NCBI GenBank assembly: GCA_963796685.1
Contig: CAWCMR010000025.1
Coordinates: forward strand, 1,920,001-1,984,000
Direction of reading: 5' to 3'
Source of the DNA: an uncultured delta proteobacterium
GTDB taxonomy: Bacteria > Myxococcota_A > Polyangia > Fen-1088
Length of the DNA stretch: 64,000 nucleotides
The stretch's first letter is position 1; each line of letters opens with the position of its first letter. The notes under the pieces are model-generated. The model ran no database searches. It saw only the letters and a program-made list of their open reading frames with translations, and was not told where the DNA came from. The translations under genes were made by a program, and so were the position numbers. Below are positions 1 through 64,000 of this stretch, one piece after another.

Positions 1-670
1 AGAGCAACTTGCCCGACAGCGGCTCGCCCACACCGGCCAGCATCTTGATGGCCTCGCCGGCCTGCCAGGTTCCCACGATTCCCGGCAAGACCCCGAGCAC
101 GCCCGCCGTCGCACAATTCGGCACCAGCTCGGCCGGCGGTGGCGAGGGGAACAGACAGCGGTAGGTCGGGCCACCGCGCCAGTTGAACACGCTCAACTGG
201 CCCTCGAAGCCCTGGATGGCGCCGTAGACGAACGGGCGATCCGCCATGACACACGCGTCGTTGACCAGGTAGCGGGTGGGGAAATTGTCCGAGCCGTCGA
301 TGACCACGTCGCAGGCGCCAACCAGCTCCAGGGCGTTTTCCCGACGCAAGCACTCGCCGACGGCGACGACATCGACAAACGAGCTCAGGGCGCGCAATCG
401 TTTTGCCGCGACCTCGGCCTTGGGCTGGCCGATGTCCGCCTCGGTATACAGCACCTGGCGTTGCAAATTGCTGCCCTCCACGGTGTCCGGATCCACCAGC
501 ACGATGCGCCCCACCCCGGCGGCGGCAAGGTAGAGCAGGGCCGGACAGCCGAGGCCGCCCGCGCCCACCACCAGGACCTTGCCGGCCCTGAGCCGCTCTT
601 GCCCGACTTTTCCGAAGCCGGGCAGCGCGAGATGGCGCTGGTAGCGGCGCAACTCCGCTGCGCTCAGCAC
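1..670 (-). CDS. thiF: ThiF/MoeB-family adenylyltransferase (3' end outside window)
   Basis: Manual translation from GTG at 670: VLSAAELRRYQRHLALPGFGKVGQERLRAGKVLVVGAGGLGCP...DGSDNFPTRYLVNDAC; follows thiH. Absent from the ORF track because it runs off the window edge. Confidence 0.85.
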   Translation of the reverse strand, partial: MLSAAELRRYQRHLALPGFGKVGQERLRAGKVLVVGAGGLGCPALLYLAAAGVGRIVLVDPDTVEGSNLQRQVLYTEADIGQPKAEVAAKRLRALSSFVDVVAVGECLRRENALELVGACDVVIDGSDNFPTRYLVNDACVMADRPFVYGAIQGFEGQLSVFNWRGGPTYRCLFPSPPPAELVPNCATAGVLGVLPGIVGTWQAGEAIKMLAGVGEPLSGKLL

Positions 671-1824
671 GGCCGCACCTCGCGCGCGGGGCGCTCGACG
701 ACCTGGCCGTCGTAGGTTCCGTCCCAATCCTTCCACACCGGTTCATACCCTTGCGCGCCCAGGAAGGCCGCGACCGCGGCGGGGCTGCGCGAATCGTCGA
801 TGGCGAACTGCTCGAGCGATGCTTGGCCGCGTGCGTACCCGCCCGGGTTGGTACGCGAGCCCGCGCTCATCGACGTGATGCCGAGGCGGAAGGCGTGGTT
901 GCGGAAACGGGCGCTCTCGCGCGTGGAAAGCGACAGCTCCACTTCTTGACTGAACAAGCGGAAGGCGCACATCGTCTGCACCAGATCCCGCTCGCCGAAT
1001 GCGGACAGCGCCGAATCGCTGTCACCCTCGTGCGGGCGCAGGCGCGGAAACGAGATGCTGGTGCGGGCGCGCCAATAGCGCTCTTCGAGATAGCGCAGGT
1101 GGAGCCCGACGAACCAAGCATCCGCCCGCCAGTCGGACAATCCGTAGAGCGCGCCGAGGCCGATCTTCTTGACCCCGGCCCGGCCCAGGCGATCCGACGT
1201 CTCCAGTCGGTAGACCATGTTCGACTTGGGCCCGCGCAGGTGGCAATGCGCGTAGGCGATGGGATCGTAGGTTTCCTGGTAGACCATGACCGCGTTCATA
1301 CCCTCTTCGCCAAAGCGAAGGTAGTCGCCCACGTCGAGCGGCTGGACTTCGAAAGACAGACTGGCGAAACGCGGTCGCAGCAGGCGCAGGGCGTGTACGA
1401 GATAGTCGGGTCCCACGCGCGGGCTTTCGCCGGTGAGCAGCAGGACATGTTGCATCCCCATCGCGGCCAGGACCGCGGCCTCGGCGAGGATCGCCTCGTC
1501 GTCCAGAATCAGGCGCTCGACATGATTTTGGGCGCTGAACCCGCAGTAGGTGCAGATGTTGCCGCACACGTTCGACAGGTAGAGCGGCGCGTAGAGTTGC
1601 ATGGTTCGGCCGAAGCGCTCGACCGTTCGCTGGTGGCTGGCGTGTGCCATCTGCTCCAGGAACGGGGCCGCGGCCGGGGACAGCAGGGCCGCAAGATCTT
1701 CCAAGGACAGGTCGCCTCGCGCGCGCCCGAGCGCGCGTCGCACGTCTTGCGCGGTCTTGCCCGCGATGCGAGCCGCGACGGTCCGAAAGTCGTGCGCGCG
1801 CCATACCGTCTCGAAGCTGGTCAC
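664..1824 (-). CDS. thiH: 2-iminoacetate synthase (radical SAM)
   Basis: YAPLYLSNVCGNICTYCGFS (CxxxCxxC motif), YQETY, SAGSRTNPGGY; thiamine operon context. Confidence 0.95.
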   Translation of the reverse strand: MTSFETVWRAHDFRTVAARIAGKTAQDVRRALGRARGDLSLEDLAALLSPAAAPFLEQMAHASHQRTVERFGRTMQLYAPLYLSNVCGNICTYCGFSAQNHVERLILDDEAILAEAAVLAAMGMQHVLLLTGESPRVGPDYLVHALRLLRPRFASLSFEVQPLDVGDYLRFGEEGMNAVMVYQETYDPIAYAHCHLRGPKSNMVYRLETSDRLGRAGVKKIGLGALYGLSDWRADAWFVGLHLRYLEERYWRARTSISFPRLRPHEGDSDSALSAFGERDLVQTMCAFRLFSQEVELSLSTRESARFRNHAFRLGITSMSAGSRTNPGGYARGQASLEQFAIDDSRSPAAVAAFLGAQGYEPVWKDWDGTYDGQVVERPAREVRPC

Positions 1825-1827
1825 GCG

Positions 1828-2607
1828 CTATCCCTCCTGGGCAAGAAAGGCCGTGAGCGGCGACGACGCGTGCGCTTCCTCCGCCACCGACGGAAGGCCG
1901 GCTTCGTAGCCCAGGCGTCCCGCCTCGACGGCCAGAGCAAAGGCGCGGGCCATGGCCACCGCGTCCGGGGCGGTGGCGATGGCGGTGTTGACCAACACCG
2001 CGTCGGCGCCCATTTCCATGGCCGCAGCGGCGTGCGAAGGCGCACCCAGCCCGGCGTCGATCACCACCGGCACCTGGCGCTGGGCCAGGATGATCTTCAG
2101 GAACGCGTGCGAGGCCAGCCCCTGGTTGCTGCCGATGGGCGCGCCCAGCGGCATGACCGCGGCGGCGCCGGCCTCGGCCAGCTGGCGGCACAAAACCGGA
2201 TCCGCGTGGACGTAGGGCAACACCACGAACCCGCGCCGGGCCAGCTCTTCCGTGGCTGCCAAGGTTTCGATCGGATCCGGCATCAGGTACTTGGGGTCGG
2301 GATGGATTTCCAGCTTCAGCCAATGGGTTTGCAAAGCCTCGCGCGCCAGCTCCGCCGCCAGGATCGCCTCGCGGCGATTGCGCACCCCGGAGGTGTTGGG
2401 CAGCAGGCGGTAGCGATCGGTTTCCAGGTGCGCCAGCAGGTCGTCTATCGCACCGTCGGTGCGAACCCGGCGCAGCGCCACCGTCACGAGCTGGGTGCCC
2501 GACGCGGCTAGGCTATCGCGCATGAGCGGGCCTGATGCGAATTTTCCGGTACCGAGAAACAGACGCGAGGTCAGCTCGACGCCGGCGATGGAAAGGGGTG
2601 GTGTCAT
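1828..2607 (-). CDS. thiG: thiazole synthase
   Basis: [45 protein letters not shown]. Confidence 0.97.
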
Positions 2608-3257
2608 CGAGAGGCTCCTTGGTCGTCGGAAACGAGGCCTACGTGGCGACGGCTCGCGTCCTGAAATTGGAGAAACGCTGCCACCGGGTCGGCGGCGTTC
2701 CAGACCGCACCCAGGATGGCAACGCCGTCAAAACCCAAGGCGCGGCAGGCGTGAATCCGCTGCGCGGTCACGCCCCCGAGCGCGAAGATCCGGGTCCGTT
2801 TTTCCGCCGGGCCACGGGCAGCGAGGGCGGCACCCAACCCTTCGAGGACGTCCTGGGGAACGGGGCCGTACCCTGGCTTGCTGAGCGACGGAAAAACCGG
2901 GCCGAAGAAGATCGAATCGTAGCGCCCGAGAGCCGCGCTGACCGCGGCCACGTCGTGACAGGAACGACTGGTCAGGCAGCCGGGCGGCACGCGCGGCGAG
3001 GGTAGCTCGGGCGCGTTCCCGTCGTCGCGAAAGTGAATCCCCCCCACGCGAAAGCCGGCTGACAGATCCGCGTGGGAATGCAGGACGATGAGGCTGCGCC
3101 AGCGTGCCGGCATCGACTCTAGCCACAGGGTCACCCGCGCGCTCTTCCAGCCGGGTTTGCGCAGGTGATACCGTTCAAGCCCGGCGGCGAACAGCGCCGC
3201 GACGGTCGCAATCTCGTTCGGCCGCTCGTCGGGCGGCGAGATCAGCACGACCTTCAT
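2604..3257 (-). CDS. thiamine phosphate synthase / TenI-like protein
   Basis: Start moved to ATG 3257, overlapping the thiS stop (ATGA); [29 protein letters not shown]. Confidence 0.8.
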
Positions 3258-3475
3258 CCGCCCTGACTCGCTTGAATGACGAGCACCCGATCGCCTTCCT
3301 GCAGCCTTCGCTCGGCCCAACGCGAGCACGGCACCACCTCGGCGTTGACCGCAACCGCCAAGCCCTGGCGACCGGCCAAGGCCATCTCCTCGAGCAGAGA
3401 CAGCAGGCCGGTGCCACAGGTCACGGAGCGGTCGGCGTCATTGACATGGATGTGTATGGTTTCGGCGGGGACCAT
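3254..3475 (-). CDS. thiS: sulfur carrier protein
   Basis: 73 aa, AVAVNAEVVP, C-terminal GG. Confidence 0.93.
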   Translation of the reverse strand: MVPAETIHIHVNDADRSVTCGTGLLSLLEEMALAGRQGLAVAVNAEVVPCSRWAERRLQEGDRVLVIQASQGG

Positions 3476-3540
3476 GCGCTGGGCCTTTCCGCGCCCGAGC
3501 CGACCCTCGGGCCCAAGCTTCCTCCGCGCTGGCGGCGAAA

Positions 3541-3627
3541 CCTGTTTTCCCTACGGCGGCGCGACACGCATCAGGTTCGAAGGCTTCCGGGACGGCTCCT
3601 GTCCCAATCTCAGCCCAGTGCCCCAGG
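3541..3627 (-). promoter_or_regulatory. TPP riboswitch
   Basis: Minus strand reads CCTGGGG...GCTGAGA...GAACCTGAT...GCCGTAGGGAAAACAGG, the conserved THI-box segments with P1 CCTG/CAGG, directly upstream of thiS. Confidence 0.9.
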
Positions 3628-3911
3628 CTCGCCTAAACAAGGTACGCACAACTAGGACTCACGGGTGCGGGCTTTTCAAGCCAAAAGAACCGCCGTGGTC
3701 GAGGAATCGTCCGCCCCTTGCCTGGCCGCCAAGCCAAGGGCGCCTAGGATACGAGTCGTCGTCGCTCCTGCCTTCAAGCGCCGCACGTGCGAGGTCCGCA
3801 TCCATCAACGGCAGGATCCGCAGCGGATGCCGCAGAAAGCCTCGCCGAATCCACGCCCAAGAGGTCGGCACGAAAATTGATTGTCCAATGTTGCGAGCTG
3901 GAGGGGTGCCA

Positions 3912-4702
3912 TGACCAATTGCATGACCATTGTCGCTTGTACGTTGCTGATCATCGGCGGGGTCGCGCACGCCCAAGGGCCAACTGCCTCGCAAGAGGCT
4001 TGGACTGCCCAGGAGGACACCCAGTCGGAGCCCACTCAGGCGGCAGTCACCGAGCCGACAGGGCTTCCGCCAGCGCCGCCCTTGTTGCCCCCGCCACCGC
4101 CCCAAGCCCAAGCCCAAGCCCAAGCGGAAGAGGAGGAGACCCCAGCGCCGCCCTCCGATGGGACAGAGGCGAGCGGCCAATGGGTCTACACCGACCAGTA
4201 CGGTTGGGTCTTCGTGCCATACGGGGATCAGTACGTGTCTCCGGCAGCGGGCTTCGATGAGACCGCGCTCTGCTACGTCTACCAGCCGGGCACGGGATGG
4301 GTGTGGCTGGCAGCACCCTGGACCCAGGAGCCCGAAGCCTACCCGTTCCTTGGCATCGTCGAGCCCGTACAGGTTGGCTGGCACCACGGACATTCACACG
4401 GGGATGGGCACGGCGACCAGCGCGGCAACGACCAGCGCGGGAACGGCCCGCGCGGGAACGGCCAGCGCGGGAACGGCCAGCGCGGGAATGGCGAGAACGG
4501 AACGATCGGTGGTGGCCACGCAGGACCGCCACGGATGGCGCGACCCGGGCCAGTGCGGGATCCGCGCAATATCCCCACCCGTCCCGCGCCCAGCGGCACT
4601 GCCGCCGGTCACGCGATGGGGGCGGCGCCCAGCGTGCGCGGAAATCCTGGTCGAGCGCAGCCCGGCGCTTCGGCTGGCAGCCAGTCCAGGGAGCATCGCT
4701 AG
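3912..4702 (+). CDS. putative secreted Pro/Gly-rich protein with a Trp/Tyr-rich core
   Basis: GGAGG RBS before ATG 3912, signal-peptide-like N-terminus (..GGVAHA|Q), GQWVYTDQYGWVFVPY, GNGQR repeats. Confidence 0.6.
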
Positions 4703-4834
4703 CCATTCGGGAAGGCAGCCGAGCGGGAGGTTGCTCAATACCAAGGGCATCGGGGCAGAGCCCGGTGCCCTATGTTTCCACTCAAGGGCCACCGCAAACG
4801 ACAGCTCGACCACGAATCTCAGTAGTCCCGGCTT

Positions 4835-5167
4835 TCAGCCCTTGAGCAAACGCTCCATGAGGATGTCCTCGAGGTTGCGACGTCCGTCCAGCACGGCATG
4901 GATCTGAACCACGTCATCGAGCCGGCGGTAGATGATTCTCCACGGATGCTCCTGCAGCTCACGCCAGGTGCGGTCACCGATCGATCGTAGCTCCGGTGGG
5001 GTGCGGCCGCGGTTGGGCAGGCTGGCCAGGGATTCGGCGCGCTCAACGATGCGATCGACGACGGCCGTTGCGCGCAGAGGAGACTCGCTGGCCAGGTAGC
5101 CGGCGATGCGTTCCAGGTCGGAAGCCGCGACCGCCGTCCAGACGACCTTCAGATCGCGCGTCTTCAT
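4835..5167 (-). CDS. RelE/ParE-family toxin
   Basis: VVWTAVAASDLERI...PNRGR..PEL...WRIIYR...IHAVLDGRR; ATGA overlap with the upstream antitoxin. Confidence 0.85.
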   Translation of the reverse strand: MKTRDLKVVWTAVAASDLERIAGYLASESPLRATAVVDRIVERAESLASLPNRGRTPPELRSIGDRTWRELQEHPWRIIYRRLDDVVQIHAVLDGRRNLEDILMERLLKG

Positions 5168-5448
5168 CGCTTGCTGGCGCGCCCGATGGCCGCGTGCGCC
5201 CTGCGCCTGACGTCACCGCTCGAGTAGGTCTTGTCGCCGCGGGCCAGCGAATCCTGGCTCTGCGCCAATAGTTTCAGCATGGCCAGGGTCGCCTGCGCAT
5301 CGTCGTGGCGCTTGGCATCGATGACCACCACACGGGCACGGCCGTTCTGCGTGATGAGAACCGGTTCGCCGCTATGGATGGCCTGGTCGATGACGTCCTT
5401 GGTGTGTGTCTTCAGGTCGGTGATCGGGCGGACGCTGGTGGCGCGCAT
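5164..5448 (-). CDS. Phd/YefM-family antitoxin
   Basis: Start moved to ATG 5448; VRPITDLK...GEPVLITQNGRARVVV. Confidence 0.85.
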   Translation of the reverse strand: MRATSVRPITDLKTHTKDVIDQAIHSGEPVLITQNGRARVVVIDAKRHDDAQATLAMLKLLAQSQDSLARGDKTYSSGDVRRRAHAAIGRASKR

Positions 5449-5726
5449 GGACCTGAATATAGCACTTAATTCCGTGCGGGTGCTGGCCCGAGATTTTCGC
5501 ATTGCCGCCAAAATCGTCGAAAGTGCCCTGCGCTGGGAGATGAGTGCCGCGGCCGCTTGATCCGCCGGCGTTCTTCGTGGACCACTGCCTGGGCACGGAA
5601 GTCGTAGCGGAACGACTTCGAAAAGTGGGCGCGACGGTTCACGTTCTGGCGGCGCAGTCACGATGAAATTCGGCGGTGCACGGCTGGGCGGCGTGAGGAG
5701 GGGCTGAGCGGCCGCGACCGGAATCG

Positions 5727-5748
5727 TGTCAGTCCCCTGTGCCACCCT
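5727..5748 (+). promoter_or_regulatory. PafBC-type promoter motif, copy 1
   Basis: TGTCAG-TCCCCTGTGC-CACCCT, 8 nt before the in-frame GTG at 5757. Confidence 0.6.
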
Positions 5749-5756
5749 CGGCGATT

Positions 5757-6080
5757 GTGACCCTCGAAGAGCTCCGCAAGAAATTCTGGTGGCTTGGGCC
5801 AAGCCCGAAGGACTCCTACATCGTGGCTCTGGAGGGAGACACTGTGACCATCAAGGTGATCCAGTGCACCTGGAATCGCCGCACGCAGAAGTACGAGGAG
5901 GCGGTGGCGGCAGACTTCCGCGCACTGGGTTTGCAGGTGGTGTGGCAGCCATTCTTTTCGGAGAAGCTGCGCGCCGAGATCGAGAAGGCGCGCGAAAAGG
6001 ACGGCGCCAACTTCGACGAGGGAAGGTTCCTGGACGAGCAGCGCGCGGCGGAGGTCCGACGGGAGGCACGTGAGCGATGA
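5757..6080 (+). CDS. hypothetical protein
   Basis: Charged ~107 aa ORF with GC3-rich codons; start placed just downstream of the promoter motif. Confidence 0.6.
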   Translation: MTLEELRKKFWWLGPSPKDSYIVALEGDTVTIKVIQCTWNRRTQKYEEAVAADFRALGLQVVWQPFFSEKLRAEIEKAREKDGANFDEGRFLDEQRAAEVRREARER

Positions 6081-6110
6081 GCGTTGCGAGGCCGTCACCC
6101 CGCGCGCTGA

Positions 6111-6139
6111 TTGATGTCCACCCGCCAGACGCCTACAAT
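6111..6139 (+). promoter_or_regulatory. sigma70-type promoter for the WYL pair, probably leaderless
   Basis: TTGATG-N17-TACAAT, then 6 nt to ATG 6146. Confidence 0.6.
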
Positions 6140-6145
6140 GACGCT

Positions 6146-7243
6146 ATGGCGAGCAGGAAGCTGTCATCGCGGGTGGCGAGCGAAGATCGTTCGCGACAAC
6201 CGCCCGACGAGCGGATCCTGTCCTTGCTCATGCTGTTGCTCGAGGCGAATCGGCCCGTGTCGCGCGCCGAGATATTCCAGCGCATCGACGCCTACCGCAA
6301 GGTAAAACCGGCCGCGGCCGAGCGCAAGTTCGAGCGCGACAAGAAGGACCTGCGCACCCTGGGCGTGCCCATCGAAGAGCACGAGGAAAAGGGCCAGGAT
6401 GCGGAGCACCTGTACTGCGTTCGCAGGCGCGAGTACGAGCTGCGGCCGGTGCAGCTCGACGACGAGGAGCGAGTGGCGCTGATCCTGGCGGCCGAGGCGT
6501 TGCGCGGCACCGAGGGTCTGGTCTACGGCGAGCTGGTCGACGATGCCCTGCGGAAGCTGTCCTTCGACAGCGGCCGATCCCACCACGCCTTCACGCCCGC
6601 CAACCTTGGAATCATGCTGCCCTCGCGCGAGCACGGCGCGCGGCTGCGGCGCACGATGGCGGCCCTGGTCACGGCCATCGAGGGCCGTAAGCGCGTGACT
6701 ATCACCTACCCTTCGCCCGGCGGCGAGGCGACCGTGCGCGAGGTCGACCCGTACGCGGTCGTCTACTCGGGCGGCAACTGGCAACTGGTCGGCCACTGTC
6801 ACCTGCGCGACAAGCCGCGCACCTTCCGCGTCGACCGCATCGTCAAGGTCAAGCTGGCGCCCAAACCCGGCACCCCCGACTTCCAGCGCCCCGAGAGCTG
6901 GAACCTGGCGACCTACGTGCAGCGCTCGCCCTGGGTCTTCCAGGCCGGCGACACCCAGGCCGCATTCGACGTGGTGCTGGACATCGGACCCGAGCGCGGC
7001 TGGATGGCCGACGAGGACTTCGGCCCCGGCTCGTCGCGCGAGCCGCTGGCCCAGGCCGTGACCGGCGAGGAGGGCTGGACGCGCGTTCGCTTCCGCTCGG
7101 GCAACAGTGGCTACATCATCACGCGCGTGCTGGACGCCGCCGGGCACCTGTTGGTCGTCGAGCCGCGCGAGCTGCGCGCGCGCATCCGCGACATCACAGC
7201 CAGCATCGCTGCCGCCAACCGGACGGCAGGGGGTGCGCCATGA
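6146..7243 (+). CDS. PafB-like HTH-WYL-WCX transcriptional regulator
   Basis: ERKFERDKKDLRTLGVPIE (PafB-type HTH), REVDPYAVV..GNWQLVGHCHLRDKPRTFRVDRI (WYL), VVEPRELRARI (WCX). Confidence 0.9.
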   Translation: MASRKLSSRVASEDRSRQPPDERILSLLMLLLEANRPVSRAEIFQRIDAYRKVKPAAAERKFERDKKDLRTLGVPIEEHEEKGQDAEHLYCVRRREYELRPVQLDDEERVALILAAEALRGTEGLVYGELVDDALRKLSFDSGRSHHAFTPANLGIMLPSREHGARLRRTMAALVTAIEGRKRVTITYPSPGGEATVREVDPYAVVYSGGNWQLVGHCHLRDKPRTFRVDRIVKVKLAPKPGTPDFQRPESWNLATYVQRSPWVFQAGDTQAAFDVVLDIGPERGWMADEDFGPGSSREPLAQAVTGEEGWTRVRFRSGNSGYIITRVLDAAGHLLVVEPRELRARIRDITASIAAANRTAGGAP

Positions 7244-8245
7244 AGAAGCAAGAGCAGCGGCTGCGGCGCGCCCTGTACCTGGTGCCCTACGTGACCAAGC
7301 ACGAAGGTGGTGTGCGGCTGTCCGAGCTGGCGGAGATCGTTGGCGCCAAACCGGCCGAGCTGGAGAAGGAAATACGGGCGCTGCTCTACGTCGGCGTGCC
7401 GCAGGGATGCGACCACGTGAACATCTTCATCGACGGAAAGGGCCCTCAGGCGGTGGTTTCGGCCTTGCCGTGCCGGCTCTTGAACCGGCCGCCACGCCTG
7501 ACCACGCAGGAAGCGCTGGCCCTGCTCATCGGCGCCGAGGCCGTGAAGGCCACCGGGATACGCACCTACGAGGAAGCCATCGCTCGCGCCGCGAAGAAGA
7601 TCCGCGCGGCGCTCGGGCAGAGCGACAACGGGCTGGCCGGCGGGGATGGCATCGTCCTGGCCATGCCCGCCGCCGGCAAACAGAATGCGCTCGCCACGCT
7701 CTCCCGCGCGTGCCGCGAGCACCGCACCGTTGAGATGGACTACGCCTCGCTCTCGAGCCAGCACCGGCGCCCCGTCCGGCTGGAACCGTACGGCTTGCTC
7801 AACCACACCGGCGCCTGGTACGTGCTCGGCCGCAGCCTGACCCACCAGGAAGACTGCATCTTCGTCTTCAAGGTCGAGCGCATCCTCGGCGTCACCGTCC
7901 TTCCCACGACCTTCACCGTGCCCAAGGACTTCGACGTCAACAAGTACCGCGGCGACCGTATGTTCATCAGCGACTGGAAGCCCGCCAAGGTCACGCTCCG
8001 CCTGCGCGGGCCGGCGGCAGCGCGCATGCAGGGCTGGTTCGGGAAAGTCGGAGAAGCAGCGAGACGGCAGCCTGGTGGTTCACTTCAAGGACCACATCAC
8101 CGGCTGGCTGGCGGCGTGGGTGCTACGGCAAGGGGAGGGTGTGGAGGTCGTGGAGCCGGTGGAGTTGCGGGCGTGGGTGGGGCGGCTGGCGAAGAGGGTG
8201 GGGGAGGGGCACACCCGCACGTCCCTTCCTTGCCAAAGTGCCTGA
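7240..8245 (+). CDS. PafC-like WYL regulator, apparent +1 frameshift at ~8050
   Basis: RALYLVPYV, RPPRLTTQEALALL, LEPYGL..HTGAWYVLG...FKVERI; the WCX tail (GWLAAWVLRQGEGVEVVEPVELRAWV) continues in another frame from 8051 to TGA 8245. Confidence 0.85.
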
Positions 8246-10559
8246 GGAACTCCATGAGCACCCGCCGCTGTGCTCGGCTCGGCTCGTTGTTGGCGTTGGT
8301 CTTGGCCTCGACCAGCCGGTAGCCCCAGGGCGACGACTCGATCTGGATGGTCAATCCCCTGCCGGCGACCTCGCCGTGGTACAGGGCCGCCTTGCCGGTC
8401 AGCACATCGGGGATGCGGCTGGCGACGCAGTTGTGCATCTTGGCCCCCTCGGACAACATCTCCTCGAGCGTACGCAGGGGCATGATGACGTCGTCGCCCG
8501 ATCGCCATCCCGCGCAGGGCGGCTCGGGAAGCACCAGCTCCTTCCCGTCGGCATTGACGATCGGCTTGCCGATTGCCTGGGCGACGTCGGCCAGTTGCTG
8601 GAGTTGTGCCATCCGTTCGTGCCAGGCATCCACCGCCCCGATGTAGCGAGCAGGCGAGGTGCTCCGCCGTGGATAGTCATCCATGGCGACGGCGTAGTCG
8701 AGCATCTCCTGGATGCGCGATCGCACGGCGAAGCGTTTTCGCCAGCAAACCGCCAACGCGGCCGCATGGTGTGACACGAAGGTGGCGAAGTCTTCGCCGA
8801 GATCGGGGACGTCACAGCAGGGCGGTACCAGCGTGATGGTGTGGCCCTTCACCAAGCGGAACCAGCGCGCATTGGCCAGCTTCTTGGATGGGATGTCCTC
8901 GGGGGCAAAGCGTAGCGGGGGTGGCAGCCACAGCGTGTAGCTGGGCACGCCGGCGCCCGCTCGGCGGATGAGGAGGCGCTGGGCGCTCAGTATGGACCGC
9001 AGCTCGTGCGGGCTAGCGTCTACGAGGCGCCGCCAGAGCGGTCGCTGCCTCTCCGACAGGCGCGCGTCTTGTGCCAGCTTCGCAGCGCCAATGGCCCAAG
9101 CCGCAACGGCGTCATCGAGCGCATCGTTGAGCCCACGTCCGGCTACCACGTTTCGCAAGAGCTTCTCGCCAGCCGCTCTCGTGCCAGCGCGATGGCCGAG
9201 CGCCGACAGCGCGTAGGCGAAGGTCAGCGCGCCGGGACAGGTGTCTACGACCTGCGCCAGCCGACCGCTCTTGTCCTTGGCGAGCCTCGCGTATAGCCAC
9301 GGACGCATATGGTTCGGAAAGCGCAACGCGATCTTCCGTGCTGTAGGATCGAGCATGGCAGCGGCGCTGACCGCGGCTTGCCGAATGGCCGCGCGCACGG
9401 TGCGCATGGTTTCACCGAGGTTCCCCTGTCTGGCGTGTTTTCTGCCCCGCGCCCCGTGCGGATTGCGAGGGACCAGTGCGCAGAACACCCAGTAGCGAGC
9501 GGCGCGGAAGGGATCTTGATCCAACCGCGGCAGGCCAGCCGTCAGTGCCCAGCGCTCCGATGCCCATCCGGCCTGGCTGCGAACCTTCAGCGAGTAGCGC
9601 GGCTCGAGGCACAGGTCCAGCTCGAAGCGGGACGGCACGCGGCCCTGGTGGTCGGAACGGAGCTCGAGCAGCAGACGGTCCGGCCAGCGGCGCAGGCGCA
9701 TCTCGACCGAGCGGCAGTAGTAATGGAAGACGGCCGTCTTGATTTCGTCGGGCGGGCGCACGCCTGGGGCATCGGCCGGCCAGCGGCCTGGCGCCAGCGT
9801 CGCCCGCAGACGATAGCGGCAGCAAGGCACCAGCGCGCGCGCCGCCGCGATGTCCAGTCCGCGCCGGCCGAGGGACTCGCACAGCCGACGGACCATTGCG
9901 GGTTTCAGCGTGCCGCCCTGCGAATACGCGGCATGGACCAGTTGCTCGCCCAGGGCCTCGATGTCGACGGCGCTCTCCCAGGGGATGAACGTCAAGGCCA
10001 GGCTGGCCGCCTTCTCGACGGCGACGTCGTGCTCGCGCAGATGGCGCAGCAGGATCTCCCTACGCGTGTCGGCGCTCGGCGGCATGAGCTCGGCCATGAG
10101 GCCGTCCGGAAAAGATCGCGAGCAGAAACGCAGAAGCACGTTCCCCTGGCTGGCGTCCAGCGCCAACACCGTCAATCGGCCAGCCTCAGCCCGGTCGCAG
10201 AGCAGCCCCTTCAGCCGCTGCAGAGCTCGCCCTCCCAGGCCTGCCGGCTCGTCGAGAAGGAGCAGGTCGGGCTCGAGCTGGCCATCAAGGCTGTCCGCGA
10301 GGCGCAGGTCCGTGCCTGCCTTCAGAGGCACATTCATCGCGGGCGCCACCCGTAGGCACTCGGCCCGGATCGTGTCGAGCAACAGGGTCTTGCCAGCGCC
10401 CTGGACGCCACGAATCACCAGCGGGTTGAAGCGCGGTCGCCCCGACCGCGAGAGCATCTTCGCCGCCGACGCGGCAAAGTGATTCTCCGGCCCGATGACA
10501 AACCGGTCGAAGGTCAGTTGGACCGGTGCCGGAGCGACGAGCAGATCTGTGCCAGGCAT
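8097..10559 (-). CDS. DnaA-like AAA+ domain fused to a C-terminal PcfJ-like domain
   Basis: N-term TFDRFVIGPENHFA...FNPLVIRGVQGAGKT..LLLLDE; C-term PLRTLEEMLSEGAKMHNCVAS...LTIQI..EAKTNANNEP. Confidence 0.7.
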   Translation of the reverse strand: MPGTDLLVAPAPVQLTFDRFVIGPENHFAASAAKMLSRSGRPRFNPLVIRGVQGAGKTLLLDTIRAECLRVAPAMNVPLKAGTDLRLADSLDGQLEPDLLLLDEPAGLGGRALQRLKGLLCDRAEAGRLTVLALDASQGNVLLRFCSRSFPDGLMAELMPPSADTRREILLRHLREHDVAVEKAASLALTFIPWESAVDIEALGEQLVHAAYSQGGTLKPAMVRRLCESLGRRGLDIAAARALVPCCRYRLRATLAPGRWPADAPGVRPPDEIKTAVFHYYCRSVEMRLRRWPDRLLLELRSDHQGRVPSRFELDLCLEPRYSLKVRSQAGWASERWALTAGLPRLDQDPFRAARYWVFCALVPRNPHGARGRKHARQGNLGETMRTVRAAIRQAAVSAAAMLDPTARKIALRFPNHMRPWLYARLAKDKSGRLAQVVDTCPGALTFAYALSALGHRAGTRAAGEKLLRNVVAGRGLNDALDDAVAAWAIGAAKLAQDARLSERQRPLWRRLVDASPHELRSILSAQRLLIRRAGAGVPSYTLWLPPPLRFAPEDIPSKKLANARWFRLVKGHTITLVPPCCDVPDLGEDFATFVSHHAAALAVCWRKRFAVRSRIQEMLDYAVAMDDYPRRSTSPARYIGAVDAWHERMAQLQQLADVAQAIGKPIVNADGKELVLPEPPCAGWRSGDDVIMPLRTLEEMLSEGAKMHNCVASRIPDVLTGKAALYHGEVAGRGLTIQIESSPWGYRLVEAKTNANNEPSRAQRRVLMEFLRHFGKEGTCGCAPPPPSSPAAPPTPATPPAPRPPHPPLAVAPTPPASR

Positions 10560-10565
10560 GGGGAC

Positions 10566-10587
10566 AGAATGCGATGGGAGACTGACA
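10566..10587 (-). promoter_or_regulatory. PafBC-type promoter motif, copy 2
   Basis: TGTCAG-TCTCCCATCG-CATTCT-N6-ATG(10559). Confidence 0.7.
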
Positions 10588-10613
10588 GGAATTTTCGGAG
10601 ATGCGGTCCACCT

Positions 10614-12771
10614 TCAAAACCCGATCCGCCCCCGCGAGGTCGCCTTCACCCGAACCTCGGCCTCGATCTCGGCCAGCAATAGCTCGGCCGACACGGGCCG
10701 CCCACGGCCCGTCAAGCGCCGCTTCACCGCTGCGAAGTCGCCGGGGGCCAGGTTGGGGATGCGGGCGAGCGTGGATTCCACTGACGGCGAAACCTCGCCC
10801 GTGTAGCCGAGGTCGGCAAGCCCGCGGCGAAACGCCAGCAGGCTCTGCTCGGGCTTCAGAAAGCCGAGCTCGATCTTGAAGACAAAGCGGCGCAGCGACG
10901 CCGGGTCGAGCTTGTCGAACAGGTTGGTCGTGCAGGCGACCACGCCGGGGAATGCCTCGAGCTGCTGCAGGAACTCGTTGACCGCGGTCACCTCCCAGGA
11001 TCGCTGCGCGCCGGTGCGATCTTGCAGGAACGAATCCGCCTCGTCGAACAGCAGAACTGCTTCATCCCGCAGCGCGGACTCGAAGGCCGATGCGATGTTG
11101 TGCTCGGTGCCGCCGACCCACATGCTCAGAATGTCCGACGCGCGTTGGACGTCGAGCGGTCGCCCCGCCCGGTGCGCAAGGTACCGAACCAGCTCGGACT
11201 TGCCAGTGCCGGGCGGACCGTAGAGACACAGGGACACGCCCGCACCGTCGCCAGGTTGCCAGGTTTGGACCCGCCGCTCGACCTCCAGGAGATCGGCATC
11301 GGTGTTGACCAACTCGGGCAGGTAGCCGCCGGCGCGGAAGACCGGCGGGGCCATCCTGCGGCCGTGCAGCACGCGCTCGGCCGGTTTCAGGATGGTTTCC
11401 AGCGTACCCCGATCGATCGCCCCGTGCGACACGAGGCGCGCGGCCGACACCGCGGCACCGATGTGCGCCGGGCTCAGCTCGAAACGCTGGGCCAGCAGGT
11501 CCACGTCATCCGCAGGCAGGGTCGTATCGCTGCCCAGATGCTTGCGCCATGCCCGCCGGCGCTGCCCGGCGGTGAACTTGCCGACCTCGATGACGTAGGC
11601 GAAGCGCCGCAGGAACGCGGGATCGATGTCGTCCACGCGATTCGAGATCCAGATGGTTGGCACCGGGTTGGTCTCGAGCAGCAAGTTGAACCACTGCTTG
11701 GACATCGTACGTTGCTTGCGAGCAGCGTCGTCCTCGTCGCCCGTCACGCCCGCAAAGGGATTTCCCTGGAAAAGATCCTCGAGCTCGTCGAAGAGCAACA
11801 ACGCACGACCGTGAGACAGCAGCTTGTTGCCGAGCAGCAATGAACGTAGCCGCTGCTGCGACGTCGGCGACTCACCGGTGGAAGTCTCGCGCCCGGCCAC
11901 CATCAGCGACACGTCGAGCTTCTCCGCCGAGCAGGCGCGCCAGCTCGGTCTTTCCCGTGCCGGTTGGACCGTACACCAGCACGTTCACCCCGGCCTGTCG
12001 TGCGTCGAGCGCCGCGCGCAGGAGATTGCGCGCCGTTGCGACCTCGTTTCGCAGATGTGCGAAATCATCGGCCTCGAGTGACGACGCAGGCGCTGCCGGC
12101 AAGAATCGGTCGACGAACGCGGCCCCGTCGAGGCCGGGCGTGAACACGACGCCCTCGAGCCGTCTGTCGGCCTGGACTCGGTCATCGAGGTCACCGTGCT
12201 CGTTGAGCTCGATGAGCCCACTCGTCACCAGGCGGCTCTTGCGGTCGAGGACTGCGCAGACCGCGTCGGGTTTCTCGCCGGTGGCCGCCGCGATGAGAAT
12301 GCCGGGGCTGCGAAGCCCCACGCATGGGATCGGGTCGAGCAACTCCTGCATGTCACGACGGTTGGCAGCGATCGCGAATTGCAGGACGACGGCCTCGACT
12401 TGGTCCAGCCCGAGCGTACTCGCGATGACCTGCAGGCAGGCGGCCGCTGGTGCGCGCGGGGAAGCGGGCTTGCGGATCTTCTGCCCCCTCCGTTGCAGAA
12501 GTGACTGCAGCGCGCTGACAACCGCCTCGTCCATTCGCTTCTTGTTCGCCAGGGCTCTCCGCTCCGACGGCGTGGCGTTCCGTCCCACCAGCATGCGCAT
12601 GAGGCTCCGCTGATTGTCGACCATCATCTCGACGTGCTCCGGTATCAGCAGCGCGCCGGATGCCGCCAGGTTGTAGGCGTAGTCGAGCACGGTGTCGGTG
12701 AACGGGTCGGTCGCAGGGTCGATGACGTGATATCCCCTGCCCCGCCTTGATTTCTTGCATTGGTTGCACAC
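10614..12771 (-). CDS. tandem AAA+ ATPase, apparent +1 frameshift at ~11928
   Basis: Joins ORFs 11872..12789 and 10614..11912: YGPTGTGKT / LLFDELED / AFLRRF and YGPPGTGKS / LLFDEAD / ASLRRF; removing one G gives a single ~718 aa ORF. Confidence 0.85.
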
Positions 12772-12794
12772 GGTTCTGTCTCCCTTCACCAGCC

Positions 12795-12816
12795 AGAATG
12801 GCGCGTGGGTCTGACA
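12795..12816 (-). promoter_or_regulatory. PafBC-type promoter motif, copy 3
   Basis: TGTCAG-ACCCACGCGC-CATTCT upstream of the AAA ATPase. Confidence 0.7.
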
Positions 12817-12847
12817 TGATTTTTCCCTGCAGCACCAACGCAGGTCG

Positions 12848-12869
12848 TGTCAGACCCCTGTTCCATGAT
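12848..12869 (+). promoter_or_regulatory. PafBC-type promoter motif, copy 4
   Basis: TGTCAG-ACCCCTGTTC-CATGAT-N6-ATG(12876). Confidence 0.7.
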
Positions 12870-12875
12870 CAGCGC

Positions 12876-13484
12876 ATGATCATCGAGAACGACTCCTGCG
12901 ACGGGTTCACGCCCCCAACCCAGAGCCGCCTCTCCGTGAAGCGCGGCGGCCACCTCGTCATCCGCAAGTGGAACATCCCCAAGCCCGTGGTTCTGGTCGA
13001 CACGCGCGAGCAGGCGCCCTGGCCCTTGCACGAGAACCACCCGAGCTGGATCGGCGGCGAGAAGCGCGTCGCCTTGCCCGCCGGCGACTACTCCATCGAG
13101 GGCATGCAGGACCTCCTAGCCATCGAGCGCAAGACCCTGCCCGACGTCGTTCGCAGCACCATCGGCAACCGGGCGCGCTTCCTGCGTTCGTGCGAGCGCC
13201 TGGCGAAGCTACGCTGGAAGGCGATCCTGATCGAGGCCACCTACGAGGAGATGAAGCTTCCGTACAGCGAGACCATCGGTCCCGAGACCCAGGCGCACCC
13301 GAACGCCGTGCTCGGCACGCTCGATGCCATCGAGGCCAGGCTCGGGATCCCGGTCATCTACACCTCGCAGATCGCCGACCTGGCCACCGAGCGCGCCGCG
13401 AGCTGGCTGTCCAAGCACTTCACCTACTGGTGGCTTGAGCAGCACGGCCATGGCCGCGTACTGGACGATGAGGATGGGCTGTAG
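12876..13484 (+). CDS. ERCC4-domain nuclease
   Basis: VLVDTREQ..LPAGDYS..AIERKT..D....GNRARF. Confidence 0.85.
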   Translation: MIIENDSCDGFTPPTQSRLSVKRGGHLVIRKWNIPKPVVLVDTREQAPWPLHENHPSWIGGEKRVALPAGDYSIEGMQDLLAIERKTLPDVVRSTIGNRARFLRSCERLAKLRWKAILIEATYEEMKLPYSETIGPETQAHPNAVLGTLDAIEARLGIPVIYTSQIADLATERAASWLSKHFTYWWLEQHGHGRVLDDEDGL

Positions 13485-13487
13485 ACG

Positions 13488-14300
13488 ATGACGACAGAAT
13501 CGAGCACAGCTCCGAGGCAGCAGGTCACCCGCGACGTCAGCCTGACCTACGGACAGGTCCGCGAAGCTGTGACCACGCTGGCTCGCGAGGTCGACCGCGT
13601 GAAGCGCGACGCCGGCTTCACCGCCGTGCTCGATACCATGTCGAAGTTCTGGGAATACTCGCCCTTCAACGAGTACCTGATCCACCTGCAGTTCCCACGC
13701 GCAACCAGGGTCGCGAGCCGCAAGACCTGGGAGAGCGTCGGCCGCAAGGTCAAACCCGCTGAGCGCCCCATCCACATCTTCGCCCCGGTGGCCATGCAGC
13801 AGCCCTTCATCGCGGTGCCGGTCTACGACATCTCACAGACCTGCGGCCGACGGCTGCCATCGCTCGACCTAGCCCTGCGCGGGCCCACCGACGTCGCCAA
13901 CGGCCTCGAGCGTGCTGCCGCCAGGTTGGGCATTCGAGTCGCGCGTTTCAACGGCCCGCAAGGGTCGCAGGGCCACTCCGGTGGGGGCGTGATCTTCCTT
14001 CGCCGCCGGCTGCCCGGCCTGGAACGCGCCGCCACCATCGTGCACGAGCTGGCGCACGAGATCCTGCACGACATGCGTTCGCGTGGCGAGATGGTGCAGC
14101 GCCAGCCCGAAACCGAGGCCGAAGCCACCAGCTACGTGGTCCTGCGCGCCCTCGGCCTGCCCTCCAAAGCACCTGCGTACATCGCCTGGTATGGCGGCGA
14201 CGGCAAGCTCGTGCTCCAGTCACTGAAGCGAGTGCAGCGGGCGGCGAGGAGAATTCTGCGGGTGTACGAAATTCCCCGGTCACGTGAGCTAGCGGCGTAA
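13488..14300 (+). CDS. ArdC-like ssDNA-binding domain plus zincin metallopeptidase
   Basis: FWEYSPFNEYLIHLQ.P.ATRVAS.KTW..VGRKVK, VYDISQT, HELAH, ETEAEATSYVV, YIAWY. Confidence 0.8.
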   Translation: MTTESSTAPRQQVTRDVSLTYGQVREAVTTLAREVDRVKRDAGFTAVLDTMSKFWEYSPFNEYLIHLQFPRATRVASRKTWESVGRKVKPAERPIHIFAPVAMQQPFIAVPVYDISQTCGRRLPSLDLALRGPTDVANGLERAAARLGIRVARFNGPQGSQGHSGGGVIFLRRRLPGLERAATIVHELAHEILHDMRSRGEMVQRQPETEAEATSYVVLRALGLPSKAPAYIAWYGGDGKLVLQSLKRVQRAARRILRVYEIPRSRELAA

Positions 14301-14308
14301 AATGAACT

Positions 14309-14584
14309 ATGGCCCGCACCACTAAGGCCCAAATCCTGGCGTTGCTCGGTGGTATCCAACGTCCCGGATTATATCGCTTGATTGCGTTCCTCGACTCATC
14401 GGACTTCTTCACCGCGCCGGCCTCGACCATGTTTCACGCCGCCTATCCCGGCGGACTAGCCCACCACTCCATCAGCACGCTGTTCACGCAGAAGGTGCCT
14501 CCCCGCTCATCCAAGCTTGGATCAGGGATCGTAGTGCCTGGTCTGGATCAGGATCTCAAATCGGAGACGGTGGCACCTGCGTGA
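14309..14584 (+). pseudogene. truncated HD-hydrolase (YhaM-like) N-terminal fragment
   Basis: DFFTAPASTMFHAAYPGGLAHHS, then similarity is lost before any HD motif. Confidence 0.65.
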
Positions 14585-14660
14585 AGCCACGAGGCCAGGA
14601 GGGCCGGGGAACCAAGACAGCGCTCTCTAGCCGGGACGATCCGGAATCGGGCCCGGCAAT

Positions 14661-15668
14661 CTAGAGGTCGATTATTTGCTTGAAACGTTTGACAGTCATC
14701 GGCCTCCGATTCGGACGGCTTTGGCGATGGAGGGCCCTGTGACAAGTGGGGCAGAGAGCAGCCAAATCCCCCTCAGTTATCTCCCGTCCCTTCTTGGGCG
14801 GTTGTCCGGCAAGGTGGTGTGCTTCAAGCACATTGGCGCCGTATCGCTTCACGACATTGGCCCCGCAAGCGTCACATATACCGCCTGCATTGTTGCGTAC
14901 GCGAGCTGCCAGTTGGGGATTGCGCTTGAAGATGGAAGCCACTTCTCTTTCGACCATGTACTCCCGGAACTTCTGTGTATGGCCCTTCGAGCGGGTGGAA
15001 ATGCTGAGCTTCTTGCTATCGTCCCCTTTTCCATAGTTCAGAATACACCTGATGACCGCGCGCTTCCATGCTAGACCTCGATCATCCTTCCGGTCCTTTC
15101 GATAGTATGTGAACTTGGCTCGTCCGAAGGCACCAGGCGACTTTCCTCCCGGGATTTCCCAGCAGCGTTCTTGAGGTGGTAGCAGAATGCCCGAAGTGGT
15201 CGGAGCTTTGCAGCAGTAGAGGGCGGAGCTAGTGCGCGAGGTTCCTTTCTTGAATTCCGGCCAATAGGTAGCGTCTGAATACCAGCCCACTACCACTTGC
15301 TTCTTGGTATTGAATCTAGCCATTGCTCCAACCGCGGCCTCAGCTGTTCGAAAAGCCTTCTCTTCGGGCGGTGGCCACGATGCTACGAATACAATCAGGA
15401 GACCATTGACTGCGATGCCCTTGCAGTGAGGCTCAAGCTTCTCTAGCTTTGGAAGGCCGCCATTGTTGGGGGGAAAGTAGCCGTAGAAGTGTCCGTTCCG
15501 TGGCGCAAAATTGAAGTCTTCAGCGCCGTTCTTCTTCCTCTTGACCCACTCCATCTCGGAGTAGATGGGATCCATTGGGGCGGGCCCGCGATATCGGAGC
15601 ATCCATCCAATCTTGACAAACAGGGCCTTCGTCGGAGGTGAGGGACGAGACACGCCAGCTTTCGTCAT
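14661..15668 (-). CDS. HNH endonuclease with a large N-terminal domain
   Basis: C-term CDACG...LEAHH...LAALCPTCHRALH; N-term LFVKIGWMLRYRG, VVVGWYSDAT; visibly more AT-rich than its neighbours. Confidence 0.75.
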   Translation of the reverse strand: MTKAGVSRPSPPTKALFVKIGWMLRYRGPAPMDPIYSEMEWVKRKKNGAEDFNFAPRNGHFYGYFPPNNGGLPKLEKLEPHCKGIAVNGLLIVFVASWPPPEEKAFRTAEAAVGAMARFNTKKQVVVGWYSDATYWPEFKKGTSRTSSALYCCKAPTTSGILLPPQERCWEIPGGKSPGAFGRAKFTYYRKDRKDDRGLAWKRAVIRCILNYGKGDDSKKLSISTRSKGHTQKFREYMVEREVASIFKRNPQLAARVRNNAGGICDACGANVVKRYGANVLEAHHLAGQPPKKGREITEGDLAALCPTCHRALHRQSRPNRRPMTVKRFKQIIDL

Positions 15669-16112
15669 GGGCAGATATTGTACCATGAGGCATGCATGCC
15701 TGGAACCGCCATGTTGAGGGACCCTCCCATGTTGAAGACTGCCGATGAAGGACGCCCCGGTTAACGTGAACCAACGGGCGGTGCTGTCATTGCTCGGCCT
15801 GCCTTTCCATTCGAAGACCTGCAGCAGGGCGGAACACTGCCCACCACCCTCTCGCTCTTTGTCATGCCTCTGGGGAGGGCCATGTCCGTGATGGATAGAA
15901 GCGCGTCGCTATAGTGCAGCAACGCCTCCAGCAATTCGATCTCTTCCTCGGCGGCACCAATCTCACGCTGGAAGACCCTTCTCCTGTCCACGCCGAACAA
16001 CTCCAAGCCAAGGTCCTCGCCGCGCCCGCAAATCGCTTGCCGGGCTGTCCCTCGCCGTTCACCAATAGCCTGGCTGGTGAGTCGGCGCCAACGTGTCTGA
16101 TGCACGCCAACG

Positions 16113-17402
16113 CTAGGACCCGCCTCCAACGCCGCAGGCCAGGGCCTGCGCAATTATCTCACCCTTCGCCGAGTCCCCTACCTCCACGATTCTGGCAACC
16201 CTGTTCAGATCAAACGGCCGTAGCGCCACCTCCGGCGACTTACTGCAATCTCCACATGGCCCAATCTCGATGATGGCCTCCCGACTCGCGCTATCAGCGC
16301 ACGGAAATACAATCGCCGCCTTCCCCCCTTGCCCTTGACTGAGGGCATACACCGCGAGCTGGTACAGCATCTCCCTCGGCAGCTCTGTCTCCCAGAGATC
16401 GCGGTACTTCGCATCGAGGAAGGTGACGATCTTCCCGCCTCGCCGAACGGTGAAATCTGGACGCGGCGAAGGTGAACGGCGGCCCCTCGGATTGTAATCG
16501 GGGAGGTATCGCATGAAAGCGGCGAGCGGCTCCTCTTCGGACACGTCGAAGTCGTGCAGGTGCTCGCGGAGAAACCGTGCGACCAGGGCTTGGAAGAAGC
16601 GGTTCATGTCGAAGAGGAAACCTGGAACCCGGACGCCGCGGCTCCCTTCGAGAGCAAGCCACGTCGAGGAGTGTAGAAGCTCGATCAGTCGAAGCGCGGA
16701 AGAATATGCGGAGGTCATGCGGGTAATCCCGCGCTCTGCTTGCACCAGCGTGTCGCGCGCAAGCTCGACTGGCTCGGCAAGCTGGGCCAGCGTCCTCGCC
16801 ACGCGCTTCAGCTCCCAAACGAGATCGCGATCGCTTGCAACCTCCGCGGCGAGCGTCACGCCGGAGCGCAGAATCCTGTTCAAAAGGTGATCGGTCGAGC
16901 GCGGGAATTCCTGGCACGGGACGCTCGCCTGGTCCCAATCCGGCCGCAGCGCGAACTGGCCGAAGTTGATTCGGCCCCGAGGAGCGGCAAGCTCGCAATC
17001 GCGTCGGATGTAGCGACGAGCCAAGCCTCTGTCGATGATTTCACGCGCCTCGCTGAGTAGCTGCGCCGCCAGCAGATCCTGAAATAGGCTACCGGCGGAT
17101 TGGTACTCCGCCATCCCGAACAGGCGAAGGTCGCGAAGCCCGTAGGCGTAGCGAACGAGTCGGAGCAGCTTTCCCGCCTCCAGCTTGGGCTCAATCGTGA
17201 TGGTCAGGTCGCCGACTTGTACTCGCCCGACGTGGGCGAATGCGCTCACCTCGAGGCCCCGGCGTAGCTCTCGTATGCGAAGTAGCCCCCGACGGCCGAG
17301 CTCGTCGACCAGATGTTGCGCCGCCACATCCTCGACGGTGCGTTCGCGCAGCTCGGCCGTGTCTGGTCCCTTCGTCTGCCATTCTGTCAGGCGAAGGTCC
17401 AC
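16113..17402 (-). CDS. mcrC: McrC-family restriction subunit
   Basis: HVGRVQVGDLTITIEPK, RGRI, FLFDMNRFFQ, RPDF..FLDAKY..YQLAVY; follows mcrB. Confidence 0.9.
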   Translation of the reverse strand: MDLRLTEWQTKGPDTAELRERTVEDVAAQHLVDELGRRGLLRIRELRRGLEVSAFAHVGRVQVGDLTITIEPKLEAGKLLRLVRYAYGLRDLRLFGMAEYQSAGSLFQDLLAAQLLSEAREIIDRGLARRYIRRDCELAAPRGRINFGQFALRPDWDQASVPCQEFPRSTDHLLNRILRSGVTLAAEVASDRDLVWELKRVARTLAQLAEPVELARDTLVQAERGITRMTSAYSSALRLIELLHSSTWLALEGSRGVRVPGFLFDMNRFFQALVARFLREHLHDFDVSEEEPLAAFMRYLPDYNPRGRRSPSPRPDFTVRRGGKIVTFLDAKYRDLWETELPREMLYQLAVYALSQGQGGKAAIVFPCADSASREAIIEIGPCGDCSKSPEVALRPFDLNRVARIVEVGDSAKGEIIAQALACGVGGGS

Positions 17403-17608
17403 GCTTACCCTCCGGTCCCGACCTCATCACCTTCGTCGTCGTCCGACTCTCCAGGCCCAGTAGGCCCATTCCCTCTGCCTTCCACCTCAGCCGCTTCCAT
17501 GGTTGCAGTAATCTCCGGGAAGCCTTCGAGAAGCCTCTCGCACAGAATCTCCAGTCTCGCCGGCTCGAACAAGGACTGGTCGATTCTTCGTTGCTTCACG
17601 TCGACTAG

Positions 17609-19645
17609 CGTGAGTTTACCGGACGAGCGCTGGTTTGAGCTCTGAGCCACCGCGCCAGGGCCACTGTTTTCCGTCGGTGACCATGGTGTGTGTCCACGCC
17701 CGCGCAGCGTATATACTAACTAATGTTGGTCAGCTTCTCGGCGTTTGTCCACCCGCAGACACAACATGTCGACGGTGACGCGGGAGAGGTTGGTCGCGCA
17801 TATTTGCTTGCCTTGATATGTTTTGCTGGTGTATATACTAACAATGGCAAGCCTGCAGCGAGTCCACGTTCGCGGCCACACCTACTGGCGCATCGTCGAG
17901 TCCCACCGTGTTGGCGGAAAGCCCCGTCTCTCCGTGGTTGCCCACCTCGGCAAGGCCGATGATTTGCTCCTCAGGCTCAAGGCCGCCGATTCCCTTCGCA
18001 TCAAGTCCCTCTCCCATGGCGCCGTCGCGGCTATTCTCGCAGTGGCTCGCGAGCTCGACGTTGCCGGCACGATCGACCGTCACCTGGCCACCGGCGGGCG
18101 TCGAGACCGACATGCCTCGCGCCATGTCCCTGACCCACGGCGCCGCCCCGAACGCCATGATGGTCTCAGCGCTGGTCAGACCTTCGAGTTGGGCTGTGTC
18201 GGCAGGGCTTGTCATGCTACGAGTAAGCGAGCTTTTGCCGAGTGGGCACGCTCGACGACTCTGGGCGAGCTCGCCAAGATAGACGTCGACCTGCTTTCCA
18301 GTCAGCACTTCTGGGATCAGATGGACCAATTGCCGGTTGAGATCCTTGCATCCGTAGAACGCGAAATCGTAGGCCGTGCTTTGGAGCGCTTCGATCTCAA
18401 GCTCGACACAGTCCTCTACGACGCCACCAATTTTTTCACCTTCATCGATTCCACGAATACCCGCCCCAAGCTCCCCGCACGCGGCCACAACAAACAGAAG
18501 CGACATGACTTGCGCCAGCTTGGCGTTGCACTCTTGTGCACCCGCGATGAAGGGGTGCCGCTTTTCCACCGGACTTATGGCGGTGAAGTCCACGATGCGC
18601 GATCGTTTGCCGACCTCATCCCGACGATTCAGGAACGCCTCGTCGAGATTGGCCGAGATTTGCAGTCCATGACCATGGTGTACGACAAGGGCAACGTCTC
18701 GCGGGCGAACCAGGAGCGCGTGGATGCGTCGAGGATTCATTACGTTGCCTCTCTTGCTGTCTCGAATCAGCGTCCCCTTATCACGGAAGCGAATTCGCAC
18801 CTTGAGTCCGTCAAGCTCAGCGAGAAGGAATCCGTCCAGGCCTACCGCACCCGACGAAAGGTCTGGGGCGCTGAACGCACCGTCGTAGTCGTGGTCTCCG
18901 AATCGTTTCGTGCGGGGCAGCTGCGAGGGGTCCTCCAGCACATAGCCTCCGCGCAGAAGTGGCTCGACCATCTGGCCAACACGTTGGCGCGGGGCAGGCA
19001 ACGACGTTCGCGCGAGGCCATTGAGCGCGACATCCAGACCCGACTAATGGGACGCCAGCACCTGCAACAGGTCATCCGATGGGAGCTGACTGGAGACAAG
19101 CAGCTCTCGCTCAAGCACGAGGTCGATGCCCAAGCGATTGAGGCTCTGTCACGCGACGTGCTCGGTCACCTCATCCTCATGACCGATAGGGACACTTGGT
19201 CCACCGAGGACATCATCCGCGCTTACCGCGGTCAGGCCCACGTCGAGGCCGTCTTCGCTCATCTCAAGGATCCTATGCACGTGATGCTTCGGCCTCAGTA
19301 CCACTGGACCGACCAGAAACTCCATGTCCACGTCTTCATGTGCGTTGTCGCCTATCTGCTCGCCCGACTTCTTCATCTCCGCGCTCAGCGTGCAGGCTAC
19401 CGCCACTGCCAAGAGGCCTTGCTCGACGGCCTCGCACAGATCAGAAAGGCCACCGTCATCCGCACGACCTCCAAGAAATCACTACGCACGACCACCCAAC
19501 TCGAGGACATTCAACCTGATCTCCAGAGCCTCGTGGACCAGCTCGGGGTTGCCCTCTAAAATTAGTATATACGTCCAACTACACAGAATTGTCTGCAATT
19601 CTGTGTAGTTGGACGTCCCTTCTCCCCTCGTCCGGTAAACTCACG
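17609..19645 (+). mobile_element. IS1634-family insertion sequence
   Basis: Perfect 19-bp terminal inverted repeats (CGTGAGTTTACCGGACGAG), flanked by CTAG at 17605-17608 and 19646-19649. Confidence 0.92.
17844..19559 (+). CDS. IS1634-family DDE transposase
   Basis: VLYDATNFFTF, RGHNKQKRHDLRQ, VYDKG, Y..Q..VEAVF..LK, RPQYHWTDQKLHVHVFMCVVAYLL. Confidence 0.9.
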   Translation: MASLQRVHVRGHTYWRIVESHRVGGKPRLSVVAHLGKADDLLLRLKAADSLRIKSLSHGAVAAILAVARELDVAGTIDRHLATGGRRDRHASRHVPDPRRRPERHDGLSAGQTFELGCVGRACHATSKRAFAEWARSTTLGELAKIDVDLLSSQHFWDQMDQLPVEILASVEREIVGRALERFDLKLDTVLYDATNFFTFIDSTNTRPKLPARGHNKQKRHDLRQLGVALLCTRDEGVPLFHRTYGGEVHDARSFADLIPTIQERLVEIGRDLQSMTMVYDKGNVSRANQERVDASRIHYVASLAVSNQRPLITEANSHLESVKLSEKESVQAYRTRRKVWGAERTVVVVVSESFRAGQLRGVLQHIASAQKWLDHLANTLARGRQRRSREAIERDIQTRLMGRQHLQQVIRWELTGDKQLSLKHEVDAQAIEALSRDVLGHLILMTDRDTWSTEDIIRAYRGQAHVEAVFAHLKDPMHVMLRPQYHWTDQKLHVHVFMCVVAYLLARLLHLRAQRAGYRHCQEALLDGLAQIRKATVIRTTSKKSLRTTTQLEDIQPDLQSLVDQLGVAL

Positions 19646-22163
19646 CTAGGCCCGGACCGAGGAGCGTCGACAGCGTCTGGAAGTCCTCGTAGCAGTACTC
19701 CGACAGCAGTGGGATGATGTCGTCCCTGAGTATTTCGGCGAACCGCGCGAGTTGCGTCACAGGCGCGCCGCCCTCCAGCAGATACGAATGGCCAACCTGC
19801 AAATGACGGGCGTCGCGGCCAACGTGCTTCGCGATCCGCCGGTTCAGCTCATCCAGCCACGGGCCCAGCGGAATTCCTCCCACCGTGGCGCCTTTGAGCA
19901 AGTCCGTGTCGGGCATCAGCTCGATGAACGCGAACCGGCGACGGAGAGCCGCATCGAGAAGGGCGATCGATCGGTCCGCCGTGTTCATGGTTCCGATCAC
20001 GTACACGTTCTCCGGCACGACAAGTTGTTCGCCGCTAACCGGTAGCGTGACCGGCTGGCCGCGCTTGTCCTTCTCCAATGCCACCAGCAGCTCCCCGAAT
20101 ATTCTCGGGATGTCGCCGCGGTTAATCTCGTCGATGACCAGGAAGAACGAGCGCTGTTTCTCGGCACGCGCCCGCGCGCAAATCGCTTTGAAGATGCCGC
20201 TGCGAAGCTCGTAGCCGATGCGCCCATCCTGACGGGCGACGGGGCGATAGCCCTCGATGAAGTCCTCATAGCCGTATGCCGGGTGGAAGCAGCAAGTCTC
20301 CACGGACCTCGATTCGGCCAAGGCTTGGCGCTGCTCCGGTGTCAGCTCCTGCAACGTGGACTTGAAGCGATCGCGTACCGCCAGCTCGCTCGCCGTCCTC
20401 ATCGCCCAGTATGTCTTTCCGGTCCCGGGCGGCCCGTAGAGGATAACCTGACGCTTGCGGTCCAGTGCCGCCTGAATGTGAGCCTGCACTCCTTCGAGCG
20501 GCTGCGGTGCGCGGCGAACGCCGCCCATGCTAGACGGTCCCGTCTCGACTGTTCCCGAGGTCTGATCCAGAACCCGCCGCTCCGCCTCGACCAGATTCTC
20601 CGGATGGCGTCGCAGCGCCACGAAGGTCGTTCGCAGTCCCTCCGGATTCGGGCTCTGCCACTCGCCCAGATTCAACCAGCGGACAGGCCGTTGGTGCGGG
20701 CACTCCACGCCCGGCTTGTAGATGTATGGCCCGGCGATCTCCGCCACGCCCAACACGCGCCCGCCCTGCATCGCGAGCACGACATCGCGAGGCTCGGGGC
20801 GCTGGGCGAAGCGAAGAAGCTCGCTGACCTGTCGGCCGATGGATGTCGGCGTTGAAGGATAGGTCTCCTCCATCAGCTTGCGAAGGTCATCCTGCGGCTT
20901 CGGGCTCTCGAGTAGAGGTCGAAGGTCCGGAAGCTTTGCCCAACCAACCGCGATGACGTTCTCGACCTGCATGACCGGCCAGTACTCCCCAGCCTCGCCT
21001 GTACCCACACGCCAGTACGAGTATGGGGTACCGTGCAGCCGGTTCAGGACGGTTGTCAGCGTCGTCACCGCCCATCCAAGTTGGCGAGCAATGGCAAGGA
21101 AAAGCTCAGCGTTCCTATATCTGCCCCCTCTCGGCATTTGGAGAAGCTTGACGAGGTGGAATTCCTGATAGTGGAGCGCGTGGTAGTCGTCGAGAATCTC
21201 TGGGAACAGAACGCTGAAGTACTTGTGCCCCCATGCCGTGTCCGCGAGGTTGGGAGCTGCTTCGCTCAGACGCCGTTCGAGACTCTCGTAGTCGACCGAC
21301 GCCGGATTCGCATTGTACTCGGCCAGGACGGCGGCCCCTGCCACCAACTCGTTGCGTTGGCTGAGGGTCTGGGCAATCGCCTCGTCAACGGACACCGTCC
21401 TTTGCTGCTGGGCCGATCCAGCCATCCACAGCCTCGTCTCGGTGCTTTGATAGATGCCGAACTTCAGGGCGCTGCCACCAGAGATGCTGCCGAACTGCGC
21501 GGGGAACTCCTCGTCGTTCTTGAACTCCAGCCAATACACGAGGCTGTCCTTGTTTCCGCGGCTGTGCATTTTCAGCAGCAGATCTTCGCCTTGGATGCCC
21601 GACAGGATCTCCGGCCCGAACCGCCGACGGAAGTTGTCGTAGCACTGGCGCAGCCGCTCCCCAGTGAGGAGCTCGCCTTTCGCCTCCAACGCCTGATGGC
21701 GCCCGCGCAATCGCTCCAAGACCTTGGGTGCCAGCTCAGGTTCGGCGTCTCCCCGACGATCCGACGACGGCCGCGAACGGCCAGCGACTTCTGCCGACAG
21801 GGCGTACTCATCCACGTTGCCCGCCGTGGCCCCCTCCTCGGTGAGCTGCCATAAGCCACGGCTTGGGTTCGTCACCAACCCCGCCGCCTTCAAGTAGCTG
21901 CGCGCCCAGGCCATCCGGTACTCAACCTCGGACTGTCCGTCGGGCACCGCAGGATCATGTGGCACGCCCAGCACGCCCTCGGATAGCTTCAAGTCTCGCG
22001 TGACTCTTTCGTCGATGGCGGAGATCGGCCCGCCGCCGCCTAGGTCGCGCAGAGCCTTCAGAATGGGGTTCATGTACGTCTGGTACACGGGAACCGCTGG
22101 CCCCTCCCGATCGAAATGTGTCTCTCTATCCGTCATTTCGCTCTCCATGGTCCCATGTCCAAG

Positions 22164-22652
22164 CTAGGGACCTGTGGCCGCATCTCGCAATGCCTGCAGC
22201 AAGTTCGCGATTCTCCGTGCAACCACGTCGATCTCCTGGCCCTCTCCGCAGTCCGCACCGACGGAGAAGATCGCCTGAGCGACTGCCTGGTCAAGGAACG
22301 GCCCCAGATCTTCACGGCTCTTCAATGCCGACACCCTGTTGACAACGCCACCTCCTGGTTGAGCCCCCGCCCAGGCGCGCAGGGTAAGTTTGCCAGGATG
22401 AACAATCGCAGGATCGTTAGCCCAGAACCACACATGGGGAACCTCAAAGGATTCGATTGTCCAATACCGGTACCGTGATCCGGGAAATCCGGTGGTCTTC
22501 TCCCGGATTTCCTCGCCAAGCACCCTAGCGGCTGCGTCTCTAAGGCTACTGAGCATTTCGTTCACGCATTTCTCGAACGCAGCGGCGGCCTCCTGAACGA
22601 CCTTCGCATGCTCACCGTAGAGACGTGCCAATTCTGTGAACTTGATTTGCAT
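22164..22652 (-). CDS. hypothetical protein in the defence operon
   Basis: ATG 22652 overlaps the upstream stop (TAATG) and has a GGAGG RBS. Confidence 0.65.
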   Translation of the reverse strand: MQIKFTELARLYGEHAKVVQEAAAAFEKCVNEMLSSLRDAAARVLGEEIREKTTGFPGSRYRYWTIESFEVPHVWFWANDPAIVHPGKLTLRAWAGAQPGGGVVNRVSALKSREDLGPFLDQAVAQAIFSVGADCGEGQEIDVVARRIANLLQALRDAATGP

Positions 22653-23539
22653 TATGCCCTCCATCCAAGCAAGCGGACGATCGCGAACAGAGCGCCAAAG
22701 TCGATTCCAGCACAGGGAGCCGCGATTTTCCTCCCAGGGTCTGACTCCCATCGGGTGATGTCCTCCAGCGCGGGGAAAAGATCGCGCTGGGGGAGGTCGG
22801 CGTGCCGTACGAAGTGGGTAAGGACGATTCCGAAGGCAACTCGAAGATCGGCTGGCACCTGCTGACGTTCAAGTGCCTCCGCGAGACTCAGTACGACTCC
22901 GAAGAAACTGGCTGAGCGTGCCGCGGGGTTGGCAGCGGCTGCATTGTCCAGGGTTAGGAAGATCACCTCGACTTGCCGTGCCTCCCTCTGCAACCTTCGA
23001 AGCACCGCGTCCGCATAGGCGTAGGTCTGCATCCGACCGCTGGGAGTGGCATGCTCCGCGGTTCCAGTCTTAGCTTCGATGACGAGTGTGAAGTCGTCGA
23101 AGGCAAACACCAGATCGGGGATTCCGTCCTCCGTGGCGAGCCATGGCTGAGGCAGAACGGGTCTGTTGATCCGGTTCTCAATACCTACGTGCTGGAGCAG
23201 CGCCTGCTGTCGCAATAGCGCGGTTGGAGGATGGGTCGAGGGATCGAGGGCCCAGGCTATCAGCCGAGTGTAGGAGTTCTCGATGGAGGTTGCGCCGATG
23301 ACCGAGACGAGGTCGTGTTCAACTCGCCAGCGACAAGCAATCTCAGCCACGTTACGCAGTTGTTGCGCATGGCACACAGCTTGTCTTGTCAGACACTTGG
23401 TCGCTTCCTCGACGAAGCTTCGAAAGCTCTCGGTCTTGGGTCGGGATTGCGCGAGCTGCCGTTCCCTCGTGGCAGCCACAAGCGGCTCTGCCTTCGACAC
23501 AAAGGCCGCAAAAGCCGCAAATGTTCCTTGCGCGTTCAT
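22652..23539 (-). CDS. PD-(D/E)XK nuclease family protein
   Basis: ENSYTRLIAWALDP...IPDLVF....LVIEAK....H....Q...Y. Confidence 0.8.
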   Translation of the reverse strand: MNAQGTFAAFAAFVSKAEPLVAATRERQLAQSRPKTESFRSFVEEATKCLTRQAVCHAQQLRNVAEIACRWRVEHDLVSVIGATSIENSYTRLIAWALDPSTHPPTALLRQQALLQHVGIENRINRPVLPQPWLATEDGIPDLVFAFDDFTLVIEAKTGTAEHATPSGRMQTYAYADAVLRRLQREARQVEVIFLTLDNAAAANPAARSASFFGVVLSLAEALERQQVPADLRVAFGIVLTHFVRHADLPQRDLFPALEDITRWESDPGRKIAAPCAGIDFGALFAIVRLLGWRA

Positions 23540-24312
23540 GATCCCCTCCCCTTGAACTCCCACTCCCGATGCCACTTCAAATACCCCCGGTGCCCCTCCG
23601 CCAGCCGGCTCACCCGCAGAGGCAGCGCCAGCCCCAGGTGGTTCCGGTCAGGCGGGGCCAACTGCGCCGACACGACAACCTCCCCGTCATCCGTCACGGT
23701 GATGAACCCCGCGTCGAACGCAGCGTCCAGATGTGGTGCCAGCAGCAACCCGTTGAAGACGTCCAGCCGTTCGGCGTCGGTATCGCACTTGGCCCAGGGC
23801 TTGATGTGGCTCGCGCGCAGCAGCTCGGGCACTGCCAGCCCGGTCACGGCGCAGCGGCCGTCCCAGTAGTCGAGCAGGCCGGCGCGGAAGACGTCTTGGC
23901 CGACGCGCTGGATGACCAGGCGCTCGGCCTCGGTGGTGCGGGGCATGGCCGCGGTTCGATTCTCGAACTGAATCAGTAGCTCGTCTGGCAGGGTGCGGGA
24001 GAGCTGGAAGGAGCGGCGGACCAGGCGATGCAGGGCCGGGATGTCGACGACGGATCGGGCCGCGGCGGCGCCGGTGGGCAAGGGCGAGAGCACGGTGCTG
24101 CCCAGCTCGGCCAGGGCGCGGGCCACGTTGGCCTGCGAGAAGGCGGCGATGAACAGGGCGTCGCTGAAGGTGGACAGCCACAGGCGCAGCGGTGCCTGGG
24201 TGCTGGCGTAGGCGAGCCAGTTGCCCTCGCGCGGCAGCTCGCGGTCGAATCCGTTGTCGACGGCGACTTTCTCCAGCAGGGTGGCGATGGCGGGCGTCAG
24301 GGAGATGGTCAT
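23536..24312 (-). CDS. HNH endonuclease
   Basis: RVGQDVFR..LLDYWDGRCAVTG..LLRASHIKPW..ERLDVFNGLLLAPHLDAAFD.G. Confidence 0.9.
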   Translation of the reverse strand: MTISLTPAIATLLEKVAVDNGFDRELPREGNWLAYASTQAPLRLWLSTFSDALFIAAFSQANVARALAELGSTVLSPLPTGAAAARSVVDIPALHRLVRRSFQLSRTLPDELLIQFENRTAAMPRTTEAERLVIQRVGQDVFRAGLLDYWDGRCAVTGLAVPELLRASHIKPWAKCDTDAERLDVFNGLLLAPHLDAAFDAGFITVTDDGEVVVSAQLAPPDRNHLGLALPLRVSRLAEGHRGYLKWHREWEFKGRGS

Positions 24313-25388
24313 CGTCGCCGCCCTTTCTTGGCCATTGAGCTCGGGATGAGCGCCTTGGGTTTCTGCCCGCCCTCCAGACGGCGCGTTTCCTCGACGACAC
24401 GGTCGAAGTCCGAGAGGTACTCGGCGTCCTGCCGCTTGCGGTAGCTTTCGTACTCGCCCTCGGCTTTGAGCTTCGCCTCGAGCGCGCTGACCTTCCCCTT
24501 GTCAGCGAGGATCGGATAGCTCGACAACTCCAGGAAGCTGTCGAGGAAGCCGACCCAGTCGGCCATCTTCATCAGGATGCCCCGCTGTGCGCGGTTCTCG
24601 GCGAGGTCGAGGTACGCCGAGACGATGCGGTTGAGCTCCTTGACGTGCGCTTCGCCAAGGTAGTTCTTGGCCACCGTGACATCGGATTTCAGGATCTTGC
24701 CGTGGGGCGCATGCTTCCATGTCGTCAGGCCCATGAAGAGCTTCGCCGCGTCGGCCTTGGCATAGATCAGCTCGGCCGCGGTCTGGCCAGTGATCGCCCA
24801 GTGCAGCTTGTTCTGCACGTTCGCGAAGAAATCGCGCGTGAGCGCCGCGTTGGCATCGTAGTCGGCGGAGAGGGCATAGATGTCGGTGATCTTCTGGTAG
24901 AACCGCCGCTCGCTCGCGCGGATCTCGCGGATGCGCTCGAGCAACTCGTCGAAGTAGTCCTTGCCGAAGATCGCCCTGCCTTGCTTCAGACGGTCATCGT
25001 CCAGCACGAAGCCCTTGATGATAAATTCGCGCAGGGTCTTGGTCGCCCAGATGCGGAACTGCGTGGCCTGGTAGCTGTTAACCCGGTAGCCGACCGCAAT
25101 AATGGCGTCGAGGTTGTAGAACCGGGTCTGGTAGCTTTTCCCGTCGGCGGCAGTAGTTTCCAAAATGGAAACAACTGACCCTTGCTGCAGCTCCCCCGAC
25201 TCGAAGATGTTCTTCAGGTGCTTGGTGACAGCCGGCACCTTGACACCGAACAGCTCGGCCAGCGCCTTCTGGGTCAACCAGGCGGTCTCCTCCTTGAAGA
25301 GAACCCGCACCTTCACCGCGCCATCGGGCGCCGAGTAAAGAAAGAACTCGGCCGCGGCCGGGACCAGGCTCTTGGAATCGTCGGTCAT
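24309..25388 (-). CDS. rhuM: RhuM-family protein
   Basis: ETAWLTQKALAELF, YNLDAIIAVGYRVNS..ATQFRIWA, YFDELLERIREIRASERRFYQKITDIY; start moved to ATG 25388. Confidence 0.9.
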   Translation of the reverse strand: MTDDSKSLVPAAAEFFLYSAPDGAVKVRVLFKEETAWLTQKALAELFGVKVPAVTKHLKNIFESGELQQGSVVSILETTAADGKSYQTRFYNLDAIIAVGYRVNSYQATQFRIWATKTLREFIIKGFVLDDDRLKQGRAIFGKDYFDELLERIREIRASERRFYQKITDIYALSADYDANAALTRDFFANVQNKLHWAITGQTAAELIYAKADAAKLFMGLTTWKHAPHGKILKSDVTVAKNYLGEAHVKELNRIVSAYLDLAENRAQRGILMKMADWVGFLDSFLELSSYPILADKGKVSALEAKLKAEGEYESYRKRQDAEYLSDFDRVVEETRRLEGGQKPKALIPSSMAKKGRRR

Positions 25389-25422
25389 GGGGATGGCCCT
25401 CCGCAGTCCGGTGAGTTTGCGC

Positions 25423-26643
25423 TCATCGCTTGCTGCCTCGGCTGTCGGGGTGAACGATACGCCGGCCGGCGGGGGGCGGATCCGCTGGATTCGCCGTGGG
25501 CTCGGCGGACTCGAGCTGCGCGTAGAGCTCGTGGAGCTTGCGGCGGAGCAGCGCCTTGGACGGAAGCGCGGTCTGATACTCTGCGACCAGCGTGGGCGAG
25601 GCCGTTCGTGCAAGGGCGTACTCGACGACCTCGTTATCCTTGGTCGCGCAGAGCAGGACGCCGATCGAGGGCTCTTCGTGCGACTTCTTCACGTCGCGGT
25701 CGAGGGCTTCGACGTAGAAGCTCAGCTTGCCGAGATCCTCGGGGCGGAAGTCGCGCACTTTCAGTTCGAACGCGACAAGGCAGGATAGGCCCCGGTGGAA
25801 GAAGACGAGGTCGATGGCGAAGTCCTGGTTGCCGACCTGCACCGGATACTCGGAGCCGACGAAGCAGAAGTCTCGGCCCAGCTCGGTGATGAATCGGCCA
25901 AGGTTGCGCAAGAGCGCACCATGCAGGTCGGCCTCGGAGTGGTCGTCCTGCAGGTCCAGGAACTCGAGGTTGTAGGCGTTCTTGAATTCCTCGAGAGCGG
26001 CCGGATGCGTTTGTGCCACCGCTGGTGACACTGTCTTCGCGGCCGCCGCATGACGCAGGATCGCGCCCGACTGGATCTGCCGCTCGAGCTCGCGCTTGGT
26101 CCAGTGCTCTTTGATGGCGGCGAGCATGTAGTACTCACGGGTCTCTGGCGGCTTGGCCTGGCCGAGGATGATGAGGTGATGGGTCCACGGCAAAAGTCGC
26201 ACCAGCGGTGCGACTTTTGTGTCGCGTTGGTACGCCTCATAGAACTGGCGCATACGGAAGAGATTCGAGCGCGTGTAGCCGCGCATGCCTGGGTATCTGC
26301 GCGCGATGGCGGCCGCCAGCTCGTCGACCACGCCTTCGCCCCACTCGGCGGATGCGATCTTCCCGCTGATGTACTCGCCGAGCTGCCAGTAGAGGCTGAC
26401 CAGCTCGGTGTTGATGGCCTGGTACGCGCGCCGCCTGGCAGCGTCGATGAGCGCGAGAACCTCGTCGAACCTCCGACTGGGCGCAAGAGTCTCGCTTTGT
26501 CGCACCAGTGGTGCGACTTTCTGCGCCCGAGGCTTTGCGAGAGCGAGGCCCTTCGGCCTGGGCATCTTCTTGCTGGCCGCTCGCGATTGTCTCCTCGGTG
26601 CGGAGACTTTCTTGGGGCGAGGGCTCCGTCGGGGCTTCTTCAT
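25423..26643 (-). CDS. YhcG/DUF1016 PD-(D/E)XK nuclease
   Basis: INTELVSLYWQLG, NLFRMRQFY, LPWTHH, YNLEFL, IDLVFFHRGL.CLVAFELK. Confidence 0.9.
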   Translation of the reverse strand: MKKPRRSPRPKKVSAPRRQSRAASKKMPRPKGLALAKPRAQKVAPLVRQSETLAPSRRFDEVLALIDAARRRAYQAINTELVSLYWQLGEYISGKIASAEWGEGVVDELAAAIARRYPGMRGYTRSNLFRMRQFYEAYQRDTKVAPLVRLLPWTHHLIILGQAKPPETREYYMLAAIKEHWTKRELERQIQSGAILRHAAAAKTVSPAVAQTHPAALEEFKNAYNLEFLDLQDDHSEADLHGALLRNLGRFITELGRDFCFVGSEYPVQVGNQDFAIDLVFFHRGLSCLVAFELKVRDFRPEDLGKLSFYVEALDRDVKKSHEEPSIGVLLCATKDNEVVEYALARTASPTLVAEYQTALPSKALLRRKLHELYAQLESAEPTANPADPPPAGRRIVHPDSRGSKR

Positions 26644-29600
26644 CGCTTGCTGCCTCGGGTGTCGGGATGTGCGACGCGTGGGTCGGCCGGGGGCGGGGCG
26701 AGGCGGGTCTGGTAGGGCTTGCCGGTGCGGGCGGCCTCGACCATGGCGTCATAGATTTCGAGGATGACCCGCTTGGTGCGGTACTCGCCATGGGCTTTCT
26801 CGTCGTTCTTGCGAACGACGGGGAAGGTATCCATTACGTAGTCAGTGTCGTCCCGATTCAAGCCGTAGAGGTGGAAGAAGGCGGCGTCCAGCTCGCAGCG
26901 AAGCAGGAAGCGGCGCTCGGAATCCCAGCGGAAGGGCGGGCCATCGTAGCCGACGTCGTGGGCAAAGGGTTCGAGAGCCCAGGCGGTGTACGTGAGCTCG
27001 AGGACGCGGGGGAGAAGCCAGTCGCGGACAACAGTACCGCGCCGCCAGTCGGTATCGGCGGTGTACTTGTCGGGCGGAAGCACCGGGAGCTGTTTCACGA
27101 CGAAGTAGGTAAGGCTGGTTCCACCGACTTTCTGGCGTGCGGTGTAGTCGAGGGCGAAGCTGCATAGCGAGGCGTATAGACACGCGACCAGGACTGGTTC
27201 CCCCTCGGGCATTATGAGCGGGAACTTGTGGCCGACTGCCGCGAGCGGGATCAGAGACGCAATAACGGTCCGCTGATCGATGCTGCGACAAATGTCCCGC
27301 CAACCGAGAATCCACTCTCTTGCCCAGCAACCTCGAAGCCGTTTGCCCACCTCGGACTCGGCGACCCAGTATCGCGGAGTTGGTGAATACAGTGGATCCA
27401 GAAGCCGTGTCGCGGGGATGATCGGCAGGTTGCGAGTATCGGTTCCTTCCTTCTCTGCCGATCGGTCGGCGTAGTCGCCAAAGCGATGGTCAAAGTGATG
27501 CACCATCTTCGCTTCGATGAGCGGCAGGACCTCGCCGCCGCTCCCGACAGTGCTGGTGCGTTCCAGCCTGCGTCCGCTCGCCGCCAGCTCCGCGCGCGTC
27601 TTGAAGAGACCAGAGTCATTCGCCATATCGAGCATACGCATAAATCGCAGACTCCAAGGATTGCCCTTCGCTTCGTCGGACTCGCGCCACAGGATGCCTG
27701 CGCGGCGATACATGGCTAGGTTGATGTCGGCGTCCCGACGCGAACGGAACGTTGCGCAGGTTCGCGTGTTGGGATTAAGGACGACGATATCTGTGTCGCT
27801 GAGAGAGAAAGTCCGCTTCGGGTCTCGGAGGTCCATCGCGCTCAGCGCGTAGAACACGAACTCTGGTGCCTCGATATGCCCCGCGGCGATCGTTAGGAGT
27901 GCGAACTTGATGTTGTCGTGGCCGATGCCCCGAAAGAGATTGGCGCTCGCTACGTTCTGGAAGTCATACAGGCTCGCGAGTTGTCGAGACGAGACTAGCG
28001 TTCCGAAGTACTCCTTTGTCGTGTCGTCAGTCGCAATCCCCGTTGGTACGATGAACCCGGCCCGTCCATGCGGTCCGAGAACCGCACGGTTGTGCTCTGC
28101 GAAGACGGCGTAGGTGTTTATGTCCCCCTTTCCGCACAGGGGATAGCGACCTGACTGACGGATGTATTGGCTTTGTCCTTCGGCTTCGCGGCTGGCTAGG
28201 GACCATTCGTTCCACAGCAGCGTGTTTGTTTGAGGTAGTGCTGCGATTAACTTCTTCCGCGCCGCCGCGTTCACCGCGACAGAGATCTCTTCACTCCGTG
28301 AGGCGAAGAACTCCTGCTCCTGCAGCTTCACCCGCTCCCACGGCGGATTCCCCAGCACCACGTCAAATCCGCCCCTCGCAAATACCTGCGGGAACTGCAA
28401 GTGCCAGTGGAAAAATCGGTACTCGTTGGCCAACCTGCGGACCTCGATGACGAGCGCGGGCGACGCCAATTGCGGATCATGCCGAAGGCGCTCCCATTCC
28501 GCGTGGGTTGGAGCCATCGTCGCCAAGTCTCCCGGTTGCTTGCACCACACGAAGGCCGCGCACCAGGCGTCGGCGGCGAGACGGCGCGCTCGATAGAGTT
28601 GCGAGTCGAGCAGCCCCGCCCACGTCTGGCCCTTGCGTATAAGGTCCCCAAGGTTACCGTCAGGAGCGGCATCCAGCGACTGCACCTGTGTGGCGAGCGC
28701 TATTGTCCCACCTTCAACGACCGCGCTGAACTCGAAGGAGGCATTCTTGTCCTCTCGCTCGGCCTTGTTGCGCTTCTTGAGGGCGCTGGCGGTCTTCTTG
28801 TCGTCACCCTCAATCGGCTCCCAAGCAGCGTCGGGGATACCCTTGGCCATCAGCTCCGGCGTCGTGCCGAGCAGGGCATTGCCTTGCTGGACGTGCGAGT
28901 CGAGGAATGACAACGGTCGGCCGGGCTCGACGGCCTTCATCCACAGGCTGACCCGGCACAGCTCGACCGCCATGGGGTTGAGATCCACGCCGTACACACA
29001 ACGGCCGATAACCTGGCGAAAAGCGTGCCGATACTGCTCGCCCGAGGGCGTGCCGCCAGATTCCAATTGCGCCACCTGCGAAGGCCAACCTCTCGGCAGC
29101 GGCCAGCAGGAAGTGTCCCGAGCCGCAGGCGGGATCCACGATGGACAGGCTCAGCAATGCCTCGACGGGATTCTCGGGATGCTTGGCGATGGTGTCGGCG
29201 ATGACCGGATCGAGGGCGCTGTCGAGCAACACCTGCACCAAGCTGTCGGGCGTGTAGTAGCTGCCCGAGGTCTTGCGCGCGTTGCCTTTGGTCTCGCCGC
29301 CCTCGGCGAAACCGAAGGTCCGACCGCCGGAGATCTGCGGCACCAGCTCGAGCAGGCTCTCGTACACGCTGCCCAGCTCTTCCGGGCCCATGTCGCGCCA
29401 GTTGACCCGTTCCAGACCCCGCTGGTGTAGCCAAGCCAGCTTGAACACGGCAAGCAGGAAGGCATGGTTTTCCAGCTTGGACTTGTCGAGGGCCACGCAC
29501 TGGTCCGCGGCGAAGATGCCGGCCAGTGCCGGCAACCCGAGCCTGGGCTCGCCAAGCCCAAGCCCCTTGAACACGATCATGGTGACTTCCCAGAGATCCG

Positions 29601-30648
29601 AGTGGCGGTCGTGCGCGCTGCGCTTTACCGAGCGCTCGCGCATCCGCCGCATGCCGTAGCCCTGGGCATAGAGGCCCTTCGCCTTCTCATCGGTGCCGTC
29701 GGGATGGAGCAGCCCGCGCTCTTCAACGGTCAGCAGGAAGATCAGGCGGTAGATCAGGCGCAAGAGCTGGTTAAAGTAGTCCTTGATGGACAGCGCCCCG
29801 CTTTGCAGATCCGCCAGCAGCGCGCCGTTCGCGGGGTGGGAAAGGAAGCCTTGGCCGAGTGCCATCAGCGCCTGCTCGACCCCCTTGCGCAGATCCGCTC
29901 GTGCCCGGGTGCCCTCTTCGCGCCCAGCCTCGCGCCAAGCTTCGAGCGCGCAATCGGCGACAGGTTGGCCGGGCTTGCCGAAGCGAGTCTGGTGCGCGAG
30001 CAGCCACAACGCCGCGAAATCGGCGTAGCGGCCCTCGGTGAAGATGCGGCCGAGGTCGGCCTCGATCCAGGCCGGCCGGGTAAGGCTGGCGTTGTCGCGC
30101 AGGATCCGCAGGGTCTTTCCGTCGGAGACCAGACCCCACAGGGCTTCGTCGACGGCGTTCAGGTATTCCTGGGTCAGGCCAAAGGCGGTGCGGCGACGGC
30201 CGCTGTCTCCCAGCTCGGGAAGGGGTTCTTCCAGTCCCTGGCCGGCGGGCGCGATGACCACCGGGACGCGCTGGCCGTGGGCAGAGAAGCCGATGGTGAA
30301 GGTGCGCTCGCCAATTTGCACCGGAGCGACGGGCGCCAGGGTGGAGAAGCTAAAGCTGTCACGCAGGAGCGCGAGCACGAAACGCTCGGAGAGGGCACGC
30401 GCGTCGCCGCCAGCCGCGAGGCCGGCGTCGAAGTCCTTCCAGTTGGCCTGGGCAATGCGCCAGTAACGGCCGATCTCGTCGCGCAGATTCAGGCCCTTGG
30501 GCACGGCATAGTCGGCCTCGGTCTGCTGTGCAGCCTCGAGCTTTGCCACGCGCGCCAGCCATTCGGGAGAGAGGAGGCCGCCTTCGATGGAGAGAGCCTC
30601 GAAGGCGAGCTGCGCCTCTTGCTTTCGGGGTTTGCGTTGGGTGGCCAT
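26640..30648 (-). CDS. large N6-adenine DNA methyltransferase (Eco57I/DrmMI-like), apparent +1 frameshift at ~29085
   Basis: EELGSVYESLL, RKTSGSYYTP and DPACGSGHFL in ORF 28810..30741; YGVDLNPMAVEL and GFDVVLGNPPW in ORF 26640..29075; removing one base gives ~1335 aa. Confidence 0.88.
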
Positions 30649-30667
30649 GGCCTCAGAGCACTCCGGT

Positions 30668-30787
30668 CCCCTCGCCCCGCGTAGCGGGGAGAGGGTTAGG
30701 GTGAGGGGACGTGGCTGTGGGCGGAGAGTGGCGCCCCTCACCCGCCGCGCTTCGCGCGTCGGCCTCTCCCCGCTGCGCGGGGCGAGG
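30668..30787. repeat. pair of inverted REP-like palindromic elements
   Basis: CCCTCGCCCCGC-GTA-GCGGGGAGAGGGTTAGGGTGAGGGG and an inverted related copy CCCCTCACCC...CCTCTCCCCGC-T-GCGCGGGGCGAGG. Confidence 0.7.
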
Positions 30788-30816
30788 CGATTTCTGGTGC
30801 AGATACGACCTGGGCA

Positions 30817-33609
30817 TCAGTTCACTCTCGGCAGCAGGACGTAGAGGCCGATCACGTCGGCGGGAAGCAGTGCCTTCACGGTGTACTTGCCGAGGGCTTG
30901 GGAGGCAACGCGAACTCGGCGATGATCCTCGAGCAGAGCATCGGCCCGACTTCTTGCAAAGGATTCGAGATCGCCGGTGTGGTCGGCAAGCCACGCCAGG
31001 GCTTGTTCGAGGGTTCGGCGGCGCACGTGCGCGGGCGGATCGCTAACCGGCGGAGGAAGCAGCAACGCCAGGGCCTCCGCGCCCTGATGGATTGCACCTG
31101 GCGAGGATCCCCAAGCCATCGCGGTCGCTTCCTCGACTAGCAGGTCGCTCGTGCGCGCGGCCTTCTGCGTTTGCAGCTGGTGGCGCAAGCGCACGAGAGC
31201 CACAATGGTCCTCTCGCTCACGGTCGATGAGACCCAGCAACCGGCGCGGCCGAGCACGGATGGATCCGCCCCACCTTCCGTCACGGCTTCGGCCAACGAA
31301 CGCTCAAGCAAGGATTCGGCCAGCACGGAGACCAGGGGATGGCTGCGAAGGACCGGCCGACAGCGAGGCGCGGGAGGGATCTGGAAATCGATCAGTACGT
31401 TGCCAGACAGTCCCTCCACTTCCAGGCGCTCTTTCACCTCACCGGGCAGGGCCGCAAGCGGAGCCTTGAAGCCTCGACGAAGTGCTTCGAGGCCGGCGCC
31501 CAGACGTGCGAGCGCCCGGCTGGTGAAGCGCTGTACGTCTTCCTTGCCGCCGACCGCGGCCAGGGTCTTCTTCCACTCAGGCAGCACCTCGTCGGGCTTG
31601 AGGCGCCGCTGTGCGAATTTTGTGAGGTTGCGCTTGGCATTGTCGGCGGCATTTTGCCAGCAGTCGTCCATGGCCTTGCCTTCGGCGGACGAAGTGAAAT
31701 CCATCACCATCTGTTTCCCGTCGCCACGACCACGCAAGATCACCGCGCGCATCAGGGTCTGGGTCAGCGTATGGCCATCGTCCGGCAACGGCACCGGCAC
31801 GCCCAGCTCCTCTTTGATCTTGGCGGCCTTGCGCAGGATGACCTCGAGCACCGCACCATCGACGGGATTGTTCGCGCCGTACATCAGAGTGGTGCGCACG
31901 ACCTCGGCGTTCTGGCCAAAGCGGTCGACCCGGCCTTCGCGCTGTTCGTGACGGGTCGGGTTCCAGGACAGGTCGTAGTGGACGACGGCATCGAAGTGCT
32001 GCTGCAGGTTGATGCCCTCAGAAAGACAGTCGGTGGCGATGAGCAGCCGGCCGTGCTCAGCCTCGGCGAATTCTTCAACCTTTGACTCACGTTCCTCGGA
32101 TGGCATCACACCGGTGATGACCTCGACCTTTGCTTTGCCAAATCGGCTTTTGAGGTGGTCGCCGAGGTAGTGGGCGGTGGCGATATAACGGCAAAAAACG
32201 ATGGGGTTGAATCCGTCGTCGAGCAGCTTGCCGAGATGCTCGGTCAGAAGCTTCAGCTTGGGGTCGCCCGCCTGTCCGGCCAGGTGCTCAGCCTGATCGA
32301 TGAGTTTTGCCAGAGCTGGATCGTCCGCGGCTGCGGGGGGCTCGACGTCGTCATCGGGTAGCGAGTCGCTGGTGCCGTCGAATAGGCGGTCGCTCAAGGA
32401 TTCTTCGTCGAGGGCCTCGTCGTCGAGGCCGGCGCGCGAGCGCAGGGCCTGGCGGGCAGCGGCGGGGCTGGAGGCCACACAGCGCATGAGCGCCAGGGTG
32501 CCCCAGAAGTTGAGACGCTGGCGGCGCTCGTCCGGTCCGGCGCGCCCGACCACGTCGGCACAGTAATCCAGAACGGAGCCGAAGAATTTCTCCCATGCGC
32601 CGGTCAGCCGATAGGTCAGCTCTTTGGTCTCGCGGCGAGCAAAAAGCTTGCCCTCTTGCCATTCCGAGATATCGGGACGGCGGCGCTGGACGAAATGCTG
32701 GGACAGGCGGTCGCGTAGCCGCACACGGTCGTCCCCCGTCGCGGCCGCGAGGTTCGCGAAATCCCGATCGAGCAAACCGAGCAGCCGAAAGAACGCCTCC
32801 TCGTCGCCACTGTGAGGGGTCGCGGTGAGCAGGACCATGTGGCGGCTGGGCGAGTCCGCCAGCGCACGCAACAGCTCGTGCCGCTGGTGGCGGCCCTGGC
32901 CCGTAGACGCACAGGTGTGGGCCTCGTCGACGATGACGAAGTCCGGACAGGTCTGCAGAAAGAAGTGCCGGCGCGCCTCGCTCTTGATGTAGTCGAGGCT
33001 GACGACGGTGTGGTGGAAAGCTGTGAAGATGCTCTCGCCGGGTGGGATGCCGTTCTCGAGACGCTTGGCATTGGCAGCGGTCACGCCCACGGCGTGAATG
33101 TGGAAGTGCACATCCAGCTCGCGCACCCATTGCTCTACGAGATGCGGGGGACAGAGCACGGACGTGCGATCAATTTCGCCGCGGTCGAGCAGCTCGCGCG
33201 CAATCAGCGCACCCTCGATGGTCTTGCCCACGCCGACGTCGTCGGCGATCAGCAATCGCACGGTGTCCTGCTTGAGAGCCATCAGGAGCGGCACGAGCTG
33301 GTAGGCGCGCGGCTCGACGCTGATCTGGCCGAAGCTGCGGAAGGGGCCTGCGCCCCGGCGGAGCGAGAGCAGCAAGGCATCGCGCAGCAGGAGTGCGGCG
33401 TCTTGGCTGCCTTGCTGATCAAGCCGGGGAGGCGGAAAGTTGGCATCGCTGATCGGCTCGGTTTCGAGCCCAAGGTGGATGAGGGTCTGGTCGTCTTCTG
33501 ACCCAGTGACGGGCCGGACGTGCAAGACTTCCGCGTCGCTGCCCGCCATGACGATCCACTCGCGGCCACGTGCGAGAACCAGGCTGCCGGGGCCCCAGGT
33601 GGCGCTCAT
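30817..33609 (-). CDS. SNF2-family helicase (DrmD-like)
   Basis: PRAYQLVPL, LLIADDVGVGKT, VDEAH, LLTATPH, SEGINLQ, WNPTRHEQREGRVDRFGQ. Confidence 0.9.
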   Translation of the reverse strand: MSATWGPGSLVLARGREWIVMAGSDAEVLHVRPVTGSEDDQTLIHLGLETEPISDANFPPPRLDQQGSQDAALLLRDALLLSLRRGAGPFRSFGQISVEPRAYQLVPLLMALKQDTVRLLIADDVGVGKTIEGALIARELLDRGEIDRTSVLCPPHLVEQWVRELDVHFHIHAVGVTAANAKRLENGIPPGESIFTAFHHTVVSLDYIKSEARRHFFLQTCPDFVIVDEAHTCASTGQGRHQRHELLRALADSPSRHMVLLTATPHSGDEEAFFRLLGLLDRDFANLAAATGDDRVRLRDRLSQHFVQRRRPDISEWQEGKLFARRETKELTYRLTGAWEKFFGSVLDYCADVVGRAGPDERRQRLNFWGTLALMRCVASSPAAARQALRSRAGLDDEALDEESLSDRLFDGTSDSLPDDDVEPPAAADDPALAKLIDQAEHLAGQAGDPKLKLLTEHLGKLLDDGFNPIVFCRYIATAHYLGDHLKSRFGKAKVEVITGVMPSEERESKVEEFAEAEHGRLLIATDCLSEGINLQQHFDAVVHYDLSWNPTRHEQREGRVDRFGQNAEVVRTTLMYGANNPVDGAVLEVILRKAAKIKEELGVPVPLPDDGHTLTQTLMRAVILRGRGDGKQMVMDFTSSAEGKAMDDCWQNAADNAKRNLTKFAQRRLKPDEVLPEWKKTLAAVGGKEDVQRFTSRALARLGAGLEALRRGFKAPLAALPGEVKERLEVEGLSGNVLIDFQIPPAPRCRPVLRSHPLVSVLAESLLERSLAEAVTEGGADPSVLGRAGCWVSSTVSERTIVALVRLRHQLQTQKAARTSDLLVEEATAMAWGSSPGAIHQGAEALALLLPPPVSDPPAHVRRRTLEQALAWLADHTGDLESFARSRADALLEDHRRVRVASQALGKYTVKALLPADVIGLYVLLPRVN

Positions 33610-36600
33610 TGCGGCTTACCCAACGCGGCAGAAAGGCGGCGGAAGGGCTCAGCCCATGTGGACTCGGGACCGTCGAATGCGATCAGCTCGAAGCCGCGGG
33701 ACACAAGGGCGGTTGTGACCGCTTCTGCGGGCCGGCCGAGGATTGCGGCTACGTAGTGTGTTCGCCAGACGAGGGTTAGCCTCGTGTCTCCGACCACCAG
33801 CGGTTCAGTATCCGGAGCGGGCAGCTCCCTCGTGCGCGCGAGATCGATCCACCGCGCCAGACCGGGATCCGCGGGCGCGGGGGCGGCGGCTACTACCGGT
33901 GGATTCTCCAGAACGTTGGTGCGCGAACGAGCGAGCCTGAGCAGAAACTCGCGCGCCTGCTGGTCGCGGCGGTCGAGAAGCTCGTGGTCAGGCTGGTTGT
34001 AGTACGACATCAGGCACTTGTAGCAGGCAGCGACGCAGGCCGTACCTGGGGCGTCGGCCAGCAGCCTCTCCTCGGCGGGGGCACGTGAGCGATCCTCGAT
34101 ATCGAAGTGCATGATCTCGAGCGCCTTCCATGCGACCTCGGCCAGAGCAGTGGGCTCGGCCACCAGGCGGGTGAGCACGCCCGCGCCACCCTCGGTGGCT
34201 TCGTAGAGCAGGAAGCTGCTCCGCTCGTCCCGCGCCGGCATGGGCTCGGCCAGGACTTCCCCGGATTCAAGCTGGAAGACCAACTCGACACCGCGAAGGA
34301 GCGCGTGCTGAATCGTGGCCAGTGCCTTCGGGCTGGCGTCCTCGAGGTGTGGGCGCAGCAAGAGCGCGTTCTTGTGGTCGCGCACGCAGGGAACGATCCA
34401 CTGGCGCGGCTTGGCCGTGGGATCGGGCTGGTCGTCGCCGTCGTCCTCGTCTTTCGCCCAGAAACCGTGGATGGGATCGATGCAGAAGCCGAAACGGGTA
34501 CGGTCCGCCCGACGGCGCAGCCCCTTGTTGAGGCGCGTGATGGTCGCGCCGGGGCCGTAGGTCAGGTACGCGACCTCGCCGTCCTGGTCCAGTGCGGCGC
34601 CGCGCCGGACGTCGGGTACGTGGTCGCGCATGGCCCAGACGTAGGTCGTCTGCAGCTCGAAGCCCTGGCGTTTGCGCTCCTCGTCGTTGGCCGTGATCCG
34701 CTCGGCCTGCTGGGTAGCGACGTTCTCGATGCGATAGATGTTGCGAATGACCTCGCCGTCACCAAGAGGTGCCTGGCAGCAATGGCACAGGGAATCGTCG
34801 AGATTGAAGTGGCCGGCCCCGCACTCCTTGCAGATGCGAACGGATTCCACCGGCAAGTTGCTGTCCGCCGTGACGGCCTCACGGCGGCCAAGGGACAGCA
34901 TCGCCCTGACGACGCGATAGGCGCGACCTTCGTGGTACACGAGGCTGCGCGGACCGAACTCGGCCAGAGCCAGAAAGCGCGGTCGCTGTAGGCAAGTCTG
35001 GCGGCCCTTGCCATCGCCGGTCGAGGGGACGAAGGCCATCAGGGGCAGGCGTGGAAAGTTGTAGCCAGGTAGGAAGCCCTCGGTAGCGAGATAGCGGTAG
35101 GTGTAGAAGTCGCTCGACTGGCTGCTGGTGCCCTTCTGCAGGAGGTCGAGCAGCTCCAGCGCCTGCGCGTGCCGGCTTCTGGCGGCGTTCTTCTCTTTCT
35201 GCGGGGCCGAGTAGTCGTCCATCGTCCGGCGAGCAGCATCTCGCTGCATCTCACCCGCCACGAATAGCTCGCGCCAACGCTTGAACGCTTCCTTGAATCG
35301 TTCCAGGGCATTGCCCGCGATGGCCGTGGCGAAGTCGTCGCGGCCGGGATACCAGGGGGCAAGCGCCGGCGTCAGATGTTCACTGAGAAGATCGAGCACA
35401 TGCTTGATGCGTTCGGCGGCCTCTTGCACGACCCGCGGCTCCGCGAGCGGGGCGAGCACCTCAGCCCGCAAGGGGCGGGCTGGATCGTTCAGGACCAAAA
35501 GCTGCGAAATGGCCGCGTCGAGCGGTTGCTCGGTGCAGGCCAACCAAACCGCGTGAAGGTGGCTCTCGACCAGCTCTCGATTGGCAAGGTCCAGCGAGGG
35601 TGGGCGGACCTCGCCGTGCACCATCTCTTTCGGTCGTTGGAAGAAGTACTGGTCGTGCGGGCCCTGGGCCGAGCAGTAGGTGAGGGCGAGCGCGCCCTGG
35701 CCGCTACGGCCAGCACGGCCGCTGCGCTGGGCGTAGTTCGCCGGGGTGGGTGGGACGTTGCGCATGTACACGGCGTTGAGCGCCGCGATGTCCACGCCCA
35801 GCTCCATGGTCGGAGAGCAGAAGAGGACCGGCAAGAAGCGGTTCGCCTCTCGGAGCTCGCGCAGACGCTTCTCGTCGGCGGCCAGCTCGCGCTGCTCTTT
35901 GTCGCCGAACCGGAAACGTTTCTCGCGGATCTCGCGCCGATCGCCATCGACCTGCGCGGTGTGCTCGCGCGCCTCGAACCCAAACAGCGGGTGGCCCGGC
36001 TGCCTGAGCATCTCGGCCAGCGTGGCGTAGAGATCACGGAAGAAGGCGTGTTGGTTGCGCTGCGCGGGCGTCACTTCGGGCGTCGCCGCGCGGAAAACGA
36101 CGGCGTCGGCGTTGAGCCTCCAACCTGTCTGCCCGAACGGTGTGACTTCCTCGGAGACCAGGCCGTGCTTCGAGGCGGCCGCCAGGAGGTTACCCATCAG
36201 CGCATCCAGCTCGGGCGCCTTGATGGCGCGGATTGACCGATCGCCACCCCAGAGCTCGGATGACTTCAGAACACGGCCAAGGGCGCTACGGGACCCGCCT
36301 CGTGCGATGAGATCTTCATCGCGTAGACGAATGTCATCGCGGGCCGGCGCATTCACCATCAACCATCGGGCGGAAGCTGGCTTCTCGTCCGGGCCAAAGC
36401 CCCAAGGAACGCGCAGCCGGTTGTGCGATCGTTCCTGCATCTGGCCGATGGTGATCGTGTCGAGGACCTGGCTGCGAACCGCCATTCCCTTGCGCAGGTG
36501 ATTGAAGATCTGGCAGTAGACGCCGGCTCGGACCTCCGGCGTTGCGTTTCTGAGGATGGCGGGGGCGTCGGCGAACAACCCTTCATCCGCGCACAGGTCC

Positions 36601-38915
36601 TGGAGGCCCAGATAGTCAACCGCGAGCAACCCAAGCTGTTCGAGGTTGGGGTTGGTGAACCGCCAGCCTCGACGCTGGTCGAACCAAACCCGGTAGGCCA
36701 GCACCTGCCGCAGCGTGGATTCGGCTTCTTGCAGATTGAAGCCGCGAAGATCCGGCTCCTGCAGCCACTCGCCGCGAATGGCTGGGCTCGGCCGGTCGAA
36801 ACCCAAGGCAACTTGCTGGGCACTGCCAAGCTGATCGTTGCGCAAGCCGGTGGTCCCGGCCGCCTGGACGGCGCCGAGAAAACCAGCCCGGATCAGACTG
36901 ACGAAGAGGAAATCGTTGAAGTGACCCGACTGCAGAGCCGTGTCCTGACGGTTGTCGGAAAACCCGAGCAGCTTGCGTTTCCATGGATCGAGGCCGGAGT
37001 CCGCGCCGTGCATCCAGCGCAAGGCGCTCGCGACCAGAACCGTGGTGGCCGAGCTGCGACCTTCCGCGGAAAGAGATGCGAGGCGGTTGCGGTCCTTTCC
37101 CGCCCGGCCTTGCGTTGTTCCACAGCGAAGACAGAAGCGGAACTTGCCAGGGAGAAACCACGCTCGGATTCCCGCGCCGATTCTTCCCGTCGGCTCGACG
37201 AAGTACTCGCGCGCCCGAGCCTTGCGATAGGTCGACTTCAGACGTGGGCGCCCCTTCTTGTCGTAGTCGAGCCAGGTTTCGGGATAGTCCTCTTCGTGGT
37301 TCTCGAATTCGAACCCTTCGTCCGCGCCGTGCGGGGTGATGAATCCCAGGATGTCGCGATCGTCGTTTCCGTCCGCCACATCCGCGTCGGCGGCGTCATC
37401 CTCGGGCCGGACGGGGATCGCGTCGTCGATGTCGCGCGAGACGAATATCCTTTCGCCGTTGATGACGGTGAAGCGAACCGGGTGGTACTCATGGCCACAG
37501 TCCCGGCAGAAATGCACCGGGTAGAGACGCTTGTCGTGGGCGCCCGGGAGAAAGACCTGGCCATCCGCCGTGACCACCCGGCGGCCGGGAGCCTCCAGCG
37601 TCGCGAAGGCATTGCCGGCGCCAGAAATGAACTGATGCAGCTTGAAGGCGAAGAAGCTGCGCCCGCTGGCACCGGGTGCGTGGGTGCGCTCGTCTTCCGG
37701 AATGCTCGAGACAAGGAGCAAATCGCGCAGGGCGCGGCGGCAAGCGGCTGGGGTTCGAGAGGAATCCTGGCAGAGTGTTTCGACGGCCTCGGAGACCGTG
37801 AGCGGCTTGGCGCGCACCCACCGCTGGTCAGGATCGGAAAAGCAGATGCCCAGACGAGTTTCGACCCAGACGGCGAGAGGGTGCGTCCGAAGCTGCGCGT
37901 CCGTGATGTTCTGCGGAATCCCGGCATCGACCGCAGGCCCCAGACGCGGGCGCACGGACTCTGGAGTGAGGTCCGGATCCGTGACTCGGTCGAGGGTTTC
38001 GACGACGATATTGCTTTCCGGGATCGCCACAGAGAAGAGCTTCGAAGCCACCTCGGCCACCTTGCGATTCTTGTCGACGAGCGTGCCCTCGCTGGCCATG
38101 GTCGCTGAGGTGCCGATGCACTGTAGCCGCTCGGGCGACAACCTTTCGCGCACTCGGCGCACGAGCAGCGCGACGTCCGCGCCTTGGCGTCCCCGGTAGG
38201 TGTGGAGCTCGTCGAGCACCAGGAAACGCAGCCCGGCGCAGTTGCCGATCACGCGGCGGTCGAGCGCATCCTGACGGGTCATCAGGAGCTCGAGCATCAT
38301 GAAGTTGGTGAGCAGAATGTCCGGCGGGTTCTGCGAGGTCGCCTCTCGCTCGTCGGTGTCTTCCTGGCCCGTGTAGCGCGCGAAGGTGACCGGAGCCGGG
38401 CCCTGGACGTTCTCGACGTACTTCTTCAGCTCCTCTTCCTGGCTATTGGCCAGCGCGTTCATCGGGTAGATGACGATGGCCCGCGTGCGCGGCCGCGGGT
38501 CTTGTCGTCTCTCGGCAAGGACCGCGTTCACGATCGGGATGAAGAAGCAGAGGGATTTCCCGGAGCCGGTGCCCGTGGTGACCACGTAGCTCTGGCCTTG
38601 GGAGGCGAGCGCGATGGCTTGCTGCTGGTGCTTGTAGAGCTCAAGCGGAGCGCCTCGACCTGCACCGGCGGTGGGCTGGCCACGGAAGATGTCCGCACAG
38701 CGCGCATCGAGGGCTCCTTGCTCGACCAGCTTGTCGACCGTCGTCGACCGACGGTAGTTGGGGTTCACCTGGATGAGCGGTTCCGGCCAGTAGCGGTCGC
38801 TCGCGTAGATTGCCTCGACTTGCCGCCGAATGTCCTCGGCATGGATGCTGGTGAAGGATGTCGCGAACTTCTTGTATTCGTCGACGACAAACTCACGCAG
38901 CGAAAAGACGTCCAT
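33606..38915 (-). CDS. giant DEAD/DEAH helicase with C-terminal DUF1998 (YprA-like)
   Basis: TTGTGSGKS, YPMNALANSQ, LDELHTYRGRQG, SPTMELGVDI, NYAQRSGRAGR, YEATEGGAG, CVAACYKCL; start ATG 38915 (or 38930). Confidence 0.9.
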   Translation of the reverse strand: MDVFSLREFVVDEYKKFATSFTSIHAEDIRRQVEAIYASDRYWPEPLIQVNPNYRRSTTVDKLVEQGALDARCADIFRGQPTAGAGRGAPLELYKHQQQAIALASQGQSYVVTTGTGSGKSLCFFIPIVNAVLAERRQDPRPRTRAIVIYPMNALANSQEEELKKYVENVQGPAPVTFARYTGQEDTDEREATSQNPPDILLTNFMMLELLMTRQDALDRRVIGNCAGLRFLVLDELHTYRGRQGADVALLVRRVRERLSPERLQCIGTSATMASEGTLVDKNRKVAEVASKLFSVAIPESNIVVETLDRVTDPDLTPESVRPRLGPAVDAGIPQNITDAQLRTHPLAVWVETRLGICFSDPDQRWVRAKPLTVSEAVETLCQDSSRTPAACRRALRDLLLVSSIPEDERTHAPGASGRSFFAFKLHQFISGAGNAFATLEAPGRRVVTADGQVFLPGAHDKRLYPVHFCRDCGHEYHPVRFTVINGERIFVSRDIDDAIPVRPEDDAADADVADGNDDRDILGFITPHGADEGFEFENHEEDYPETWLDYDKKGRPRLKSTYRKARAREYFVEPTGRIGAGIRAWFLPGKFRFCLRCGTTQGRAGKDRNRLASLSAEGRSSATTVLVASALRWMHGADSGLDPWKRKLLGFSDNRQDTALQSGHFNDFLFVSLIRAGFLGAVQAAGTTGLRNDQLGSAQQVALGFDRPSPAIRGEWLQEPDLRGFNLQEAESTLRQVLAYRVWFDQRRGWRFTNPNLEQLGLLAVDYLGLQDLCADEGLFADAPAILRNATPEVRAGVYCQIFNHLRKGMAVRSQVLDTITIGQMQERSHNRLRVPWGFGPDEKPASARWLMVNAPARDDIRLRDEDLIARGGSRSALGRVLKSSELWGGDRSIRAIKAPELDALMGNLLAAASKHGLVSEEVTPFGQTGWRLNADAVVFRAATPEVTPAQRNQHAFFRDLYATLAEMLRQPGHPLFGFEAREHTAQVDGDRREIREKRFRFGDKEQRELAADEKRLRELREANRFLPVLFCSPTMELGVDIAALNAVYMRNVPPTPANYAQRSGRAGRSGQGALALTYCSAQGPHDQYFFQRPKEMVHGEVRPPSLDLANRELVESHLHAVWLACTEQPLDAAISQLLVLNDPARPLRAEVLAPLAEPRVVQEAAERIKHVLDLLSEHLTPALAPWYPGRDDFATAIAGNALERFKEAFKRWRELFVAGEMQRDAARRTMDDYSAPQKEKNAARSRHAQALELLDLLQKGTSSQSSDFYTYRYLATEGFLPGYNFPRLPLMAFVPSTGDGKGRQTCLQRPRFLALAEFGPRSLVYHEGRAYRVVRAMLSLGRREAVTADSNLPVESVRICKECGAGHFNLDDSLCHCCQAPLGDGEVIRNIYRIENVATQQAERITANDEERKRQGFELQTTYVWAMRDHVPDVRRGAALDQDGEVAYLTYGPGATITRLNKGLRRRADRTRFGFCIDPIHGFWAKDEDDGDDQPDPTAKPRQWIVPCVRDHKNALLLRPHLEDASPKALATIQHALLRGVELVFQLESGEVLAEPMPARDERSSFLLYEATEGGAGVLTRLVAEPTALAEVAWKALEIMHFDIEDRSRAPAEERLLADAPGTACVAACYKCLMSYYNQPDHELLDRRDQQAREFLLRLARSRTNVLENPPVVAAAPAPADPGLARWIDLARTRELPAPDTEPLVVGDTRLTLVWRTHYVAAILGRPAEAVTTALVSRGFELIAFDGPESTWAEPFRRLSAALGKPQ

Positions 38916-39004
38916 GCTCTTGAGTGTCATGTGGTGACCCTGGTTTCGGCAGACGGTGGGGCGCAGTAGGACCGAGGCGCACACGCGACACCTCAATCGT
39001 GATG

Positions 39005-39026
39005 AGCGTATCACGGCGGACTGACA
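39005..39026 (-). promoter_or_regulatory. PafBC-type promoter motif, copy 5
   Basis: TGTCAG-TCCGCCGTGA-TACGCT heading the long defence operon. Confidence 0.7.
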
Positions 39027-39061
39027 CGAAGTGCTCGAGTTCGAGACGAGCGTACAATCCA

Positions 39062-39083
39062 TGTCAGACCCGCGCGGTAGGGT
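39062..39083 (+). promoter_or_regulatory. PafBC-type promoter motif, copy 6
   Basis: TGTCAG-ACCCGCGCGG-TAGGGT upstream of ATG 39111. Confidence 0.7.
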
Positions 39084-39110
39084 TGTGCGGTCAAGGGAGA
39101 AGGCATAGCC

Positions 39111-42100
39111 ATGGCGAACGAACGAACCACAGTGGGCGGTAATGAGGCAACCGGACAAGCGTGGCTGGGACCGCTTGCAGCGGCCCTATCTGCCGACGAA
39201 CCGTTGCTGATCCTGTGCAGGACCGCCGCCTCCAGCCGGGCGGTGTACCGCTTTCTGGCAGAGGTGTCGGCCGGGGGCGGCCGGAAGGGCTACCCGAGCG
39301 TTCGCGTAACCACGCCTGCTGCGCTGATGGGCGAGGCCGCTCCCGGGCGGCTGCGTGCGATGACCGCCGAAGAAGCCCTGGAGGAACTGCCCGAAAGCCA
39401 CCCGTGGCGGGCAAGATTCGAGGGGCGAGCAGGGTTGCGGCGGATGCTTCGCGGACACATGGTGCGGGTACACGAGGCGGCGCTGGCCGGCGTTCCAGTG
39501 GAGAAGCTGCGGCCCGAGATCCGTTCGCTTCTCAAGGCTGGGTGGGCGGCGCCTTCGTACCTCGAAGGGGCGCGGCGGCTGTTGGCGAGGCCGCCGCAGG
39601 AACGCTGCCTGGCCGTGGGTTTTCCGCCGCGAGAGCTCGAAGGTATGGTGGCGCCGCTTGTGCGCGCTTTACTAAGAAGCCTGAACGCGCAGGACGTTGA
39701 GGCAGGTGCGCCAGCCACCGGAAGGCTACCTGCGTGCAAAGTTCCCGATGTCGCTGCCGAGGCGCGCGCGGTGGTGCGAGAGGCGGTTACGGCCTTGGCC
39801 GCGAACCGGCGCGTGCTTGTGTTGGTGGCGAACAGCGACACCGAGGAGCGCGTGCGGGCGGCGCTAGCCCGTAACGGTATCCCAGCTGCCGATGATGCCG
39901 GCGAGCCCCTGCGCCGGCACGCCTTGGCGTCTATCGCGCGACCCCTGCTGCCGCTGTTCTTTTCGCGTGGCGCGGAGCCAGTTGAGGCGGAGTACCTGCT
40001 GCGCGTCCTGACCGATCCGGTGCTGGCGCGCACGGCGCCGGCTGCTGATTCGCAAACGCCGCGGCCAAAGCTGCGCGCATCGGTCAGGCACCTGCGTGAC
40101 ATGATCGTTTCTTGCCGGCGCTCGCGCGCGACCCTGGCCGAGTGGCAGGGCGCGGTCGATGCGATCGTGCAGGACGCGGTCGCCGCCGTCGGTGAGGCCG
40201 ACGATGACAGGCGCGCTGGGGGCGAGCGCCGTCTGGAATCCGCGCAAGTGCTGCAGTCCCGGCTCGCGGAAATGTCCCGTCACGCAGGCGGCGCGGGTAC
40301 GCTGGGCGATCTGCGGAGCTTTTTGGCGGGCGTGGGCCTTGCCGATCCCGAGAACGATCGTCTGGGGCACGCGATCCTGCGTGCGCTGGGGGCATCGTAT
40401 TACCGGCCGGCGACCGAGGATGCGTACGACGAGGCCCTGTCGGGCGCGGTGGGCAGCGGCCGCATCGATCGCGGCGTCGAGATCCTGTCCTACGATGCCT
40501 ACGACGGCCGGCCCGCGGGCATGCTCCTGCTGACCGACTTGCACAACAAGGGGATTTCGCGCGCCCCCGCGCCCGACCCCATTCTGACCGTCGAGGAGCT
40601 GGCTTTCGTCGGCGTGCCGCCCGCGGTGGACCGGGTGCGCGAACGGATCGGAGTTGCGCGCTGGGCAGCGTCCCGAGCGAGTAGCTCCTTGGCGCTGGTT
40701 GCCGCAACGGACAACTCGGGCCGCGCGGTATCTCCACCCCTGGAGCTGGCACTTGGGCCCGTCCGTGACGACAGCCAGGCAAGCTACGGCTTCGGCTTCG
40801 ATCTGCCTGAGCGACGCGACTGTCGCGCTTTCGCCGAGGGCAAAGGGGCGCCGACGGCGCTTGCCATTCAGATCGATGTCGAATGGGCGCGCCAGGGTGC
40901 TTGGTTTGACAAGCCCATCCTGGTGCCCGCAGCGGAGAAGAAGGACAGCATTGTCGAATACCTCGCCCACGATCTGCCGCGCATTTCCGCCGATCTGCTT
41001 CCCTGGCTTGGTCAGCCACAAGCTTATCCGGAGAGCAAGCACGGCCTGCCCGATGGCTTCGTGCTCTCGGCCAGCCGCTGCGCTGGCTTTACGCAATGCC
41101 TGTGGAAGGCGTTCTGCCAGTCGGTGCTGCGTCTGAGGGCGCCCGAAGAGATCGAGGAAGATCTGAGCGCGGCCGAGGTGGGGCAATCGATTCACGCGAC
41201 GATGAAGCAGGCACTGGTGGGGGTATCGCTACTGGTACCCGAGAAGAAGTTGGAGAAGACGCGCGAGGATGTGCGCCAGCGTTTTCAGGTCGCCGTCGGG
41301 CCGGCGATGGATGACAACGCGCCGGGGCTGTCGAGCCAGGCGCTCACGTTGTCCCGCAAGGGGCTGGCAGCGCGCTGGGGACAGTTCTTCGGGAGCTACC
41401 TCGAACGGCGTGTGCGTGAGGTCGAGGAGGCGGCAAGCGGGCTCCGAAAGGGAAGAGTGAAGATCCTCAAGGAGTCGTCGGTGGTCATGGCCGTTGTTGA
41501 TGCCTTGGCCCCGAATCTGGCGAAGTCGCCGCGCAAAGATCTGGCGCGGGCGGTTCTCGAAACCGTGACCGAAGTGGGCAGTGACGTCGATGCCTTCCTT
41601 GCCAGCCCAGGGTTGACCGCGACGATGGCCAAGAAGCACAAGCCAATCATCGAGGCGTCGCTACGGGACAAAAAGACGCGCACGCTGGTCGAGGCCCTGT
41701 GTGACGAGGCCGGTGCGCGACTGGTCGACGCGAGCTACGAGGGAAGTGGCGATCTGATCGTGGTGGCTGGCGAACATCCCTTCGGCGAGATCACGGACAA
41801 GAGCGAGCCCATGTCGCTCAAGCTGGGAAGGGGACTGATACCGGTGCGCGGATCGATCGATCTCGTGCTGCTGCACCGAGGTGCCGATGGGGGCAAGGGG
41901 ACCGCGTACCAGATCGTCGACTTCAAGACCGGCAAGACCGGCAAGTCCGCAAGTCTTGCGGCCACCTCGGTGGTCGAGCCGCAGCTTGCGCTCTACGCAC
42001 TGGCGCTGGAGGCGATGCCGCCCATCGACCGAAAGCATCCAGGGCCCGTGAGGGTGACCGCGGCCGAGCTCGACTATTTGCGCGACAACGTGGCGCAGGT

Positions 42101-42305
42101 GTGGGTCGACGAGCCGCAGAGAAAACACTGGCGCACGGTGCTGGGGGCCGTGCTCGATCATGCGCGTGACGGGTTCTACCCGCCGCTGCCCCATCCGGAT
42201 GGCTGCCCGATGTCAGCGGTGTACAGCGCCTTCTGTGATTTCAGCGAGATCTGCCGTCAGAGGGCCGGTTTCCGATCGGACGCGGGTGAAGAGGAGACGC
42301 CATGA
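39111..42305 (+). CDS. AddB/AdnA-like protein with C-terminal RecB-type nuclease and probable Fe-S cysteines
   Basis: LSAS....FTQC, G..IH, RGSIDLV..IVDFKTG..PQLALY, CP......FCDFSEICR; no intact Walker A. Confidence 0.75.
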   Translation: MANERTTVGGNEATGQAWLGPLAAALSADEPLLILCRTAASSRAVYRFLAEVSAGGGRKGYPSVRVTTPAALMGEAAPGRLRAMTAEEALEELPESHPWRARFEGRAGLRRMLRGHMVRVHEAALAGVPVEKLRPEIRSLLKAGWAAPSYLEGARRLLARPPQERCLAVGFPPRELEGMVAPLVRALLRSLNAQDVEAGAPATGRLPACKVPDVAAEARAVVREAVTALAANRRVLVLVANSDTEERVRAALARNGIPAADDAGEPLRRHALASIARPLLPLFFSRGAEPVEAEYLLRVLTDPVLARTAPAADSQTPRPKLRASVRHLRDMIVSCRRSRATLAEWQGAVDAIVQDAVAAVGEADDDRRAGGERRLESAQVLQSRLAEMSRHAGGAGTLGDLRSFLAGVGLADPENDRLGHAILRALGASYYRPATEDAYDEALSGAVGSGRIDRGVEILSYDAYDGRPAGMLLLTDLHNKGISRAPAPDPILTVEELAFVGVPPAVDRVRERIGVARWAASRASSSLALVAATDNSGRAVSPPLELALGPVRDDSQASYGFGFDLPERRDCRAFAEGKGAPTALAIQIDVEWARQGAWFDKPILVPAAEKKDSIVEYLAHDLPRISADLLPWLGQPQAYPESKHGLPDGFVLSASRCAGFTQCLWKAFCQSVLRLRAPEEIEEDLSAAEVGQSIHATMKQALVGVSLLVPEKKLEKTREDVRQRFQVAVGPAMDDNAPGLSSQALTLSRKGLAARWGQFFGSYLERRVREVEEAASGLRKGRVKILKESSVVMAVVDALAPNLAKSPRKDLARAVLETVTEVGSDVDAFLASPGLTATMAKKHKPIIEASLRDKKTRTLVEALCDEAGARLVDASYEGSGDLIVVAGEHPFGEITDKSEPMSLKLGRGLIPVRGSIDLVLLHRGADGGKGTAYQIVDFKTGKTGKSASLAATSVVEPQLALYALALEAMPPIDRKHPGPVRVTAAELDYLRDNVAQVWVDEPQRKHWRTVLGAVLDHARDGFYPPLPHPDGCPMSAVYSAFCDFSEICRQRAGFRSDAGEEETP

Positions 42306-45300
42306 GCAAGCGCATGCTGGCGACCGATCCAGGCGTCGAGGTCGTTGTGGCGCCCGCGGGCTCGGGCAAGACGACGCTGCTCATCTATCACTTCCTGCGG
42401 TTTCTCAAGGCCGGGATTCCCGTCGAGCGGCTGGTGGCCATCACCTTCACGCGCAAGGCAGCGGCAGAGCTGATGCAGCGGCTGGCGCAAGTGCTTCGCG
42501 GCGTGGTCGCGCCGGGGGATCTGCCGCCCGAGAATCTGGCCGAGGCCAAGACGATATATGGCGACGTCCTTCCGGGGTCGGAAGAGGCACGGGCGGCCTT
42601 GGCCATGCTGGATGCGGCGCCGGTCTCGACGGTTGACGCCTTCGCACTGTCGCTGGTACAGGAGTTTCTGCTCGATGCCGGCTTCGCGATGGGCGATGGG
42701 ACACGCGCTCTCATCGACGGGCCCGTGGTTTCTGGGGGTGACACGGCCTCGTTCTACAAGGCCGCAGCGCGGGAGCAAATCGAGGCTCTGGGCAAGCCAG
42801 CCCGCCTGCTGCTGGAGGAGATGACCTTTGGCGAAGCGGTCGAGGCTGTTGCCCGCCTGGCAACCTGTAAGTTGTCCGAGGTGTTGTCGATCGCGGCGGT
42901 GCTCGAGGCGGTGGGAAAGGCATTCGCGCCCGTGGTTCGCAAGGACAGTGATCCCTGGCTCGCTCTCGCTGACGGGCATCCGCGCGCACTGGGCGCCTGG
43001 CTGAAGACGCCCAAGGGCGTGCCACCGGTCTCGGTGCTGGCGCTGCTGGCGAAGGCCAAGAAGGACATGGGTGCGGAAGCGGACGAGGTGGTGAAGAAGT
43101 CGGTCCGCGAGCTCGGATGGAGTGCCGAGGGCGGCTTCTCCGGATTGAGTGCTGTTATGAGGAAGCGGCTCGAAACGTGGAGCGACGACAAGTCCGCCGA
43201 CCGGTGCGACAGGGTGCGGCTGGCCATACTGGAGTTGGCCGAGGGCACGCGCGACGTTGCTCTGCGCGAGATCGCCCGTAGCGGAAGCCTGGGCTACAAC
43301 GAGATCCTTCGTGCTGCCACCGAGCTGTGCCAATCGCCGCCGGCGCGGCTCGCGGAACGCTACGACGCCTTGCTGGTCGACGAGTTGCAGGACACCAACC
43401 CTGCCCAGCTCGCCTTCTACCAAGCCTTCGTGAAGATGCGGCGAGGTAAGATGCCCATTCGCTGGTTCTTTGTGGGCGATACGCGCCAATCCATCTATCG
43501 CTTTCGCGAAGCCGACCCCTTTGGCTGGCAGTCGCTGGTGGACGTCGCGCGAAGGCACGGGACGCTTGCCGAGCTGACGACCAACTACCGCTCGTCGCAG
43601 TTGCTGATCGAGGCCCAGCGGGATCTGTTCGGGCGACTGGCCAAGGCGTGTCCTGGCTCCGTGGACCCGCTGGATGATCTCGCGCCTAGGCCCAAGGCGC
43701 CGAAGGGTGAGATGGGGAAGGCGCAGCAGCCTGCGTTGATCGTCGATGCACCGGAGACCGGCGACGTGGAGCCCTACGTGCTGGCCGAATTCGCGACGCG
43801 CGTGAAGACCCGCTGGGGAGAAGCGAATCTCGCGAAGGAAACGGCGGCCGTGCTCGTGCGCTCGTGGTCCGTGGGCGCGTGGGCGGTCGAGGCCTTGCGC
43901 TCTCACGGTCTGCACGCGCAACTGACGGGCGACCGCGCGCTGCTCGCTTCGCGGCCTGCGGTGGACCTTCGTCTGTTCCTGCGCATGCTGATCGACCCGT
44001 CAGACGACATTGCGGTGGTCGGCGTGTGCAAGCACCCCTCGGTCGGGCTGAGCGATCGCGCCATCATGCTGCTGCGACACGAGAATCTGCTCGGGCGCTT
44101 GCTGGCGCCCGACGTAGACCTGACCTACTTGGAACCGTCCGAGGTTGAAGGACTGCGGCCCGTTCTGGATTCTCTCCGCCGGGCACGCAACCGCATCGGT
44201 CGCGAGTCCACGGCCGACGTTCTCGAACGGCTGCTGGCCGAGCTGCACGTCCGTCCGATCATCGCCGCGGGTCCCGAGGGTGAAGGCGATGTGGGCCTGG
44301 CCCAGATGGACATCCTGCTCGACATCGTGCGCGCGCAAGAGAGCGAGGGCGTGGACCCGCAAGCCGTTCTGGAGAAGTTGTCGGGCGAAGGGGTGGAGGG
44401 TGCCGAGGATCTGCCGGTGGTGCGGATGCACCACTCCGAGCAGGTGGTCACCGTGACCACGGTGTTTGGCGCCAAGGGCCTGGAATTCGACCACGTGGCC
44501 CTATTGCAGGTGGGAAAGGGCGGCAGCGACGGGAGCGTCAAGGCGAAAGCATTCTCCGTGTACCGTCCCCAGGGAAGGCCGATCCTTTCCATGGCGCTCG
44601 ACCCGACCGGCGGGATCGAGACGGAGCTGGATCCCCTGTCGGTCATTGCGCGGGTCGCTGGCGGCGACGAGGGCGTGCAGGAAGGGCTGCGTATGTTGTA
44701 CGTGGGTTTCACGCGCGCCAAGACCAGCGTGACGCTGGGCCTGAAGAAGGCCGGGACGGGCATCGTGCGCTTGCTGCGAGATGTGTTGGCCGAGGGACCG
44801 ATACCCGGTATCAGCACGGTCGAGCCAGACGACGACAAGTTGCGGCCAGCGGCGCCGTTGCAACGCCAGCGCACGGGTGTGCTGCGCCCCTTCGAGTCGT
44901 GTTGGGCCGAACCCGACGGGTTCGTCCTGACCCGGCCGTCGTCCGCCGCGGAGCTCGGGCTGGACGGGAAGGCTCTGGCAGCCGAATTCCGCGCGCGTGC
45001 CACCGTCGTCGCCGCGCCCGCGGAGCTGGCCATGCCCGCGGGAGAGGGACTGGCGGCCGTGTCCGACATCGTCTGGGGCAACGTGGTTCACGGCTGGCTT
45101 GAGCGTTGGGCTTTCAAGGGCACCCCCACCTCGGAGCAGGCCGTGGACTACCTGCGCGAGCAATGGTCGTCGGATGACAAGTCGATTTCCGACTGGCTGG
45201 TCGCCCTGGGGCTCGGGCTGCGCGACCGGCTGCCAGGATTTCGGGCGTTGCTGGACCAGAAGCACAAGCTCCACTTCGAATGGCCTCTGGTCGCCGTGGA

Positions 45301-45547
45301 CGGTAACACCATCTGGCGCGGCCGCGCCGACCTGGTCGTCGAGCTCCCTGGCCGCCAGGTAGCCATCATCGACTTCAAGGCCGGCAAGTCATTCGCGACC
45401 GGGACCGAGATCCCCGGCGTCGAAAGCTACGCCGCCCAACTCGAAGGCTACCGCCGCATGCTGGAAGCCAGTGGCTACCACGTGCGCGAGGTCAGCCTGA
45501 TGTACGTGCGCGGCCCAAGCTGGGCGCGCCTGGAGTACGTGGGGTAG
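42302..45547 (+). CDS. AddA/UvrD-like helicase-nuclease
   Basis: APAGSGKT, ITFTRKAAAEL, VDELQDTN, VGDTRQSIYRFREA, AKGLEFD, LYVGFTRAK, GRADLV..IIDFKAG..QLEGY. Confidence 0.88.
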   Translation: MSKRMLATDPGVEVVVAPAGSGKTTLLIYHFLRFLKAGIPVERLVAITFTRKAAAELMQRLAQVLRGVVAPGDLPPENLAEAKTIYGDVLPGSEEARAALAMLDAAPVSTVDAFALSLVQEFLLDAGFAMGDGTRALIDGPVVSGGDTASFYKAAAREQIEALGKPARLLLEEMTFGEAVEAVARLATCKLSEVLSIAAVLEAVGKAFAPVVRKDSDPWLALADGHPRALGAWLKTPKGVPPVSVLALLAKAKKDMGAEADEVVKKSVRELGWSAEGGFSGLSAVMRKRLETWSDDKSADRCDRVRLAILELAEGTRDVALREIARSGSLGYNEILRAATELCQSPPARLAERYDALLVDELQDTNPAQLAFYQAFVKMRRGKMPIRWFFVGDTRQSIYRFREADPFGWQSLVDVARRHGTLAELTTNYRSSQLLIEAQRDLFGRLAKACPGSVDPLDDLAPRPKAPKGEMGKAQQPALIVDAPETGDVEPYVLAEFATRVKTRWGEANLAKETAAVLVRSWSVGAWAVEALRSHGLHAQLTGDRALLASRPAVDLRLFLRMLIDPSDDIAVVGVCKHPSVGLSDRAIMLLRHENLLGRLLAPDVDLTYLEPSEVEGLRPVLDSLRRARNRIGRESTADVLERLLAELHVRPIIAAGPEGEGDVGLAQMDILLDIVRAQESEGVDPQAVLEKLSGEGVEGAEDLPVVRMHHSEQVVTVTTVFGAKGLEFDHVALLQVGKGGSDGSVKAKAFSVYRPQGRPILSMALDPTGGIETELDPLSVIARVAGGDEGVQEGLRMLYVGFTRAKTSVTLGLKKAGTGIVRLLRDVLAEGPIPGISTVEPDDDKLRPAAPLQRQRTGVLRPFESCWAEPDGFVLTRPSSAAELGLDGKALAAEFRARATVVAAPAELAMPAGEGLAAVSDIVWGNVVHGWLERWAFKGTPTSEQAVDYLREQWSSDDKSISDWLVALGLGLRDRLPGFRALLDQKHKLHFEWPLVAVDGNTIWRGRADLVVELPGRQVAIIDFKAGKSFATGTEIPGVESYAAQLEGYRRMLEASGYHVREVSLMYVRGPSWARLEYVG

Positions 45548-45976
45548 GTGGGCGAAGCGTCCGTCGAGACCAGGCATGGCTGAAGGCGGTCCCGCGGAAC
45601 ATCCAGCGGATGTGTTGCCAGGGCGCAACGCCTGACGTAACCCTGCGGTTCCTCAAGGTTATCCTTGCGGTCCACCCCCAATCCCACGGCCACGGGATAG
45701 CCATTTCGGTGGAGATTCCACGGGATATTCTCAACCAGGGGAGAGACATCAGGTTCTGGCAAGAGGCTGGAAATCCCGAGCGCACCTCAGTGGTCAGTCG
45801 ATAGCCATCACGGCAAGCGCTTCGGAGATCCAGTTCTCGATGCCCGTCCGGGAGTTGGTGCGATACGCGAGCCCATACGGTGGAATGCTGTCCTCAGGAG
45901 CTCGTGGCGGCTAGCTTGCTCTTGCGTTCGGCGCGTCACACGTGTACTGTTCAAATATTCAGTATGCGGCCCGGCC

Positions 45977-46879
45977 ATGGACCTTCGTGAACGTCTTGCG
46001 AGCCTGAGCATCAAGCGTTGGTCACTCGGTGACCGATGGGATGCTCTGCACGAACCGGCACGCGAAGACGGGGATTGGGGGCTCACCTTTCCGAGCGAGC
46101 CTTACTCCCGGATCTTCGACCGAGCTTTTCCTGACCTGGCCAAGAACCCATGGCGGGTGGTGGAGAGAAGTTGCGCAACTTTCTTTCGCGGCATCACCGG
46201 AGCCGACCTTCAGGCGGTACGCCAATTCATCGAAACCCTCCGCCCATGCGTCGTCATCAAGGATTTCACGAGCGCGAGCCTGGCGCTTGGCTTTCGTGCT
46301 AGGCAGAGTGCCAGCGGGGACCTGGAGGCGACCGAACTAGGCCAACTCATGCGAGACGCGAAGCCCTACAACGAACCTCCGACCGAGGACCATAAACGGT
46401 GTGGCACGGAGCTGGCTCGTCGCATGTGGACGTTCGTCAATGCGATGCCGTTCTATCGGGACGTCGATGGATTCGTGGCGGTGCCACCATCCGATCCCGC
46501 CAAGGCATTTTCGCTTCCGCGTGGTTTCGCCCGCGGCTTGGCCAAACGCACCCACAGACTCGATCTCAGCGGTGCCGTGACGAAGTTGAAGGTCACGCGA
46601 CAGCTCAAGAATCTGCCCCTGGAGCAGAAGGTGGAAGCCTTGGTCGGTTCGGTCAGCGTTGACGCAAGCAGGGTGGCCAACAAGACGATCGTCGTGGTTG
46701 ACGACCTCTATCAATCCGGCCTCACGATCAACTACATCGCCGAGGAGCTGCGGCAAGCCGGTGCCAAGGAGGTGTTCGGCTTGGCCGCGGTCAAGACCAT
46801 GCGCAACGACGATAACCTGCCGAGGATCGCTGCGTTCCCGAGTCTGGATGACAACTCGGGCGACGAGTTTCTGTTTTGA
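45977..46879 (+). CDS. ComF-like phosphoribosyltransferase
   Basis: VAVPPS, IVVVDDLYQSGLTI (PRPP-binding loop), LRQAGAKEVFGLA. Confidence 0.8.
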   Translation: MDLRERLASLSIKRWSLGDRWDALHEPAREDGDWGLTFPSEPYSRIFDRAFPDLAKNPWRVVERSCATFFRGITGADLQAVRQFIETLRPCVVIKDFTSASLALGFRARQSASGDLEATELGQLMRDAKPYNEPPTEDHKRCGTELARRMWTFVNAMPFYRDVDGFVAVPPSDPAKAFSLPRGFARGLAKRTHRLDLSGAVTKLKVTRQLKNLPLEQKVEALVGSVSVDASRVANKTIVVVDDLYQSGLTINYIAEELRQAGAKEVFGLAAVKTMRNDDNLPRIAAFPSLDDNSGDEFLF

Positions 46880-46890
46880 CTGGTTTGGCG

Positions 46891-47835
46891 ATGGACAAGC
46901 TCGAAACCATCCTCACTCTCATGAGACTTCCTGGGGTCGGCCCGGCGCGCATCCGGCGTGCGCTCGCGATCTTAGGTGCGGCACAGATGCCCATCGAAGA
47001 AGCGTTCAGCGAGAGTGGGCGTCGCTTGCTGAACGCCACAGGGGTGTCTCCGTCTGCTCCGCGCGCGGATATTGGCCACGTGGCCGAACAGCTTCGCCGC
47101 GAGGGCGTGCACTGTTTGGTGGCACCGTTTAGCGAGCTCGAGCTGCCGGAAATGGCGCGCAGGAATCTCCCGCCCGTCCTCTTCGCCAGTGGCCCCGCTG
47201 ACATGATGTCCGTCTCGAGTGTCGGTTTCTGTGGATCGCGAAGCGCGACCGAGCGCGGGCTGGCGGTTGCGTCCGACATCGCAGATCAGGTTGCCCGCCA
47301 GGGCCTCAACGTGGTGAGCGGCGGCGCCAAGGGTGTCGACATCACCGCGCACAAGACGGCGCTGTCGCACAGCGGGACCACCACCGTGGTCTTGGCCGAA
47401 GGGATCCTGCAGTACCGGATGCGGCACGAGCTGCGCGAGGTTTTCGATCCAGCGCGCACGTTGGTGGTCAGCGAGTTCTTCCCCGAAGACCGCTGGATCG
47501 CTGGCCGGGCCATGCAGCGCAACCGCAGCATCTGTGCCTTGTCGCGGGCACTGGTTCTCATCGAGGCCCGCGCAACCGGTGGCACCTTTGCCGCCGGCGA
47601 AGCGGCCCTCGCCATGGGCATTCCCTTATTCACAGCCGACTACAGCACGCAGCTCGAAAGCAACGGCGGAAACCGCATCCTCCTCGAGCGCGGCGCCGTT
47701 CGCCTGCGCCAGAGCCGCGGGACGGGAAGGGCGAACCTCACGCACCTTTTCGAATCGGTCGGCCGCAAGGATCCGCCAGGAGAGAATCGCGGTTTGGCCA
47801 CGGTCATCGGACAACAGGATCTCTTCGGGAGGTGA
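46891..47835 (+). CDS. DprA/Smf-family protein
   Basis: LPGVGPARI, PPVLF..G, VGFCGSR, VVSGGAKGVDITAH, SEF, RNR.I..LS..LVLIEA. Confidence 0.88.
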   Translation: MDKLETILTLMRLPGVGPARIRRALAILGAAQMPIEEAFSESGRRLLNATGVSPSAPRADIGHVAEQLRREGVHCLVAPFSELELPEMARRNLPPVLFASGPADMMSVSSVGFCGSRSATERGLAVASDIADQVARQGLNVVSGGAKGVDITAHKTALSHSGTTTVVLAEGILQYRMRHELREVFDPARTLVVSEFFPEDRWIAGRAMQRNRSICALSRALVLIEARATGGTFAAGEAALAMGIPLFTADYSTQLESNGGNRILLERGAVRLRQSRGTGRANLTHLFESVGRKDPPGENRGLATVIGQQDLFGR

Positions 47836-47919
47836 AGCGCGCAGCAAGGGCATCTCTTCCGGTTGATGTCAGCCGCGCGGAAGCGGGCGCTGTTCGAGGA
47901 GAATAGGGAGCCGGATGAT

Positions 47920-49290
47920 TCAGGGGCAGGAGCACGCGTACCCATCGTTGGAGATACAGCTGTAGGGACAGGTCGCCGGACATGTGCAGACGGCCCCGGC
48001 GCACGTCTGAAGCCCAAGGTTGCAGTACTGGCCTGCCACACACTGAATGGCCGATGTGCATGATCCACTGGACTGCCTGCGCAAGCACGTTCCCACGCTA
48101 CAATAGGAAGCCGCAGATATGTAGGAGCCTGCGTCGCAGTCGCTGTTTCCGTTGCATTGCGTGGTGCATGCTGTTCCCTTACAGGCGTACGGCGCGCACG
48201 CCTTACTCGAAGCGGCACGGCATGTCCCCGCCCCATCGCACGTTCGCGCGGTGCTGGCGGTGCCAGCCGAGCACGTTGCGGTGGCGCATTCCGTCCCATC
48301 CGGCCACAAACGGCATCCGCCATTGCCGTCGCACGTACCGTCGCGTCCGCAGGTGGAGGCGAGGTCTTGCGTGCATTCGCCGCGCGGGTTCTGGCCTACC
48401 GGAACCATCGTGCATTGGCCAGGCGAGGTTGGTAGGTTGCACGCCATGCAGACGCTGGCGCAGGGGCTTTGGCAGCAAACGCCGTCGACACAATTCCCAC
48501 TCGCACACTGTTCCTTTGCGGTGCACGTCTGACCAAGGGGGCCACCAGCGGACGCGTCTGGCTGGGTTGGCGGTGTATCAGGCTGAGGGGATGGGGCATC
48601 CCACGTGAGTTGAGTATCCGACGCACCTTCTTGGCCTCCATCGGATCCGAGGGAGGCGTCCGCCTGATCCGGCTGAGGGATCCCTGGATCTCCCGCCAGA
48701 TCTCGCGGAACGACGGAGTCCGCGGCGGTCTCAGCACGGGTCGTGTCGACTGGACCTTCCACCCACGTGTCCGGGTTCTCCTTGTCGGGCGCCGAGCTGT
48801 CGGGAATGCCAGCGTCCGGCAGCAGGCCTTCCCACTGGCATCGGAAATCGCAACCATCGAAGGAGAACTGATTGTTGTCGTCGCAAGCTTCGCTGGAATC
48901 GATGATTCCGTTGCCGCATGTGGAGGCGCCGGCCACGAGTGTGACGGAGACTGTCGCTGTGCCTCCCACGACGATCTTGGTTTGGGCAGTACCATGGGCT
49001 GAGGGCTGCCCAGCGCTGTCAAGGCCGTCAAGGGCCAGGTCCAACTCTCCGAAGCGCGAACGTGATACGACGACTGCGAAGGATGCCGTGGCAGCCATCT
49101 GGGTCTTGGATGCGCTAGCGGGATAGGTCTTGGTGTCGTGTGCCTGTGCTGTCGACATCGCTACTTGAAGCGAATAGATGGGCTGCACGTCCGCGTTGAT
49201 GGCGACATTCACGACAACTACTGAATCCGGCTCCTTGCACGCGGAAAGACCGGCGAGCATACCGAGGATGATGAATAGACGCATCTTCAT
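47920..49290 (-). CDS. Cys-rich lipoprotein (myxobacterial-type disulfide repeats)
   Basis: Lipobox LSAC; CGNGIIDSSEACDDNNQFSFDGCDFRC; CASGNCVDGVCC...; ATGA overlap with the TPR gene. Confidence 0.75.
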   Translation of the reverse strand: MKMRLFIILGMLAGLSACKEPDSVVVVNVAINADVQPIYSLQVAMSTAQAHDTKTYPASASKTQMAATASFAVVVSRSRFGELDLALDGLDSAGQPSAHGTAQTKIVVGGTATVSVTLVAGASTCGNGIIDSSEACDDNNQFSFDGCDFRCQWEGLLPDAGIPDSSAPDKENPDTWVEGPVDTTRAETAADSVVPRDLAGDPGIPQPDQADASLGSDGGQEGASDTQLTWDAPSPQPDTPPTQPDASAGGPLGQTCTAKEQCASGNCVDGVCCQSPCASVCMACNLPTSPGQCTMVPVGQNPRGECTQDLASTCGRDGTCDGNGGCRLWPDGTECATATCSAGTASTARTCDGAGTCRAASSKACAPYACKGTACTTQCNGNSDCDAGSYISAASYCSVGTCLRRQSSGSCTSAIQCVAGQYCNLGLQTCAGAVCTCPATCPYSCISNDGYACSCP

Positions 49291-49958
49291 GGTAAGGCCC
49301 TCTGTGAGCCGAGACTGGTGCTGGGGATCTTCGTGGGATCCCGAGTTGCCATGATGACTGCGACGGTGGCGGCACCCGCGGCCACAGCGCCCGCGGCGGT
49401 CCAGAACCACCATCGCTTGTAGATTGGGCTGGATGGCTGAGGCGACGGCTCACTTCGCGTCCTGAGGTCAACACCCGCTGTCTGGATTGGCGCGCCGGAA
49501 ACCTGAGCGATGGCGTTGTCCTGCGCCGCTTGGGAGATAGGAGATGCTTGCGCCTTGGTCCTGGTCGAAGTCGCGATTGCCGCACTTTCAGCGTCCCGCT
49601 GCGATTCCAATTCCGCGATGCGCCGGTCCACCTCATTCCGGTTCTTGGCATCCGGCGCTTCGCGCAAATAGCTCCGGTAGAAGGTGATGGCGTCGGTGAC
49701 GTGTCCGAGCTTCCTGTGACACTGTCCGATGTTGAACAGGAACACGGGGTCGGGTTTGCTTCGGTACGCCTCCTTGAATTCGGCAAGCGCTTGCTCGAAC
49801 TCGGCTAGATTGAAGTGTTGCAGGCCTGCCGCGTAGTGCGCTTTTGCCGCGGTCGTATCGTCTTGGGCAAATGTCTTCGACGGACACCATGCGAGCGAGA
49901 GCACCAGGGCCACGATGGCAACCAGATCGATGTGACGTGAAGTCGGTGCCGAAAGCAT
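49287..49958 (-). CDS. secreted TPR protein with C-terminal WW-containing hydrophobic segment
   Basis: AKAHYAAG..HFNL.EF.QA..EFKEAY...PDP..LFNIGQCHR; PIYKRWWFWTAAGAV. Confidence 0.78.
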   Translation of the reverse strand: MLSAPTSRHIDLVAIVALVLSLAWCPSKTFAQDDTTAAKAHYAAGLQHFNLAEFEQALAEFKEAYRSKPDPVFLFNIGQCHRKLGHVTDAITFYRSYLREAPDAKNRNEVDRRIAELESQRDAESAAIATSTRTKAQASPISQAAQDNAIAQVSGAPIQTAGVDLRTRSEPSPQPSSPIYKRWWFWTAAGAVAAGAATVAVIMATRDPTKIPSTSLGSQRALP

Positions 49959-50030
49959 CAGACCACCGCCAGTCTATCACGCTATTATAGTGGGCTGTAA
50001 TATAGTGGCGCCCCGCGATGTGCTGGAGGG

Positions 50031-50363
50031 GTGAAGTTCGACTCGTTCCTCAGGCAGCTCGGGGCAAATATCCGCCAAGCGCGGTGGATCGCCGGCCTGA
50101 CACAGGAAGAGGTAGCTGCCCAAGGGCTCACCTACAGGTACTTCCAGGAGATGGAGCGCGGTCGCCGCAATCCGACGATGCGCACCTTGTTCACGTTGGC
50201 GCGGATTCTTGGTACTTCGGTGTCACTGCTCACGCAGACGGATCAGGACGCAAGGTTGCCCGTCCGCGAAGCCCTGGCTGATGTCGCCGCGCAGCCGCCG
50301 CGGCGTGGTCGGAAACCGCGGACCGCCAGACGAGCGGGACGAGGCGGCAAGCGCGCAGGCTAG
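50031..50363 (+). CDS. XRE-family HTH regulator
   Basis: LGANIRQAR...GLTQEEVA....YRYFQEMERGRRNPTMRTL; GGAGG RBS. Confidence 0.85.
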   Translation: MKFDSFLRQLGANIRQARWIAGLTQEEVAAQGLTYRYFQEMERGRRNPTMRTLFTLARILGTSVSLLTQTDQDARLPVREALADVAAQPPRRGRKPRTARRAGRGGKRAG

Positions 50364-50500
50364 CCAGCTCAATATCCACAGGCCGGGTCAAAGTCACATT
50401 CACCTCACAGCCCGGGTTGGTGAACGCGACCGAGCGCGTGGCGGCGGAGAGGGGACACCGAAGTGCGTGGCAGCTCCTGGTGACGCGGCGAGTTTGCGCG

Positions 50501-51127
50501 CTACTTCGGGGCCAGCGGCTTCTCGCCCTCACCGGCGGGCGCTCCCCAACGCTCCTCCACGCTTCGGGTCGCGGCGACTATGTCCGCCTGTCCAAGTGGC
50601 CGCCTTTGACCACTGGCCGGGTCGACGATCTCGCCGAGATCCGTCGCCTCGGCGACGCCGTCCTCATGGCCTCGGCGATATTCGCCCCGAAGCCGTTCGG
50701 ATAGGGCAGAGACCAGCTCGACCAGGTGAGCCTCGTCGCGAGGTCGGCCCCGAAGCAGGGTGGCGAGCGGTTCAAGAGACAGCTGCCCGATTGTAAGGCA
50801 TGTTGCCATCTGATCGTACTCGCCCCGCAGGCCGCGAATGACCGCCGGGAGTTGTTTCAACGCGATTACTGCCTCGGGGAGTGATTTGCCATCTCTAAAC
50901 AGCTCGAACGCGGCGGAGCAGACGGCGCCGGTCGTCTCGGCACCTGGCTCTCCGTCGACGGCGCCGCGGAGAACGGCGGCCACCTCATGGGGCTCGTAGC
51001 GATAACTGCCGTCCGGCGCCTTGGTGGGGTGGAAGGTGACGTTGTCTCGTGTCTTGACCTCCGCCTCGGTCACGCCCAGGAGCGCGGCGACTTGCCGGCG
51101 GGTAAGCAGGGTTGCTGTGCTTGCCAT
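50501..51127 (-). CDS. hypothetical protein with N-terminal excisionase/MerR-like HTH
   Basis: LLTRRQVAALLGVT...FHP....DGSYRYEPHEV. Confidence 0.6.
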   Translation of the reverse strand: MASTATLLTRRQVAALLGVTEAEVKTRDNVTFHPTKAPDGSYRYEPHEVAAVLRGAVDGEPGAETTGAVCSAAFELFRDGKSLPEAVIALKQLPAVIRGLRGEYDQMATCLTIGQLSLEPLATLLRGRPRDEAHLVELVSALSERLRGEYRRGHEDGVAEATDLGEIVDPASGQRRPLGQADIVAATRSVEERWGAPAGEGEKPLAPK

Positions 51128-51362
51128 GGGATTTTCCATTCTTTCGTTTCCAAAGGTTGATGCGAACGGCGTAACTCCTCGGATCTTCACGGCCCAGGAG
51201 GCGCCTGGCGTCGTTTCAGCTGGCCGCGGGATGGCCTTTCCATGGGATCTTCCCAGGGATCCGGGCGAAATCCTGGACAGGCTGGCGTTGGCGTCCGTCC
51301 AGGGAACCGGTGGAAACTGCGGTCACCCTACTTGTCTCACCTTCAATTGCGAGGAGGACAAA

Positions 51363-52703
51363 ATGATCGGTCAAGGCATCAACACGCAGCGAATCCAACG
51401 ATGGAGTACAGCCGTAGTCTTCGGTCCGAGCGCCCCTGCCGGCGGTCTCAGGCTGACGCTCCACCATGCCTCTATCGACGAGGCACAACGACTACTTCGA
51501 ACCTGGGAGCTTGATAGCATTCCACAGAGGGAGGACTTCAACGATCTCGTCGAGGAAATCGATCGAGAGGCTGCCGAGGACGCCTCGCAGCTTGGCTGGG
51601 GCGTGCAACGCTACGTTCTGCGAGCGACCACCAGCGACGGACGCGAGCTTGGCAGCTTGGCGTTAAGGTACTCGGCGAATGCTGCACAGTCGGGCGAGCT
51701 TGGTGCATTCGTCGACTCGGAGCCGGCGAATGCCCGTGGACAAGTCGCACTGGCGATGCGCCACACGGATGGTGCGTACCGACTTCTAGGTGCCGGGTTT
51801 GGGACCATCCTTGACTCTTTGAATCGGCGTCTGGGTCAGCAAGACGCTCTGTTAGAGAAGACCATGGAGGCGCACTCACGCCTCTATGAGTTGATAGGTG
51901 AAATGGCGGACAAACGCATCGAGCGAGAGGTCTGGGCGGAGACAAAGAAGAAGGAAGCGGAGATCGATCTGCACCGGCAGCTCTCCGAGCTGGATCGCCG
52001 CGATATGTGGACGAAGATGGGCTTCGAGCGGCTGGCGCCCTTGATCCCGGTCTTGCTAACCAAGCTGGGTGGCAAGGGAGCTGCCCCAACACAGGCCACT
52101 CCTCGGGACGAAGTCCTTGCAGGTATCTTCGAAACCTTGACCCCGCAGCAGTTCGCCGTCTTGCAAAGCGCATTGAACGACTCGCAGATGGCGGCGCTGA
52201 TGTCACTGCTTGCCGATCTCCAGGAGGTCCGCTCGCCCGGAATGGCAACGGCCCCGGCGGGGGGGACATCGTCGCCAAATTGCAAGCCGTCAGAAGAAAC
52301 GGGAGTCCTGGCCATGGCGCGCATCAAGCAAGAACTGTTGCCGTGGGCAATCGAACGGTTGAAGTCGGCTCAACCGCTCGACCCACCGACGGAAATGGCC
52401 GCGGCCGTGAAGATCTTCAGACTCCTCGTCACGGCCCTTCCACGCGAACAATACGACGAGCTCGTCACGAAGAACGGACCTCTCACGCCCGCTGAGCGCA
52501 CAGCCTTCGCAAGACTCGCACAGCACCTCAAGCTCGTGCCCGAAGGGGCCGCTGCGCCACCACCGATGGCCGGCAGCAGGTCCCCCGGGAAGACGGCCTC
52601 CACTTTGGCCGAGGCCATCACGAAGGGCATGCCGATCCTGCCCACAGGCTTCGTGTTTAGGCCTCATACGGCAGGTGCAACGGACCCCAAGACAGGTAAG
52701 TAG
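51363..52703 (+). CDS. hypothetical protein
   Basis: GAGGAGG RBS before ATG 51363; long helical ORF. Confidence 0.65.
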   Translation: MIGQGINTQRIQRWSTAVVFGPSAPAGGLRLTLHHASIDEAQRLLRTWELDSIPQREDFNDLVEEIDREAAEDASQLGWGVQRYVLRATTSDGRELGSLALRYSANAAQSGELGAFVDSEPANARGQVALAMRHTDGAYRLLGAGFGTILDSLNRRLGQQDALLEKTMEAHSRLYELIGEMADKRIEREVWAETKKKEAEIDLHRQLSELDRRDMWTKMGFERLAPLIPVLLTKLGGKGAAPTQATPRDEVLAGIFETLTPQQFAVLQSALNDSQMAALMSLLADLQEVRSPGMATAPAGGTSSPNCKPSEETGVLAMARIKQELLPWAIERLKSAQPLDPPTEMAAAVKIFRLLVTALPREQYDELVTKNGPLTPAERTAFARLAQHLKLVPEGAAAPPPMAGSRSPGKTASTLAEAITKGMPILPTGFVFRPHTAGATDPKTGK

Positions 52704-52807
52704 GGCCGGACGCTGGCGCACGGGGCCTCTGACCCTTGCAGATAGGGCGGCTGGGGTGTCCACGGCGAAAGCACGTGTTTGCCCCGTGCGTAAGCTAGAA
52801 TTTGTGG

Positions 52808-53701
52808 ATGGGCAAGACGAAGAAGGGAGGAAATTCTGGAAAGCGCGGTCCCGCGCGGCTAGACCCGAAACCGGAGCAAATTGCTCGAGTACCAGAATTG
52901 CGGACGCGGGCGCGCCGTATTCATCAGTTCAACCAAGGATTCGACTTACTGAGGGAGGCTGCGGCCCTGGCACGCAGCAGCGATGAGAAGATAGACGCTG
53001 CTGAGAAAGTATGGAAGCAGCTGCTGTTGGCCCGCGAACCAAGGAAGGAGCGAACGAAGCTGACCAACCTTGAAACGGAAGGTTGTGCTTCGCCTGGCCT
53101 CGGCACCGAGCGGGCCGGGGGGCCAACAAACGGGGCGGCATCGAACGAGACAACGGCTTCGGCCCGGATGGCCCCGCCGCCTTTCAGTCGACCACGCTAT
53201 TCAGTCGTCACCGACGTGGGAATCGGTGGAAAGCCCGGTCTCCTTATGGCCGCCGCTCGCGGTCTGTTGCGGAGGGTTGACAAGGTTCTCAGGGAGGCGC
53301 TCCGCGAGGCTGCGGACGGTGAGGATGTTGCCGAACCGGGTGAGGGGGTGGATCACATATTCTATCGGCTGATCGAGAGCGAATTGGGACTGAAGGGGAC
53401 GGCAGCCGCGAGGCTGTTGGCTGACGGGAAGAAGCTGGAGAAGATGGAGAAATTCGAGCAGCGGATAGCCGAGGACCGCCTCAGAAAGCGAGTGACTGGA
53501 CGGCAGAAGGCGTCGAAGAAGGTGTTCGATCAGGCAAAGGCGGATTTCTTGCCAGGGTTCCAAGCGGCGCTTGCGAAGCAAGGGATCCAGTTTGATCCGG
53601 GGGACGAGCCATTACTGGATCAGCTTATCCGCCAGACACTCCTTGAGGCCACAGTCGATCCAACGCTTGACCCGCAGGTCCCCCGCGTCAAGCTCCGGTA
53701 A
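52808..53701 (+). CDS. hypothetical protein
   Basis: Open ~297 aa charged helical ORF. Confidence 0.55.
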   Translation: MGKTKKGGNSGKRGPARLDPKPEQIARVPELRTRARRIHQFNQGFDLLREAAALARSSDEKIDAAEKVWKQLLLAREPRKERTKLTNLETEGCASPGLGTERAGGPTNGAASNETTASARMAPPPFSRPRYSVVTDVGIGGKPGLLMAAARGLLRRVDKVLREALREAADGEDVAEPGEGVDHIFYRLIESELGLKGTAAARLLADGKKLEKMEKFEQRIAEDRLRKRVTGRQKASKKVFDQAKADFLPGFQAALAKQGIQFDPGDEPLLDQLIRQTLLEATVDPTLDPQVPRVKLR

Positions 53702-53773
53702 TTCTGGACGCCACCTTCGTTCCAGACGTCCACGACTGGGTTCGTGCGGTCTGGGAGGCTCTTGCTCGCGACC

Positions 53774-54082
53774 ATGCCGAGCGTGCCTCGTACAAGGAAT
53801 ACCCACTTGCTGATCGATGGTGAACCCGTCGGTCTGGATCGCGTTGCCGACGCCATCGCCGACAAGGTGATCGAGCGCCTCGGGCGCCGTGGTATCCTTG
53901 AGGCCTCTGGCATTCGGTCGCACCGCCGAAAGGAGGGCACCCAATGGTGCGACAAGACGAACACCGGGGCCGAGTCCATGGACCGTACCCCAATAGGAGA
54001 CAGTGGCGAATCGTCGTGGTCCATGAAGATGGCCAACGAGATCATCGCTACTTCCCGACGGAAGAAGAAGCAAAACAAGTAG
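53774..54082 (+). CDS. small hypothetical protein overlapping the integrase start
   Basis: ORF with upstream GGAGG; LDRVADAIADKVIERL. Confidence 0.35.
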   Translation: MPSVPRTRNTHLLIDGEPVGLDRVADAIADKVIERLGRRGILEASGIRSHRRKEGTQWCDKTNTGAESMDRTPIGDSGESSWSMKMANEIIATSRRKKKQNK

Positions 54083-55122
54083 CTCGATCATTGCGGCGAA
54101 TATTCAAGAAGGCAGCCGCCAAATCTCTCATGAAAGCATTGGAAGAATACGAAGTGTTCATGCGCGACGACCTTGGCAACAAGCCGACGTCGACGAAAAC
54201 GACGGCGGCGCGGTTGACCCAGTTCTTCTTGGGCTACGACGGTAGCCTGGAAGATCTGGACGAGGCCGAGTGTGTCCAACGATACGAGACGCTCCGAAAC
54301 CACACCACGGTTCAGGGCAAGCGTATCGCGGACACCACGCATCTGAACACCTTGGCGCAAGTAAAGACGTTCCTTGCCTGGTGCGTGAAGAAGGGCTGGG
54401 CGAAATCCAACTCGGCGGCGAACGTCGAAGGGAAGGGGAAGTATCGGCACGGGAAACCACAACTTCGTGTCGATGAGGCGAGGCGGTGGCTGGCGACGGC
54501 GCTGAAGATCGCCCGAAAGGCGGAATCGGAAGGTGAGAAGGAAGGGGCGTTGAAGGCTATCCTAACGCTGGTGTTGGGGCTGCGAGAGTCGGAGGTGCTG
54601 AACCGACAGGTTCGGGACGTCGACGATGGTGGGCGTTTGTTGTGGATCCCTGACACGAAGACGGAGGCAGGGCGGCGAACGCTGGAGGTGCCCGACGAGA
54701 TTGTTTCTCTCCTGCTTCGGCAGGCTGGGAACAGGCCCGGGATGGAGCCGCTCTTCGCGCACCGGACACGTGGTATCGGGAGGAAGTGGGTCCAGCGGAT
54801 CTGTCGGCGTGCCGGGGTGATGGTGGTCGGAGCGCAATCGATGAGGGGCCTGCACGCCACCCTCGCCGTGAAGGCTGGCATCACCAGCCACGCGGTGGCC
54901 TCGGCGTTGGGCCACACGTCGTTCTCCACGACAGCGCGGAGCTACGCCAAGCCCGAGGCGGTGGCGGGGGCCAAGCAGCAGCGAGCGATGGCGGCGTTGA
55001 TCTCACCAACGCCTGCGAACGAAAACGCCGACGAGCACCTAGACGGAGAGAAGTTGCACAACTTTCTGCACAACTTTTCGCCGTCTTCAGCTACAGCGTC
55101 AAAAGGCCGGTTGGCCAACTAA
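53944..55122 (+). CDS. tyrosine recombinase / integrase
   Basis: AAGGAGG RBS; LGLRESEV (catalytic R), TKT, QSMR (HxxR variant), LGH, catalytic Y in TARSY; ends 21 nt from the tRNA 3' end. Confidence 0.88.
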   Translation: MVRQDEHRGRVHGPYPNRRQWRIVVVHEDGQRDHRYFPTEEEAKQVARSLRRIFKKAAAKSLMKALEEYEVFMRDDLGNKPTSTKTTAARLTQFFLGYDGSLEDLDEAECVQRYETLRNHTTVQGKRIADTTHLNTLAQVKTFLAWCVKKGWAKSNSAANVEGKGKYRHGKPQLRVDEARRWLATALKIARKAESEGEKEGALKAILTLVLGLRESEVLNRQVRDVDDGGRLLWIPDTKTEAGRRTLEVPDEIVSLLLRQAGNRPGMEPLFAHRTRGIGRKWVQRICRRAGVMVVGAQSMRGLHATLAVKAGITSHAVASALGHTSFSTTARSYAKPEAVAGAKQQRAMAALISPTPANENADEHLDGEKLHNFLHNFSPSSATASKGRLAN

Positions 55123-55143
55123 CCAGAAATACTAGCTTAAATG

Positions 55144-55216
<73 letters not shown>

Positions 55217-55300
55217 TTGACCCGGCGAGCCGGGTGCAGGGATTGTACTTAGGACGATCAGGTTTGCAACCGGGAACTGGACTCGTCGTATTCTCGGCCC

Positions 55301-56095
55301 GTGGGACGCGAGGACAAGAGTCCGACCGAGGAAGCCGAAACTCCGCCAAAGGCCAGCAAGGTGCGCGCGGACGTGGCGGTTTTCGAGCAGGGGCTGGCGC
55401 CATCGCGCGAGCGGGCGCAGGCGCTCATCCTGGCCGGCCAGATCCTGTGCGGCGATAGGCCGGTGGACAAGGCGGGCGAGAAGCTGGCGGCGGGCGCGGT
55501 CCTGCGCCTGCGCGGCGAGCCCATGCCCTTCGTCTCGCGCGGGGGGCTCAAGCTGGCCCATGCGCTGGAGGTCTTCAAGGTGGAGGTGGCCGGCGTGGTG
55601 GCGGTGGACGTGGGGGCGTCGACGGGCGGATTCACCGACTGTCTGCTGCAGCGGGGGGCCGGCCGCGTGTACTGCATCGACGTGGGGCACGGCCAGCTCG
55701 ATTGGAAGGTCGCCTCCGACGCGCGTGTGGTGGTCATCGACCGCACCAACATCCGCCACATGCCGCCCGAACGCATTCCCGAGCGCTGCTCGCTCGCCGT
55801 GGTCGACGTCTCGTTCATCTCGCTGCGTCTGGTGTTGCCCACGTTGCCCCCGCTGCTGGTGCCGGGCGCGCCCGCGGTGGTGCTGGTCAAGCCGCAGTTC
55901 GAGGTGGGGCGGGAGAGGGTCGGCAAGGGCGGCATCGTGCGCGACGAGGGGGATCGGCGGCAAGCCATCGACGACGTGGCAAAGTCGGCCCTATCGCTCG
56001 GGTTCGCGGTCCTCGGCGAAACCACGTCGCCCATCACCGGGGGCAAGGGGAATGTGGAGTTTCTGCTCCATCTGCGGTTACCATCGACGCCATGA
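55301..56095 (+). CDS. tlyA: TlyA-family rRNA methyltransferase
   Basis: S4 domain; FVSRGGLKL, DVGASTGGFTDCLLQRGA, DVSFISL, LVKPQFE. Confidence 0.93.
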   Translation: MGREDKSPTEEAETPPKASKVRADVAVFEQGLAPSRERAQALILAGQILCGDRPVDKAGEKLAAGAVLRLRGEPMPFVSRGGLKLAHALEVFKVEVAGVVAVDVGASTGGFTDCLLQRGAGRVYCIDVGHGQLDWKVASDARVVVIDRTNIRHMPPERIPERCSLAVVDVSFISLRLVLPTLPPLLVPGAPAVVLVKPQFEVGRERVGKGGIVRDEGDRRQAIDDVAKSALSLGFAVLGETTSPITGGKGNVEFLLHLRLPSTP

Positions 56096-57060
56096 AGATC
56101 CTGCTTACGGGCGCCGCCGGGTTCATCGGCTCGCACCTTGCCGAGAGACTGTGTGGCCGCGGCGACGGCGTGACCGGCTTCGATAACTTCGACCCGTTCT
56201 ATCCACGCGAGGGGAAGGAGCGGAACGTGGCCGGGCTGCTTGCGCGCAAGGATTTCCAGCTGGTCGAGGGTGACCTGACCGATCCGCACGACGTGGATCA
56301 GGCGTTCGACGTGGCGGGGCAAGTCGACGCCGTCGTGCACCTGGCCGCGCTGGCAGGCGTGCAGCCGTCCATCGCCAATCCCGGTCGCACCTGGAACGTG
56401 AACGTCAACGGAACCTTGCACTTGCTCCACGCCTGCCGCGAACGCGGGGTGAAGCGCCTCGTGTTCGCCTCGTCGTCCTCGGTGTATGGCCTCGACAGCG
56501 ATGTGCCCTTTTCCGAATCCGATCCGTGCGGCCATCCCATGTCGCCCTACGCCGCGACCAAGCGCGCGGGCGAGCTGATGGCCTTCAACCACCATCACCT
56601 GTACGGCGCGAGCGTCACCTGCCTGCGCTTCTTCACCGTGTACGGTCCGCGCCAGCGCCCCGATCTCGCCATTCACAAGTTCACGCGCCTCATCGCCGCC
56701 GGACAACCCATCGAGCTCTTCGGCGACGGCACCACCTCGCGCGATTACACCTGGATCGACGACATCCTCGACGGTGTGGTCGCCGCCATCGACCAGCAGG
56801 TCCGGGATCCGCGAACCGCGTATCGCATCTACAACTTGGGCGGCTCGCGGCCGACCACCTTGCGCGAGCTGGTCGACCGCATCCAGTCGGCGCTGGGCAA
56901 GCAGGCCGTCATCGCGTGGAAGCCCGAGCAGCCGGGCGACATGAAACACACCCTGGCCGATGTCGACCTGGCGCAGGGCGATCTCGGCTACTCGCCCAAG
57001 GTGTCCATCGACGTCGGCATCCCGCGCTTCGTCGACTGGTGGCGGTCGGCGAATCGTTGA
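56092..57060 (+). CDS. NAD-dependent nucleotide-sugar epimerase
   Basis: TGAAGFIG, HLAALAGV, ASSSSVYG, YAATK, RFFTVYGPRQRPDLA. Confidence 0.92.
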   Translation: MKILLTGAAGFIGSHLAERLCGRGDGVTGFDNFDPFYPREGKERNVAGLLARKDFQLVEGDLTDPHDVDQAFDVAGQVDAVVHLAALAGVQPSIANPGRTWNVNVNGTLHLLHACRERGVKRLVFASSSSVYGLDSDVPFSESDPCGHPMSPYAATKRAGELMAFNHHHLYGASVTCLRFFTVYGPRQRPDLAIHKFTRLIAAGQPIELFGDGTTSRDYTWIDDILDGVVAAIDQQVRDPRTAYRIYNLGGSRPTTLRELVDRIQSALGKQAVIAWKPEQPGDMKHTLADVDLAQGDLGYSPKVSIDVGIPRFVDWWRSANR

Positions 57061-57062
57061 GA

Positions 57063-57136
57063 TGGAAACCCTGGGAGGGTTTCCAAACCTTCCCGCGATG
57101 GTTCGCGGCCGGCAAAGCCGGCCGGCTCCCCACGCG
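57063..57136. repeat. intergenic cluster of short palindromes between convergent genes (REP-like or terminator)
   Basis: TGGAAACCCT-GGG-AGGGTTTCCA; CGCGA-TGGT-TCGCG; GGCCGGC-AAA-GCCGGCC. Confidence 0.5.
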
Positions 57137-57147
57137 ACTGCCCCAAA

Positions 57148-57669
57148 TCAAGTCGGATACACGATGTTCGTGATGGTCAGCTCGCGCTGGCCCTTGTCCC
57201 AGCGAACCTGCACGGTGTCGCCGATCTCCTTGCCGATGAGCCCCCGGCCCACGGGCGACTGCCACGAGATGGCGCCGCCCGCGCTGTCGATCTCGTCCGA
57301 GCCCACGATGCTGAAGGTCTGCTTTTCGCCCTCCTCGTCCTCGACCGTGACGGTGGCGCCGAAGAAGACCCGGTCGCGCCGCTTCTGTTCGCGCGCGTCC
57401 ACGATCACGGCGATGTCCAGACGTTTGCCGAGGAAGCGCATGCGCCCGTCGATCTGGCGCAGCTGGCGTTTGCGGTAGATGTACTCGGCGTTTTCCGAGC
57501 GGTCGCCTTCGGCGGCGGCGTCGGTGAGGGCGCTCACCACCTCGGGCCGCTTCTTGGTCTGCAGAAAGTCGAGCTCCTGGGTCAGCTTGTGGTAGCCGGC
57601 CGGCGTGATGTAGTTCTTCTCGCCTTTGGTTTCTTTCTCTCTGGGCGGGTCGAGGGTTTTGCGCACCAT
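57148..57669 (-). CDS. greB: transcription elongation factor GreB
   Basis: NYITPAGY..L..EL, AAAEGDRSENAEYIY.K..LRQIDGR.RFL, ISWQSPVGR; start moved to ATG 57669. Confidence 0.92.
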   Translation of the reverse strand: MVRKTLDPPREKETKGEKNYITPAGYHKLTQELDFLQTKKRPEVVSALTDAAAEGDRSENAEYIYRKRQLRQIDGRMRFLGKRLDIAVIVDAREQKRRDRVFFGATVTVEDEEGEKQTFSIVGSDEIDSAGGAISWQSPVGRGLIGKEIGDTVQVRWDKGQRELTITNIVYPT

Positions 57670-57732
57670 GGGTACCCCCAGTCTAGGATGAAGATCGCTT
57701 TTGCGGGAATTTGGTGTAGAGCAAAGGCCATC

Positions 57733-58116
57733 ATGCTCGGAAATGCGGAAGCCTTGATTGTGCTCGTCAAGTTTGACTCGAAGGGTCTCGTGCCCGTCAT
57801 CGCCCAGGACCGCGCCACCGGCGTGGTGCGCATGCTGGCCTGGGCCAACAGCGAAGCCTTGCGCGCGACCATCGCCAAGGAGCGCGCCACCTTCTGGAGC
57901 CGCTCGCGCAGCGAGCTGTGGGAAAAGGGCGCCACCAGCGGCAACTCGATGAAGGTGTACGACGTGCGCCTCGACTGCGACGGCGACGCCATCTTGTACA
58001 TCGTGGATGCCATGGGACCGTCCTGCCACACGGGGGCGACCTCGTGCTTCTTCCGCACCGTCACGCCGGACGGACTCGCGACCGACGACGGTCCGGCCAG
58101 CTTCAACAAAGCCTAA
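57733..58116 (+). CDS. hisI: phosphoribosyl-AMP cyclohydrolase
   Basis: GLVPVIAQD, WSRSRSELWEKGATSGN, DCDGDA, CHTGATSCFF. Confidence 0.92.
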   Translation: MLGNAEALIVLVKFDSKGLVPVIAQDRATGVVRMLAWANSEALRATIAKERATFWSRSRSELWEKGATSGNSMKVYDVRLDCDGDAILYIVDAMGPSCHTGATSCFFRTVTPDGLATDDGPASFNKA

Positions 58117-58130
58117 CCTAGGCTAGCCTC

Positions 58131-60113
58131 TTGCTGCTCGAAGAGTCCGTGGCCGAGATCCTTCGTCCGGGCGGAGCGCTGGCACACGCCCTGCCGGGGT
58201 ACGAGCCGCGGCCGGGGCAGCTGGCCATGGCCGAGCGGGTGGCGCGGGCCATCGATCTCGACGAGCGCCTCCTCGTCGAGGCGGGCACGGGCACGGGCAA
58301 GACCATGGCCTACCTCGTGCCCGCCATCCTCTCCGGCCGCCGCGTGGTGGTGTCGACGGGAACGCGCAACCTGCAGGATCAGATCGCCAGCGTGGATCTG
58401 CCGCGCCTCGGCCGTGTGCTGCCGCGGCCGTTTTCGTTCGCGGTGATGAAGGGCATCGGCAACTACGTGTGCCTGCGCCGCTTGGCCGAGCACCAACGGC
58501 AGCTGACCTTCGCCACCGGCCCCGAGACGGCCCGCGTTCTCGATTGGGTCGGGCGCAGCAAGACCGGCGACCGCGCCGACCTCGACGGGGTTCCCGAGGA
58601 CGCGCCCATCTGGCGCGAGATTGTGTCCAGCCCCGAAACCCGCCTGGGCAAGCGCTGTCCCTTCGTCGCCGATTGCTTCATCACCGGCATGCGCCGACGC
58701 GCCCAGGAGGCGCAGGTCGTGGTCGTCAACCATCACCTCTTCTTCGCGGATCTGGCCCTGCGCAGCCGCTTTCCCGAGGCCCAGGTGCTGCCCAGCTACG
58801 AGGCGGTCGTCTTCGACGAAGCCCATCAGCTCGAAGACGTGGCCACCGAGATCTTCGGCGTGCAGGCGTCATCGCTGCGCCTCTTCGCCTTGGGGCGGGA
58901 CATCGAGCGCGCGCCCGTGGAGTCGCTGGCCGCCGTACGTGTGGAATCCGCGGCGCGGCGGCTGGAGGCGGCGACCCATGTGCTGGTCCAGGTCCTGCGC
59001 GGGCGGCTGCCGCGCAAGCTCGGCGACGGCGAGGACTTGCGCATGCCCATGCCCGACGATCTGTGGCAGGGCGAGGTGCTGGCCCGCTACCACGAGCTCG
59101 ATACGGTTCTCGAGGAAGCGACGGTCATGCTCGGCCGCCTGGCCGAGGACGACATGAGCGATGCGCTCCGCTCTTCGTCGCCGTCGCCGGCCAAGGCCGC
59201 CGTGCTCGCGGGCCTGTCGCAGCGGGCGCAAATCCTGCGCGCGGATCTGGGCGAGATCGTCGGTAGCGCGCGCCGCGATTCGGTGCGCTGGATCGCGCTG
59301 TCCTCGCGCAACGTGACCCTGCGCGCGTCGCCGGTAGCTGTGGCGCCGCTTCTACGCCAAACCTTCGACGGTCATCCCGGACCCCTGGTCTTCACCTCGG
59401 CGACCCTGTCGGCTGCCGGATCCTTCAAGTACATGCGCGAGCGGCTGGGATTGGTGGACACCGCGGCCGAGGCTGTCTTTTCGTCGCCGTTCCGCTACCG
59501 CGAGCAGGCTCTGCTCTACCTCGCCGAGGATCTTCCCGACCCGACCCAAGAGGGATTCGCCGAGGCGGCGGCCAGGCGCGCGCTCGAGCTGTGCCGGCTT
59601 TCGCACGGACGCGCGCTCTTGCTCTTCACCAGCTTCAGGAACCTGCGCGTCGCCGAGCACGTGTTTCGCACCGACGACGGGTTCCCGCTTCTGGTCCAAG
59701 GCGAACGCCCGCGCCAGGCGCTGCTCGCCCAGCTGCGCACGCGCGTGGGCTCGGTGCTGCTGGCCACCCAGAGCTTCTGGGAGGGCGTCGATGTACCCGG
59801 CGAGGCCCTGTCGCTGGTCGCCATCGATCGCTTGCCCTTCGCGGTCCCCGACGATCCCCTGACCGCCGCGCGCATCGAGAGCATCCGCGAGGACGGCGGC
59901 GATCCTTTTGCCAGTTACCAGATCCCGCGCGCCGCTCTCGCGCTCAAGCAGGGCTTCGGCCGCCTCATTCGCAGCCGCAAGGATCGCGGCGTGGTGGCCA
60001 TCCTGGACGGCCGCATCCTGCGCAGGAACTACGGCGCCACTCTCCTCAAGAGCTTGCCCGAACCCTGCCCTCGCACCCACCTGCTCGACGACGTGCGCGC
60101 TTTTTTCAGATAG
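58131..60113 (+). CDS. DinG/YoaA-family ATP-dependent helicase
   Basis: EAGTGTGKT, KG..NYVC, VVVNHHL, FDEAHQL, TSATL, SFWEGVDVPG, KQGFGRLIRS. Confidence 0.92.
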   Translation: MLLEESVAEILRPGGALAHALPGYEPRPGQLAMAERVARAIDLDERLLVEAGTGTGKTMAYLVPAILSGRRVVVSTGTRNLQDQIASVDLPRLGRVLPRPFSFAVMKGIGNYVCLRRLAEHQRQLTFATGPETARVLDWVGRSKTGDRADLDGVPEDAPIWREIVSSPETRLGKRCPFVADCFITGMRRRAQEAQVVVVNHHLFFADLALRSRFPEAQVLPSYEAVVFDEAHQLEDVATEIFGVQASSLRLFALGRDIERAPVESLAAVRVESAARRLEAATHVLVQVLRGRLPRKLGDGEDLRMPMPDDLWQGEVLARYHELDTVLEEATVMLGRLAEDDMSDALRSSSPSPAKAAVLAGLSQRAQILRADLGEIVGSARRDSVRWIALSSRNVTLRASPVAVAPLLRQTFDGHPGPLVFTSATLSAAGSFKYMRERLGLVDTAAEAVFSSPFRYREQALLYLAEDLPDPTQEGFAEAAARRALELCRLSHGRALLLFTSFRNLRVAEHVFRTDDGFPLLVQGERPRQALLAQLRTRVGSVLLATQSFWEGVDVPGEALSLVAIDRLPFAVPDDPLTAARIESIREDGGDPFASYQIPRAALALKQGFGRLIRSRKDRGVVAILDGRILRRNYGATLLKSLPEPCPRTHLLDDVRAFFR

Positions 60114-60128
60114 TGTGGTGGAAACCGA

Positions 60129-60608
60129 CTATTTCCCTCGCCTGAAATACGCCGCCTGCGCCAGGTCGCTGGCGGACTCGTCGGCTCGGCGCTCGGCCTT
60201 TCGCTTTGCCTCGGCGTCCGCGCGCTCGCGGAGCTTCTCGATAGCCGCGCGTGACTTGCGGGCTTCCTCGTAGGCGGCCTGGGCCGCGCTCTCGGCCGCC
60301 AGGGCCGTCGCCAATCCCGTCCGGCGGTGTTCTTCGGCGAGGCTGGCCAAGCGGGCCGCCTCGTCGCGCAGGCGAACGAGGTAGTGCCCGCGCGCCGCGG
60401 CCTGCGCCGCCGTGGTCGGGCTCGGGCCGATGGCCAGGCGTCCATCCTCGCGCGCCGCCCTGTCGCGGGCCTCTTGCCAGCGCGCCATCAGCCGCGCCTG
60501 TTCTTCTTCCTCCTTGCGACGCAGGGAAGCGGCCAGGTCGAGCGCTCGTCGTGCGCCCTCCTCGGCGTTGCGCCGGAGGTCAAGCAGGGTTTGCAAGGCA
60601 GAAGACAT
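60129..60608 (-). CDS. FliJ/YscO-like coiled-coil protein
   Basis: ALQTLLDLR..AEE.A...L...; AYEEARK...AIEKLRER...E; ~160 aa, all-helical. Confidence 0.5.
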   Translation of the reverse strand: MSSALQTLLDLRRNAEEGARRALDLAASLRRKEEEEQARLMARWQEARDRAAREDGRLAIGPSPTTAAQAAARGHYLVRLRDEAARLASLAEEHRRTGLATALAAESAAQAAYEEARKSRAAIEKLRERADAEAKRKAERRADESASDLAQAAYFRRGK

Positions 60609-60659
60609 GGAAGCTGCGTGGCGTTGCGTCTTGGGCCAAGGGAGCTTAGTGTTGACCCA

Positions 60660-62246
60660 ATGGCTGCCCAAGTTCCGTCGAGGAAGTATCGCATCGAGCG
60701 GTACCTCGCAGAAGGGGGCATGGGTGCGATCTATGTGGGTAAGAAGATTGGCCCGGGCGGCTTCGAAAAGGAAGTCGTTCTCAAGCAGCTCTTACCCGAG
60801 TTCACCAGCCGGCCTGAATTCCGCGACCTGTTTTTTCGCGAGGCCAAGATCTCGGCCACCCTCGACCACCAGAACATCGTGCGCACCTTCGATCTGGTGA
60901 ACTCGAACGACCGCTTGTTCATCGTCATGGAGTACGTGCGCGGGGCGGATCTGCGCACCATCGCCTGGCGCGCGCGTCGGCGCAAACCCTTGACGGTGCA
61001 GGCCATTTTGCACGTGGCCATCGAGATCCTGAACGGACTTGCGTACGCCCACAGCCGTCGCTCACCCACGGGCGAACCGCTCGGCATCATTCACCGCGAT
61101 CTGTCGCCGTCCAACATCCTCTGCTCCGGCGAAGGCGAGGTGAAGCTGTCCGATTTCGGCATCGCCAAGGCGGTGACCTATTCGTCGGTCTTCTATCGGG
61201 TTCGGGGCAAGGTCGGCTACATGTCGCCCGAAATGGCGCGCAACCAGCCCATCGACGCACGCAGCGACCTGTTTTCGCTCGGCGTAAGCATCTACGAGAC
61301 GCTCATCGGCGAGCGCATCTACACCGGCGATTTGAACACGCCACCGGACAAGATTTACGCCCAGGCGATTCCGTTGCTTGCCGTCAAGTGCCCGGGGCTG
61401 CCTGCCGGCCTGCAGCCCGTGCTCGACCGCGCGCTGGCCATCGATCGGACCGCCCGCTACCCGGACGCGGAGTCCTTCGCTACGGCCTTGCGGCAGGTGG
61501 CCATCGAGCATCGCCTGCTCTACTCGGCGCCGGAGCTGGCCGCCGAGTTGCGTGAGATCATGGGTTCCGATCCGGAGCACTGGCTCTCCGATCAGCGCGA
61601 TCCGACCCATGCGCGTAGCGTCCAGGCGGCCCGGGCGCAGAGCGCGCTGGCCGGCCACGAGGTGGATTCCCTGGTCGAGCCCGGCTCGGCCGGTCGATCC
61701 GGCAACGATCCGGACATCGAGGATCTGGCCACGCCACCGGCGCGCGCCTCGGCCTCCCTGCCGTCGGCCAGCAGCGGCTCGTCGAGTCGGATGCCGGCCG
61801 TTTCGTCCGCGCGGTCGTCGGGGCAGATGCCGGCACCATCATCGGGCGGGATGGCGGCCGCCACGAACCGAAGTAGAGAAGAAGAGCAGGTCACGCCGCC
61901 GCCGCCCGCACCGCTGCCTCCTGCCGTGCCCATGCTGAACCGGGCGGTCCAGGTTCCTCGTCTGCCCTTCAGGTTCCTGCGCTTCCACCTTTCGAGGCGC
62001 GCCGGCGGCGTCGCGGCCATCAAGCGCTCGCGGCGTGGGCTGTGGTTGCTGCTCCTGCTCGTTCTTGCCGTGTTGCTCGGATTCGCCTTCGTTCGCTTCT
62101 ACATCGGACCGGCCGTCCCGCGCGCGGGGGGAGGAGGGCGGTTCGAATCGTCGGCGCCACGAGCCCGGCTCTGCGACGCCCACCCCGACCGCAAGCACCT
62201 GGCGAGACTCTGCGCAAGCATGGGCTGCGCGAAGACTGAAGGTTGA
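60660..62246 (+). CDS. Ser/Thr protein kinase with C-terminal TM segment
   Basis: LAEGGMGAIY, VVLK, IIHRDLSPSNIL, VKLSDFGIAK, GKVGYMSPE; start ATG 60660. Confidence 0.92.
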   Translation: MAAQVPSRKYRIERYLAEGGMGAIYVGKKIGPGGFEKEVVLKQLLPEFTSRPEFRDLFFREAKISATLDHQNIVRTFDLVNSNDRLFIVMEYVRGADLRTIAWRARRRKPLTVQAILHVAIEILNGLAYAHSRRSPTGEPLGIIHRDLSPSNILCSGEGEVKLSDFGIAKAVTYSSVFYRVRGKVGYMSPEMARNQPIDARSDLFSLGVSIYETLIGERIYTGDLNTPPDKIYAQAIPLLAVKCPGLPAGLQPVLDRALAIDRTARYPDAESFATALRQVAIEHRLLYSAPELAAELREIMGSDPEHWLSDQRDPTHARSVQAARAQSALAGHEVDSLVEPGSAGRSGNDPDIEDLATPPARASASLPSASSGSSSRMPAVSSARSSGQMPAPSSGGMAAATNRSREEEQVTPPPPAPLPPAVPMLNRAVQVPRLPFRFLRFHLSRRAGGVAAIKRSRRGLWLLLLLVLAVLLGFAFVRFYIGPAVPRAGGGGRFESSAPRARLCDAHPDRKHLARLCASMGCAKTEG

Positions 62247-62264
62247 CCGCATTTCCGGGCCAAC

Positions 62265-62615
62265 GTGTTTGAAGCCGCCATTGCATCCGTCCTGCTCGTG
62301 TACCTGGTCCTGCTCGGCACGCTGGGGGTCGAGCTGCAGCTCACCCTTGGGGCCGGATTGGCGCTGGTCGGGCTTCTGGGCGGGGGCGGCGCGGGAATCG
62401 TTTACCACCTGGCCCTGCGTCGGGCGCTCGAGCGTTTGGGCGCGAGCAAGCACGGCTGGTTGTGGTCGCCCGTATCGCGGCATCGTCTGCTCGATGACCA
62501 GGGACTGCGCGAGGTATTGCCCTGGTTTCGTCTGGGCGCAGCCGGCTTCTTCGTGTGCCTCGCAGGCATGGGTATGGTCACGGTTGCGGTGATCAAGGCG
62601 ATGGTTGCGCGCTGA
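62265..62615 (+). CDS. small membrane protein
   Basis: Three hydrophobic segments. Confidence 0.6.
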   Translation: MFEAAIASVLLVYLVLLGTLGVELQLTLGAGLALVGLLGGGGAGIVYHLALRRALERLGASKHGWLWSPVSRHRLLDDQGLREVLPWFRLGAAGFFVCLAGMGMVTVAVIKAMVAR

Positions 62616-62618
62616 ACG

Positions 62619-64000
62619 CTAGCTGCTCGGGTTCGGGCTCAGCGGGATTTGGATGGCGAGGGACGTGCCCATGCCCGGCTTGCCTTCCACGTCCAGGGTT
62701 CCGCCCAGGATGGCAATGCGCTCCTTCATGCCGAGCAATCCGAGAGAGCCGTAGCGTTTGATCTCTTCTTCGGTGATGCCGCGTCCGTTGTCCTTGATGG
62801 AAAGCGAGATATGCTCGGACGAGCAGGCGAGCCGGATGGAAACGCTGGTCGCGCTGGCGTGGCGGGTGACGTTGGTCAGGGCTTCCTGGCACACGCGAAA
62901 GAGCGGCGTGGCCAGATCGAACGGCAGCGAGAGGTCTTCGGGCACGTCGACCGTGCACGGGATCTGCGTGCGCGATTCGAAATCGTGGGCCAGCCATTCG
63001 ATGGCCGCGCCGAGACCCAGATCGTCGAGGATGCTCGGGCGCAGCTCGGAGGAAATGCGGCGCACACAGCGGATGGTGTCCTTGACCAGCTCGACCAGGG
63101 CGGCCACGCGCGCCGCCGCGTCCTTGTTTTCGGGATCGATTTGCCTGTCGAGAAAGGCCAGGTCCATCCCCATACAGGTCAGCGACTGGCCGAGCTCGTC
63201 GTGGATCTCGCGGGCGATGCGCACGCGCTCTTGTTCGCGCACCGATTCCACGTGGGCGGCCAGGGCGCGCAGCTGCTCGCGCGACCGGCGCTGTTCCTCC
63301 TGAAGCTGCCGTCGTTGGGTGATGTCGTGGCCCAGGCCGGTGGTTCCGATCACCTTTCCCGCGGCGTCGAAGACCGGCGACTTGAAGGTCTCGACCCAGC
63401 GCAGGACACCACGGTCCGAGATTTGTTCCTCGACCAGCTTCTGCTGCCGGGTTCGTATGACCTCCTGGTCGTCGGCGACGTACGCTGCTGCAAGCTCCTG
63501 CGGCCAAATGGCGAAGTCGTCGAGCCCCAGCAGCTCCGACGGGTGCGCCTTCCCGGCCGCCTTCGCGAAGGGCTCGTTGACAACCTGGAATTTTCCCTCG
63601 GTGTTCTTCAGCCAGGCCAGGTAGGGCAGGTTGTCGAGCATGCTGCGCAAGTAGGCCTCGCGCAGTGCCAGGGTCTCCTGGACCCGGCGGCGTTCGCTGA
63701 CATCACGGACGATACCGACCACGGCGGCGATATTGCCCGAGGGATCGCGAAACGGCACCAGACGGGTATCGATCCAAACCCTGTTGACGCTTAGATCTTG
63801 CTGGTCCTCGGTGACGACGGTTTCCCCGGTATGAAAGACGTGCTGGATGGCCAGGCTGTGACGGACGGCCAGGTCGTGGGGAAAGAGATCGCTCTGCGTG
63901 CGTCCCACGAGGTCCTCGGCTCTCCCGCCCATGGCGCGCGCCGCAACCTGATTCACGAACAAGACGCGCTCGTCTGGATCGACCACGAACACCATGTCCG
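62619..64000 (-). CDS. PAS-domain sensor histidine kinase (NarX/UhpB type), 5' end outside window
   Basis: Two PAS domains; ERVRIAREIHDELGQ, ELRPSILDDLGL, QEALTNVTRHA, DNGRG, GLLGMKER. Confidence 0.92.
   Translation of the reverse strand, partial: DMVFVVDPDERVLFVNQVAARAMGGRAEDLVGRTQSDLFPHDLAVRHSLAIQHVFHTGETVVTEDQQDLSVNRVWIDTRLVPFRDPSGNIAAVVGIVRDVSERRRVQETLALREAYLRSMLDNLPYLAWLKNTEGKFQVVNEPFAKAAGKAHPSELLGLDDFAIWPQELAAAYVADDQEVIRTRQQKLVEEQISDRGVLRWVETFKSPVFDAAGKVIGTTGLGHDITQRRQLQEEQRRSREQLRALAAHVESVREQERVRIAREIHDELGQSLTCMGMDLAFLDRQIDPENKDAAARVAALVELVKDTIRCVRRISSELRPSILDDLGLGAAIEWLAHDFESRTQIPCTVDVPEDLSLPFDLATPLFRVCQEALTNVTRHASATSVSIRLACSSEHISLSIKDNGRGITEEEIKRYGSLGLLGMKERIAILGGTLDVEGKPGMGTSLAIQIPLSPNPSS

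Follow-up and report, generated by a model that had tools for sequence, protein, structure and literature searches.

Actinobacterial PafBC is described as the product of adjacent genes, B then C, each encoding a wHTH-WYL-WCX protein (PMC8635444, PMC11804915, PMC6789036). Its published promoter motif is tGTCgg(N10)tA(N3)T, in which PafB R46 and R50 read the GTC (PMC8635444); mycobacterial adnA is reported as exclusively PafBC-dependent, with adnAB and lhr named as PafBC genes (PMC8682763), and PafBC abundance is reported as unchanged in the DNA-damage response (PMC12288472). DdaA of the Moraxellaceae is described as a WYL activator of DNA-repair genes and anti-phage systems (RM, CRISPR-Cas) after DNA damage (PMC12392091; also PMC13010146); according to its authors, it probably does not use sigma adaptation (PMC12392091). 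DriD of Caulobacter, a wHTH-WYL-WCX protein, is reported to switch on an SOS-independent damage response when activated by ssDNA (PMC9186387, PMC10853764). CapW and BrxR are WYL regulators found within defence islands, of which CapW senses ssDNA (PMC9122588, PMC9122601, PMC11662680). Lastly, Myxococcus xanthus, a former deltaproteobacterium, carries the adjacent wHTH-WYL pair MXAN_1359/1360, for which the published account gives a DNA-damage link, solely as LexA-regulated proteins of unknown function (PMC12288472).

The pair of genes described here, located on a 51.4-kb genomic island (3719..55141) within the 64-kb window (i.e., the whole stretch of DNA analyzed), shares the gene order and domain plan of PafBC. 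It would resemble DdaA as a WYL-family activator with repair plus defence targets; DdaA, by comparison, is described as a chromosomal, lineage-wide single gene whose product is a homodimer acting at a palindromic CGWCA-N5-TGWCG that lies about 50 bp ahead of the transcription start (PMC12392091). DriD also differs from the island pair, being described as homodimeric and not island-borne, with CGAC-N7-GTCG as its palindromic site (PMC9186387, PMC10853764), as do CapW/BrxR, which are reported as homodimers that bind palindromic operators and repress neighbouring defence operons (PMC9122588, PMC9122601, PMC11662680). An earlier, sequence-only reading had contrasted the pair with such repressors; that contrast is less novel than claimed, since Moraxellaceae already provide, in DdaA, a WYL activator of repair and defence genes (PMC12392091).

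The island lies between a TPP-riboswitch/thi operon and tRNA-Ala(cgc) (55143-55216, minus strand; ARAGORN, Rfam tRNA), with a tyrosine integrase (53944-55122, plus strand; Pfam Phage_integrase 6.4e-11) at the same right edge. It is a genuine insertion, as had been proposed: in the closest same-genus genome, G403, the flanks (window 658-3718 and 55142-57052) are conserved at 90.7% and 95.0% identity around an unrelated 4.3 kb. Within the island, McrBC is split by an IS element, with a DDE transposase between McrC and McrB (Pfam). The host genome, a MAG of 26 contigs (88.6% complete, 6.5% contamination), yielded seven Omp85 matches and neither WhiB nor Pup ligase; judged by this gene content, the host, an environmental bacterium, is a Gram-negative-type diderm and, as suspected, non-actinobacterial. 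Unlike PafBC, the regulator genes thus reside in a diderm without Pup ligase or WhiB, on a tRNA-Ala/integrase island and not beside pafA.

A pattern search of the window for TGTCAG-N10-YANNNT recovered exactly the six copies named in the sequence-only reading (5727-5748+, 10566-10587-, 12795-12816-, 12848-12869+, 39005-39026-, and 39062-39083+), against 0.30 expected (sd 0.58; 0/100 shuffles reached six). All six are intergenic and directed into a gene, and four form the back-to-back divergent pairs 12816-/12848+ and 39026-/39062+. TGTCAG by itself shows no enrichment in the window (19 versus 27.8 expected), and the remaining 13 copies have no YANNNT at N10. The whole 7.31-Mb genome contains 25 strict matches, of which the island holds six; only these six carry the extended signature TGTCAG-W-C-Y-C. 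At a background rate pooled over seven genomes (170 strict matches in 43 Mb), 0.20 copies would be expected in the island (P about 8e-8 for the six seen), such that the motif stands above background by either estimate. Compared to the roughly 150 genes of the mycobacterial PafBC regulon, the candidate regulon is local, with its six sites all in the island.

Alignment of 20 strict sites from eight loci (window plus relatives) upheld the proposed extended consensus cnTGTCAGwCys-N6-YANNNT at positions outside the search pattern, with C two bases before TGTCAG (position -1) in 19/20 sites (P about 7e-9), W directly after it (+7) also in 19/20, and C at +8 in 16/20; the conserved positions are all retained in the six window sites. 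As previously recognized, the layout matches the published PafBC motif (PMC8635444), i.e., a bipartite, -35-less promoter whose GTC-containing upstream element is separated from a -10-like hexamer by exactly 10 nt. In contrast to PafBC, the element here reads TGTCAG between conserved flanks (C at -1, WCCC following), and the hexamer is mostly C-initial; the presence of C in 17/20 sites, versus T of the consensus -10, counts against a PafBC-type switch. Leaderless geometry, claimed for two copies, is found at five of the six: 10587- and 12848+ have ATG exactly 6 nt past the hexamer, and long ORFs also start in frame at 5727+ (GTG, 8 nt), 12816- (GTG, 5 nt), and 39026- (TTG, 8 nt). Across the alignment, a start codon lies 5-11 nt past the hexamer at 16/20 strict sites by an automatic criterion, plus L031 8931+ by hand.

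A sigma-70 consensus scan detected no -35/-10 promoter at any of the six window sites. The extended -10 "TG" positions hold T in 8/20 and G in 13/20 strict sites, with the full extension at two window sites, 5727+ and 39026-, so some motif promoters could fire without a -35. Such promoters might instead be repressed, with the WYL pair or the PafB-like protein alone occupying TGTCAG within the spacer of weak -35-less/extended -10 promoters and blocking RNA polymerase until released by ssDNA, in the manner of CapW and BrxR; WYL regulators beside defence genes are usually described as repressors (PMC9122588, PMC9122601, PMC11662680), and a site at -23 to -28 would occlude the polymerase. We consider repression unlikely, as both a -35 and a TG extension are lacking at the other four window sites, so that unaided polymerase would find little to recognize. 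Moreover, what lies at a constant 10 nt from the hexamer is one asymmetric half-site and not a palindromic operator, repression needs no exact spacing to the -10, and among solved structures the pair is closest to PafB and PafC, with CapW/BrxR-type chains far behind.

Candidate hybrid promoter 1 (TGTCAG-N10-CACCCT; 5727..5748, plus strand) leads into a small conserved ORF of 107 aa (5757..6080, plus strand), followed by the pafB-like and pafC-like genes; PafBC differs in that the operon here has its own motif plus this extra ORF. Homologues of the small ORF occur in L018-L020 (66-90% identical; tblastn), with no family found in family searches and no usable Atlas match. The copy in the same-genus genome G413 carries an in-frame stop, so decay does occur in this family. 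A canonical sigma-70-type promoter, TTGATG-17-TACAAT (6111..6139, plus strand; sequence scan), lies 6 nt before ATG 6146 and is the probable basal promoter of the pafB-like gene; the arrangement TTGAC/TG, 17-18 nt, TACnnT, 6 nt, ATG/GTG recurs in L018, L019, L020, and L031. The longest pafB-like ORF begins at 6077 (P0001, 388 aa); given this promoter and its conservation, the start at 6146 assigned earlier is probably right.

The pafB-like gene (6146..7243, plus strand) encodes a wHTH-WYL-WCX protein (Pfam WYL 3.2e-22 and WCX), for which the best solved-structure matches are M. smegmatis PafB (9fnd_X, 2.7e-20; 7p5x_AY, 3e-20), compared with 1e-6 for M. smegmatis PafC, 1e-4 or weaker for other WYL chains, and only 1e-4 to 6e-3 for CapW/BrxR-type PDB chains. 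The pafC-like gene (7240..8245, plus strand) encodes HTH_PafC and WYL domains (Pfam 7e-21 and 1.5e-15), with the WCX part in another frame, and its product P0002 best matches the PafC half of 6sj9 in the PDB. The HTH_PafC profile is not discriminating, since E. coli, B. subtilis, Thermus, and Deinococcus controls match it too; Pfam domains and best structure matches nonetheless agree on the PafB-like-then-PafC-like order already proposed.

At the residue level, P0001 keeps equivalents of PafB R8, A43, R46, R50, K52, R56, and Y76, as well as of the five ssDNA-binding arginines R181, R204, R208, R211, and R214; 11 of these positions are invariant in 14/14 clade members, and R8 is kept in 13/14 (one gap). 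As for PafBC, the WYL arginines are conserved and the base-reading arginine pair of helix 3 is confined to the B subunit, the PafC-like helix 3 lacking it. This pair is reported as common to other WYL regulators (PMC12392091), so the helix-3 arginines alone are no proof of PafB-type binding. Unlike PafBC, all 14 clade members lack the wing-tip tryptophan (M. smegmatis W70), described as docking into sigma region 3 and the beta flap, and have Q, L, H, or V in place of the WYL tyrosine Y196, reportedly needed for ssDNA binding in M. smegmatis (PMC11804915); as far as residue equivalence goes, both losses count against a PafBC-type switch. Complex prediction for the intact L018 pair gave a score of 0.71 versus 0.00 for the best control (a level reached by 58/80 solved complexes and 2/110 mismatched pairs), with runs agreeing in at least 77% of contacts and partner pLDDT of at least 75; this passing score may only reflect likeness, because PafBC complexes are already solved.

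Relatives' loci (101.7 kb) were collected by pafB-like homology, not by motif, and contain 14 strict copies versus about 0.4 expected (P about 2e-17, pooled rate); the pafB-like and pafC-like genes are the sole genes common to all motif-bearing loci. Among loci with at least 62% identity and upstream DNA present (the window, L018, L019, L020, L031, and L032), the motif precedes the small-ORF-pafBC unit in 6/6. The copies in relatives lie before orthologues of the window genes: the small ORF plus pafBC, the PcfJ-like gene, the double-AAA ATPase, and AddAB-like genes, the G413 copy preceding an AddB-like/AddA-like pair. In L035, recCBD lies downstream of a variant site. No strict motif was found before the regulator pair itself in L033 and L034 (54-58% identical); the one copy there in L035 is a variant spaced by N8. 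Distant B-C pairs, frequent in the window's phylum (16/401 genomes; 29-41% identical by tblastn; tandem in fetched loci), have no TGTCAG-type promoters in the 12 loci inspected; they are of the same sort as MXAN_1359/1360, likened by type and not by identity. The missing strict motif before the pair in L033, L034, L035, and the distant pairs counts against a PafBC-type switch.

Binding of the motif by the regulators is deduced from sequence, and the small ORF lies directly behind one motif copy in six loci; an alternative sigma factor or an island protein, e.g., the small ORF product, could therefore use the motif while the WYL pair merely co-travels. We judge this very improbable: L033 and L034 have motif copies and no small ORF homologue, no sigma-factor domain was detected in the 50 window ORFs scanned nor in the scanned part of the relatives' ORFs, and the GTC core fits the arginine pair that helix 3 of the PafB-like protein retains.

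Downstream, candidate hybrid promoter 2 (TGTCAG-N10-CATTCT; 10566..10587, minus strand), with copies before the orthologue in L018 and L031, precedes the gene (8097..10559, minus strand) for an 820-aa protein with a DnaA/Hda-like ATPase N-terminus (Pfam Bac_DnaA 9e-11) and a PcfJ-like C-terminus (Pfam PcfJ 7.9e-05, below cut-off), 69% and 47% identical to the L018 and L031 proteins, respectively. Candidate promoter 3 (TGTCAG-N10-CATTCT; 12795..12816, minus strand), whose L031 counterpart (3212+) has an identical leader behind it, faces a double-AAA+ ATPase with an IetA-like second domain (10614..12789, minus strand; profile searches), which a frameshift near 11920 divides into ORFs of 305 and 432 aa and which is present in L031 as a single 719-aa ORF, 86-88% identical. 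Candidate promoter 4 (TGTCAG-N10-CATGAT; 12848..12869, plus strand) leads into an ERCC4-family nuclease (12876-13484, plus strand; Pfam ERCC4 4.7e-09; weak NCBIfam Hef nuclease match) and then an M78/IrrE-like peptidase (13488-14300, plus strand; Pfam Peptidase_M78 3e-05). Candidate promoter 5 (TGTCAG-N10-TACGCT; 39005..39026, minus strand) points into a co-directional defence-like module (26640..38996, minus strand; Pfam, NCBIfam, PADLOC) containing a DruE/DpdJ-like 1796-aa DExH helicase with an MrfA Zn-binding domain (PADLOC DruE 8e-90), a DpdE/DrmD-like 930-aa SNF2 helicase (PADLOC DpdE 7.9e-191), and a DrmMI/type IIG-like methyltransferase (PADLOC DrmMI 3.5e-36) with a frameshift at 28813-29150. 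Candidate promoter 6 (TGTCAG-N10-TAGGGT; 39062..39083, plus strand) has a 27-nt leader with GGGAGAAGG before ATG 39111, the start of a pair (39111..45547, plus strand; Pfam) comprising an AddB/AdnA-like protein (1064 aa, PD-(D/E)XK) and an AddA/AdnB/RecB-like protein (1081 aa, UvrD helicase plus PD-(D/E)XK; NCBIfam recB/addA matches below cut-off). As in the PafBC regulon, an AddAB/AdnAB-type helicase-nuclease and a large DExH helicase are thus among the putative targets. Of the defence, anti-restriction, and repair genes originally proposed, the repair genes and a defence-like operon stand, while a scan of 50 island and flank ORFs turned up no anti-restriction family. By gene family, the conserved core targets are of repair type (AddAB-like, AAA ATPase, PcfJ-like), with the defence-like operon added in this island.

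Frameshifts relative to intact homologues in the pafC-like gene and two further regulon genes (AAA ATPase and methyltransferase) count against a PafBC-type switch. Together with the interrupted McrBC and the stop in the G413 small ORF, they raise the possibility, which we regard as doubtful, that a system real in relatives has decayed and is inoperative in this island. The pafC-like frameshift, near 8027-8046 (intact homologues from L018, L019, and L031, used as tblastn queries, match in two frames), falls immediately ahead of the WCX helices, which account for much of the predicted dimer interface; if it is real, the switch is broken in this genome. As the genome is a MAG of the completeness and contamination given above, single-base indels may be assembly errors, and this one lies in or adjoining the run GGGAAAG. 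Every conserved position is also kept at the six promoter sites.

On the sequence comparisons above, the best explanation, and in our view a reasonably probable one, is that the island bears its own PafBC-type transcription switch. We infer that the adjacent wHTH-WYL-WCX proteins would pair as a heterodimer in vivo, the PafB-like subunit reading a single non-palindromic (C-R-)TGTCAG(-W-C-C-C) whose centre lies about 26 nt before the transcription start, and the PafC-like subunit, its helix 3 without the arginine pair, touching region 4 of the housekeeping sigma factor. This would allow RNA polymerase to use -35-less promoters in which exactly 10 nt separate the element from a downstream -10-like hexamer (mostly CAnnnT), by the "sigma adaptation" solved for mycobacterial PafBC, and most such promoters would yield leaderless mRNAs with the start codon 5-8 nt past the hexamer. 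The dimer would be activated through its arginine-lined WYL groove by a nucleic-acid signal, probably ssDNA arising from DNA damage or from phage or plasmid attack. Basal regulator would be supplied by the canonical promoter directly before the pafB-like gene, with positive feedback from the TGTCAG promoter upstream of the small ORF. Activation would serve end-resection/repair-type genes (AddAB-like, ERCC4 nuclease, double-AAA ATPase, and PcfJ/DnaA-like ATPase) and, in this island, the DISARM/Dpd/Druantia-like helicase-SNF2-methylase operon.

If true, this suggests that PafBC-like switching is not confined to actinobacteria and that it is portable, carried here on a mobile 51-kb island.

Six copies of the strict motif TGTCAG-N10-YANNNT had been claimed from the sequence-only reading of the window, and an exact pattern search recovered all six on the strands given (5727+, 10587-, 12816-, 12848+, 39026- and 39062+), vs 0.30 expected; 0 of 100 shuffles gave six. 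Bare TGTCAG is not enriched in the window (19 found vs 27.8 expected), and the further claim that the other copies checked lack a -10 hexamer holds as well, with YANNNT at N10 in 0 of the 13 remaining window copies. Each of the six sites is intergenic and directed into an ORF; in the long opposite-strand ORF at 5164-5802 the Phd/YefM domain is confined to residues 124-188, placing site 5727 outside the likely antitoxin gene. A pattern search of the entire genome (7.31 Mb in 26 contigs, 64.6% GC) returned 25 strict matches, among which the extended signature TGTCAG-W-C-Y-C is found only in the six island copies. Elsewhere in this genome, four sites that match strictly or nearly so and have leaderless geometry (C25:785656, C25:956040, C9:18988 and C8:491113) were considered as extra-island regulon members and are taken as chance; one of their ORFs encodes a histidine kinase and another a PSD/PSCyt-domain protein, the remaining two have no family, and none of the four is repair-related.

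Leaderless geometry had been described for two copies, and both have it, with ATG 6 nt past the hexamer at 10587- and 12848+; the number itself was too low, as in-frame starts are present at five of the six sites, through GTG at 8 nt (5727+), GTG at 5 nt (12816-, where a later GTG behind GGGAG is the alternative) and TTG at 8 nt (39026-). The sole window site with a 27-nt leader and a Shine-Dalgarno-like run is 39062+. By an automatic criterion, a start codon lies 5-11 nt past the hexamer in 16 of 20 strict sites from the window and its relatives, and 8931+ of the same-genus locus L031 also fits by hand, its small ORF having an in-frame stop. This small-ORF homologue (L031 8960-9290) carries the stop at the position of the window Trp (window ...VIQCTWNRRT...).

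A scan for the sigma-70 consensus found a -35/-10 promoter at 0 of the 6 hybrid sites. The reversed TGTCAG (CTGACA) was considered as an opposite-strand -35 and rejected; its flanks lack a -10-like hexamer 16-18 nt beyond, and the sigma-70 scans gave none either. The same scan located TTGATG-17-TACAAT at 6111-6139, 6 nt ahead of ATG 6146, and the homologous place in loci L018, L019, L020 and L031 reads TTGAC/TG, 17-18 nt, TACnnT, 6 nt, ATG/GTG; a regular expression for this layout had no match in L021 and L032-L035. As the canonical promoter is conserved 6 nt upstream, the start of the pafB-like gene is most likely at 6146, where it had originally been placed, and its mRNA, to judge from these sequences, is most likely leaderless and made from this canonical basal promoter. 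The promoter overlaps the N-terminus of the longest pafB-like ORF (6077-7243), and what looks like conservation of the protein there is that of the promoter. The layout also indicates that a -10 element followed by 6 nt and a start codon is a working geometry in this lineage, so that the comparison is an internal one: the TGTCAG promoters keep the geometry, and TGTCAG at 10 nt substitutes for the -35 at 17 nt. The same relation has been described between canonical and PafBC promoters in mycobacteria, and here the canonical promoter ahead of the pafB-like gene offers the contrast to the hybrid promoter within 400 bp.

The WYL pair might instead act as a repressor, which is the mode of the CapW/BrxR proteins. 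Those are single-gene homodimers on palindromic operators, whereas the window encodes two different subunits and has an asymmetric element, and similarity of the pafB-like product to CapW/BrxR-type PDB chains is weak. At the window sites the asymmetric element is single, its distance to the hexamer is fixed at N10 and a -35 is missing, all of which speaks against repression, and we judge this alternative improbable.

The association of motif and regulator pair was examined in relatives' loci gathered through homology to the pafB-like product alone. Of 36 same-family genomes, 6 carry close homologues (49-66% identity), 2 of these being among the 12 of the same genus; three metagenome contigs have them as well. 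About 65 metagenome protein clusters are at least 48% identical, many of them labelled 'proteasome accessory factor B' by JGI; Kofleriaceae and Deltaproteobacteria names are found only on distant homologues, and viral contigs scanned with a PafB-like alignment gave no relative. The relatives' loci L018-L021 and L031-L035 (101.7 kb) contain 14 strict copies vs 0.40 expected from the pooled motif rate of seven genomes, true sites included (P about 2e-17). The motif is conserved upstream of orthologues of the window targets: copies precede the small ORF and pafBC (L018, L019, L020, L031, L032), the PcfJ-like gene (L018, L031), the double-AAA ATPase (L031) and the AddB-like/AddA-like pair (same-genus genome G413). 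Further copies precede genes for a DUF2779 protein in L018, a DnaB_C-like ATPase in L032 and an ADP-ribosylglycohydrolase in L034, and the divergent partner site in L019 has the hexamer TATGAA. Positions that had no part in selecting the 20 strict sites are conserved too: -1 is C and +7 is W in 19 sites each, +8 is C in 16 and -3 is T in 14.

Overall, the motif amounts to 20 strict copies in 8 loci, with 5 more on three other contigs. Four further sites, C-R-prefixed and matching the strict pattern, are in L041 (G418:C127, 640-1041) and L044 (G418:C130, 2447-2468), contigs separate from the one on which this genome has the pair. Two of them have ATG 5-6 nt past the hexamer, ahead of ORFs of 402 and 110 aa without a Pfam family, and they are probably further regulon members. 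In L035 (genome G425, 6980-18000), a pafB-like/pafC-like pair of 49% identity lies directly upstream of recC-recB-recD, and TGTCAG-N8-TAAAAT is followed 7 nt on by the recC GTG start, which may be this type of promoter with altered spacing, here serving a core repair operon. The motif might be read by some other factor, which we consider very improbable. The two WYL genes alone are common to every locus that has the motif, the small ORF being absent from L033 and L034. On the other side, three results count against the link of motif and pair. In L033 and L034 (54-58% identity) a strict copy ahead of the pair itself was not found; the other two are the genome-wide counts and the distant pairs.

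Genome-wide counts of the motif vs a reversed-pattern control are 27 vs 11 (G413), 53 vs 20 (G430), 17 vs 14 (G418), 23 vs 21 (G425) and 10 vs 16 (G401). As only some genomes exceed their control, the signal is one of local clustering, not of genome-wide excess. Twelve distant B-C pair loci (L002-L012 and L017; 29-41% identity by tblastn) have no TGTCAG-type motif within about 1.5 kb, and no motif common to them was seen by eye. Phylum-wide, a pafB-like match occurs in 16 of 401 genomes, one family having it in 6 of 6, and tandem PafB-like/PafC-like pairs are common. These distant pairs may be chromosomal counterparts like the WYL pair of M. xanthus, an adjacent pair that the available part of PMC12288472 lists only as LexA-regulated. 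That a cis-regulatory family tied to the mobile PafBC-like pair is real is well supported; it is the function of this family that we infer.

The regulators are two adjacent paralogous genes in B-then-C order, of the wHTH-WYL-WCX type. The pafB-like product matches WYL and WCX in Pfam and the pafC-like product, whose ORF begins at 7240, HTH_PafC and WYL, the WCX of the latter lying in the other frame in the window and intact in L018, L019 and L031. HTH_PafC was rejected as a membership test, as it also matches four non-actinobacterial control genomes and is non-discriminating. Among all solved structures, the pafB-like product is most similar to M. smegmatis PafB (2.7e-20 and 3e-20), followed by PafC (1.2e-6) and by other WYL chains at 1e-4 or weaker. 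The pafC-like product has its best match in the PafC half of the fused A. aurescens PafBC (6sj9; 40.8 bits, vs 24.5 bits for the PafB half) and scores 3.2e-7 with M. smegmatis PafC vs 4.2e-6 with PafB.

PafB residues named in the available portions of PMC8635444 and PMC11804915 were placed on an HMMER alignment of the pafB-like product. Helix-3 R46 and R50 of M. smegmatis PafB read GTC (PMC8635444); these base-reading residues have equivalents in R83 and R87, unchanged in all 14 clade members. Equivalents of R8, A43, K52, R56 and Y76 are likewise kept, as are those of the ssDNA arginines R181, R204, R208, R211 and R214 (14 of 14), and the conserved positions are invariant throughout the clade except for that of R8 (R in 13, one gap). 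The aligned helix 3 of the pafC-like product has, by inspection, no R-x-x-x-R pair. The positions of S40 and E42 differ. The wing-tip residue W70, which in M. smegmatis inserts between sigma region 3 and the beta flap, corresponds to Q107 and is Trp in 0 of 14 clade members, in a loop of uncertain alignment, and in all 14 the place of the WYL tyrosine Y196 is taken by Q, L, H or V. RNA polymerase docking and ligand may therefore differ from the mycobacterial case.

For the intact pair of L018, complex prediction scored 0.71 vs 0.00 for the best control, a level attained among solved complexes by 58 of 80 and among mismatched pairs by 2 of 110, with runs agreeing on at least 77% of contacts and partner pLDDT at least 75; this result may mirror mere likeness to PafBC complexes already solved. 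The predicted interface takes in the C-terminal WCX helices, which lie downstream of the pafC-like frameshift in the window. That frame change is near 8027-8046, the WCX part running on in the other frame to 8245, and the homologues in L018, L019 and L031 are continuous. Two target genes are similarly split, the double-AAA ATPase near 11920 (a single 719-aa ORF in L031) and the DrmMI-like methyltransferase at 28813-29150. These three frameshifts, judged against intact homologues or continuous domain matches, fall within 21 kb of the island and are either assembly indel errors or gene decay. That the switch has decayed in this particular island is compatible with an adaptor-activator function of the pair, and we hold it to be rather unlikely.

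The window pair shares with PafBC its architecture, reciprocal similarity, B-subunit arginine pair and promoter geometry, and the window sites match PafBC target promoters in having an element with GTC at the presumptive -26 position, then N10 and tAnnnT, and in lacking a -35. It differs in having island neighbours instead of a pafA/Pup-proteasome linkage, in its non-actinobacterial host and in the absence of W70, and for these reasons we class it as a PafBC-like variant rather than PafBC proper. In mycobacteria, according to the available part of PMC8682763, adnA depends on PafBC exclusively, and the PafBC genes named there include adnAB and lhr. Another WYL activator, DdaA, also governs defence genes, as far as the available text of PMC12392091 goes; unlike the window pair, it is described there as a homodimer whose palindromic site lies at about -50, and sigma adaptation is said to play no part. 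A literature search of full texts, supplements excluded, found no paper on PafBC-type regulation, promoters or sigma adaptation outside actinobacteria.

Synteny with G403, the closest same-genus genome, in which both flanks are 91-95% identical to the window, only an unrelated 4.3 kb lies between them and homology restarts exactly at the tRNA, delimits the island as window 3719-55141. No direct repeat of more than 12 nt was found between the tRNA-Ala region and the remaining window, so the left boundary is set by synteny only. Gene order was taken from Pfam, NCBIfam and PADLOC scans. After the thi operon with its TPP riboswitch (up to 3644; riboswitch 3531-3644) come a Phd/ParE toxin-antitoxin pair (4835 to about 5440), the small ORF with the pafB-like and pafC-like genes (5757-8245), the 820-aa DnaA-ATPase/PcfJ-like protein (8097-10559), the double-AAA ATPase (10614-12789) and an ERCC4 nuclease with an M78 peptidase (12876-14300). 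The interval 14661-26643 holds an HNH gene, McrC and McrB with an IS transposase between them, and HNH, RhuM and YhcG-type genes; 26640-38996 holds the DrmMI-like methyltransferase, an SNF2 (DpdE/DrmD-like) helicase and a 1796-aa DExH helicase with an MrfA Zn-binding domain (DruE/DpdJ-like). The AddB-like and AddA-like pair (39111-45547), a PRTase/DprA-like pair (PsyrTA/Shosta-like, 45977-47835) and a tyrosine integrase with tRNA-Ala (53944-55216) complete the order.

Several local features accompany this arrangement. Between McrC-like 16113-17402 and Mrr_N-AAA_5 McrB-like 19641-22148 lies a DDE transposase (17823-19559); an IS has probably inserted here into a type IV restriction system. At 45977-47835, the gene for a phosphoribosyltransferase-domain protein and the DprA/SLOG-like gene behind it match the PADLOC PsyrT/PsyrA and ShosT/ShosA models and have no TGTCAG promoter. 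The pafC-like ORF and the PcfJ-like ORF converge and have up to 149 nt in common at their 3' ends (8097-8245), and the last ~37 residues of the PcfJ-like ORF are absent from its L018 homologue. The ESM Atlas gave no usable match for the small ORF and, for the 820-aa protein, only DnaA/Hda-like leads at 0.81 or below. At about 57054-57141, an ~85-nt element has tens of copies in 13 of 13 same-genus genomes searched, forms head-to-tail arrays of period ~81-84 nt in the relative G402 and resembles a repeat of the dispersed REP/MITE-like or array-forming kind.

The host had been suggested to be probably non-actinobacterial, and it is indeed not an actinobacterium, judging from the 7 Omp85-family matches in its MAG (88.6% complete, 6.5% contamination), from WhiB and Pup ligase not being found at that completeness and from the title 'Deltaproteobacteria bacterium' of a same-genus MAG. 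LpxC was not found in the MAG and is counted neither for nor against a diderm envelope.

PafBC has so far been described as the master DNA-damage activator of actinobacteria, an adaptor acting in place of -35 recognition and solved only with mycobacterial RNA polymerase. We favour as probable the reading that the window pair is a PafBC-type adaptor-activator: the PafB-like HTH would read TGTCAG, the PafC-like HTH would touch sigma region 4 and the WYL groove would sense a nucleic-acid signal, with the canonical promoter giving basal expression and the upstream hybrid promoter positive feedback. More tentatively, it is possible that sigma adaptation extends beyond actinobacteria as a self-contained mobile damage- or invasion-inducible cassette of diderm (former deltaproteobacterial) hosts, made up of a PafBC-type heterodimer, -26/-10 hybrid promoters and mostly leaderless targets, which new cargo, including a DISARM/Dpd/Druantia-like operon, could join via a 22-nt promoter. 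The sites provide a compact natural promoter set for dissecting the requirements of the -26 element, and a concrete case of a defence-like operon that would be inducible rather than derepressed. If confirmed, the PafBC-type mechanism would be functional with a distant housekeeping sigma factor in a diderm host, and would be able to travel between genomes as a package.
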